Of a stretch of 64,000 nt of DNA, positions 1 through 64,000 are shown in pieces. Positions within the stretch are counted from its first letter, which is position 1, and every line of letters begins with the position of its first letter. The DNA comes from Mizuhopecten yessoensis (taxonomy: Eukaryota), in contig NW_018408551.1 in assembly GCF_002113885.1 (NCBI RefSeq), forward strand, positions 1,524,260 to 1,588,259, read 5' to 3'. A model generated the notes under the pieces. The model did no database searches. It worked only from the letters and a program-made list of their open reading frames with translations, and was not told the DNA's origin. Made by a program: the position numbers and the translations under genes.

Positions 1-394
1 ACAGAATAATGAACTATATTGATGGTTGTGCATTGGTGGATCCCACAGCGTATTTTACTATACTGATGATTTTACTCGCCCTGATCCTACAGTATAAAAC
101 GATAATCCATGGACAGATTTCACAATGAAATTGCATATATTGATTATTAGACATAAACATGACACGATCCTAAATGTTTAATTAACTATATTGATGGTTA
201 TACATATAAATCAACGATTTTCTGATATTCAGTGCTATTCAATAGCACCTTACAGACATGTGCAAAATGCAAGGCAAGCGTCATCTTATGCATGTGCGAT
301 ATTTCTGTTAGAAATGATATAATACAAGAGTGATATTGATTAACATTAGTACATTGAAAAGATTCTAAGAGCTTGTGCTTTAAATATTATGAAT

Positions 395-680
395 TCCGTG
401 ATAGATGTTGACGGACAACTAACAACTCATTGGTGAGTCTCGTGGTTTCGTTGTCATTACCCGAGTTCTCAATATAAGGACTTGGCATTAGTTTGACTTG
501 ACCTATATCTACATGGCAGATGTCACCGATAAAGAAGAAAACGCCTACCCTCCGGAACACATGGTCTTACTGTCCTTGCATTTCTTCACGGTTCTCCATG
601 TAGATATTTCTTTTATTCAAATTTTGCCCTAGTTTTAACAAGTTTGAATTCCAAGTATGGTTTGTTAGGTATTGTTTTTA
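395..680 (+). mobile_element. Penelope-like element 3' remnant
   Basis: Short RT C-terminal-like stretch IDVDGQLTT (~400-430), followed by the motif gtcaccg...acgcctaccctccggaacacatgg, also seen at 9180-9225, 32636-32690 and 35635-35700. Confidence 0.45.
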
Positions 681-1435
681 ATTATCGAAATGTATCAAAA
701 TATAAATGTTCAATGACACCATCTTCAACGTTGATACTAATAAATTTAGAACGCAAATGAAAGTTTCCTTGAAAATTGGTTGTTACCAAGACAAACTAAA
801 CCATGATACATGTATTCTATGCACAACAATTATGTATGGCTTTGCAATTATGGTTAAAATATCTCAAAACGAGTCACACATGAAGTTAAGATGTGCACAT
901 AGTTCTATATTCTGGACTGATCTATATTACTCCAAAAACATGTCCATTATGTTTAAACTATATCACGAATTCAATAGAAGATTCATTTCAGCTATTTGAG
1001 AATCTTAACTCAGTGTTTATGTTTTTGTTAAACTGGAATTTTGAGCAGCCTACGGTTACGAACGTTGAAATAAAGGATGCATATGTAAACAAAGAACATA
1101 AAGTGCCCGAGGCATTTGAAAAATAATAGTAGAAAGAGTCTTGTCATACTACCTAGGAACCAGAAGCAATGTCGACGAGACAAAAATACAGCGTCTGAGC
1201 TACTTGATTGTTTTCATTTGTGCATGCTGTATCTATAACCAAAGTTTAAATGTGCTATCATCATATGTGAGTGTTTGGTTTATCCTTCATAGCATTGTAC
1301 AACAATGGTTACTCACCAGTTCTGAAACTAACCTAATATAGGCAGCACACCACATGTATCGCTGGTTTAGGGTTCCACATTAGAAAATGTTGCCAATGAT
1401 GTTGGTCATTTGCACATAGCATGACATTTAGTTAG

Positions 1436-1704
1436 TTAATTAAGATTACTTACCAACTCGTCCACCAAATCGGAGAGTTTTTGAAGCTGTTCTGTGGAGA
1501 GATCTGGGTTGTCCAGTACCATTGGCATATCCATGGCATCCTCGGTATCCTGTACGATGGGAGGGTAAAAACTGTCCATGTCGCTATAACGGTCCGAACC
1601 TGAGACTGGGTCCTCACTCCTTAAAAGTAACTTTTTTAAGAAAAGTCCACTGTTTTCTCCACTGTTGGGTAATGCTGATGGGGGACCTGACCGTTTACCG
1701 TTAC
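1436..1704 (-). CDS. GGNamide / excitatory peptide precursor, last coding exon (N-GKR processing site + C-terminal associated peptide)
   Basis: ttgacag|GT AAC GGT AAA CGG = (G)NGKR, then SGPPSALPNS...DELVSNLN*. This is the 3' part of track ORF 1436..1780; the ORF's first 25 codons are intronic. Phase matches exon 2. Confidence 0.92.
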
Positions 1705-4700
1705 CTGTCAACATAAATATATTTCTCTTGTAAAAGACAATGCTAGTGTAAAAAAGAAGGTGTCGATCTCGTGTATGCAACTATACTTTGAACATTCGTA
1801 AAATCAAGGAAGATGTACATTTTTGAATCCGTATCAATGAAAAATTACCATATTAATAAAAAAACCTAAACAAATAACAATTAATCACTGCTTGTATACA
1901 AATCTTATTTTGATATCGATCAACGTATGACAAACGCAGAAGAAGCTACATTTAACCAATTATCAAATTGTAGTAATGTGGTGTTCTCGACGAATTTTCC
2001 ACAAAAAAATTGCGTTATTTGATTATGTTTCCCTGTTTCAATTCCAAACTACTTCCTACTGAACTCTGTAAAACCAATGTTGTGTTAAGACACAGAGACC
2101 AGTTTCGAATTGAGTTTAGAATATTAATGCATATAAATTTGAAATAGAATATTAAAATCGGGCTGATTACAGGAAGTTGTGACAATATATCGTGAATATT
2201 GCTTAATTGGCAGGAAACGAGTGACTATCATTGTGCTATAGGGATTCATTAACAAGAACATCAAAACAATTAAATTAACTGTTACGCTACTTATGACAGC
2301 CATGAAACACTATATTATTATGTTAACATGTTATCAGAATGATGGAGTGCTAAATTATAAAGATTTATAATATGTTGACGGTTGTGTCAAATGTTAACAT
2401 GATGTGTTCTAACGCCACAAGCATGTAGATTGTACACCGAATTATCTTCTGTATCTCTTGTGACTTACTATCCTATTTGAACGATGTTTAAAGTTATAAA
2501 AGAAATAAATGTATTCATTCTTTGAAGAGTGAGCCACTCTTTAAAAAAAATAGACATTATGTTGCTAGCTATTCGGAGTAAAAGAAATATTGACAAGGCT
2601 ATTTCGGAGTGCTTGCAAACATCATGAGATCATGAGGCATCCAGCGTTACATTTTATAGAATGAACAAAAGAGCCAGCATATGATATGTTGTGTTCAAAA
2701 GAGCACTAAACAATGCTAACCAGATCCTGACTAATTGCATGTGCTTGCTTTTATTCTAGTTCTCTAAAACCTCCCAGCATTTAAACTTGTACTTTGTAAC
2801 CATTTCGTCGTAAAGATCCAAAGGAAGGAAGGAATCGGATTGTCATAATGGACTTAATCTTGATATAAGTTCTATAAAATCTTAAATACTTATCCGGTTC
2901 TCATTAAAATATACGTCTCTGTGTCAACGTATTGGTTTGTAAGTGTTATCTAAAACTAGGAGCATTTCTAAATTGGTTCTTTTACATTGAAATTATACTA
3001 AAGACATTTTATATTTTACTCATACAAATATAACATTTATATTTATTTGCATAGAGCCTGTCCGTCTAATATTCTCATAAAAGTCATGTATAAGTGTTTT
3101 AATATGTCATTAACATGTTATTATCATGCTGAAGTTCATCGTATTACTAAAAGAGTTATACAAAATAAGTCTGATGTTTTCTTATCTTTTCATCTTTCTT
3201 CTTAACTTAATGGCCCCGAACATCACCGATTAGTCATATACGGTCAAAATGGCTGTTTCATGCAGGGTTATTAATTTCATGCCTACCGTATCTATTACCA
3301 AAGTGTTAAAGGTGCAATTACCAGTTTGTGTTTATGTGTTACCCTTATCTTAATGAAGCATAACATTTCTGAAATTCCTTCTTTAATGAAATTGACCTTT
3401 AAGAATCCGATATCATATTTTATTGCCAATGCTTCCAGCAGTCTTTTTAGAAGATAAGGATGACATTTATGTATTGTAATAGCATTTAACTAAGACTTGA
3501 AGACCGTTAATGTGACACTGGGGAATAGGGCTAATCTTTTCCAATGCTAGAGACCTCAAATGTATGCGTTATCACGCCCTTAAGACGAGGAGGACATTGC
3601 CTTAACATGGGATTATATCCGATCTGCTACAAAAAGCCTTTTGTATAGTATGGAATACCATATAAAGAGAAGCCCCGTGTTGAACAGATTGTTCCTTTCT
3701 CAATGATTATTAAGGGATCCAATGCTTTTCTGTACCAGCACCTTATATGTGTACTCTATCATTAGCATGGCACTATAGTTAATAAATGGCCTAGACAGAG
3801 AGACCTATAGTTTCCGGGTGAGATAGAACCCTAGCATCGCTAGTTCTAGGATGACAAATTTCAAAGGTGCTATCTCATGTATGACATGTGCGTGTGTTCT
3901 ATCAATGGGAAATACTAAAAGTAAATACGTCCAGAATTTCTTCTTTTTGAGATGTAAGGGTTTATTCCTCAAAAGTTTTGTTCTTGTGAAGTGTGAAGTT
4001 AAACTTTAAGTGGAACGTTTTCTTTTTTGAGTTGCAAGGATAAATACCTCAACAGATTTTGTCCCTGATGAGCTGTAGGGGAACATTTGTATATACCTCA
4101 CATGTTTCGAAACAAGTAAAACTAGAATTGACAAACTGTTGTAATCAATACACATTGTAGTATCGGAAAATCATGTATCGGAGCGGATATATTTGTTGAC
4201 AGTACAGATGTAAATACAGCTATATACTATAAAGTTATTGGATGGAACCATAGGTCAGTTTGTATTAATTCAGATTTTGCTTTTTTCCCTTTGTTTTAAA
4301 GTTAGTAAGAAAAAAACAATACAAGTCCGTAATCCAGTTGATACAATTATTTTACTTTCCCTTATTTAGAAATGTTGTTGAATAGTGTAGCGTCCTGAAC
4401 TCAAAGAAGGTTTACAATAATAAACAACCTTGCAGTAGTCTATTTGTAGTGTGATTACTCAGACTTGCCGATCCCAGACAGTATCGGTAAATGTGCGGGA
4501 ACTAACACGTCACCAAAGAGATGGATATGCCTATCACGTACGTAACACCGTGTTTAACGCCTAGTTAGATATTTACATATATACTGACACAGACTCTCGA
4601 GAAGAAAATAAAGATGTTCTTTTGTGTTAAAATGAAACGCTAAAAAGTATATAAAAACTAAACAATCACAATTGGGGTTTTAGATTATACACGTGGCTCA

Positions 4701-5029
4701 ATGTTAAATTATCTTCCCAGCATGCATCACATTGATGAGATTTGATTGAAAACTTGTAAGGTAGACAACATTGCGCTCCTACTGTGCCATTTGTCGTGAG
4801 ATCAATCAACAAGATATCAATAAAAAACGGTATACAATTTTTGTTTCGGGACACGCAGAGCAGAACTCAGAGCTGGAGGTATCGGAGGTCTCTTTGACTA
4901 ATTCTCCATTCAAATGAGAGAATAAATAGCAACCTGAGATAAAAAAAAAAACACAACACCATGGTACCCGATGATACCCGTCGATAAACATCTAAATTGC
5001 CGGTAAAGGAACAATGTTTTTTATTTGAT

Positions 5030-5370
5030 TATATAAGTGCACAGTTACATGTATTGACATGTATAATTAAATGTAAGATTTTTTGTTCAATTTAGCGAAC
5101 CTCTGGCGAGCTTAAAAGAAAGAATTTCGTGACGAGTTTTATAAATGTCATATGAAATAAAAATGACTATAAGATCCTTTTTATCACATACTCAAGATTT
5201 GGGGCATTTATTCGTGTAAAACGACAATTTTCATGCAATATTGAAATGTAAAAAAGCGCCATTTTGACTCCAGTGCGTAAGTCTGTGACGTCATGTACTT
5301 GCCCTAGGCGTGACGTCATGATTATACAGGGCTGATAGGTCATATTACATGGGTTAATACGCAAAAGCCT
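5030..5370. mobile_element. Dispersed non-autonomous repeat (MITE-like DNA element), copy 1
   Basis: Aligns by eye over ~300 bp with the reverse complement of 40385-40700 (e.g. gccattttgactccagtgc.taagtctgtgacgtcatg; gcatttattcgtgtaaaacg). No coding capacity. Confidence 0.75.
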
Positions 5371-8300
5371 ATTAACTGGATAGCACAGTACATTATGTGA
5401 TAAAAGTAAATACCGATTCATTGAATTGATATGCATTGACTTGACGTTCAATGCCATCCAAATAGGTATTGCCACCTTTAAAGATAATATTCTTTATCTT
5501 TTCACGAGAGTTTTTAAACTTCATTTCAATTTCTCCTTCGATTTGTCGGCTCCACATTTCATTTTCATGATAATCAAATTATGCGCGTTTTAATTTGCTC
5601 ATGCTCCTCGTTGACATACCAAGCTTTGGTTGTTTTATATGTTTAACGCGTTGTATACGAGTTTACGATCAGTGAATAATCACCTGATGAATCGGTAGTC
5701 CACGCTTAACGCCTCCTGAGGTTTTCTGTCGATCTAAACACGGTTCTTCTTACATTCGTCGTGATAATTGCTTAAGACTCTTAAGCTAGATATGTCGAAG
5801 AGATTTATACATGAGTAAAAAATACTTCGAACTTGGTTCTGTGTCCATAATATCTTGTGCGTCAAGCGTGAATCGCCCGTGGGAAGGGATAAATCTTTCT
5901 GAGCGTATTCACTGTTGTGAGGAACCATTCGAACGCGCCGCTTTGTCTGCAATGTCTTATAAATCTACAGTCAAATTTAAAACAAAAATACATAAGGGAG
6001 GCATAAAGGACCATTCATTTGTTCATCGTAGAGATTCCATTTGGGAAATGTTTTTTGGAGATTATATTTCATTGGATAGATGTTTGCGGTTCAACAACTT
6101 AAAATAACAAAGAGTCATTTTAAATAACAATTTGTATGTGTAAAGAGTAGACCCGTTCGTTGAGACGAGGGAAAACGAAAGACATGACAGAAACAGCGAG
6201 TATTATAAAATGAAATTAAAACCGATCACAACATTTTCACTAAACGAATGCCGAGGGCTCCGTTACCAAGGAAACATAGCAGATGAATATTACTGCTGAA
6301 ATTGCTGGTTACTTTTATGTTAAAAACAAATCTAAATGAACAAAAGAGGATGTAATTGAAAACGAATCATGAATACAAAACACGTATCTATGAAGGTTTT
6401 GAGATCTTGTATTTGATCGGATTGACCTCACAGAGTGATCACGAAGCTGAATAATGAACAAAAGAAGCAGCTTTCTGCAGATTCCTAAATAGCACAGTGT
6501 ATGTCCATACACGTTTACATGTCATGGAAATTGCACTTTTGTTCAAGAACAGCATAGTCTTGCCTAAAAACGTAAGCATTAAACTGCAGCGTGTATTTTT
6601 ATTTCCTGATGCATTACGAAAAACATGTTGTTCCCTCTCCTGGGTCCAGTACCTGCGCACAGGTAGTTCACACGGCGCGTATAGGTACGTGATATAGTCG
6701 TTGTGTTTAAGGATATATGCGGATGTGATCGGTAATTGGTCTATAAATATTTAAGGAGAGACTTGGTAAATAAATAGGTCCATAGTACAAAATCGATTGT
6801 GTACAAATATTCAACGTTTTGTCCCTAACGAATTAATATGAAACACTTTTTGATTTGTAACGGGTCGTAGATTCAACTTTTGCAATTTTTCAAACCTTTG
6901 ACTGCAAGCTAATGCAAATTTGTGGATATATTTCCATTATCCTCAGTGTGTGTATATGGGTGAGTTTGGACTCAATACATTTTCCGCGTAAAACTATGAC
7001 ATACATTGTACCTATCCACAAACAGTATACTTGAAATGAAACCAAGTCCGTCGACATAGCTGTGACACGTTCAATACCAACGTAGCATGCCATAATCATC
7101 CATACAAGCGTCTGATTGACACTAAATATTTGTTTTAGGTTAAATATAATCACTTCCTTTTTCCTAACTTCCGGTATCTCGCCATGATCATATTATTCAC
7201 TGAATAATATGTCCGTATTTTTTTTATCTGACTCTAACAACTACCCAGCATGTAAGCCATGTCCATCTTGTTTAGTAATAATTGATCGGTGGTATCAAAG
7301 AAAGCTACAAGGAATCAAATTACCGCTACACAGGCAAAAATTAGAAACAAAATAATGTGTCAATGGCGCAATGTTTAACTCACGAATATCTCTACACTAT
7401 AGAGTGTGCAAATAATTACCGCTAATTGTATTGTGTTTACTTCGTCCACCAATTAGCAGTAGGGTCATCACAAATACGGGTGTCTAGTAAGACGTCAGCT
7501 ACTTAAAATCAATTGTAATAATAACGTGAAAAAAGGATAAGAATCGAACTCGCAACCATTAATATATCTTTTATCTAGGCTACTGCGCTTCTAGATATGT
7601 TAAACAAGTAGCTAGGCCACTTTCATGTATGGGAACTGATAATATTTCCCCTTTTGTTTATGTGTAACCTGGTACTATGTTCGGAACGTTGTGTGTGTTC
7701 TGTTGATGTTGATTTCACTAATCGATGTTATTGAATTGATTTTGGATCATGGAGTTTCTTTTAGATTGAATTTTACTACATTTCAAAAAACAAATTATAC
7801 AAAACCCCCATGATGTATAGCTTTAACTAACCATGATCCTAATACTTGATTATTTAATTTAAAGCATTACTAGGATCAATTGTTCCAAAGGAAACATTTT
7901 TCGGTACTAGCACTTGCTATTTGTCATTGTTATTAAAATATCAATTAAATCACATATGTATTAACCGAACTATTTTCTGACTTCACTCGTTGTCGTTAAT
8001 CCTCACCGCTGATACGTTGTACGTTACAATTGCTTTTAATTTCATATCATTGTTAAGACGTTATGGGAGGAATTCTTTGAAATGCTTGTTTGCAAATGTC
8101 TGCTTGTCCATGGTGACAAAGATTGTAGCATCACTATCCATCAATGGGGAAGTTCCATTACGACTATTTGGTAGTTAAGTAATAAAATAGCAAAGTCCTT
8201 GATTATATGTGTCTTCGTTACTACAAAACACTACCGTAGAAACAAACTGTTAGGCCCGCAAACCCGGTCACGATTCGAGTAAAGGTCATCCGGAATATAC

Positions 8301-9179
8301 TTTAGTCCCTTTTTTATCGCTTCCTGAACTATTTCTGTTAATTACCTTATTAATGCTATAATTAAGGTATTGTAGATACGCATAATTGATACACCTAGTG
8401 TGGGGTTAGGCAAGGCGACTGTCACACCGAAAGGAGATATAACCTATGCCCATGTTATTGCAATGTACCTAGCAACAATGAAATGTCCTATGTTTTAATC
8501 GGGCGGACATGTATATATAGACGCGGTGATATAAGAATAATAATCAGTGCTTACCATGGTAGGCGTAATTTAAGTAAATAAATTACATGTAATATTGATA
8601 ATTTTTGGTTTATCGAGGAAGGGTTATTTTCAGAAGAAATCAAATTGAAGCTACTCACTCCTTTTTTAATAAAATTAAAATTAACAAATCACCTTTTGGC
8701 TAGGCAGTTATTTTTATATAAACAATGGTTACTTAGGGGTTTTAACATTTATTTCAGAAACGATTTCGAGGCAACCTTTTGAAGTCAAATAATTTCTGTA
8801 ATCATTTTCAAAGTTAACCTGATCCAGTTGTTTTAGGTATGTGTTTTAAATCGCTCTGATATCTAAAACATTATTTGTTCTTCCCCTTATTTTCAATCAA
8901 TTATATTATTTCTGTTCAGTTTTATATTATGACATATATTAGTTTTAGTATGTTTGAATTGTTTTGATATAACAAGTTTAACTTGAAACCTAGTGACCTA
9001 CCAAACATATCGGTCTATACAAACCATTCCAGAAACAAAAAAATCGTGTTGATTCATTAAAAAACCAAGAGAACACCGAAATGTCAGCAAAACCATAATA
9101 AAAACTCAAATTCGATAGAAGTAAGGGGAAAATGATAAAAGGGAAAATGTGCATGAAGATTATCGGAAAAGGCAAGGAG

Positions 9180-10280
9180 GAAGAGTAAGTGTTCCGTAAA
9201 GGTAAGAGTCTGCTTCAAGAACGCCATCATATTAATTCAGATCACGTCCAAGTAATGTCACGTCCTCACGTAGATAAAATGAGTAGTGATAGTAATACCA
9301 CTAGGCACAACTATGAACGTTATTAAAAAAACATCGACTGACATATCAAATATGAAATGGCACACTTTCCTATGTGATCATTATGGCGAATTCAAGCCTG
9401 TCTTCATTAAACATAACAATGTTGTACGTTTGTTCGACATCTATCACGGAAGTCTTGAATATCGAATCAACTTTGACATGTACAAACCGTAGTTTTTGGA
9501 AGCAGTTATATCACTATCAAGAAAGGGAAGGTTCAGTTTAGGAAAGTTGAAACCGTCCCGCTAACTTTACAGCTTCATACATCATATGTAGCAAAATGTC
9601 CCTGTTGTTTACGTTGTAAGTGCAGATCGCGAAAAGCTGCTTAGGTAGAACAGTCTAAAGTGTCCTTGATTTCAAGCTCAGGAGGGTATATCTGAATGTG
9701 AATTAAAAGGGTTTGTAAAGGTGTTTGTTATTAGTCCTGATAAGCTCACCAATAAATGCAGCCTTATGTGAACACAAAACACAAGTTGGCCTGAAAAGGG
9801 ACACAGTGTGTTCCAATAAAAATGTCTACTGTCTGTTGGAAAACCGTCTACCGAACTCAATACAGACATTGTCAACCAGAAACTCAATCATTCTCATAAT
9901 TCTGTCATCTAGGTATTTCATTTTCGTCTTTGTTGTGATTTTTACAAAATATGCTCCAAAATATCTTTTTATATATATTAGGTAAGACGCTCTCATAATA
10001 AGGCCTCGGAGGCGTTTCTTCCGCTTGATGTGAGGTATGTTAGTGTAAAGTGTCGAAAAGGCAACAGGTTTGATAAAAGAAACATATTTCAGAAGAAGAT
10101 GTCTTAAATTGAACAAAAGATCTTTTGAATGCTTTAAAATCCACATTCCCTTTATTCCATTTCCCGAGTATACAGTGTCAAAATACGACTGTAATCCTGA
10201 TTTAATGGTAATAAAAATGGTAGATAGGAGTTTAGACAATGGCTTGCTTGAACAACTTAAAAGCCAGCTTATACAATATT
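9180..10280 (-). mobile_element. Decayed Penelope-like retroelement reverse transcriptase (Naiad/Chlamys-type)
   Basis: Frameshifted minus-strand motifs in the expected order: MWILKHSKDLL, FSTLYTNIPH, MIEFLVDNVCIEFG, IFIGTHCVP (cf. GIPMGTNCAP), IYPPELEIKDT, RDGFNFPKLNLPFLDSDI, LIRYSR, then the shared 3' non-coding motif. Confidence 0.85.
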
Positions 10281-13200
10281 GTTATAAGGATTCTAGTTAA
10301 GCTCTGGAATCTAACAAATACAATATAAAGTGAGTAACAGATGAACAGATAGTAACGTCACGTATGTGATTCTGTATATGATACACGCTGCATCTGCGTG
10401 TAACACTACCGACTATTTCATGAAGATAAAATGTTTTATGTACATGGACTAGACATAAACTAAGGTAATGTATCAATTAAAACATCCAGCGTTTGCAACT
10501 AAACTCGAGCATGTGATTGACGCCGCTTTTTTGATTAGTTTGGCTTGTTCTGACACATGCGTATAACTAACCTATATGCACTTTCCCGAAAGAAAATGAT
10601 ACGGGGAATGGTCATGATTTATTGTCGTCTAACAAGGCTTGGCCTGGAGATGGATGTCAAAGGTATAGCTATAAATCAAAGGTGTGACGCGCAATTAGGA
10701 ACGCAGTAAATAAAACCCCTTTGGGAGAGAGACTGATAAAAAATTATAGATCTTAAGTGAGATCTTTTGTTCTCAGCATGCACAAGCCATCAATGAGTTC
10801 ATGAAAGTTTTGTGTGCCAGGGTTCATTTAATTGCTCAATGACTTCATAGAAACTTGTATAAGGAAAACACTTTTCTAAAACCTCTGTTACACAGTCAAA
10901 CTCTAGAATTGTCCGGTGGTCTCTGGATAGGCCTGGGATAGGACCAGTATCTAGATCTTTGTTGCATGTATTGATTGAAGACATTTTCTCTCGCGAATGT
11001 AAGCTTGCCACGCGATTAACTCGTTCACCCATTTCACGATTACAAAGACACGTTGTGACCCTCTCACAGATTGTATCGCTTTTCAGAAAATAAAGATATT
11101 TCTTTTCAGTGATGTTATCCTTTCTTATTCTTCCACTTGAACATCCACTACAGCGTCTACATAGGTTTCTGACTAAAGAGCACCTGTAATGTAATATGGG
11201 GTAAGGAGATGACCGGATTGTAAACTAACTAGAAAGACGGCGATGTATACTTCCTTTAAACACACAACGATTGATATAACAATGGCTCTGTCGGCGTAAA
11301 TGGAGTTGATGAATGTTCCAAAAATTGGGATTGCATCTGAAATAAAATAGTCGGAGTGCTTCTGATCGTATACAGCTTGTGGGTCTAGTGTACATTGGAT
11401 ACCATATTATCGATAGATGTGTCCAGATCAAACGTTCGATTGTTGTCCAAACTTTCAAAATATCGATTATATCTACCGATGTATTAATTTATTGATAACG
11501 AGAGTGATTTAAGTCAGCCAAGTTTTGATGTGTCTGATCCCACGCCTGATAAGACCTGCAAGTGGTCATGAACTCACAATTCCTCATCAGGCGGAAGTGG
11601 TTAGGCGGAAAGAGAACTGGTTATTAAGACAGAACACCGGTGGACGATATCTTCCCTCCGACGTATTTAATAACGTAAGGTAATTTCTAGTATAATGATG
11701 ATAATATCAAGTCTAACAAAGCAAGATACACACTTACAGATGTAGGTAAAATAGTCGTATAGAAAGTCAATGGTATAGCTAATGATTGCCCTTCATTCTG
11801 ACGGTGTATTCGGTAGTAATACGTCTTTGGCAAGCAACATATTCTATGGTGCGCGATCCATACAGAATATGTTCGTTACCAACTGCGTTCATACTACCGA
11901 ATTTGCCGTCAAAATAAAGGCCGAACCTTATTTTATTATCATAAAAATTGTTCAAATGCTATACAAAGAAAACAACAGTCGAAGCGGGTTGTTAGAATAA
12001 TATAGTTCCAGTGAATCTACATCGATGTATGGGTAAATTTAGAAACTACGCAGTGAACAATTTTTCTTCTTTTCATCGTTTTTTAAAATAAATTAATATT
12101 ACAAGTAGCACTTTTAGTACAACATTTGTATTCATTTGTATTTGTCGTTCTGTAAACGCATTGGCACACTGTTCTGGTAGAGACGCGGTCGAACGTCGGA
12201 AAAGGTAGCCGTCATTGTTTACTTTATCGGCAAAGAATTCTGAATGTGCATCCATGAAAAAAAGAAGTTTGCCAGCATCCCTTTGTTGTATGATCAGACG
12301 TAATTGATCCCGAATATGTTCCATGTTCTAGATGTTAAAGGAACCAAACCATGACTGTAATTGCACAGAAGCGAGAACGGCGCCATATTTGAAGAAGGTT
12401 TCAATCCGCCGAGCCTTTTAACGTTTATGTATATGTAGTCAGAGTTTACCCGGCTGAAGAAGGGAGAGATGTAATTTATAATCGCTTAGGTAACTAGGAA
12501 CATTTTGTGCTCGTATCACCAAAAAAAACATAAGCCGAAACAAAAAAATGGATCAACTTGGAGTTTCATTAATAATTATAATAATTTGGTTATTGGTGAA
12601 TCAGTCGATTCTTGGTTTTGATAGATTTGTCATTTGTTTGATCGCACTACACTCCCAATTACCGTGCGTACATCGTACATGCATCGTGCGCTCATCGTCT
12701 GCATATATCGCATACACACGTGTTACCTCCATATGTGCGATATGGTAAGATCGGTTGATGTTAAGGATTTTTTTTTTCCGAGAGGCTAGATTGAAATGAG
12801 GGTACATCATGCGTTTAATATCCGACCGGTATGTTTTGCACTTCCATGATTTGATACAGCTAGACCTGGTCTGGGTTAATTATGTATGTGACGCTCTACG
12901 TGGAAATTTTACGCCTACTTCATGGCTAACTAGATACACGAAATGTATTCGTCACCTGGTAATTACTAGGTAATTATTATAACGGGTGAGATGTAGGGGT
13001 GCTTTGTTTTAATTGCATCTGCGTGTACAGTATGTACATGTGTATGACCGTTTACGTTTATCTACACACGTTTCGACTGAAGTAGTTTCTAAACAATTTT
13101 GTTATTTGTACACTTTGTTCGTGCTATATTCATCACTGTTAAACACATAGATAACCATATAAATCTGGCTAAATTGGCAAACTACTTAAATTATGAAAGA

Positions 13201-14404
13201 TATCAGTTTAAACACGAAATCGTTTTAATTCATGGACCATTTCTTGTGTAATACCAACAACGATATATGTCAAACAACTGTGCGACAGCTATCGCAAGAT
13301 TGTGCGCACGATATTATCGCAGTTTGTCATCGTACGCAAGTCGTCCGCACACCGCACATCGTGTAACGTTGAGCGATGCCACAACTGTTCCTCTGAATAG
13401 GATATGGTAACTACTAGAAAATGTACAGCATAAGTAATTTTGCAGTAGTTTCCACCACCTCTTCAGACAATGCGTGGACATCGGTCAAGGTTGAATGCGG
13501 AGTTTTACCGATCCTAGCAATGACACACACGCCTGGTATCCCACCACTTTACTCGCCCCACTCATTCCATTCCGACGTAGTTTTGTCTTGCCGAGTAGAC
13601 GCTGTCGGCAGTGACAACGTTAATTATGTTATTGGTAGACGTATGTAAAACGTTAATTGGGACTAATAGATAAACACGTACTGTAAGAAATAGCTAGGGG
13701 ATACATTCAGGGACAGGATCGATTCTTGCGATGGGTTCATCAGGTAGTTCATTCACATAAGTTTTACGCTCCTCACATTCTCTTTTGTCTTTTGCTTGTG
13801 CAAAAATGGCTGGTTTAGAGTTCGAATGCTACGTTTATTTTACAATTTTGTATTTTTTGCAAATATTCAATCCAGCAAAAACATGGATATGTTATTTCAA
13901 CGATTACTGTTCAATACTGTAAACTAGAAATATGTCCGTACTCCCTATCTTATACTTAGTGAGAGGTTAGCTTTGTCATCTACTTTGTCATCTACAAATA
14001 CTCAATATTTTGCTAATTCCCTTATTCATTTCGTTATCCCTTTCTTGTAGATACGTTTTATTTGTGGATTGGTACATTGTATTTATGGTGACGAAGACTT
14101 TACACAAGTTTCTTTGGACTTGTTTCCGTCTCATATCTACCATATTTTGCTTCAATTACTCTCAAGATTTACTGAAAAAGGACTATTTAATTTGGTTATG
14201 AAAACAAGTATCCGAGATTTTACAAAATGTATATTTCGTACATAATGTTATTGCTGTGGTCTAGTTTGATATAATTATAGATTTTGAATTTAAATTTTGA
14301 TTGAGAGCCTCTACCTTTTCATCAATACGTCATCACAGTTGGTGTCCACTGTTTTACAAACCATAATGTGCACGATAATAAGATAAACACGTGATGTTAC
14401 TCAC

Positions 14405-14446
14405 CTCCTAAACATGCGTGAATAGACCATCTCCCTCTGCATTTGC
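14405..14446 (-). CDS. GGNamide / excitatory peptide precursor, coding exon 2 (42-bp micro-exon, mature peptide core)
   Basis: ctttcttttgacag|GC AAA TGC AGA GGG AGA TGG TCT ATT CAC GCA TGT TTA GGA G|gtgagt = (G)KCRGRWSIHACLG(G). Matches the KCxGxWxIHACxGGN motif of annelid/mollusc GGNG excitatory peptides. Confidence 0.95.
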
Positions 14447-15881
14447 CTGTCAAAAGAAAGAGAAGATACAGTTTCAATTTCTGTTGGAGATGAACCAAAG
14501 CATGTTATTAACCTTGTCGATTTGCCTGCAATCACCTACATATACATTATTGATTATTTGTTTGATCAAGTCTACATATCATGCTTGTCATCATCGACGC
14601 GTCACACATAAACAAGTTACTGGTTGTGCAGTATGAGTATGAACACAAAATGTGTAAGTAACATATTAAACATTAGGCTGTGTGCGTTTTCGTACCTTAC
14701 AAAAATAAATAAATATATATTTGGCTAATCAGAAATCAGAAAACTAACAGCACATGGACAATGAACACGTCAACAATGAGTGAGGCTTACAGTTCATGTT
14801 ACATAAGCTGATTCATTTCTAAACCATGAGAAAGGATAATGCAAAAGATAGTATTAAAGAAAGGAAATAGTCTTAAAGACAGAAAGTTGTAATGAAACCT
14901 CTGAGCTGATAACTGCTGATTTTAACGGTCTGTTCACAAGTGAAATACTTCATGTATATGTATGTATATAGCAAGGTGATCCACACTGTTGGAATTACTT
15001 CTTTGCTCCATATGTATATAGCACGGATACATTGCTACAAGATAATTGGCATAAAAAGTAAAATGATTTTTGAGGGAATTAGCAAAGTGTCTAACAAGTG
15101 AAACCTCTTCCAAGTCAGTTGTTATATTAAATTATCCGGTTCATATAATTATATAATTTAACATCGCAGACTTTGTCTACATTTTTGTTTCAGTCATTTG
15201 CAGTAATGCTTGATATGTATCGGTAACTCTCTGTGTCGTCCTTTTGGTAGCTCCCTTTTATATTTGATCCAAGTATATGCATCAAATGTTAGTAGGCATA
15301 TCAATATCTACCAACTGCTAGATTGTTGTAAATCAATGTAAACAGAATAGTGTTTGTATCTTGAAAGAACTGTTGATAAATGTTTTTGTTATCATTTTCT
15401 GTCAAGGGATCCTGTATTTTCTGGTGATCCTGTGTTGTTGTTAAGTACACAATTGTTAAGCCGAAAGTTAGAGTTCCATTGGCAAGTTACACCAGCACAC
15501 CCCTACATGTCTACAGGGACCACACTAGAAAGAAATTACTTAACTTAAAACAAAAAACATGTAACAGTTCTAACATTAATGATATTATCATTTATGATGA
15601 GATGGTTAGAAGAAGCAGACCATAGCAAAAATTAACGTTTTTGATCGTTCTTCAGGATAATAAGAATAAAGGTGCTATACGTTAAAAGTGTCATTACAGT
15701 TAATCTATCAGAATATGATATTTTGTGACTCGACAGATGTCGGCCAGTATCGTGGGGTGTACATGGACGGATTATGTCCTCTCTGCAGCAAGCAACAGTA
15801 GGCACCAAAAGAATATAGTCTGCTTAAATTAGTCATATTATGTATGACCGAAATATATGATAAATATACCTTCACAATGCT

Positions 15882-16267
15882 AAGTGAACGTTCATCTGTA
15901 TGTGTCTGATGGAGAACTCATTTAACAACATCTTACAATAGGTGCCAAGTGAACGTTCAACTGTATGTGTCTGATGGAGAACTCGCTTAACAACGTCTTA
16001 CAATAGGTGCCAAGTGAACGTTCATCTGTATGTGTCTGATGGAGAACTCGCTTAACAACATCTTACAATAGGTGCCAAGTGAACGTTCATCTGTATGTGT
16101 CTGAGGGAGAACTCGCTTAACAACGTCTTACAATAGGTGCCAAGTGAACGTTCAACTGTATGTGTCTGAGGGAGAACTCGCTTAACAACGTCTTACAATA
16201 GGTGCCAAGTGAACGTTCATCTGTATGTGTTTGATGGAGAACTCGCTTAACAACATCATACAATAGG
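15882..16267. repeat. 65-bp minisatellite, ~6 near-identical copies
   Basis: Unit aagtgaacgttcatctgtatgtgtctgatggagaactcgcttaacaacatcttacaataggtgcc starts at 15882, 15947, 16012, 16077, 16142, 16207. Confidence 0.95.
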
Positions 16268-16297
16268 ACATTACTGAAAATTGCATTATAATGACTG

Positions 16298-16467
16298 TGA
16301 TATATGTACTATGATATATGTACTATGATATATGTACTATGATATATGTACTATGATATATGTACTATGATATATGTACTATGATATATGTACTATGATA
16401 TATGTACTATGATATATGTACTATGATATATGTACTATGATATATGTACTATGATATATGTACTATG
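16298..16467. repeat. 14-bp minisatellite (atgatatatgtact)n, ~12 copies
   Basis: Perfect tandem array visible directly. Confidence 0.95.
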
Positions 16468-16689
16468 CATGCAGGTTTGCAGATAAACTTCACCATTTTG
16501 TATATTATATACATATCAAGTAAAAAAGCAAAAAACATAATACAATATTGAAAGAATATTCAGAATGCATATGTTTATCAATTATTTGTATCGCCATTAA
16601 CAAATCAATTCGGCATGCTACTTGATTTGGAGTATGACTATGACAGTACCAAAATATATAGCCTCTAAGCAAGCTACGTAAAACGGGGT

Positions 16690-17395
16690 TTTGAGAGTGG
16701 TATACATTAACATCAAACATAGTCCCCCAGAAAACTCCATAGAGCGGGCATTGAGAGTGGGATAATTTACAATATAATCCCTCTGAAACTACACAGCAGT
16801 GTAATGTGAGTGGGATACTTTACAATATAATCCCTCAGGAAACTGCATGCAGCAAAGCATATAGTGGGATTCTTTATAATATAATCCCTTAGCAAACTAC
16901 ACAGAACAGTGTATTGTGAGTGGAATACTTTACAATATAATCCCCAAGGAAACTACATACAGCAAAGCATGGAGTGGGATTATTTGCAATATAATCACTA
17001 AGGAAGCTACATGTACATAGAACAGGGTATTGAAAGTGGGAAAGTTCACAAAATTGAAACTCAGGAAACTACATACAACAAAGCATAGGGTGGGATTCTT
17101 TTCAATAATACCCCAAGGAAACTACGCAAAACAGTGTATTGAGACAGGGATACTTTACAATATGTCTTTCAGGAAACTACATAGAGCATGGTATTGAGAA
17201 GGAGAAACTTACAATAAACTATCCCGGACGTAAAAGCATAGAGTGAGATGCTTTACATATTATTCCCTCAAGAAACTACACAGAGCAGGGCATCGTTTTT
17301 TATGCTTAACAATATACAGTATATTGTCCTTCAGGAAACAGGTATTGAGAGTGAGATATTTTAAAATAAAAGTCCTCTGGAAACTATTTGAGCAG
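16690..17395. repeat. Degenerate ~50-55-bp tandem repeat
   Basis: Recurring gagtgggatactttacaatataatccc...ggaaactaca...gtatt units, about a dozen diverged copies. Confidence 0.85.
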
Positions 17396-17883
17396 AACAA
17401 GGAGACGATGCTGCCAACGCCAAACTATGGTAGATGGAGAACATTAAGAAACTGCGTTTATATACATATACAGTATATTATTGAATTTACGAGACGTCAA
17501 AACACAGAAAGCCCACATAGAGAGTATTTTTTTAAATGCTGTTATAAAATTGCAATGTCTTTTGTAAACACTGATATCGCATTAACTTGTTCGGGGATTG
17601 TGTATGATGTGGGCGTAGGATATTGTTTTGCAGCTACAAGGGCTAATTGGGTAAATTGTGGTAATGTGTAAAACCTCTATCAATAGTCTCAACCTTTGTT
17701 ATGTGTAGCACAGACAACGAAATAAGGTTATTGCTATCAGAGCAAATCTTATTTCATATTAAACTGAATCAAAAAGGTTAGCAAAATCGATAATACTGGT
17801 GTGTGTGTGTGCGAGAGAGAGAAAGAGAGGGGGGATGGAACGGTTTGGAATGGGATGAGGGACGTGCAGGGGGGGGGGGGGGG

Positions 17884-17933
17884 NNNNNNNNNNNNNNNNN
17901 NNNNNNNNNNNNNNNNNNNNNNNNNNNNNNNNN
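17884..17933. other. Assembly gap (50 N) within a poly-G tract
   Basis: Ns flanked by G runs, with GT/GA microsatellite just upstream. Confidence 0.99.
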
Positions 17934-20900
17934 GGGGGGGGGTAATGTAGAGATAGACTGAACAAAAACACAAGCAGACTCGGCACGTGTCAAAATAATT
18001 TCATACAAAAAAGTGAAATTTATCAAATTAATGGTTATGTTTTAAGGCAGCGATCAAGGGGTGCGGCCATTAAAAATGTCCATGCCCTGGACATGTGAAG
18101 GGTTTTATGTCAGTGTGCAAAAACCTTTCTATATATAAATGCGTCATTGAATTAAATAAGAAGATAGTACTGTTCTCTCGGTAGTTTGGTTAGAGCCGTC
18201 AGCATCCTAACGATATTTTACGATTCGCCTGAGAACCTGAGGCACATTTCATTCAATCAACATCCATTGTTTGCAATGCACAATCTACTGGCGGTCTTAA
18301 TAAAGTATCAGGAGTCTCGCTAACTCCTGATGTCTGACCGACCCAACTCCAAGTATACAGAAAGCTTATCGGATGAATACACTTTTTTCATTATTTCTCC
18401 ATCGAATATAGACAAATATCGTCGGGAATGCAATTTTAGGATAGCGACCCAATCATTGATCAGAACCACAGATAAGTGTGCATCACAACCATGTGTAAGA
18501 TACAGCTGTATCATAGAACTGATCTTTATCAGTTTAATATATGGCTGACAGGAGTTTCCTGTTTCCTAGAACATAATATTGGCCACATAGAATAGCAACC
18601 CTGTAAATAATATAGATTAAAACAGATCATTTTATAGAAAAACTAATGGGTTTATTTTCTGTCCAAAATAATTGCTTTTAATCTAATCAATTGTTGATAT
18701 AATCGTCGTGTTTAAAACTTATTTAAAACTTAAGAGATGGTAAAAGTAGTCAGTCTTCCCTAACCGGGTCTTGTCCTAACAGTGTTTGGATGTGGATATT
18801 ATCGGTTGGGTCTAACATCAGAAGCCACTTGTTACCTCAAGTGAGACGTGCATACTTGTAAGTTAGAGGAAGCAGACAAGACGAGCCACGGGCAAAATGT
18901 ATGTATATATCATAAGTCTTACAAAAGTACATTGTAGGACAAGGAAATATCTTCATGTACATTTACCATGGTTCAATTCGACATAAAACACTACCAGCGT
19001 TCAGTATTTTGCTGCCTGGTTATTGCACCTTAAGAATTTTACGCTGTCTGTCCCTTTGCTACTGTATGACCCCCTCAAAGATTCTCCGCGATTTATACCT
19101 CTGAAAACATTATCAATTTGCTTTTCATTTTGTTTCACTATATATCGTACGGGTTAGTTTCAGGAAAGGTGTATATTTATCAAAATTAAGTATGACGTTT
19201 CAACAGCATTGAAGACTGGCCTACAGTTCGCGGCCTGAAATGAAATTCGATGACAGTGAAGCGTTTTTACTGAGAGGACACATTATCATATTTAAATAAA
19301 CGGTATTAATTTTTATTTGGTAAAAAAATGGTGAAACAATAATCAATTTTTAAATAAGACCGCCAATGTGTCCCTTTCCTTGATGCTATCAAATCCGCCT
19401 TAGATCCGACATAATGCTTTATAAGGCGAGTACAAATGCAATTCATTTTTAAAACAGTCATACGATAACATTGGTGAGACGCCGGCATATCTTGTTGAAT
19501 ATTTCCAGACTGGAACTACAGATATGGTACAGAGTGTGTATAACCAGTCCGTAATAGATTGATACTAACATGTTAAGCGCACGTGATACTGTCACAACGA
19601 CCCGATAGTTTCTCGCCTTCCACGCATCCGGAACGCATTGACTGTACAACATCACGAAAGCCTAAAATCTGTAGAGCAGAAAACGGAAGAAATCCTGACT
19701 AGACAAAACACATTTGAATTCACTTTCATTTGTTGTTTTGAAGCTATTTTATATAAACAAAGCGGACGTTTGCATGTCCGTGTCTTTTATACTGAAATAG
19801 TATTTCCTGAAGATAAAAGCAGAATGAAATTAAGGTGAGATGGAAACAGATCTACGACTATTGTCAGTGGGTGGTTATTTACGTCCGGATAGACGACGCC
19901 GTGTTGCCATTGTCTACATATCTCATAGCGGTACTTGTCGCTGATGGTAACACCCATTATTAGACTCGACATAAATGTGTGTCCATTGTAATGACAGAGA
20001 GAAGAAAATATGTAAAGGTTCCCTTTCATGACTGCTTGATAAACGTTTTGTTAAAAGCAAATAACAGTGAATACAAATTATTATCAAAGCAATCCCACAC
20101 ATCGCTTACTGCTTAATAAGCGTTGGAGTGGAACACTTTTTGTATGGTACATATGTCATTGGTTAATAGCCCCTTGAGGAAGCGCATTTCATACAGAGCT
20201 TAGTTAAGTACTTTACTTTTGGTATTAACATAGTGCACCTATATGGTCTCAGAGTAAATTTTCTTATTCAGGTTTTGAAAGTTTGCTATTTCTCCTCGAC
20301 TGTGTACAGATTATATAATACATATGTAGTATACTCGGGTATTCACAAAATAGTAAAGAAAGTATTTTGCATTATTCAACCAGTACTTTCATCTTCAACC
20401 AAACTGCAATTCAATAAGGAAAGCACTATATTTGGGTATATAAGGTCTACTAATGCTCATTACAATCTGACCTACCTCTCACTCACTCCGTTGATAGGCT
20501 AAGCTATCCCAACATTCTTTTGTTACAAACATAGACATTGACTAGGAGTTTACAGTGTTGTACATGCATCATGCTGGTGAAACATGACCCGTTGTACACA
20601 ATGACGTTTAGGAACACTCGACATGAGCGAGATAATACCTGCAACGAAACCGCATGCATTCACAATTACCATTTACAGATCTGTAGTGGTCATGTGGTGA
20701 AAAAACCTTCCAAATCGGTAGAAAATATTTGACGGGGAGGTACGAAGCCTAAAATACACCAGCACCCCCATATATTGTCGCCGACCTATGTCTATTTTAT
20801 TTCTAGATTCAATTTGAGTTTCATTATTAACTCTAACCAGTAGGTTCCACCAGTAAACGCAATGGTAACCCGAATGCATAACATCTAAGTAAGTTGCAGT

Positions 20901-21164
20901 GTAACAAATTGCCTTCGTAATATCCCTGTAACCATTTCAAGTCCAATGCGCAACATTCTCTATCGTTTGACCATTGCAAGCATTTTATGTACACTTCATT
21001 GGATGGACGTTTATCAGTCATAACCAATTTGTGATTAATTTACAATAATATACTCAGTATTTTTTGTTTGATTGAATTTTACAAAGATTTAAGGAATATA
21101 GTCAAAAGCTCTGAGTGTTTTTTTGTCGTGGTCAATCATTTTCAGGAATTTACACGGTAACTAC

Positions 21165-21262
21165 GTCTGGTTATCAGGCAAATAAGTCTGTTATCAGGCA
21201 AATAAGTCTGGTTATCAGGCAAATAAGTCTGGTTATCAGGCAAATAAGTCTGGTTATCAGGC
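21165..21262. repeat. 21-bp minisatellite (gtctggttatcaggcaaataa), ~4.5 copies
   Basis: Tandem copies; explains the VIRQISL repeats in ORF 21115..21330. Confidence 0.9.
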
Positions 21263-22719
21263 TCATTAACTCGGCTTATTCTGATGTTCTATATCGGGTT
21301 ATGATAACTTATTTGTCTCATGATAATTAAGTCGACCTTTCATGATCATTTAAGTCAACTAATCGTAAATGGTCGATTTACGAAATATTCATCAAGATAA
21401 ACCGACTTAGTTACATTTCTGTATCTTTAACTCAATTAAAATGATGGTTAAATTGAATGATAATTTCATTTGGTTTTAATACTCATGATATAGCGGCTAA
21501 ATTATTATTTATCAAATTTAGTTATCGTTATAAGTCGACGAATAATAAATTGCAGGCATAATTATTATCGACTTGAATCTACTTGTGGAAGAATGTGCAT
21601 CCATTAGAATAAATTGAAGTCGATTTAATGCGCAGGAATTGTATTGTATTGTTTTGAAAACTCATCCATTAATAATAAGCCTTTGCATTGGATGTTTGCG
21701 GGGCAGCAATGCTCGATAATATTGTTTACAGAGCTACTTAAGTGTTTGTATTTATGTTGAATGTACCCGTCTTCTCTATTGTTCTACATTGTACTTGTCT
21801 GCGGATCGATAACCATAGTTGTCTCATTTGATTTGTATTTCATATCGATCTATCTGTAAATATTTGACGGACAAACAAAGGTACCCCTGTGCTGTGTACG
21901 CCTTTTGTATGACACGAATCATTGCCCACCAGAGGAAAAACAAACCCTGTGCTTACTACTTTCATAGTAAGAAATCAAAGAGAGTTGGCAAATGTTCTGT
22001 TAGCTTAACACATTGCTTTCTTAATTTTCGAAATGAATACTCAATAAATTAGTGTGTTTTTTTAAAGTAATACGTCTTTGGTTTCTGGCGATCAGTTGGA
22101 GTTTTGGAACATACAATGTTAATAGTGTTTTCTCCATACGCCTTCTTGATAAAAAGTTGCGTTGTACAAAAAGTAAACTTATTGACGTTTATAATGAATA
22201 GGTATGTAACGAGGTAATAACCAAATCAGTTCTAGATAGCAGTGTGAAACCCTGACATAATCAAATATGATATACAATACTCTATTACAATTGTACATCA
22301 AGTGTAATTAACTAAACATACTGAAATATTGACACCATATGTCGCAATATGTGTATTGGACCTTGTCAGCTCTCTGTTATTGTTTACATTTTAAGAGAAT
22401 AAACCAAACAAATCTTGTAGATTGAACAAAATTGAGGACTGTTAAGTAACATATTACTGTAATGTTCGAGGTACTTCGATATGATAAACATTAAAGTAAT
22501 AATATATCTTTACAATATTACGAACTTTTGATATCAAGTTTCATTGTCATAATTAAAGACACATCATTTTCATTAGTGAAATATGGCTTTCCAAAAATTA
22601 TCCCTCCTAAGTAAATGGTTCAAATTATTATGAGCCTTAACATCGCATGCAATTGGCTAAAAAAATCGTCAGTTAATCGTATCATCACCAATGAGTGACT
22701 GGCAACACACCTGTTAGAA

Positions 22720-23935
22720 AACATCAACCGTCGGTTACTGGTAAATGTAAATCATCAACCGTCAGAAACTGGTCAATGAAAATCATCAACCGTCAATAAC
22801 TGGTCAATGTAAAACTGTAACCGCTGTAACTGGTCAAAGTAAATCATCAATTGTCAGTATCCGGTCAATGCAAATCATCAACCGTCAGTATCCGGTCAAA
22901 GTAAATCATCAACCGTCAATAACTGGTCGATGCAAAACTTTAACCGCTGTAACTGGTCAAAGTAAATCATCAATTGTCAGTATCCGGTCAATGCAAATCA
23001 TCAACAGTCAGTATCGGGTCAAAGTAAATCATCAACCGTCAAAAACTGGTCGATGTAAATCTTTAACCGCTTTAACTGGTCAAAGTAAATCATCAAACGT
23101 CAATGCAAATCATCAACCGTCAGTATCCAGTCAATGTAAATCATCAACCGTCAGAAACTGGTCGATGTATATCTTTAACCGCTGTAACTGGTCAAAGTAA
23201 ATCATCAAACGTCAGTATCCGGTCAATGCAAATCATCAACCGTCCGTAGCTAGTCAATGTAAATCAGCAGCCGTCAGTATCCGGTCGATGTGAAACTTTA
23301 ACCGCTGTAACTGGGCAATGCAAATCATCAACCGTCAGTATCCGGTCAAAGCAAATCAAAAACCGTCAGTAGCTAGTCAATGTAAATCATCAACCGTTAG
23401 TAGCTAGTCAATGTAAATCATCAACCGTCAGTAGCTAGTCAATGCAAATCATCAACCGTCAGTAACTGGTAGATGTTAAGCATCAACCGTCAGACACTGG
23501 TCAATGTAAATCATCAACCGTCAGAAACTGGTCAATGCAAATCATCAACCGTCAGTAGCTAGTCAATGTAAATCATCAACCGTCAGTAACTGGTAGATGT
23601 TAAGCATCAACCGTCAGAAACTGGTAGATGTTAAGCATCAACCGTCAGTAACTGGTAGATTTTAAGCATCAACCGTCAGTAACTTGTAGATGTTAATCAT
23701 CAACCGTCAGTAACTTGTCAATGTGCATATCAACCGTCAGTAGCTAGTCAATTTAAATCATCAACCGTCAGTAACTAGTCAATGTACATATCAACCGTCA
23801 GTAGCTGGTCAATGTAAGTCTACAATCGTAAGTATCTGGCCAATGTTAATCATCAACCGTCAGTAATTGGTGAATGTAAATCATCAGTCATCAATAACTG
23901 GTCAATGTTATTATCAACCGTCAGTAACTGGCTAC
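22720..23935. repeat. 31-bp satellite (aactggtcaatgtaaatcatcaaccgtcagt), ~39 copies, decaying to ~24300
   Basis: Period 31 (e.g. 23401 to 23432). A 123-bp higher-order unit is present in the 5' half. Confidence 0.95.
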
Positions 23936-24714
23936 TTTACCCGTCAATAATTTGCTCTTGAAAATGACATGTAACATCCCTGCGTAACTGGTTATTGTTC
24001 ATCAACAATTGCCAGTTATGACCAATTGTGATTTTGCACCCAATAGTCAGTAACTGATTACCATTACTTATATTCTTCAGGGACTTACTACTGATTGCCA
24101 TTAGTTACAATTTACTGTTTATTAACATCAATCAGTAACTGGCTCCCGTATATGAAAATAAATAAGTTATTAGTTACCTTAAATCATCACCCACCGTTAC
24201 TAGCTATTGTTAATACCCAGCCGTCAGTAACTGACTATTGTCAATTACCCACTGTTATTAACTGGCTACCACATCCGTCAGGATTTTTCTGCAGTAAATC
24301 AACACCTGTCACTAATTTCATAACGGGCTTCAGCACCTGTCTGTAACTATGACAGTAGTATGGGACTTCCATTGTTCAAAGGTTCAGGTCCAATTTAAAC
24401 ATTTTCCAACCTTGACTGATTCATTAACAATGTAGATTCAGAGAGCATGAGTGACAGCTATTCCATGAGAAATGAACTTGAAAGAACCTGTATTAGTTAA
24501 AAAGAATATTTATAAATGTATATCCATTACTGTAGTATATTATGGTTGAGTTCTGCCTGGTACAAAATAATAAAGAACACCCACCATGTAATTGACAATA
24601 AATAAATAACATCAGTGATAGAGCATAGTAAGCTAAAAGCAGTGTTAAATACACACAATGACATACCAGACACTAAGCACCATATGTGTGTGCTTAAATG
24701 ACTACTTGTTTTGT

Positions 24715-25500
24715 GGTAGTGAATAGTGCGTCAATTATCAAAGGACACATTTATTTTAGATAATAGCCAGCGTGTCTATCATAACATACATACTCACACT
24801 TGCTTTGTAGTAATGACTAGTGTGGCTTTTACCACAACAAACAAACAAATGTAGGTATTACTACTGTGACAATTATCACAAGGGACACAGTTTTTAATTG
24901 TTAGTGCAATTATCAAAGACAAACTGTATGTTGAATAATAGCTGGTGTGTCAATTATCACAACAGACACAAACTTCCTTTGTGGTAACTGCTAGTGCGTC
25001 AATTATAGAATCAATTATCACAACAGAAATGTCTTTACTTTGTAGTAATTACTAGTGCGTCAGTTATCACAGGAAAAAGTAATGTTGAATAATAGCTGGC
25101 GTGTCAATTATCACAACAAACTAGCACTGCCTTTGTAGTAATAACTAGTGCGTCAATTATCACATGACAACCATGTTGAACAATAGCTAGCGTGTCAATT
25201 ATCAAAAAAGACAAACACTTCCTTTGTAGTTCTAACTAGTGCGTCAATTATCAAGCAATAATCACAAGAGAAACATTTTCCTTTTGTAGAAATTACTATC
25301 TGACAACAGTGTTATAGTAATGAATATTGCGCCAATATACAGAAAAGAAACACTTTGTTTTGTAGTTATAACTAGGATGCCAATTATCACAGCAGACAAA
25401 CAATATATTTGGTGTAGTAATGATTAGTATGTCACCTATGAAAGCAGACAGACATTCTATTTTATAATATAACTATGACTAACTAAGTCATTTATCACAA
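24715..25500. repeat. Degenerate tandem repeat (tagtgcgtcaattatcacaa...ctttgtagtaat), unit ~45-50 bp
   Basis: gtcaattatca core recurs more than 10 times at roughly regular spacing. Confidence 0.8.
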
Positions 25501-28500
25501 TAGGCAAACACGTAAAGTTTTGAAATCAAAATTGTTGTTACCATCATTATCTGTTGCTGCTGATTCATCACTTGTATTAATTTGTTAACACTGAACTATA
25601 TCTTCATTTCAGATGAAACATTTACACGTATCAACCATTCATTTTGTTCAGCAAGAGTCATTTAACTTAACGATAAAAAAGATCAAAACTGCCAGACATG
25701 CAGTACTTATACATACACAGATCAAGCATGAAACAATTTTGATTTCAATATAAAGGACTGTCCTCGATAAGTAGTGCTACATAGTGTTAATACTAAACTG
25801 TGATTAGACTTTTCTAACTACCAACATACATGATTAGCATACTTGTTTTATATTGTGCTAAACACTAACACATCGGCATTGCATCTACTTGCATGGGTAT
25901 CTGATTTTGATTACATTTTGATTAAGATACATACAGTGGCATGCAGTAAACTAAAAATGGTCATCAACACAGTGTCAGCAAAGTATTTCAGCAAACCTGG
26001 ACTATCTTATCTAAGGTCGATTGCTGGTAAGGGGTGATATGATGACTAGTTTTGTAAACAGGGTCAAGTTGTATGAGTAAAATCAATGAATTTAGATATT
26101 TACGCACTTGAAGATAACTACGTCCTGGTTTGCTGAAAACTCAAATATGGCCAAACACATACGCTGGTATTACACTGTGTTTAACTTGTAGCGTTATCAG
26201 TGCTAAGTAGTTGGCATTTACGTACATATTATTCTGTGATTTGTCAACATATTTCGTGATATATACTTTCAAATAATTGAGTATTACATGACTACTCTGT
26301 GAATGTCTGCACGATATTGAGAAATACTACACTGTAAGTATGCATATGAATATATAGATATGTGAGTGCATGGTTATATACTAATCGTAGCTAAACATAT
26401 ATCTATCTACTTTTCTATGCGTTTGTTCTAGCAGATTCATACCTCTCCAGCCTGAAAAAATTAAATAGATAATGTAAAATAATTAAATAAAAAGCATAAA
26501 TCCAATACAAAGACATAGAATATTAAAGCATTTATATAAAACTTGATAAAATATATACAAAATAGAATGGGTAATGAGGAACTGCTATCTCGGAAATATG
26601 CTTCTCAGTTTCGTTGATACATAAATTATGCTAATGGACGGAACTAAACAACGTAGCTTAAGAAGTCAGATAAGGAAAAAAGGGTGACATCATCACTGAC
26701 GTCATTTTTCTAGGCGTCAATGAAGACTTAAGATCCATTACATTTCCTTCCTTTAATGATAATAAAGATAAGAAGCTACTGATGACTAATCATAACACTG
26801 CCTATGACGGTATTCGACTATTTCAAATTAGTATGTAAATGTTTATTGCAAAACTTAATTTGAACGTTGAATGATATCATTTGCATATCTATCTCATTAA
26901 CATATCTAACCAAAAAACCACTACTGATATTAGGATAGTAACAGGAACTCCGTATTATATGCAACGCAAGTGAGAAATCGAAACGATCAAAGGAGAAGAT
27001 TCGTGTTTCGTATAGCAATTCACGGAATAAAGGCACCATTGACAATTTATCGATTTCTTTTTACCTAATTTTAAGATAAAACTTGTGTTAACACTGATCC
27101 TGGTATTGTCCTCCTGACATATCACTCCCCGCGTACCTGACTGAATGCCTTAAATGGCATTTACCTTAAGCCGTGTAGATGCCTGATAAAACAGACAGAA
27201 ATCAATTTCACCCGTCAGCAAAAGCCGTACTATCTATCAGGAAGCAACGAGAATCATTTACATGATATCGGCCATTTCATAAATAAAGATAATATTCAGG
27301 TTTACTCGACCGTCGGTATTGTTTCCTGAGGTGGGATATGTTTTTTCTTAGCTGGTCGGAACGACGCCTTGTGTGTTAATTCTATACCTGCTATGCCGAT
27401 ACTCTCTCCTTCATAAGTCTACGAACAACTTCACACATCTGTTCCCCTTTATGTGATTGAAATTCATATTGAATTCATCAAGAGGAATTATTCCACCACA
27501 GCGTTATAACAGTACTTTCTATAATTGAATCATGTAGGTTATTTGAGATGACGAAATTGTCCCAACCAATAATGGGCTAAACATGCATTTTATAATATGA
27601 GGTATAAAGCACCGCTACTAAACGCGATCATTTCCAAAACTAGAACGTATATCCTCAGTATTCGACGCCTTTGACATACGTCTTACATTATTTGAATATG
27701 TCTGTCCTATTTGATGTTCATGTATGACACCAGTTTGATGTCTCTGTAAATATGTTAGAGAGCACCATCGAGCTATTCCTCTGTAAATATGTTAGAGAGC
27801 ACCATCGAGGTATTCCTTTGTAAAAACGACTCAAAGTAACCGTTTGGAACATGATCATATAATCATAGCAATATCAGAACCTAAACGCGCAGTTATTCGG
27901 AGTTTTCCCAAAGGAAACACGTCTTTCTTTTCAATTTCAATTTCCAATAGCGTCTTGCGATTTGGATACTAATGGATTTCCTATTTCTATTGGAGAATCG
28001 ACACGTTTGGCTGACAACTTGATATGATATGTACTGTAATAGAAAACTGAATCTTTGGTGACAGAACAGATGTATTTAGAACGGTAGCACTTTTTTGGTA
28101 TATGTTTGTAGACAATAAACACTATGCTGCCGTACCGATGATCAAATAACTACACATGTATTTCATTAATCTACATGTTAACGACATCTAATTTACAATG
28201 ATGCACGCATTAATATGTCATATATCTAAAAGACATTGATACAATCACGTTAAAGCAGCTTCAATGCGTGCTATCTTTTATACCTAACCTTACTTATAAT
28301 TACGTCAATGAAAACCAATTATCACCTTTTTTAATGAATACGAAAGTGTGAAAAATAGCGCGACTATTCTAAAATACTATAGATTAAACTCCGCGGGGTT
28401 GTTCTATCTAAAACAATCATTGCTTTGACATATCGACCTCATCAAATGCATAGTATTTAAGTATATACAATACTCCATTGGAATGCTTTTACTGCGGGTG

Positions 28501-29052
28501 ACGATAGGCATCTTAGTTGGAATTTCGACTATATCGTGTCTGAATTAACGCGCCTCTGTATAATCAAACCTTACGTCGTGGAATCTAAGTATTGTTAATT
28601 TTATTGTTCTTTCATTGCCTTCTCAATCGACGAGGCCATACAGAAGTAATTTACTTTGGCAAATTACTTATCAATACATTTCTTTATATCTAAGCATAGC
28701 TAGTAGTTTAGTTATACATGTCTTTGTTATAGTTAACAATCTAATTTTTGCTGATTCTATATGATGTAATGACAGTGTGCATGGTTATCATACACGAAAC
28801 TACCCATATAATATAATTAAATGATAGTTTTATTGATAGTCTTTTGTGAAATACCATCTTACTTATCATTATTTATAATATTCCACAGTTAACAAAATTC
28901 TGTTAATACGACCAATTTCTTGAATATGTGCGACTATAGTTGACACTCTCTCCCATCAACGTTTTCAAGAACAGGAAAACATATCCAAAATACAAAAATA
29001 AAAACTCTACTTTCCAAAATTAAAACATGCAATGTTACATTTCAAAACTTAC

Positions 29053-29131
29053 CTGCTGATACTGATGAAAAATTAACGGATAGATATACACAACATGTCG
29101 CAGCAAATAACCAGATACACCTGTGGTTCAT
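29053..29131 (-). CDS. GGNamide / excitatory peptide (CCHamide-family) precursor, coding exon 1 (signal peptide)
   Basis: Minus strand ATG at 29131 reads MNHRCIWLFAATCCVYLSVNFSSVSA + G, then donor gtaagt (phase 1). Hydrophobic core and a V-S-A end fit a signal peptide. Splices in frame to exon 2. Confidence 0.85.
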
Positions 29132-31821
29132 CTTTAGCTGTCAGTCTCAACTCAAAGTTCCAAAGTAACTGCCAACAGGTGTGTGAGATCTCCAACAAAG
29201 GTAACTGTTAACGTTTCTTTTAAGTCTTTAAATATGTACAGTTTGGATAGGCCTTGTATAGTTGTGCGTTCTAGGAACGTGCCTTGTATTGCCAAACGTT
29301 AGTTGTTCCTCTTTGGTATAAAACTTTTTAAATCACTGATATTTGTGTAGAGTGTTTATAGTTAACGAAAACAATCGCGTGCCGACTAAGAAGTATAGTT
29401 TTTAGTGCTTACCGCCCCCGTGAACGGCATACATTGACACTACCTAGCCCAGTAAAGGGATGGTCAGGAATCATGGATCGGTTTATCAGACTGAGCAAAG
29501 AGACAAGGTATTGGATATTGGCTGGCTAGGGGGGAGGCCTCGCTGTACAAACACGCGCGGTTTCACTATTATTGATTGCTAATAGATGTATAGTAATCCA
29601 CTACGACTGTTACGTCAGCTCATGGTACACGATTCTCGCCCCTTCACACTTTTTTCATGGCCAATAAGGGCAAAATATGAATACAATTAGTGGTTCGCAG
29701 CGATGCCCTTATGTCGCAGTTAACAAGCGTTATTTGGTAACTTTTATTCTTCATCGCTTCATAAAATGTTATTCCGTTGTATCAATATGCTAGAAATGTA
29801 CTGAATATGCAGTTTGCTGGCTACCAAAAGTGGTGTTGAATTATCTCTTTTAAAATTTGGACTTTTCGAAAAACCATTTCATATCTACTCGAAATGTTGA
29901 ATCAGAAAGTGTTACATCCAGGGCACTTGCAATGGTAATACAGTTTAATTTTACATTTAAAATAAATTAAAAATTAAGAATTAATTAATATCGCATAGCT
30001 GATTTTTTAATGCAATTTGTTGGCTTGAAATTTTGCCATTGATCATCTTCCCGAGGTTCCCAATTTTACGGCAGATTTCCTAATTTTCGTGATTCGATTG
30101 TATAACCAATGCGATACACCCAGTTGTCCCTTTATAAGCGTACAATTTCATGTCCTGTGGAACAGTAAATACATTTTATAAAAAGATGAACATTTAAGCT
30201 ACATTTTTTTTCATTAGTATTTTAACTTAAGCAATCTTTTGACCATGTGGGTCCGACAATCGCCGAAATTAAGCTTTAATGGTATGCTACACTTTATCTG
30301 TGAGTTCTCACTAGAAGGGAAATATGACAATCGTAAGATTTCCTGTCCAATGTGAAATTTCCTTAAAACCATTATTATTGTTATATATGACACGTATAAG
30401 TAGTATTACTTAGGAACAAATACCAAGTTTTCTGATGGATTTATGACTGTCTATAATCCTAGTTGCTTGCGACGTGACGTTGTTTCCAGTTGTCTGATTT
30501 TAAAATACATTGTCATTTGTTTTTATCAATTGGCAACTTCTTGAATTCTTTATAAGCTTTATTCAGGGGATGTGTTTTAAATAACAGATATTTTTTATTT
30601 TTATTTTCATATAATGGTTTTATAAATATCATAATACTGTTTATGTTGCATATGCATTTATATGCTACCTGCAAATTTGAACATAAATAACATGATTTTC
30701 CCAACAGAAGGCAACAATATCGAAAAAAAAGGTGAGATAGGTTTTTACTTTATCTTTTATATTACGTTATACATGTCGTTACTTTTTATTGGTTTTTATT
30801 CTTATGTATCATTACAGTGTCGTCATCAAATAATGTAAGCTTAACGGATTGTGCACCACCTTAATGATTCAAGATGTTTCCCTATCAGCACGTCATTACT
30901 GCAGTCAGTTATATGTCGACATTAAGCATTATAAAGGCTAAAGAAATATAAATGGAATTGATGCATGCTAATCCTAACATGCAAATCACCATTAAACGTT
31001 TTATTCCCGTCAGAATAGACGGCATACGCATGCATGCATTATGAATGTTAGTGTACCAAATATTGATACACAGTTTTCATTGCAAAACAACACTGTCACG
31101 AAAGCAATCAGTCATGAATACGTAATATAACACTAATAACTATCAATACAAACAGGTGCATTATATAAACCAAAGTTTACCGCTTTTGACGCGTATTATT
31201 TGTGTGTCTAATACTTTGTCCTTCTGTCTTCATAAACAAATGTGTATTGGGTTTGCCTCTTGGTATTTTGGATGTTGTTTCTCTGTCGTTCTGTCAGTAA
31301 ACACAAAGAGTATCAGCATTTAACTTGTGCGTGTTATTTATGCATGCTTTTTATTGCAGGGTATGTTTTATGGTTATTTGTATTCATGTCTGTCTGTTTC
31401 GTCTGCCTGTATGTACATACTAAAGTTGATCGAGTATTGCTACATGTTCAAAGTTTTAGACGACGAAATTATTAATAAATTTGTCGAAGGGAAATGACAA
31501 CGAATCGTTTGTGATTCGATGGAGACTAACTGTGTATCAAATTTATTAGCTACTATTAATAAACATTTACAAACATTACAATTTTCGTTTCTATTATGGG
31601 TTGTTAGTTATTTACTGATAGCGAATTACCCGCGGTAACAAAAGGTTACCTCCGGTAAACTCAATTTATATACAACGCCCAGAGCGGAGTAGTATCTTAA
31701 GTGACCTATCTACCTTCCGGAGTCTTAAGGACATATCCATACAGACTAGTTAGTGGGTCTCATCATACAAGCTAGTATCAGGAATGGTATACAGAACCTA
31801 CTAGTAGTTTTTTATATGGCT

Positions 31822-32144
31822 CAACCGATCGAGCTAAAGAGAAGTTCTCTATGGGCGAGCGATATATTACGGCTAGTATTTACCAGGGTTACATACATGT
31901 ACTCCCCTTCCAGGAAAGAACTCGCGTTCGTGTTTTTCCAGAGGTAACAGCGATGTTTGTGGAGCAAGGCCGAATATTTTTCCCGGGTCCCTACGTGGGC
32001 GCCAATTTAAACTTTAAATCACTGCCTCCGCTAGGGATCGAACCCGGGACCTTTGGCTTACTAGTCTTACGCTCTACCGATCGAGCTAAAGAGAAGTTCT
32101 CTATAGCCAAGCGATATATTGCGGCTAGTATTTACAGGGTTACA
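31822..32144 (-). mobile_element. Miniature non-autonomous LTR retroelement (TRIM-like) with a tRNA-derived sequence in the LTR
   Basis: Two direct repeats start TGTAACCCTG (32144, 31893). TGGCGCCCACGTAGGG (32004-31989) resembles a tRNA-Lys PBS after the first repeat. Purine tract GGAAGGGGAG precedes the second. tRNA-like A/B boxes at 32023-32095. Second LTR truncated. Confidence 0.75.
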
Positions 32145-32624
32145 ATTCCATAGAAACAGCAATAACAAAGACATGTTGCCAAGAGTCGTTACGGTTAATA
32201 AATCTTTATATTAATTGTTATAATATTCTATCTTATACATCAACACCATCATTGATTTACGTTAAGGGTAATTCCATCTGTAATTGTTGTAAATGAATTA
32301 ACAGGTGGCTTAGTCGGGGTCACAATTCAATATTTTCGATAATTTAAATATAGCGAACAACGAAATGATTGAAACTTCATATTTAAACAATTTCTAATAA
32401 ACATATGTCTGCGATATTTGTTTAAAAACTAAAGGATAGTTACTTTGATTACAAAATTAAGAGTTAAGATTATATCCTGCTAGAGGTTTTGACTTTGTTC
32501 ATAAGGATTTCTTCTTGTGTTGCTATCACCACCAATTAACGCTATGTTGACGTGACATAACATTGATTTGACATACATTTGTAGGTTTACATGACAGATA
32601 TCGTCGATTAAGAAGAAGAGTGTA

Positions 32625-32780
32625 ACCTGTCAAGTACACCGGCTGGTAGCAGAACACGCTTACCCCTCCGAAACACCTGGTGTAATTCCCCTATGAATGT
32701 TTTCAAGGATCGACTTTTTAATATTTCCTTTGTTTATTTTTAGTTTAATTGTACAGTTTTAGACTTTGAATACGTTTTGT
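32625..32780 (+). mobile_element. Penelope-like 3' end motif remnant
   Basis: agcagaacacgcttacccctccgaaacacctgg followed by a T-rich tail; same motif as near 540, 9200 and 35650. Confidence 0.5.
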
Positions 32781-35624
32781 TGACACTTTTAAAGCATTTT
32801 CTCCGTCTTTTGTTCTCGAAAAGATATAAGAAATATACTTACTGTATAAAAAAAGGTGTTATATTATAATTACCTTTCATATCAAACGTAAACGAAGGTC
32901 ATGCAATATATAAATAAACAAATCTACAATAACGTTTCAAACAAAAATTTGCTCAACGTATCAGAGAAAATGTTATGTTCTTTCTCTATACAAAAAAACT
33001 TCTTAAATTCAGGATTATCAGCATTTTTACCTACGTCATACATGGCTGCAGCCTCTGGCTGTATGCACTTGATAATTGAGTCTGTACTATTCATCTATAA
33101 GATATGATCCAGATGGTTGAAATTTATGGTGATTTTGCGAAAGTCATAAATATAATGATTTCATAAATTAGATATAAGTATACCAAATTGCATTAGTTGA
33201 AGAGTGATGTACTATCTTGATCTGATGTGAAGGCTTTATTGGGTGTAACAAAGACGAGTCGAGTTACAACCGTCATGAACCAGATAACAATGTATATCAT
33301 AGTCATATTCTGTACGCTACTATGGTATAACAAAAACGGATTTAGAAAAAAAGGTATAACTCTGGAATTGCTTTTAAAGTCTGACATCACAACTAAACGA
33401 CATGAGAATACTAAATATCTGATAAAGTTATGTAATATGGGTGTGGTTTAGATATTGAATTGTTACGATGACATATGACATGCCTGAACCAATCTCAGCC
33501 AATGAGTTATACTATACCATATGCAAAAGAATTTGCTTTGTCCCAGACAAACTTTTCTGACACATCCCCTGTTGATCTATTCTTCAAATGATGAACATTA
33601 TATGTACTATCTATGAAGTTGGTCAGTGCACAAGACTTATAAGCGAGTATGACTGTATATTCCGGATAGGTACTGTTCTTTGCCAATAAGTACACAGAAC
33701 GAAGCAATTGTCAATGTGCAACTTCTAAATCTAGTAACTTTCGGTTGTGACTTCAAGTTAAATCTCTATCAGTCACTGAGTGATGTTCTGTCATATTTAG
33801 TAAAAATCACAAGATACCGCCCTGCGTCATTCGCAAATTCGTTTTAAAGTGTTATTAAGTACATTATAATATAATCCTTATATTTCTCAACATGCCAATC
33901 CTTCACAATTCTTCTTATTTTCACTTAGAAAAAAAAAGTCGAAACTATGTGACGTAAACAATAGTATGAACATCTGATGGTTTCTTACCATTTTCTGTTC
34001 GAGTTTGAACTAAAGCGCCTGCCTTTGATGTCATAATACGTTTGATTTAATGGGAGGAAGCATGTCGGATGCGTGTTGTAAAGACGAGGAACAGCAATGT
34101 CAATTATATGTCAGGTGAGAAGTATGAAGAGACTGTACAAAAAACATGCAGGACTTGTGTGGAATTTTATATTTTATTCACAAGCAGACTTGGAAATTAT
34201 TTGTACTTCTTTTCATACATGTTGTCCAAAATGCCTTTTTATCGTGTCCGTGAATTTGATTAACCTATGGTGTTGTTTTTGTTGTAAAAATAGAGAATTT
34301 CCTAAACATGTAACTCATTAATATATAGAACTAATGCCTCGGTAAAACAAGTAATGACAAATTGCCCCCGACATGTCAAGCATCATTATACGTAATGTGC
34401 TTTAGTGATATCCGTTATTGTTCCATCAGCGATGCGGTTACATTGTGTCTGTCCACTGAGGAACATAATGATCTTTATAAGGAAATTATCTATATCATTA
34501 ACAATCTTGTTATTGTAATATTAATCTTAGCATGTCATATAAAACACAAACCGACATATATCAGTTTTATTGTAGAAATGCCTAGTCGTACTCGCCTTAA
34601 CGCTTCACCCCTGGAAGTCATAGTTAACTATTCTAACATTTTAACAGGAAGAGTTAAAATGTGTCTACAAATACGGCTACAGTTATAGCAAATGGATCAA
34701 TTACACTTGGTAAATTATTAATGGTGATAATGAATACGTTCCCGACGCTCTCTCTAAACCTAACTCGCTTCGATCTGTTTATCTGGGTAAGACAATCAGT
34801 TTAGCATTTACACAGTTCAGCTACCAGCGTGTTCGTTTGTCGTAAGTAAATGTCATTACACCTGTCTCAGACATCCTAAGCTTACGTACTGCATCATTAT
34901 ATAGGATTAGCGGAATGCGCGTTGTAGAAGTCATTGGGAGCAGTGTCTACCTGATGTGAAATGAGATCCTGTTCCTAGGTGGGAAAAGCTGACTATTCAC
35001 AAATATCCTTGTACTCACTGTATGCAGCTTTATGAACAAATACCGAAGTTGACTCTCATTTGTCTCCAAATGTTTCATGTTATACATATTTATATCAATG
35101 GTATACATTTTGAATACCTTATTTTGTATAGGTTATACTAAATGAATAGCCATGTTAACAGTGTACAATATTTGAGTGGGTTGAGCAGGACATACTTATC
35201 ATAGTTACATGTAAATCAATACGGAAGAAAAGTTACTAAAATATTTAAATACACTCACTTCAAGGATTGGTTAATTTTCCTCATTTTATTATCATGTCAA
35301 AGATTTATTGAATTAATCTATACACATAATGTCCTAAAACAGAAGCCATTTTCCTGGCTAATGTCCCCGCCCAAGATTTGGTTATACGTGTACCTAATTG
35401 AATTACATTGACGTCGTCACAATAAGGTAAACTTTGTAGGTAGAAAACAGAGAAAAATGAGAGGTACTAACCAAACCGTTTATAATCTTACAAAAGTAAT
35501 CAATGTTTTGAGTTCAAAGTAAACAGAGAGAGCAACAACGGGGTAAAAAAAACGAGTTGGAAAAGTACTTGTTTGCTGTTCCGTCATTGACAGTGAGTGG
35601 GATTAAAAAATACGTGTGTTGCGT

Positions 35625-35740
35625 GCTGTGCAAAGAACGCTTATCCCTCTGGAGCACTTAGTCTAGCATAAAAAACTTACCCTTCTGGAACACCTGGTCC
35701 GATATCTGATTCACTTTAGTCTTGAGGCACTGTTTTGTTC
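35625..35740 (+). mobile_element. Penelope-like 3' end motif remnant (tandem, two partial copies)
   Basis: gaacgcttatccctctggagcactt and acttacccttctggaacacctggtcc. Confidence 0.45.
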
Positions 35741-36559
35741 TTTAATGTACCAACATTTATCATTATACGGAGCCTTTTGCTGGTATCAATTGATTTTCAC
35801 GTAAAAGTACAAAAAGAGAACAGGCAAAAAGGCATCAGAGTTTTCTACATAACTAGATTTACAAAACACCCACTAAGTTTTGAATACAACGAAATTCCTC
35901 GTTTCTGCCTACTAATTGGAACGTAAATTAATAATCTCAATGAAGATATGGAATAGGAAAATCGTTCCGAATTTAAATCTCAATTCAACCAACTCAAAAA
36001 AGCAAAGTATAGCCCCTATCCCCTATTGAGGAAAGAAGTTATCAAATTGACATACATATTTAAAAAAAAGGGTTTACACTGTTATTGCTTGATAGCACTT
36101 CCTTCACTCTAAATCTGAGATACATCTGGGAAGATCTGCTGCCATGGAATGTTCATGTTACTCTTTGTGAATTCTTTATCTAAAGCTAGAATATAAAATG
36201 TAAAACAAATTATATATCCATGAGAATGTAGTCTTTTCTGAAAGCCCGTGGTCTACATTTATAAACCTAGATTAGAAGTGTCACAGACCAGAAAGATGAG
36301 AGGTACATACGCAAGGAGGTAGTTATCATAGTTAAAAGCTAAATAAGAAAACTGGAAAAAGTGTACTTGTTGTTCAAAATAAGGCAGATAAATGACCTTC
36401 ACACTATTATTACTATAACTCCACTCGTTAGGAAAACAGGTCGAAGTGTCAGCATAACCATTAAACACACAAAGATATGGCATGTTTCCAATAGGAATCA
36501 TGGTGGTGACAATAAAACTAGTCAATGAGTTCATCAACCTGCATCTCATTAAACCCTGT

Positions 36560-37000
36560 GACATCTGTACGTCCTTAAACATTTAACATCTATCTCAGAA
36601 ATCATGATGTTAGCAGAAAACACCTAAATACCGAATTAACCGCAACATCAACAGGAAGGCAGGGATGTAGCCATGAGGAAAGGGGAAATTTATGATTGGA
36701 AAATCAAAATTGTCACTTTTATCGTACAAATTAGCAGTAAGCCGTTCCGTCTGGTCATAGTGTAAGTAAAACTCGAGGAAAATGGCTGATGTAGAAATTT
36801 CATTGTTCTTGGTTTCATAATCAGGAGGACATAATACGTTTTGATGGGTTCACTTAATCTCTTGTTATATTCTCTTTATCGTCGATATTCTGAAAGTGAA
36901 ATTGAAGGACCTTTTGATAGCGGTGTGGATAAGCTCCATGATAAATTTAGCCACCAAAATCAGCATAGATAATGTCAACCAGGAACGCAATCATAAAATG
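36560..37000 (-). mobile_element. Second decayed Penelope-like RT fragment (C-terminal part)
   Basis: Minus strand: FNFTFR/IDD (cf. FRYIDD, frameshifted), PPDYETKNNEISTSAIFLEFYLHYDQTERLTANLYDKSDNFDFPIINFPF (cf. LYDKRDDFNFPIVNFPF). Confidence 0.75.
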
Positions 37001-38843
37001 TTGTCTTTGTTTTCCAGGTTCAGTGAACATCCGTGGTACAAATAAATGTAGAGGTCTCATGTTCACGTGTATGGATAATTGCTTTTACAGTTGACAAGCG
37101 AGAAAGAAAGTTAAACATTCTTATAGATAATATAGGAATCCCACATATTAAAGGATTGAAGAAAAGCTGCGGGGTTGATGTGTAATTTGAAATGGTGGAA
37201 TGCTTGTTTATTGTCACACCGATCACTGTTTGCGTGCACTATAACTGACATAGTGCGCGCATGACATGTTCAATATGATGATTGAATCTTGATTGGGTCA
37301 TAATCTTACTTCTTACTCCTTAATTTGTAAGGATTTTGTTATTTGCAACGCGTGCATTAAACGCACTAATTAGACACGAAATATTCGATATATCGGTCAA
37401 AGTTTTAAATCACACAAAGATGTTAGGACAAGCTAAACACTGTAATATATTTTCTTGAATAGCACGATGACGTTTTCTTATTCAGAAGTTCAATCACCTT
37501 TATAAAATACTCATCGCTATTTTCAAATGTTCGGGATATTTCCTGTCGGTTTGCAGCCGTTCATTACGTCCTCATGACAATGCGAAACTCTCTTACGTTT
37601 GATCTTATCAAAGTATCGGGAAAGTTCAGCTACAGAAAATAAACATGTTAACGTGAAATAACGTTTGCTGGAGTTTTTGTACAGAAAGTCTTCATCATCA
37701 CATCCTTTAGTAGACGCTGCATTTGGTAGTTTAAGTTCATTATTCTGTCCTTCCACAACCGGCACACGTGTAGCAGAACCGATTTGTACAAGTTTTTTCC
37801 ACATAACATGCAAAAATCACTTCAGCAGATAAAGCATATATCAGCTTCCAAGATAATGAATTTACGATTGTGCTGAACCATCTGCCCGTTCAATAATACA
37901 AAAAGTTTAAACAAAACCATAATTCGGTTGTTTTTTGTTTTTGTTTTTTATTTTTCAAAAATAAAAAAATACATAAAAAACCCGTTATTCGAACTCAAAA
38001 TCGATAAATGAGGGGCAAAATCCTTACATTAATGCCATTGCTAAAGTACAAGGAGGATAAGACAAGAGGGCCTGCAATGATCAAAGCCACACAGTCATTG
38101 GCTTCTTCTGCGACCTGCCACATCAATCTCGATCGAATCCAAGAAATGGCACACCTCATTGTAGGAACCGGGGTAGTGAAAACAAAACAACAACGCACAT
38201 GGATGAGCTTCGTCAAAGACATCGATCTTCATTTCACGACGAGAAATATGATATTTCCTTCATGGAGGCGACGATAACACGCGTACATGTATGACCATAC
38301 GTTTCTTTGAGGTTAACGCATCATTTCTTGCTGAACAAATGCACTTTGATGAATTCAACATTTTGCTTCAACCGCCATTATTACGTGTATACTAATGTGA
38401 TAATATCAGTCTGTGCGATGACCCTTCCATTGACCGTAGCGTTAAAACCAGTGTGAAGTTCAGTCCGGTTAAAGTATATATTATACAACATATGCAGTAT
38501 CCAACATACAAGTAACACTATTCCGCTCGGTAGAACTGTTTTCATGGCAGACAGCAGGAGAATTAAACACCCCAATAATGACAGAAACAAACACAAACAC
38601 CACCTAAGCTGGTAAATAATTCAGCAAAAATACAGTGTCTTAAAGAGTTTGAATAAAAGGACTGCATTATTATAATTAACCTAATGAAAAGTAGGCGAAT
38701 GCAGTACACGCAAACTGAGAGAAACATGCAACACAACTGTGTTGGGCTTATGGTTTTGTTAGTACAGACACTATCCAACAGCCTTTAACACGACAAAGTT
38801 CAACAGGTAAAACTTTGTAATAAACTTTATATATATATATATA

Positions 38844-38990
38844 AAGAATAAAAACATATATTTTTCAGATCGTCCGCTATGCCTTTCTGCCTTCTAGGGC
38901 TTCTTCAGGCGGATTCAGCGGACGATCTGAAAAAAATATGTTTTTATTCTATATTTTCCTTCGCAAGGGCTTATTTATTTATTATCTGCT
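38844..38990 (-). mobile_element. Small foldback element containing a degenerate minimal hammerhead ribozyme, inserted in (TA)n
   Basis: Inverted arms 38845-38878 and 38918-38950. Minus strand UCCGC-CUGAAGA-AGCC-CUAGAA-GGCA-GAAA-GGCA-UA-GCGGA. TA runs on both sides. Confidence 0.6.
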
Positions 38991-39604
38991 ATATATATAT
39001 ATATATAAACTACAAACACAAACATATGGTTTTCTGCCATACACGCGCCTTATTATCTGCAAAAGGCTTTAATATGTAAAATGAAGAAGAAATGTAACTA
39101 AAAACGACATCTAGCAGGAAAAGACGTTCAAGCGAATAGAAAAAAAATATAAAATAAAATGTAAAGTATATACATTTAGGATAAATGCAAAGCATCTTCT
39201 GCTGTTTAACAGCAAATTATCATATGAAGTACTTTTACTAACAAACTTAATATTATTACGTACTGTTCCCTTATTATTCCAATTGGGGTTCCTACGTACG
39301 GGCAATCATGCAAATGGACGTCTAAATTATTTTTTATTGATAATGCGACGTATCTGATAGGAACTGATTACGTTAGGACCGAATTTAACATGACTGTTCT
39401 TTAACACAGCATTTTTTCAACAACAATGCGGTGTTGGTCAAACCCTTGCCCGTGTACCAATGCCACACCCAAACATTATATATTGCTATTAACAAACAAA
39501 ATTAAGGATTGTTCAAATAATTAATTTCGGTTATTGATTAGACATGTTAGGTATTGTCCGATGACTAGCAGCGTATATACTTAATTCGGTTTGTCGACGC
39601 CAGA

Positions 39605-40319
39605 ATCAGGATAGGGAACTTCGTTTGATGTCGATGTGTAATAGAGTGATTCACAATCGTTCCCGGACAATTTGTTTGTATTAGAACAATTTTTAGATTT
39701 CTCGCCTTTTCTACAAAGTATCAACTATTTTTGTTCAGTTTCTCCCAGCAAGATATTATACATTTAATGCACTTCATTTCATCATATTTTATTGAGTAAA
39801 CAATAGGATTGAACAGCAGGCTAGGCCTATATAAGTTATCTCCTTAGGTTGACATGACAAAGACAAAGATTAATGAAATGGTTTGTAAGAAAATATTGAT
39901 GCAAATCATATATAATAAGTAGCATAGACATATATATATATATATAGCAGATGGTATAGGGGAGATAAATCCATGTATGTTTCAATTACATATAAATATT
40001 TGATTGATATTTTTAGCTATACAAAGCTCATATTAAAAAGTCAATCATAATTAATCAGTAATAGGAAAGCAATGCCCTAATGATATATTAAACAGAGAAA
40101 TTGCTACAATTGTTTTTTTGTTTTTTGTTTTGCAAGTCAAGAATTAGGATCAGGATAGGGAACTTCGTTTGATGTCGATGTGTAATAGAGTGATTCACAA
40201 TCGTTCCCGGACAATTTGTTTGTATTAGAACAATTTTTAGATTTCTCGCCTTTTTCTACAAAGTATCAGCTATTTTTGTTCAGTTTCTCCCAGCAAGATA
40301 TTATACATTTAATGCACTT
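39605..40319 (+). repeat. Local direct duplication, ~170 bp (39605-39774 and 40149-40319)
   Basis: Near-identical copies starting atcaggatagggaacttcg and ending ttaatgcactt. Confidence 0.95.
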
Positions 40320-40384
40320 TCTCATGTACATTGTAATAAACACTGAAGTCAGGTGCTATTTTTATGTTTTACCCATGTCATATA

Positions 40385-40700
40385 TTTTTGCGTATTAACC
40401 CATTCAATTTGACCTATCACGCCTAGGCCAAGCATGACGTCACAGACTTAGGCACTGGAGTCAAAATGGCGTCTTTTTACATTTCAATGTTGCGTGAAAA
40501 TTGCCGTTTTACACGAATAAATGCCACAAATCTTGCTTATGTGATAAAACGGATCTAACACTCGTTTTCAGTCCTATGAAATTTATGAAACCCGTCACAA
40601 AGTTTACATTTTAGCTCACCAGAGGCTCGCTCAATTGAAAAATTCTTAGACTTGTTTCATAATCATATGAAATAGAAACTCATGAAGGATCCTATATAAA
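40385..40700. mobile_element. Dispersed non-autonomous repeat (MITE-like), copy 2, inverted relative to 5030-5370
   Basis: Reverse-complement similarity to 5030-5370. Confidence 0.75.
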
Positions 40701-42630
40701 TATCACCCAACTCAAATAACGCACATTCTAATACTAAATATCCCAATGTTAGGTAATATACACTAATGGTTTGATCTCCCCCAGTGAAATAATAAGATAT
40801 ACTGATACTCTGGATCTGTCTGCATATAATCTAAGATAATTTACACGTACAATACTTAGTTGTGATGGTAAAAGGATGAACACGCATGTACATTTATTTC
40901 TCAATACCATTTCAAAGTGTTTTCGTTGTTTTGAAATCGATTTAATTTAGTCATTTAGAGAAGAGACAACTTTGTAAATAGCCAATTCTCAAAGATATTT
41001 GCTTCAATTAGATTTGAGTGTATTATGATTTGACGAGTCCTATCACTTTTCCAGCGGTAGTCTATTTTCTCATTTAATAGATGAATTCAATAAATATAGG
41101 AGGTGCGAATAATTTTCTATAGACGCCAACAGGCAAATTTCGTCCGACTGTTTCCAGACAATTATCTCGTTATTTTAATACTGTATAGCATTCTATAGAC
41201 ATTGCCAGGTTTTCGACATTTCAATAGATACAGAATTGGATGTAAAGACAGCGGCGATAGAACGATGAGTTTGATATGAATACTGTTTGGCGTGTAATCA
41301 GTGACAGGCCTTCACATAATTACGCCACTCAGGACGCGATGAGTTCTTGTAATATTTCTCATTGAAATCATATTCCACTCAAAACAATTATGTTGCGAAA
41401 TTCCACATTCTGAGAATGAATTATAGCTCTGGCAGAAATTTTATAAAGATAAAATTGGGTCGTCACATTTGATTTGAGTCTTCTTTAATTTTGACAAGAG
41501 GTCATTTAGGTGCAGCACAGTATTCAACACATTTGGCAAGGAACCATCGAACACTGTGTGGCTTATTGATGCTTTTGGATGGAAAAGCTTGTTCATTTAA
41601 TTATTTCAAGTAATACGTGACATTTGAAAATGACACTCCTGATGGTCTTGGTGTAAATTTGTGCGTGTGTGTGTTTTAAAAATTGCCATCCTGTTTTTAC
41701 AATCACCACCAACGCAATATGTAATTTATTGGTTCACGTAGTCATAGAGCAAGCCGTTACTCTGGCTTCACACTGATAAAAACCGTTTGAATTTATGAAA
41801 TAGTCCTTCCTTGTTACACTCCTATTTTTTAGTTACTGCATCACGTGTTCACTGTGAATGTGGTAAAACCAATGCCATGAATCATGAAATTATCTAGGAC
41901 CATTTCGTAATGAAAATCGGACAACCGAGGTTTTATCTCACAACCAGATAAAGGCACCACAGGACACTTTATAGTACTATATATTAACTAGATATTACTT
42001 TAAACGTATAGAGAAAATCAATGGAACAGATATTCATGGTATTAATTCATTCTTATAGTGTAACATATATTCTGTACCTCCTGGTACTATAACAATATGA
42101 TTGTATGTGTACCTTGATTTTAATAGGAACACCTTTTAAATTATATTTTAAATGTGACAGTATTGCTGTATATCTGGGAAAAATAGGTTCATGTAGTCTA
42201 CTGTTCTTGCTTAGTAACAGTTAGTATGAAATGCATGTATATACCACTTATCTTGACAGCTTGAACTGATTTTAAACACTCGTCACATAAAAAACAACAG
42301 TTTAAAAAGAGAAGTGAATAATATTGTATGTTCACGGGTGAACAGTTTGAAACGTATTAAAACCATGCGTAAAATACCAATTTTATTTATCATTAGAAAA
42401 ACAATCATATTATATTTATAACGTTTTCCCTTATAAAGACGTTGGTTTCGGTGACCAGATCCATTCAAGGGAAACTGTATTGTATCACAGTTGATAATGC
42501 CAAGTCTTTTTATACACTAGTGCTGTTTCTACTTTCTGGATGGAGTGGGCAAAACAAGAACGTGTATGTAACTTTAGACAATATCAGGAATATCCCAATA
42601 AAAAATAAGAAATGGAATATATATTGTGGT

Positions 42631-42978
42631 GGCACGGTAGTCTAGTGGTAGGACGCCGGGCTCGTAGCCGTCAGGTTGCTGGTTTGACTCACGTCACGGA
42701 ACTGTGTTGATCTTTGAGCAAAATACTTAACTCCGCTTGTTCCAGTCTACTCCGCTGTAAATGAGTACGTAGTTGGGTAGAGTTAGACTTGTAGAATGAT
42801 AGATGTTAGCGCCGAAATGGCAGCACCGGCTGTATGCTCCCCAGGGAGTTGAAAAAGATATTGGCTGGTTGCAAAAGCCCTATATCCACGGATACTAATT
42901 TGTGTACCAACGTGAGACGACCTTCGAACTAGGTTGTATTAAAGCTGTATATAAGAACCTCGTTTAAAAAAAAAAAAA
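42631..42978 (+). mobile_element. tRNA-derived SINE with CORE-like central domain, copy 1
   Basis: A box tagtctagtgg, B box-like ggtttgactc, CORE-like tgtgttgatctttgagcaaaatacttaactc...ctgtaaatgagtac, A-tail. Colinear with 46125-46478. Confidence 0.85.
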
Positions 42979-45900
42979 TGCTATTATACATATATTCAGA
43001 TAAACACAAATATCACAAACACACGATCAGAAGTCATTCACAAAGTATTGTTTATATATAATAGCATCACTACATTTGTACTAAAGTACCAAGACAAATG
43101 ACAAACGTCCGGACTAAGTTGGTAAAAGTGTTACTGTCTTTTCCTAGACACACACTATGTATGTCACTGATGGTAAAATACTCGTTCAACGTATCCTAGA
43201 TCGTTTGCGGACGGTGTAAATATGTTAATCCTTCTTTTTGACAGAGGATATTATGTCATGTAGAAATATGTATGTCATAAAGTGCTAAGGTGCCACATGC
43301 ATGTGTTATTCGTGGTGAAGATATCCTTTGCGGTGCTCTACGTCGCGTCTTAGTTCTGTGTTTTGTATATCTCAATATATTATTTTGTTTCAATGTCATC
43401 TTGGATCTTGTCTTTGTTTTCAGTTTTGTATTTCTTCAGTTTATGCATATATACATTTTTTCTATGACTTCTGGACTTTCTTTCGTTCCTGTTTCCTCGG
43501 ATTTTTTTTTTATCTTTTATTATGATAGTTCCTCGTTTTCTTTCTGTTGTAAGTATATCAGGATCCTGTCAGTTGAATTTACGTTAAATTTACAATTTCA
43601 TCGGAAAATTTGTAATTTTAAGGACTCGTCGGTTTCTTTCTGCTGTGGTATATCCTAGGTTACTGTCATTGTGTTCTGACCTTTTGAACTCTATCTCGTG
43701 TTCCTGTCCTTGCCTTCTATACTTTGATCACTTTCTGTCTTTTTGAAACGTCTGTTACTGGTGTTTTGTTCTGTTTTGAAGTAAACTTGCTTCTTTCGTT
43801 GTGTTTTGTTTGCTGTCTCCTCGATACTTTTTCCCATTAAGGACTCCTCTACTCCGTTTGTTTTATTTGATGTAGTTTCCTATTCGGAGAAATTTGTGTT
43901 TTTTTTTCTATTGGGATGATATTTAACATGTTAACGGTATCTTTCCGTTTTGATGTATCCTTATTTCTTGTCTTGTATTCTGACATTACCCAAGTTTTGT
44001 TTTGCTGTGATATATCCTTTGTTACAGTAGTTTTGTTTTGCTGTGATATATCCTTTGTTACAGTAGTTTTTTTCTGTTTGATGCATCTATTGATCCTCTC
44101 ACTTATGCATCCGTTTTGTTTAATATTTCATTGTCATTTTGTTAATGTTTACGCCGTTCTATCATCGTCTTATGAGGACTTTCCCTAGCGTGTCCTTCCA
44201 TTGGATCTTTGGCATTATACCATGTTCAGTTTGGGTTTGTCCTTGTTTGTAATTTTAAGAAATCAGTTAAATAGATTGCAGGCAAAGACGAACAAATTGC
44301 GGTCACAGTATATATTTCCTTCTAAATATATATCTTCATACTTTAACTCAATATTTCAATGATATGATGTTCAACCTGTACGGCCCTGTAAAACCGCTTC
44401 GTGTTTAATTGAATTCATAAACACAAATCGATCGATCTGTACATGCTCGTATGAGTGATGATGCCTTTCAACTTTAATCAATTTGTGGTACGATACGAGG
44501 ACATTGTAACATCAAAAACGATAGAAAGTATGTAGATGTTGCAATCAACAGACGGTATGGAACACGATATATAACAGAGGAAAATAATGTTTATAAGTCG
44601 CTATAAAATTCTTTGAAGTTAAAACTTTAAACAATTTACGCTCGTTAATTAAGATAACTAATACCAGGTTGCTAGTGCATTAAGGGACATTTATGCTCTG
44701 TTTGTCACGGTGATCAAGCTCTTAAAATCATCCCCGGCGCTTTTGCTGGGAACAGAAACATGTTAAATAGTCTACTGGGGACATACATTAGGTTGCTTCA
44801 CAAAGGATGCACTACCATAAACATATGACACTATGTGTATTGTATATGTTATTTTGTTTCTGGTGAAATATTACATAATCTAGAATCTTCTCAGCCAGGT
44901 ATTATGCTTAAGTTCTTTTTTATACGTGTCTATGTCAGTGTCTACGCATGCCATATAAAAACACAACTATTGGTAAGGATTAGTACAGAAGGCTTTCACA
45001 GTTTTAAATATTATGCGAATCCCTATTAATTGCTGATCCACATTACCTTGTCAAAAATTAAAAGCATACTAATATAAATCTTTGTTAATGTTGAGCAAAA
45101 ATTAATTTAAAGCATGTTTCACAAGCATCGATCGCGGTTTTATTATACTTTATCCTCGTTTTACCTCGTGAAACATTGATTGCGTATTAAAATTAAGTGC
45201 AGTTTTTAATTCGATTCCGTGTCACATTGCTTCAGAACTCCAAATCATAATCTGGCTGAAATACAATACTACCACTATAATCGTGACTGGAATACGATCA
45301 AACAGTCACAGTCCGCCATTTATATAACATCTGGAATCTAACAGTCACAGTCCCCCGTGTATATAACCACTAGAATACATTTTAGCAGTTATGGTCCTCC
45401 GCTGATATCGTCACTAGAATACCATACACTGTTTATAGTGTACAGTGTATATTGTCACAGGAGAATAGGGCGATTATGATGGAATGCCGTCAAAATCGTA
45501 ATTTGAAAACCAGCAAGCAGTTATAGTCTGTAGTAAAAATCTTTCTTGATACAACATGGTGTTATATGGTATGCCTTTTAATAGAAACTGGATAGCAATA
45601 CAGTGGTTATATTTTGCAATCATATGCAGCTTGTACTATAATACAAGTACAATACTGCGGATATGGATTACCATCGATTACGTGACTGGCATAGCATGTA
45701 GTGGTTGAAGTATCTTGTACAAGTTGTGACTCAAATACACAATAGTTATTATATAACAAACTTTTCAATCGTAATTTGCATGAGTAGTTATGACCAATTC
45801 GGATTTCCAGTTGTTTGGCACCAAGTTCAGCGGACCGTCGATGAGTACTAGAAGGACAATATAGCTGTATGATGCAGTGTCATTCATTTTGACATACTGA

Positions 45901-46124
45901 TATATTACTCAATTGTGAAGGTGCGATCGCCTGTGTGTTTTACATGTACAGTCATCTCTCTGATCATATTGTCACTATAATGTGTATGAGCTATGGTAGT
46001 GGTAAGGGTCGAAATGTCAAAACGTTTGATGTAAAACTTTTTCTGAGAAGAGAATGATTCAAGATTAATCCACATTCCATTTATACCTATTCTTGCTAAT
46101 TAAAATTTGACAACAATTTTTCGA

Positions 46125-46478
46125 GACACGGTAGTCTAGTGGTAGAACGCCGGGCTCGTGACCGATGGGTTGCAGGTTCGAGTCACGGTACGGTACTGTA
46201 CATGTGTTGCATCTTTGATGCTTAACTCCGCTTGTTCCAGTCTACTCAGCTGCAATTGAGTACGTGACAAGGAAGTGCTGGAATTCTTGAATGCTAGCTG
46301 TGAGCGACGAAATTGCAGCACCGGCTGTATGCTCCCAAGTGAGTTGAATAAGATGTTGGCTGGTTGCAGAGGCCCTATAACCACGGATAATAATTTGTGA
46401 ACCGCTTTGAGACGACCAACGAACTAGGTTGCGATAGCGTGGTATATAAGAACCTCTACTTATTTTTATCATTATTAT
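46125..46478 (+). mobile_element. tRNA-derived SINE, copy 2 of the same family
   Basis: acggtagtctagtggtag...ggttcgagtc...gcagcaccggctgtatgctccc...gaactaggttg...tataagaacctc, then a (tta)-type tail. Confidence 0.85.
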
Positions 46479-48488
46479 CCGTCAAGACAACGTGTCAGTT
46501 TTGATGTACTATGAAATGTTTAAGTCGTATTCTTATTTTAGAACATTTACCTTATTCGCTCTGACAAAACAAAATTTCATACTAGACTGACTGAAAAAAA
46601 AAGGATTCGCTCGCTTGTTTTTATTACTTTTCGTTTGCTTTATGGTTGTAAACTATTATACTAGGGATGAACTGTGAAAATTAATTGAATTTCTCGTTGA
46701 CAGAATCGTTGTTGAGTTCGATACACACGTTTTCCCCTAGTAGTCTGTAGCTATTTCCTTATTGAACAATATGTGTTCCCTCTTTACCCTCGTATCCTGG
46801 ATAAATTTTCTTATTATGGAAACTTTATCAAGACGCGCAACAAAAAAGGCATCAAACGTTCTTCAGCTTTATTTTTAGATACATCAACAATGAACTGTTT
46901 TATGTAAAAAAATAAATTCAATAACCACGTCGATTGCATATACTCTCTCTTATTTTGAATAAGGGTTACTACAAACTCTACTGTATCAGCCGTGGTCCTC
47001 GATCTTACTTACAAGATCGTCAGAAGGGGTGGCTTACCTTGCTCCACGATAAGCGTGTGGAGTTTGGTTTTACTACCGTGAACTAAGTAACATCTCCCCT
47101 TACAACATCACGTTTCCAACTATACAGTCTGGTGAATTGAATAATAGGAGCAAGATTCAAGATAATCAGGACTTTGAGTTAGTTGTATGGTTGCCATCTA
47201 TTTCCTTGTTTGACATAACAGTACGTGTTCGGATATAATTAGTGCTTTGTAGTGCTACATATACCTTAGAGCATAATCCGACACTGATATATTTGACTTT
47301 GATTTTGCATTAGTTAGTCTGTCCCAGACGCCATTTAATTTGATATATTTGTCTATTGATCTATTATATTATTTGGTGTTATTTCATGTTTGTCTGCGAT
47401 TTAACAGGTTAACGTATGTTTTTAAATGAGATATTATCAGAACATATTCATGTTAATCCGTTTAATAATGCATTTAGAAAATATTGAAATTACATATACA
47501 GTATGTCTGGCTTGAAATTAAGTGTCCAAATAAGATATATTAATAGTTTTGATAGCATTAGTGTTCCGTTCAATGCAAGACGTAATATAGTGAACTACAA
47601 GTCCACGTATCCTCTTTCGCCCCTCAAAATATTACCTCATCGTCAAGTGATTGGTTTATCCCTTAAGCTAGAAGCTGTGTCGTCTAATAATTTCAGAGAA
47701 ATTAGAAAAAAGGATCTAACGTAGCATCCCCTCGAGGAAGGCAGAAATTGGATAAACATTACTGCATATTTCTTTTTATGAAAATGGGATAAGTTCATAG
47801 TTTTAAAGCCCATTAGTCATAGCGCTTTTTATAATTCACTTTATAGTCTGTTATACATAAAGACCAGGAAACGAGTCGACGTTTTCAGACTGCACGCCTA
47901 AAATAACAAGAAAAGAGAAACCTGTTATTTGAGTAAATCGGACACCTGCCCTCCTCAGGTATTTTGTAGTCTGTGTGTCTGTAATTATGGCCGACAGTCC
48001 ATATGTTCTACTTCCTCTGTTCTATGGGGACGCTTTTTATGGAAATTCTGGAAACTTTGCGAGGAATGTATTTTCCTCGATTGGTTAGTCCGACAGGTCG
48101 AGCTTCTGAATAACCAAGAGTTGTTGATAACTATAAAACTATAGCAGCTATATCCCAGTTGATATTTCTGAAAGCGGTCAACTGCATTTATCTTATATTT
48201 AAACAATACCAATAGCATAAGTTTATTTGCACACATTTCATATTTATTGCATATGCAGTTTCATATTTCTTGCCTGGTTATATATTATAAACAATAGTAT
48301 TTACTTCTTTGCGAGTAAAAAGGCATATTGCACAAAACTAGCACAAAAAGATATCAATACTTCTGACTAGCTGAGTATGTAGTACGTGAAAACTCATATA
48401 ACTACATTTCAATCAGCAAATATTACATACAACAATACATACATTTGTAAATGATGTGTATTGATTAGGTTGTCTTACAAGCGTCAGC

Positions 48489-48599
48489 TGTAGGGAATTA
48501 CCGTTTAGCTCAGTTGTAGAGCATCGGGCTGGAGAGCCAAGGGTCGCGGGTTCGATCTCCAGCAACGGTACTATCTTTATCACTATTCCTCGTCCAACA
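48489..48599 (+). mobile_element. tRNA-like sequence in a short TG...CA bounded segment (possible solo LTR, or tRNA pseudogene)
   Basis: 48499-48570 has a paired acceptor stem (taccgtt/aacggta), D arm gctc/gagc and B box ggttcgatc, but a non-canonical anticodon arm. Shares ccaa.ggtc.cgggttcgatc.c.agc with the 32023-32095 sequence. Confidence 0.55.
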
Positions 48600-48775
48600 G
48601 CAAAGTTATCGGTAATATATGTTACATGTAAAGTTATCGCACTAAATTACTGGTTGATAGAAATAAGAAATGAACTTCTGTTTATTACAAGTTTTATAAC
48701 TTAACCCAATCATAAACAATGGGAGTGCTTTAGGACGTCAAGATCCAGTAACACTATGACATCGAACTTCTGTGA

Positions 48776-48808
<33 letters not shown>

Positions 48809-48853
48809 TATCATCATCATCATCATCATCATATCATCATCATCATCATCATC
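48776..48853. repeat. (CAT)n microsatellite
   Basis: Direct observation. Confidence 0.97.
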
Positions 48854-51800
48854 CAAGGCTATGCAGAATACGAATGTTGAAAGCTTTCATATATATTAGT
48901 GTATGCATCGGTTTTAATTCTGTTCACACTGAATATACAGAGTGAGCTTAATATTAGGTAAATGTTTGCAATTTGATTTAAAATACATTTTCCTATAAAA
49001 TCACTGGCCTACAAAGTAACATCATACCAAGCCTATGTTCAATTATAAATGGAGATTGTTATCACCAAATATTAATCACTCAATGTATCGTATCACTTCA
49101 GTGCATTATCGTATTACTTATCATTTAACAAATGCTACTTCTTTAGATGAATTGATGGAATCCCAACAGAATTTGTTCCAGTTTAATAGAACGACGTGAC
49201 ACCAGAACAGTAACATAAAAGTATTACTCCCTCATTATATGAGATTTTATTAGCACTATGGATTTGGATTCATTTCAATATGATGACATAGAATGCCAAC
49301 CAATAACTATTTCGGGTCCAATAAGAGGTCATGAACTCTTTTAATCTTAAATCAACATTGCTATTAATTGGGATTAGCTGTGTTACGATATTAAAGCTGA
49401 ACGCACCGATCCCTATATCAACTCCCCCTTAAATAAATGTCAGAGGTACCAGCACATAAATGTCAAGAGATTTTCAACGCAGCCATTGAACTCGTTGTGT
49501 TTCATGTATCGTAAATCATTACGAAGTCGACAATCACGGCAGTCAGTACTAATGACAGAATGCACGGAAAGTCTAAGCTTTATAACCATCAATACTCAAA
49601 TATGACTAATTCGATGGAAATGACTGCCGTTTGCATACCGTTGATATTCATTATATCTTCAATAAAGCGTAAAAGTTGAAACCATAGTAAGGTAAGTTGT
49701 TCGTACATTATCAAAACACAAAGATAATTTCTGATGACAGACCTGCTAAAATGCAATTACTATCACGTGTTCTTGCTATGAAATAATAAAAGATAAAAAG
49801 AAGTTAAAATAGAAGACATGGCGATATGTGACGCGATCGCATTGTGTTTCGATAGATCATATAGCTTCTTGAATGATTGCGATATGTTAAAGGACCATTT
49901 TATCACTGTGTAAGGGTAGAAGACTTACCCACATGCAGGGCGATCAGGATTTATACTTATTAGTTTGTAAATGTATAATACAGTCGAGTTTACTAAAAAC
50001 ATCCTTCCTGAACGTCAATCAAATGAATCATTGTAGCCAGCTGGTAGGTTTAACCTGGATTTACGTCATTAACTATATGCAAGTGTTAAATGTTATCATT
50101 ACGATAATAAAATTCAGTGGTTATACTGATAAAAAACATGTTTTTATATTTCCTAAAGTAATACTTAACCCGCATTCAGCGGGAACCCGTCAAAATGACA
50201 AAAATCTGTATTATTTTATCAGGACCAAATTGACTGACGAATTAAAATATTATTGTTTTCACAATATACGGAAGTTGATAACGAGAAGAAAATGAAGGAT
50301 AACAAATTCAACAAAAGTTGCATTTACTACCGAGTTATGGCCTTGTATGACATCGGGAAACCATGTTACAAATATTACCATACTCAACTAACCTTCATAG
50401 CAAAATCTACATGTAGCTACTAGTTCATATGACGTTGATATACATCTTTAATCAAAGACCATTGATAGTACGACCAAACATTTGATTTTCAATTAAATAA
50501 TTTGTTTATAACGGAATTCGATCCAACTTCAATGAAATCAAACGTTTATGTACTTGCATTTTGACAAAACTATGCTGTGCCTTTAAACTAATTAGCATCA
50601 CTATTCATTTATATAAGTCGAGAGACTGCTAATAGCCCCATAGTTTTGATTCTGTTGTTCAAACACTGTTTACCGTAACAATATGAAAATTGATATTGAA
50701 TAGATATATCTTAAAAATCCCTATACATGAGAAAGGGACCACAAATTCATCCAAATCAATGTTTTTGTTGAAATTTAAAATGTAGCTGTTCGAAAACTTC
50801 CCTTATGCATTACTATATATACTACATGTATAACAAAAAAAAAACATTTATGTAAATTATGGTTGTCATGATATCGAATTCAGATTTGCATATATAACTC
50901 AGGACAAAAATAGTCATTTTGTTACAGGATTTTGCTTAGTTTTCCCCAAGGAAAACTATAGATCACACAAGCAAACAAGAATAGAAGTCCATGCATGCGA
51001 AAAGAACAATTCTTGCTCGATAAATAAGGAACAAAGAAAACTTTGTTTAACGTTTCCCTGTTTTTGATATGATTTAGTTCCATGTTGATCATGGCTTTGT
51101 TAATCTCCAGCAGACTGTCAGCATCGCCAAGATAACAAACTGGTGGATTTGGTTTTATTCTCAAGGAAGGGTGATTTGTTTAAGAGCTTATCAGAACTGG
51201 TAGCAAAATCATGCAAATACTTTTTAATATTTAAGAAATGTCGATGATATAATGTCTTGAAAAACTGTAACAAGATATTTATTGACCACTGCTATAGTAG
51301 GTACACTCCTGCATTAAAAACCAGGAGAACCACAGACTCTCCTACATCAGTCATTTACTTTAAATTATACTAATCGACACTGGCACCTTGCTAATAAGCT
51401 GTACGAACCGGGTTACGATTTCAATAATTCCCTGATTGTGTACATTCTTAAAATAACACCAATGTTTTCTTTAAATTATTTCACATTCAATGGATTGCAC
51501 TCAACTTCAAGCATTTTTGGAATAGATGTCGACAACTGACAGAAACCTAAGATATCAAGGTGTTGAGAAGTTCGAGTGAACTATTTGAAACTTTTATTGT
51601 TTGATGATCGTATTGGTAGTTATTCTATTACGTTGTGATTCCACTAGCCCGTTCTCACAGTGAGGACGTGCCATTGCCTGAATTTGACCTAGATTTACAC
51701 AATTTACATTTATGATAATGGCAACTTTTTACATTCGATAAGCAACATTTGTTTTTTTAGGCAGAGAGACGTATATATAGATTTTTAATGGAGTTTGTCA

Positions 51801-54800
51801 ACATTTGCAATCAGGCGCCTGGCTCAAATTTGGTACAATAAAGGACATTATTGAAAACTACAAGCATTGTAGTGCTATCTATATGAGATAGTGTCCTTCC
51901 TGTTAGCAAGGAGAGCAGACAGAATAACACATCACAGATGGATTAAGTTATAACATGACCATTATCCGGATATCATAATTTCACTGTACTTGGGAAATTA
52001 TGCAGATTTGCCATCTACTTAGACGTTGTTGCAGAAATATTATTGATCCAAAGACATCACAGAACATTTGTATTTGAAAAAGCAGGCATTCGGGACGAAA
52101 AAAAATGCAAAATCGATCATGAACTATTTAAAACCTATGTTCGCACACAAAAATCTAAAAACGGAATTTGATTGACAGCTGTGAAAATAGAAATTCAGAA
52201 GAAATGAACACATAACGGGCAATTACGCTGCCATTTGCTTCACTAGTAACTCGTGAAACAGGATCCGTCAACTTCTCCAATTTGGCGGAAAGAAACTGAT
52301 ATTCTGGGTGTCACCCTTGATCAGTTACTGCATAGCGTAGGCTTGGAGATGATGCTTGAAAACTGTAAGAGATTGAAAAGACCTCCGCAAGACATGGGAG
52401 ATCATATTGAACACTGGCACGGGCAGGAAATTGTTTTGGGCGTAGTCCTTTAGGTATAGACGACATGTGGCGTTGGCAAAAGAAGATATTTTTTAATCTA
52501 TGTGAACCCTATTTGACCATAGCACCGAACCTTGAAAAAAGTGGACGACAATGTAAGGTCTTAACCAGAAATGATACTTTGTTGATATGTCAAGTGGATA
52601 GAGACACGTTATAGGGTATGATCTTATCAAAATGATGCATAATATATCATATAAATCAGTTTTACACGATAACGCTTGGTAAAGTATATGCTTGTTAGAC
52701 CTAAACAAGATAACTGTTACTTTGTTGACCTGGCCTTGAAAAAAGTAGCAGCTCATGTTTGACAATTTGCGTAGGGAGAAACTGTTTTGATTTGCGAAGG
52801 GATGTACATTTTGGTCTACAACAGGTAGTTGACAATATCTTTCGACTGGCGTGGAGTGTCAGACTAAGTCAGTTGTGTTAGCGAAATGATACTATGTTAT
52901 GTACATCTATTAATTTTGCGCCATTATTGACTTGCGAGGTATGGCGAAGGGAGAGAAATGATACTCTACTCAGAGACAAGGCAATGACATATGAAGGCGC
53001 CCTAAATGTGGTGGAGTGAGCTAGCTATTCACGTATGCGTAATAGATGAAAATCTTTGAGATTTACTGAAGCTTGATCCAAGGTTGCTTTAATGATAGTT
53101 TCTGACAGAGAAACATGGCAATATGTAAGGATGCAATATAGTGTATACCCGAGGTTATATGCGGGAATAATTCACTACCGAACGAGACTATATGCTAAAG
53201 GTTGAGTTTTTTTCTGTTACAAAATATTTAACTCTTGTTCTGTCACAAATGGATATTTTAAACTGTTTCAAATTACTCACGAAGCCATCTGTTAATGATG
53301 CAACCATTTATCTGGTGAAAATGTGATGTTGATGTATTTATAATTCGATGAGAGATTTGACCTTGAAATAACTGTTATGACATGCACAGCTTTAATAAGC
53401 GTGACAGGAAACGAAGTTACTTTCCGTGTATGCTGTTCGTACAGCTGCTATTTGTTTGTAAAAGTACACTTTTTGTTAATAAAGAACATTGAAAGTGTCA
53501 TTAAAATTACCAAGTCAATATATTAATATGAAAATTGATCGTTTTGACATCAATGTAGCTGTAATTGTTCTCAGATGTGTACATTACCGGGGTCATTAGG
53601 TGTGTCTGAATGTACAATGTACGTGTGATTCAATCAACGAACTGATAACCTTCGACGCCAAACTAATTTGAATCTCCAAAAACAAACACTATTCTCAAGT
53701 GCTCGACAAACATTTTACGTCGTCGATCAGAAAGCATAGTTTTGTTTCTTCACCAATCGACGTGTAGTCGAACCTAGGATTCCACGTAGTTGTAGGCTCA
53801 GTCAATACAGTGCTTCGAGGAAACGTTGTCATTTGTACCATCATGGAACTCTCTCTCTCTCTCTCTTTTTTTACTCTCTCTTTGTAGGGAAAATTAAGTT
53901 GGCAATAACATCAATTACAATTTGAAACATAAGTCAAAGCGTCAAGATACGTGAACCTTATATACAAGAGCATCAAGATAGCAAGAAAACATCCGATCGA
54001 TACGAAGAGCAACAGATTGAATGGAAACTGTAAACCCTCCAAATAACAATACTAATAAAATAACAGTAAACAATACCATACAATCAACAGTATTAAGCGT
54101 GTCACGTGCCATACGTGGTACCTGTCAGGCTGTGTGCTGTTGGTTCCAGGACAGTATATCGGGAACCAAAGGACTGTGAATATGACAAAGCGATCCAATA
54201 GCTTATACATTTAGGAACACTATTGCAACGTCGTCTTCTTTAAGGTTTGTTTAGGAAAATCACAAAGTATTGATCAACAATTTTGGTTTACTCTGCCAAA
54301 ATAAACTCGTAATCACTACATTGTTACCATTAAAAGTCAACGTGAATATGAAAACTTATTGAAATTATTTAAAAGAATCATTTTAAACTGAAATTGGTAA
54401 AAAATATTTAGAAGAATTGTAAAGTGCAAACATCACCACGACAAACGATCACTGAAAATTGCTGGATTATAGCCGGCCACACCTAGACGCCATAAAGACT
54501 ACCTAATTTGTGAGCGAGCAGCAACCTTTTGCTGATAGGGGTGTAATCTTCACAGTTATAGAATCGTCATGTGATGAACCACAGCAAAGGCTTCTCAACA
54601 AATTACTCGACTATTGTTTGCTATCTGAGATATTCGGTGTGTACCGTTCTCTTGGATCGCTGGTATCATATACACTTTTCTAAACTTGACGAAGGGAAAT
54701 AATAGCAGAAGCAACATGAAATGTAGCAAATACCAACTTTTTACCCCCCTTTTAAAAAGTCTTTTGTTAGAATCATTTGTTTTTTTAGTTTTATTGGGTT

Positions 54801-56195
54801 TTTTTAAACTTGATGTTCTTGCTTTCAGTTGTTCTCTTTGTTGTATTATAATTTCTCTTCACTAACTCAGGCGAAATGTTATATACCACGCAGACATACA
54901 TCAGTTCTCAAGTGATCTTAAGTCGATTTGAATTCCGTCAATATCTGTCCTACTCGGTTCGTTTATTAGTTTAAGTCATGTCGAGGTCAGTATGAACTAT
55001 CTGTCATATCGACTGGCTAAGCAGAGTCGTCAATTAATCACACACACGTCATCCACTGACGGCTTCTTCTGACCTCCGATCTTGGAAGTAGGCGGGGGGT
55101 CAGGCCGGTGCCGATGATGCTGGTTTTTATCTTATTTTGTTGCTTATAGTATCGGTTGCATAGCCCGATTTTGCGTATATATAGACTTAGGCAATATTCT
55201 ATTTTTCATTTTTATCTATTTGATCTATTTTGCCTTAGTTTTTCTACCAATTTATCATTTTAATAATATTTAAATGTTACATTGCATATAAATAAATATG
55301 AAAAAAATTGACAGCACCATGAGACATGAAACATTTGATCAATATTTATCGATAATTTGCATTTCTGGAATGCCACTGAAAAAAAACAACCAAAAAAAAA
55401 TAAAAAAATCTAAACAACATTTCTTTACTGATGAATTATGAATAATATCAAACATATAAATTGCCTTAGTTTTATCGACCTTAATAAACACATAGTTAAT
55501 TAGTTTACGCCATGTCACATGAAATAACGATGAATTTGGGTAATTGAATTAGTGATTATGACTTGTTGTGAGAGGGGAATATCAACTCAATGACAACGAG
55601 GCCGTCATGCAACAACTCGTGAACAACACCAAAATATTATGTAAACTTGAGGTTTTTGAAGTAAAACCATTTTTCATGATGAAATACTTATCATTACTTT
55701 AAAATGCATATGCAATACCTACACCTATCTTTGTGGCCCAAAAACAAAAGATTCAAATATCCCTACCTCCCTACCGTTACGTAACCCATATCTCGATGAC
55801 AGAGCCACGGAGTGATCTCCCTTCCTCAAACCCCTTTTATGGAGCCTAACGGCAGCCGGGATGAGGAGGCAAGGGGAGGAATACAGGGTGGGACTCCATA
55901 AAGTTACGGTAAGTATTACATCATGACAATTGTTTTTACTTCAAAAAACACAATTTCATTTCAGTAATAATTACCATAACTTTAGTATGCTAATTCGTCT
56001 TACCATATTGGAAGCTTCGAATCCAGGCAGACCAGGCTGACGGAACAAACTCGAGACATGCTCAAGATAGGAAAAAGGTTCAAGCAATCCCTTTAATAAA
56101 GCCCCAAAAGTAATTAAAACATTGAAAACTTCCCCGTGAAACGAGCAGGTGTACCACCGTGGTGCCTGATAACATACTATTTAAAAGTCACTGAA

Positions 56196-56405
56196 TTACT
56201 GTGAAGGAACAGCCACAGACTGTGCAACCACCACCGGTCCAGGGGAATACAATCCATCAGAATGGGCAGCCAAGGACTGGAGATAAAAATCAGTGAAGGT
56301 AGTCTGTCCGCGCCAGAAAGACGCGGACATTACCTCCTAAAAGGGGGAGCCATTGAGGAGAGCACATGACGTGGCAAGGGCCCTGCTCTGATGAGCTCTC
56401 ACCTT
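56196..56405 (-). pseudogene. DIRS tyrosine recombinase C-terminal remnant (not in the ORF track)
   Basis: KVRAHQSRALATSCALLNGSPF*EVMSASFWRGQTTFTDFYL...PGPVVVAQSVAVPSQ*: HxxR, W and catalytic Y motif with one internal stop. Confidence 0.85.
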
Positions 56406-56409
56406 ATAC

Positions 56410-57500
56410 AACGCCCAGCATGCATTCCCTCCCAATCCAGAGACAGAGCGTCCACGGCCCAAGCCCTTGGATCTGGAACCGGAAAGACAAACGTTGGCAA
56501 CTGATTGCTCAGTAAAGTGGCGAAATTCCCTCGAAAATCGAGGGCTTCAGTTGCCACTCTGTCAAAACCGGCTGGCGGCGCCTGGAAAGAGTATCCGCCA
56601 AAACATTTAATCTGCCTGGAAGATGCTTGACACAAATTGTCAAGGGTGTGAGACCTGGTTTCCCCTGTCTCTCCAGATACGCGACATTTGAAGTGCTGTC
56701 CGTAGCCACACAAACCACCTTGGAATGAAGGATCTCCCGTAGAGACTGCAAAGCCAACAGAACAGTCCTCATCTCGAGCACATTGATGTGATCCGAGAGC
56801 TGTTCCCCAGACCACTCCCCCGACCGGCAATGCCCTTCGATGTAAGCTCCCCTCCCTGTCATGGATGCATCCGTGTACAGGGTCGTAGTGGGAACCGGCT
56901 TGGACAAAGGAACCCCTCGGAGAACATTGTCCTGATGAGTCCACCAGCGTGCGAACTTCCTGACCGACTGGTTCAAAGGAAGCAAGGCTTCCCAATCCCG
57001 TGAAAAAGGGACCCAGTTGGTAAGGAGAAACATCTGGAGAGGCCTGATGTGAAGCATCCCTAAGGGAACCACATCGGCCTGGGCGTTGCGATATCCCAGA
57101 AAACTGCGAAACCAACGTACCTGGACTTGAGACCGGCCGATGAATGTCAGAACAAAAGCCCTGGCCTTCTCCTTCGGTGGAAGGGCGATGCCCTGAGCCG
57201 TAATGAAACGGTTCCCAAGGAAAACAAAATCCTGAGATGGAGAAACTTCCGACTTTTCTCTGGAAGGAATAAGGTGACATTGAGTAAGACTTTCAGAACC
57301 AACCGGGTGACCTGCACCAGAGACTCTCTCACTAGGTGGAGCATGAGTGAATCGTCTAAATATATGTGAACAGTGCAGGAATCCCACGACCACCTGCAAC
57401 AGCTTGGCGAAAACCAAAGGTGCAGTCGTGAGTGCGAACGGCATGACCCGTTGGACGTAAAGCGGAGATACTTCTTGATGGGGATGTGGAAGTCGCCGGC
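56410..57500 (-). pseudogene. DIRS pol remnant (RT - RNase H - start of the methyltransferase-like domain), frameshifted
   Basis: DFHIPIKKYLRF, MPFALTTAPLVFAKL, IYLDD (shifted frame), FVFLG, LYTDAS, HINVLEM, VATDST, HLPGRLNVLADTLSR, and FATLLSNQLPTFVFPVPDPRAWAVDALSLDW. Confidence 0.9.
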
Positions 57501-60061
57501 CCCCTGTCTAGCAAACCCAATACATGGGGAGAAACCCCTAGTGTCCCGGCCAAATGACACTCCGGGCCGGACCTAATAGGACCGGATCCGGGTAACTGAC
57601 CGGGAGGGTAAGCCTGACCAGCATTGATGCCGGGATTAGTGAGCTGAGCGTCACTAATCCCGGTAGACACAGGCAATCCCGAAAGACAGTCTGTAGTCAC
57701 ACCAGGACCTTAACCCGAAAGAACAGGCCCGGCACCAAGACTGTCCCCGACGACAACATCACCTGGCAGCCGGTAGTCCCTACCGGCCAATTCGACCCTG
57801 GGCTGTGCCAAGCCAGGGTCGGGCTTCCCCTCTCCTACTCCAGGGAGTTCCTGAACAGGAAGGACCACCCCCTGTGCACGAGAGGGACTCACCGAACCGA
57901 GACAGGAACAGTGACAGTGCCATCAGACCCCAGAGACCTGGTGGCACGACCCCTACATCTCTGCTTCCCTCGCTTACCGGAAGAAGCAGACGAATCTCTC
58001 TTACGGCAAGCTGAGGGTCGCTTAGGAACAATGTCCTGAGATTCAGTCTGTGAACAAAGTTCACAAGGCGAAACCTCACTGCAAGGACAACATTGGGGAA
58101 AAGCATCGTGAGGGTCCCGTTTCACGAAGGAATGGGAACACCCATGAACTGTCGCCCGTCGTTGTCCCGACCGATATATACCCTCCAAAGCGAAAGTAAA
58201 CAAAGTTTACAAGCAGACAAACACGGGAAAAAATGATAAAATACGATAGTACAAAGTACGCAAAGTAGAAAGAATTTCACCCGTAATATAAATCCGAAAC
58301 GGTTAAAATAAATAACGTTTGCCGAAACAAACAACCGTCACTGAAATAAACAGAGGTCGGAAATTTACACCACTAATGGCGGACCGCGTGGCACAACACC
58401 GGCACACGTAGAGTAAAATAACCGGCCGAAAAAGGCACGAAAAATATGTTTTCAACAACCAATATTTGTAGTTATAAGGGCAGATGGGTATAAAGCACAC
58501 AAACTGCACAATAAATTGAGTTGACACTCAAAGCTAGCTCCAAGCCGTCAGCAGTCAGCAGGCAGCAGGCAGCAGGCGCCATAAAAGGAAGAGGAAGGGA
58601 GATCACTCTGTGGCCCTGTCATCGGGATATGGGTTACGTAACGGTAGGGAGGTAGGGATATTTGAATCTTTTGTTTTTGGGCTACAAAGATGGGTGTAGG
58701 TATTAAATATGCATACTTATGGTAATTATTTCTGAAATGAAAATGCTATATTGAAGTAGTGTTCCGCCAGTTTGTTGCACGCTACACTGTTATCTGAAAT
58801 CATTTCCTATTTAGTTTCTCATTATATCTCCATGAAATAAAATCCACCTAGTCTAACAGCTGTTGTCACAATATCAAATATCTACAGATAACCAACGTAA
58901 AAATATAAATTTGGAAAATAAAAGACGTAACACTACTTTCAGTTGAGATACATTTATCATTTTTGTTGGTACTGCAATCAACCTAGCATCAACTTAATCA
59001 TTGAAGTGTTGATTGATTTAATGATCTGTCATAAATAAGGAATAGATGCCACGACAAATTGATTTCATTAGACATAACTGCATGGTAATTCGACTTTCTC
59101 TAGTCCCACGTTTACAGCGTCGAAATATTCATCTTGTAAACCGACGGATGAGGTGCGGGTGGATCTTGTCCAATTTATCGGTCAGCACATGGGCCAGATC
59201 CTGTAAGTTAGACGTCTTGTTTTCATGTTTCCTATCGCGTTCAACAAGAGTATGTAGATTCAACAGCGGTTCCAGCGGTCATTACACAGGGTCTGCCTCA
59301 TACATAGCCCTTCCCCTCTGAAATTTAAATAGCTGCAGCATAATGAAATGCGTATCGGTGATTGGGTACCATAAAATCACGTTTAGCCGTTAACGAACAG
59401 CACCAGGAACTATTGGGCCAAATATCGATTTTAAGGGTTGATTAATTTGAATGAATAATATTTCACTTTGTAGGTATTCAACTTCCAAATCTGTACGCGA
59501 CATACATGTAACACGTCATTTTAGTTTTACTGAAATAGAGGTAGCCCACCGGAAAAAACGTCCTTTTCGTTTTTGTCGAAATTATAGAGGATAATTTATG
59601 GTTTCCCGTTGGATACCAGATCTATTTTACGGGTTTAGTAGAATACATATATTTTTCAAGAATGCGAAACACGAGTGAAAATATCGATATACTCTGCCAT
59701 ATGAGTTAAATAATACACAGTGATTAATGGGAAAACCTGAAGTGCACATAAGGTAAATGATATTTACTGCAATATGTAATGCTTGAACGACTTTTGAACG
59801 GTCATTAACTGCAGTAGAGTGATTGAATATAAAAGAAATACCAGATAAATCTGTTAAATTTGCAATTCTAATTTTCAAATATTGGTTCAAATTTATTCAA
59901 TTTTAAGATTGGCCATATGTGTTTAATATCTTGTTTATTTGATAGTTTTTAATGGCATAAATATCATGAAGACAGTAAATTTCCAATTCAGACTCTCTCT
60001 ATATATAAATATTATACAAACAGAAAAATTATCCTTACGGAAGAAGAAATAATGTAAAAAA

Positions 60062-60192
60062 GAAAAATTCTCAACAACGAGTCTTAAGCACTTTCATCCC
60101 TTCTAGGAGATTATTCAGTCTTATGTATTTCTGAAGAATCTCCTAGAAGAGATGAAAGTACTAAATAAAAGACTCGTTGTTGATAATTTTTC
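60062..60192. ncRNA. Palindrome of two opposed minimal hammerhead-ribozyme motifs (Penelope-type remnant)
   Basis: Plus strand 60131-60162: CUGAAGA-AUCUC-CUAGAA-GAGAU-GAAA-GUAC-UA. The minus copy is mutated (CUGAAUA...GAAAGUGCUU). Arms 60062-60118 and 60131-60192; (TA)n immediately downstream. Confidence 0.65.
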
Positions 60193-60339
60193 GTTATATA
60201 TATATATATATATATAAACAACAATATTCAGCTTCGCAGGCGGTTGATATGGGCGAATCTCTCGGGAGTCCGCGGGCCGACATGTGTTCAAGGTAAACCT
60301 AAATAGATTTACATGGAAAACATTTTAACGTTATATGGC

Positions 60340-60920
60340 TTGGATTCGGTTATACGATGTACACTCAGTTATACTGTGTACACTCGGTTATACGGTGTAC
60401 ACTCAGTTATACTGTGTACACTCGGTTATACGGTGTACACTCAGTTATATGGCGTACATTCAGTTATACTGTGTACACTCGGTTATACGATGTACACTCG
60501 GTAATATGGCGTACACTCGGTAATATTGCGACACTCGATTATTTGGCGTACATTCAGTTATACTGTGTACACTCGGTTATACGAGGTACATTCGGTAATA
60601 CGGTGTACACTCGGTTATACGGTGTACACTCGGTAATATGGTGAACATTCAGTTATACGGTGCACACTCGGCTATACGGTGTACACTCAGTTATATGGCG
60701 TACATTCAGTTATACGGTGCACACTCGGTTATATGGTGTACACTCGGTAATATGGCGTACACTCGGTAATATGGCGTACCCTCGGTAATATGGCGTACAC
60801 TCGGTAATATGGCGTACACTCGGTAATATGGTGTACACTCGGTCATATGGCGTACACTCGGTAATATGGCGTACACTCGGTAATATGGCGTACATTCGGT
60901 AATATGGTGTACACTCGGTA
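60340..60920. repeat. 19-bp minisatellite (gtacactcggtaatatggc / gtacactcggttatacggt), ~30 copies
   Basis: Period 19; explains the five repetitive ORFs at 60313-60924. Confidence 0.95.
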
Positions 60921-63900
60921 TCATATCTTACTCTTAGTGATACGTTGTACAGTTGGTACTAGGTCGTCTCCTTTCTTTTATATCGACGCTTGATAAATAG
61001 TCCTATTCTTTGATATACAAAATGTACTTCGTACACTAGGTGATATGATATACTTCGTACACTAGGTGATATGTGGTTCAATGTGTAATATATTGAACAT
61101 TTTGTAATCTATCGTGAAACCTGACACTTTGTAATAGTCTTAAACTCTGAAATACGTCATAGAGACTGAACATGTTATAACTGGTCCCATACTCTGCATT
61201 ATTTTGTTTTCATGAATAGAAGGAAACAAGCATATCACGACGATCTCGAATTCATGTACACAAAAAATCGCCAAAGCAATGTTGTAAAATTCTTTCTACA
61301 AAAATACATTGAAAGTTGCAAATTGTACGATTTCATATAAAGGAATTACAGTTTATATTGAGACCGCAAGGAAAGTGATATATCAATTATGTTATATGCA
61401 CGTGAACCGAAAGAGCACAAGCACGTGGATCCAATGCGTGTACAATAATATTAAAGGAAATGAGCGGTAATCAGCTTTGTCAAACAGTACCATCATTCCA
61501 AGTTTAAAAGAAATTTAGGATATAGATGAAAGAAATTCATTAGGAAAAGTTGGCCTTTATTTCGAGCATTGCTTGTAAATCACATGGTTATCACGGAAAT
61601 GGTACATTGACAACAATAGGAATACTGGTCACGGCATATGTGTATCATGTCATTGGAACTGTGACATATCGTTACTATAATTTGTTGTGAGCTCTAGATC
61701 TTTTCGTCAAAGGAAACCATAAGTATGTAAGAATTATCCAAAATCAGTATTAATTATTTTTAAATTCAACTCCTATGGTCTTCTGAATGTGTAGATTTAA
61801 GTTCTGAAGATTGACGTCAATAAACACGGTCAGTGATACCGCTAGGGTTTGGAAAGGGTTTTCGTAATAAAAACAACAGCATAATTTAACTCTGGTTTAT
61901 GTTTTTATCACGGAGCAATTAGACAAACTGCAATAATATTGACTTTCATTTAAAAATGTACTTTAAGTGAATGGTGGGTATATTCGTCGTAAATAATTCC
62001 ATAAACTAGCTGAAATGAAGGCGTTGTAGCATAAATGTTTCTCAATAAAATGCAGCGTTTATATTTCATCTTAAACGATAATGTACGCTTTAATGATGAA
62101 TGGTAAGTTTTGACAATCAATTTCAACCGTAAAATGACTGCTGAATAAACGACTACAGACCTCTAATATTACCGGAAATACTTCACTTCATTTAATTAAT
62201 TGCAGTGCGTCATTGTAAGTGCTATTTTTGCTGTAATACTGGCAATGTCGCTTCATCAAGAGCACTCAGGCGTTTGTACACATTCCGAAATACATTAATC
62301 TTGTTCAATTCTATCAATCATTTAAATGACCTAGGTTGATAGAGCAAAGATCAATACTATAAGGGGAACCAATTAACTGTCTGGGGATTTAAGATTTGTG
62401 AGCATGTCTATCAGCCTATGGCGATTTCCATATTCGGGGAAATGTACTTGTTATTACAAGGTATTAAACTAGGCTGGAAGGCACATCTGAAAGCCATATC
62501 AGTGTCATAGTGTATGAATTAAAAGCTGCCTACAGCAAATAATCAGAAATAGGTATAATTGGATTAATAAAGAAATGCAAATTCCTACGAAAACTATGTT
62601 CTTTTATTTGTAGAAATAACAAACATATATTGCAATATTGTATTGGTCAGACTCACCTTAATGAACAACCAATTACTTCGGTTTCCAGTCAGAAAATATT
62701 ATTCATATTGAATTTTCTGGTCTTTGAAAATCGGGACATTTATAGCTTCGTCTATTCAAAAACAAAGTGGTGATTGATTGTATCACAACAACATAATAGA
62801 AAATAAATAATAAAGAAAGAAAACAACGAAGACCTCTGACAAGTTAAATGTAAATAAATTATTGTGATGTAATTGAGGTTATTGGTGCTATTTTCCATTA
62901 TTGGCGTGACGTTTGATTTTTATTTTACCGTCAGCAAATGAATAATTCGATCTTGTAGGGAAAAAATGATATCCTCACAAACGTTGCAAAAGTGTCTCTT
63001 TATGTACATATGAAATATTCCAATGTAATATCCCTCATTGATTACAGCAAAATGATAATCGACAATTTAAAGATCAAAATCTAAAGAAAAAATAATCTCA
63101 TAAACCATCAGAGATTAAATCAGGATTTACTAAAACCTCATACCTGGAAATGAGGACATGATGACTGTACAGTTTATTCGGCGTAGATTGAAAGATGACC
63201 GATAGAAAGCCCTGGCTATGTAGTTAGTTCGTCAACAGGATTAAAGATACTTAGACATGTAAGTGCAAAAGGCAGGACTGGTGAGTATGTTACTACTGAA
63301 GACAAAAGTAACTGACAGTAGTCAAATCAATTTCGTCACATTTATCTTAGAACTTTTCAGCGAGATGACCATTGTTGTAATGTATATTACGGTTAACGTT
63401 ATCTGAATCTGTAGATGAGGAAACTATGATGATTTTCAAAAGAATGCAAATAAATGAAAAGAATGTGTTTCTCAGAATTCAAGATTTCAATATAAAAATG
63501 CTTAAGAGGTCAAAAGATGGAAAAACACGTTTTCTTGAACAACTTCCAACGAGTCTTTTGTACAATAATATGTATTTGTTTGTATAGTTGTTAGTTTTTT
63601 TCATCTCTCAACCCAATATAATATCCTAACCCCTACACGGCTTGTCGCCTTTTGTCCAAATCTTGTTAAGAAGGTTCTTTGAAATTCAGTTATTTTGAAA
63701 TTTGCTATAATGTAACGCAATCCGATTATCAAATGTGGCTTCACGCTATTGTTTTCTTTGTGACGACATACTCAAAACTTCTGTCTTACGCTGACATTAA
63801 AGGAGCAGGTGCTTCTATCGGATGCTTCCTAGACGTCCGTATAAGGTGGATTTTCAAAATGAAGTTATTTTTTCATCGCGACCTTGAATTTTATACACAA

Positions 63901-64000
63901 CTTTACAATCAGCATAGTGGTACTGATTAACAGTTTGCGCATTTTGCCATTGTAAACATATTACCAGTTTTATCGCACGTCAATCAAAATTGTTTTCCTT

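What the first reader, a model, noticed from the sequence alone, without database searches (positions are those of the whole stretch)
1436..29131. Complete hidden GGNamide/excitatory-peptide (CCHamide-family) neuropeptide gene over 27.7 kb
Seen: three minus-strand exons (79, 42, 269 bp) separated by 14,606- and 12,700-bp GT-AG phase-1 introns join into MNHRCIWLFAATCCVYLSVNFSSVSA-GKCRGRWSIHACLGGN-GKR-SGPP...SNLN (129 aa). Known: annelid/mollusc excitatory peptides have the form KCxGxWAIHACxGGN(G/amide) with one disulfide and are orthologous to arthropod CCHamides. Inference: the product is cyclic GKCRGRWSIHACLGGN-NH2. The family is known, but ORF-based annotation misses two of the three exons.
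Basis: partly seen in the sequence, partly recalled or inferred. Interest (0 to 1): 0.8.

Follow-up and report, generated by a model that had tools for sequence, protein, structure and literature searches.

The report
Known scallop GGNamide neuropeptide gene

Summary
They encode a signal peptide followed by GKCRGRWSIHACLGGN-GKR.

The gene is neither hidden nor complete as described:
- The window is contig C5224 of a 987.6-Mb, 82,659-contig genome.
- Translated exon by exon, it is identical to XP_021369390.1 = AXN93490.1, named "GGNamide", from Mizuhopecten (Patinopecten) yessoensis (RefSeq LOC110460672).
- The peptide GKCRGRWSIHACLGGNamide was published by Zhang et al. 2018 (PMC5996578).

- Exon 3 ends at 1454, at a GTAAGT donor. 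"VSNLN*" is read-through into intron 3.
- A fourth coding exon (IYRKKLRSLSDEAGLV*) lies 10,045 bp further on, 8.6 kb outside the window.
- Transcript contigs from four studies cover only 1454-1706. They run on into exon 2 on one side and exon 4 on the other.
- The real precursor has 140 aa and the gene spans about 39.6 kb.

An optional 9-nt microexon (26443-26451, GCTGGAGAG) inserts Trp-Arg-Gly after the signal peptide (RefSeq isoform X1, 143 aa). It is identical, with its splice sites, in four scallop genomes. I saw no RNA containing it.

The N gap (17884-17933) is intronic and does not matter here. Verdict: an ordinary, already known gene.

The parts
29053..29131 (-). Coding part of exon 1: ATG at 29131, signal peptide MNHRCIWLFAATCCVYLSVNFSSVSA plus the first base of the Gly codon; donor GTAAGT at 29052-29047.
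   Evidence: identical to residues 1-26 of P0005 and P0006. An in-frame stop lies 12 nt upstream.
29132..29467 (-). 5' UTR, continuous with exon 1. The upper limit is approximate. No separate upstream non-coding exon is indicated.
   Evidence: Argopecten irradians mRNA contigs L012 and L013 align collinearly to window 29467-29049. The lengths of the laid contigs imply about 370-460 nt ahead of exon 2 (this is arithmetic, the letters were not seen).
26443..26451 (-). Optional 9-nt microexon GCTGGAGAG (phase 1 to phase 1). [quoted passage not shown]
   Evidence: The pattern AG-GNTGGMGNG-GT occurs once in the window, with 0.00 expected by chance. Its context is ttttttcag|GCTGGAGAG|gtatga. It accounts for residues 28-30 of P0006. 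It is identical, with AG/GT borders, about 2.5 kb after exon 1 in P. maximus, A. irradians and Y. balloti. I did not see inclusion in RNA directly.
17884..17933 (.). Assembly gap (N), inside intron 1 and not part of any exon.
   Evidence: Flanking conserved islands are collinear with P. maximus.
14405..14446 (-). Exon 2: (G)KCRGRWSIHACLG(G), the core of the peptide with both cysteines.
   Evidence: The loose end of the transcript contigs next to exon 3 is the reverse complement of ...AGGGAGATGGTCTATTCACGCATGTTTAGG, which is exon 2. The core motif with its donor is unique in the whole genome at up to 1 mismatch.
1454..1704 (-). True exon 3: (G)NGKR, which carries the amidation and cleavage signals, followed by the acidic C-terminal propeptide up to ...SDLVDEL. 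It ends in phase 0 at donor GTAAGT (1453-1448).
   Evidence: Contigs of four runs from four studies cover 1454-1706 only. The two extra bases, 1705-1706, are the AG shared by the end of exon 2 and the end of the intron.
1436..1453 (-). It is the first 18 bases of intron 3, not coding in the transcripts seen.
   Evidence: VSNLN is absent from P0005 and P0006.

Best explanation
The locus is the single-copy GGNamide (excitatory peptide / CCHamide-type) neuropeptide precursor gene of the Yesso scallop Mizuhopecten (Patinopecten) yessoensis, RefSeq LOC110460672.

Structure:
- It has four constitutive coding exons on the minus strand plus one optional 9-nt microexon, and spans about 39.6 kb.
- Only exons 1-3 and the microexon lie in the window.
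- Exon 4 (IYRKKLRSLSDEAGLV, the stop codon and a 3' UTR of about 1.5 kb) starts at contig position C5224:1515667, 8.6 kb before the window begins.

Inferred processing of the 140-aa precursor, from the rules of the family:
- signal-peptide cleavage after SVSA;
- prohormone-convertase cleavage at KR;
- carboxypeptidase trimming, then amidation using the Gly;
- one Cys3-Cys12 disulfide.
The product is GKCRGRWSIHACLGGN-NH2, which would act on an EP/CCHamide-type GPCR.

The microexon isoform would give the N-terminally extended GWRGKCRGRWSIHACLGGN-NH2, or shift signal-peptide cleavage.
For: - Exons and splice sites read directly from the sequence.
- Every exon translation is an exact substring of P0005 and P0006.
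- P0005 = AXN93490.1 'GGNamide'. The peptide and the precursor are published (PMC5996578 main text; Fig. S1 and Table S1, MH045222).
- Exon 4 has a good acceptor, ttttgtattttacag|ATATAC.
- Transcript contigs from four studies show the exon 2/3 and 3/4 junctions and no intron sequence.
- A. irradians mRNA contigs map as four blocks onto the same four exons.
- The same four exons and the microexon are present in P. maximus, A. irradians and Y. balloti.
- It is single copy: the exon-2 motif is unique in the genome. The extra hits on C82190 and C82221 are 98.8-99.6% identical haplotigs.
- Family features come from PMC6617912 and PMC12969411.
Against: - The laid runs are only guessed to be RNA. The intron-less contigs themselves argue that they are, and no intron-less genomic copy was found.
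- The exon 1/2 junction was not seen in reads here. It rests on the deposited mRNA-derived protein, RefSeq, and A. irradians transcript contigs.
- Amidation, the disulfide and receptor activation are inferred.
- In the plain text of Fig. S1 only a propeptide fragment (PVSGSDRYSDMDSFYPPIVQD) besides the peptide is marked. I found no text match for the mature peptide in the mass-spectrometry table that is held.
- Inclusion of the microexon in RNA was not observed directly.
- Pfam has no model that matches.
Confidence: 0.95

Rival explanations
1. One reading: an intron-3-retaining or read-through transcript that yields a 129-aa precursor ending VSNLN. The mature peptide would be unchanged.
For: The frame stays open for only five codons after the donor and then meets TAA, so a retained intron would give exactly this protein. 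Contigs drop rare variants, so cannot exclude a minor form.
Against: - All four contigs from four studies leave the genome exactly at 1454 and continue with exon 4.
- The donor is a consensus GTAAGT.
- Deposited proteins of four scallop species all end IYRKKLRSLS[D/N]EAGLV.
- Exon 4 is 87-98% conserved at the DNA level.
Confidence: 0.04
2. There are two or more GGNamide genes in this genome: paralogues on contigs C82190 and C82221.
For: A protein search of the whole genome hits exon 3 on C82190 and exon 1 on C82221 as well as on C5224.
Against: - The two small contigs (5,642 and 5,804 bp) align end to end with the window, introns included, at 98.8-99.6% identity. C82190 continues at 100% into the sequence just before the window. 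This is the pattern of uncollapsed alleles (haplotigs).
- The exon-2 motif occurs once in the genome.
- The literature lists one precursor for this species.
Confidence: 0.03

Closest known systems
GGNamide precursor of Mizuhopecten/Patinopecten yessoensis (GenBank MH045222 / AXN93490.1; RefSeq XP_021369390.1 and XP_021369389.1, LOC110460672; Zhang et al. 2018, PMC5996578)
   Same: It is the same gene.
   Different: Nothing differs in the sequence.
GGNamide orthologues of other scallops (Pecten maximus XP_033740560/1, Ylistrum balloti XP_060067767, Argopecten irradians XP_069134608)
   Same: Same four-exon layout with introns of roughly 9-15 kb. The mature peptide is identical. The 9-nt microexon is identical and sits about 2.5 kb after exon 1.
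   Different: 86-92% identity in the propeptide part. The A. irradians annotation lists only the 140-aa form.
Trochozoan excitatory peptides / GGNG peptides and arthropod CCHamides (Thiel et al. 2019, PMC6617912; Aplysia EP/CCHa 2026, PMC12969411)
   Same: Two cysteines eight residues apart, a C-terminal GGN-Gly-KR amidation motif, and a single peptide copy directly after the signal peptide.
   Different: The optional Trp-Arg-Gly insertion at the border between signal peptide and peptide is not mentioned in the papers I read. Receptor pairing has not been tested in scallops.

Membership tests
EP / GGNamide / CCHamide-type neuropeptide precursors | Two cysteines in the mature peptide, eight residues apart in lophotrochozoans | tested here: met
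   C-RGRWSIHA-C in exon 2. The criterion comes from PMC12969411 and PMC6617912.
EP / GGNamide / CCHamide-type neuropeptide precursors | C-terminal GGN followed by a Gly amidation donor and a dibasic cleavage site | tested here: met
   ...LGGN-G-KR spans the exon 2/3 junction. The junction is confirmed by the transcript contigs. Amidation itself was not tested.
EP / GGNamide / CCHamide-type neuropeptide precursors | A single peptide copy directly after the signal peptide | tested here: met
   - The first 26 residues form a hydrophobic signal-like segment (mean Kyte-Doolittle hydropathy 2.05 for residues 5-19; V-S-A at positions -3 to -1).
- The peptide starts at residue 27 and there is no second copy.
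- SignalP was not available. Fig. S1 of PMC5996578 starts the peptide at the same Gly.
- Isoform X1 places three extra residues at this border.
EP / GGNamide / CCHamide-type neuropeptide precursors | Sequence identity to a deposited family member | tested here: met
   100% identity, exon by exon, to AXN93490.1 'GGNamide'.
EP / GGNamide / CCHamide-type neuropeptide precursors | The peptide activates an EP/CCHamide-type GPCR | not testable with these tools
   Needs a receptor assay. Shown for other species in the literature cited in PMC6617912 and PMC12969411.
EP / GGNamide / CCHamide-type neuropeptide precursors | Match to a curated profile (Pfam) | tested here: inconclusive
   P0005 matches no Pfam family at E <= 0.01. 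I know of no Pfam model for this short-peptide family, so the blank says nothing.

The most novel reading that the evidence does not exclude
The 9-nt microexon (26443-26451) is a regulated, functional alternative exon conserved across Pectinidae. It switches the product between GKCRGRWSIHACLGGNamide and an N-terminally extended GWRGKCRGRWSIHACLGGNamide, or alters signal-peptide cleavage. This would be a splice-generated second ligand from a single-copy EP/CCHamide gene, where some other molluscs use two genes. It is annotated as isoform X1 in RefSeq but, as far as I could find, is not discussed in the literature.
Probability: 0.35. Interest if true: 0.35.

Novelty: already known. Interest (0 to 1): 0.08.

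Why it matters
It matters little as a discovery. The gene, its peptide and its family assignment were published in 2018 and are in RefSeq and GenBank.

The check is useful as calibration. A reader working from raw sequence can recover a split neuropeptide gene with exons of 42-79 bp across introns of 12-15 kb. The same reader can be misled at the 3' end when an in-frame stop follows a donor site closely.

The only part that may deserve a small follow-up is the conserved 9-nt microexon at the border between signal peptide and peptide. It could diversify the ligand of a brain-gut peptide system (EP/CCHamide, related to GRP/NMB/endothelin) that regulates feeding in Aplysia.

Tried and rejected
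- Exon 4 was not found inside the window. It was found after fetching the 20 kb before the window.
- The look-up of encoding contigs for the species' own proteins P0005 and P0006 returned nothing (the tool says records of the window's own genome may be left out). I therefore could not obtain a full transcript contig of this species or check microexon inclusion that way.
- Pfam scans of P0005 and of the six longest window ORFs gave nothing, apart from a sub-threshold RNase H hit.
- A literature search for microexons in neuropeptide precursors returned only two unrelated schistosome papers.
- The paralogue reading of contigs C82190 and C82221 was rejected.
- The weak hits L006 and L007 (E 0.05-0.6, with stops) were treated as chance. 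The exon-2 motif search found no second copy.
- No search was made with a joined (spliced) model typed or built by me. Searches used exon references and stored protein ids. The exons were joined only inside a script, to check the reading frame.
- I ran no further search on relatives outside scallops, because the family assignment was not open.

Full report
**Observation.**
The three minus-strand exons are present exactly as described:
- 29053-29131: ATG at 29131, 26 codons plus one base, donor CAG|GTAAGT.
- 14405-14446: acceptor ...CTTTTGACAG|, donor GAG|GTGAGT.
- 1436-1704: acceptor ...ATGTTGACAG|.

Both introns are phase 1. An in-frame stop lies 12 nt upstream of the ATG.

It touches no exon, and conserved islands on both sides keep the order seen in Pecten maximus. 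It affects only the stated intron length. I did not fill it or look it up.

**What it is.**
- A word search with the exon-3 translation, by reference, found two scallop protein clusters.
- The members of the first cluster include XP_021369390.1 = AXN93490.1, which UniProt names 'GGNamide', from Mizuhopecten yessoensis (140 aa). They also include XP_021369389.1 (isoform X1, 143 aa). Both sit on a contig of 1,834,233 bp.
- The window itself is G000:C5224:1524260-1588259, a contig of 1,834,233 bp in a genome of 987,588,634 bp in 82,659 contigs.
- Each exon translation is an exact substring of these proteins.
- Zhang et al. 2018 (PMC5996578) list GGNamide (GKCRGRWSIHACLGGNamide) among the neuropeptides of this scallop. 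They print the precursor in Fig. S1, and in Table S1 they give MH045222 and its match to XP_021369390.
- Later reviews of the family cite it.
- So the gene is neither hidden nor new. The original genome gene set seems to have missed the gene, while RefSeq did not.

**The 3' end is wrong.**
- All deposited scallop precursors end ...SDLVDEL-IYRKKLRSLS[D/N]EAGLV, not ...DEL-VSNLN.
- In the window, DEL ends at 1454 and is followed by GTAAGT (1453-1448).
- The missing exon is not in the window.
- It lies in the sequence before the window, at L011:1408-1358. This is C5224:1515667-1515617, or window coordinate -8592 to -8642. It sits behind ...tttttgtattttacag| and encodes IYRKKLRSLSDEAGLV plus a stop.
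- Intron 3 is 10,045 bp.

**RNA evidence.**
Exon 3 is held by 20 public runs of the same organism from 13 studies. I laid the contigs of four runs from four studies on window 1-4000.
- Each run gives one contig of 1.6-2.1 kb that matches only 1454-1706, with no differences.
- On the low side, each contig runs on with the reverse complement of ATATACCGGAAGAAGCTCCGCTCTCTGAGT, which is the start of exon 4.
- On the high side, each runs on with the reverse complement of AGGGAGATGGTCTATTCACGCATGTTTAGG, which is exon 2. The two extra matched bases, 1705-1706, are the AG shared by the end of exon 2 and the end of the intron.
No contig enters 1436-1453.

Caveats: the runs are only guessed to be RNA, but intron-less contigs, together with the absence of any intron-less genomic copy, argue for cDNA. 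Contigs cannot exclude a rare read-through form.

I did not see the exon 1/2 junction in reads. It rests on three things:
- the mRNA-derived deposit;
- RefSeq;
- two Argopecten irradians transcript contigs (L012, L013). These map as four blocks onto window 29467-29049, 14449-14403 and 1705-1451, and then onto L011:1409 downwards into L008:9900.

This also indicates that the 5' UTR is continuous with exon 1. The last exon is about 1.5 kb long, with AATAAA signals at window -10078 and -10133. The gene therefore spans about 39.6 kb, not 27.7 kb.

**The microexon.**
- Isoform X1 carries Trp-Arg-Gly between the signal peptide and GKC.
- The pattern AG-GNTGGMGNG-GT occurs once in the window, with 0.00 expected by chance, at 26441-26453 on the minus strand.
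- Its context is ttttttcag|GCTGGAGAG|gtatga. The 9-nt exon 26443-26451 keeps phase 1 and explains X1 exactly.
- The same nine bases, with AG/GT borders, lie about 2.5 kb after exon 1 in P. maximus, A. irradians and Ylistrum balloti.
- The surrounding 100-150 bp are 74-83% conserved. Several other collinear intronic islands are about as conserved, so the island alone proves nothing.
- The only transcript-derived protein in the clusters (P0007, A. irradians) lacks the insert.
- That three RefSeq annotations list X1 is not independent evidence, since annotations can be carried over between species.
- Whether the exon is used, and how much, therefore remains open.

**Copy number.**
- The genome-wide protein search also hit exon 3 on C82190 and exon 1 on C82221.
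- These contigs (5,642 and 5,804 bp) align to the window along their whole length, introns included, at 98.8-99.6% identity. C82190 continues at 100% into L011. They are uncollapsed alleles.
- The exon-2 core with its donor (W-x-I-H-A-C-x-G-G|GT) occurs once in the genome at up to one mismatch, and the reversed control gives 0.
- This agrees with the single precursor listed for the species.

**Mechanism (inferred from family rules, not tested here).**
- Signal-peptide cleavage after SVSA. The segment has a hydrophobic core (mean hydropathy 2.05) and V-S-A at positions -3 to -1.
- Convertase cleavage at KR, then amidation using the preceding Gly.
- A disulfide between the two cysteines, which lie eight residues apart.

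The product is GKCRGRWSIHACLGGN-NH2. By homology it would be a ligand of an EP/CCHamide-type GPCR. These peptides excite gut muscle in other trochozoans and regulate satiation in Aplysia.

The defining features listed by Thiel et al. 2019 are all met in the sequence: two cysteines, an amidated C-terminus, and a single copy directly after the signal peptide. Pfam has no matching model.

**Verdict.**
The family and the peptide are right. 'Hidden', 'complete' and the C-terminus are wrong. The gene is already known, so interest is low.

Noticed in passing
G000 contigs C82190 (L009, 5,642 bp) and C82221 (L010, 5,804 bp), against window 1-5221 and 26184-31916: Two small contigs duplicate parts of this locus, introns included, at 98.8-99.6% identity. 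They are probably uncollapsed haplotigs of the assembly. They make exon 1 and exon 3 look duplicated in genome-wide searches.
   Followed up: yes
window 27311-26995, 21885-21717, 10985-10590 and 6546-6256; also -1483..-1619, -3071..-3284, -6942..-7504 and -7921..-8406 (outside the window, in L011): Collinear conserved non-coding islands (about 70-82% identity) lie inside the three long introns and are shared with P. maximus, A. irradians and Y. balloti. They may be regulatory elements or further unannotated small exons.
   Followed up: partly
window 56399-57560, minus strand: Overlapping ORFs of 293 and 311 aa. The longer one gives only a sub-threshold RNase H hit (E 0.008, 16.8 bits against a cutoff of 25.8). 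It is possibly a decayed retroelement.
   Followed up: partly
L012:189-671 and L013:238-720 (A. irradians transcript contigs): The automatic ORF call (P0007, 160 aa) starts at an upstream in-frame ATG, 20 codons before the conserved MNHRC start. In M. yessoensis an in-frame stop 12 nt upstream of the ATG excludes such an extension.
   Followed up: partly
PMC5996578, Table S1: [quoted passage not shown] The original genome gene set apparently missed these split, short-exon neuropeptide genes, although RefSeq has them.
   Followed up: no
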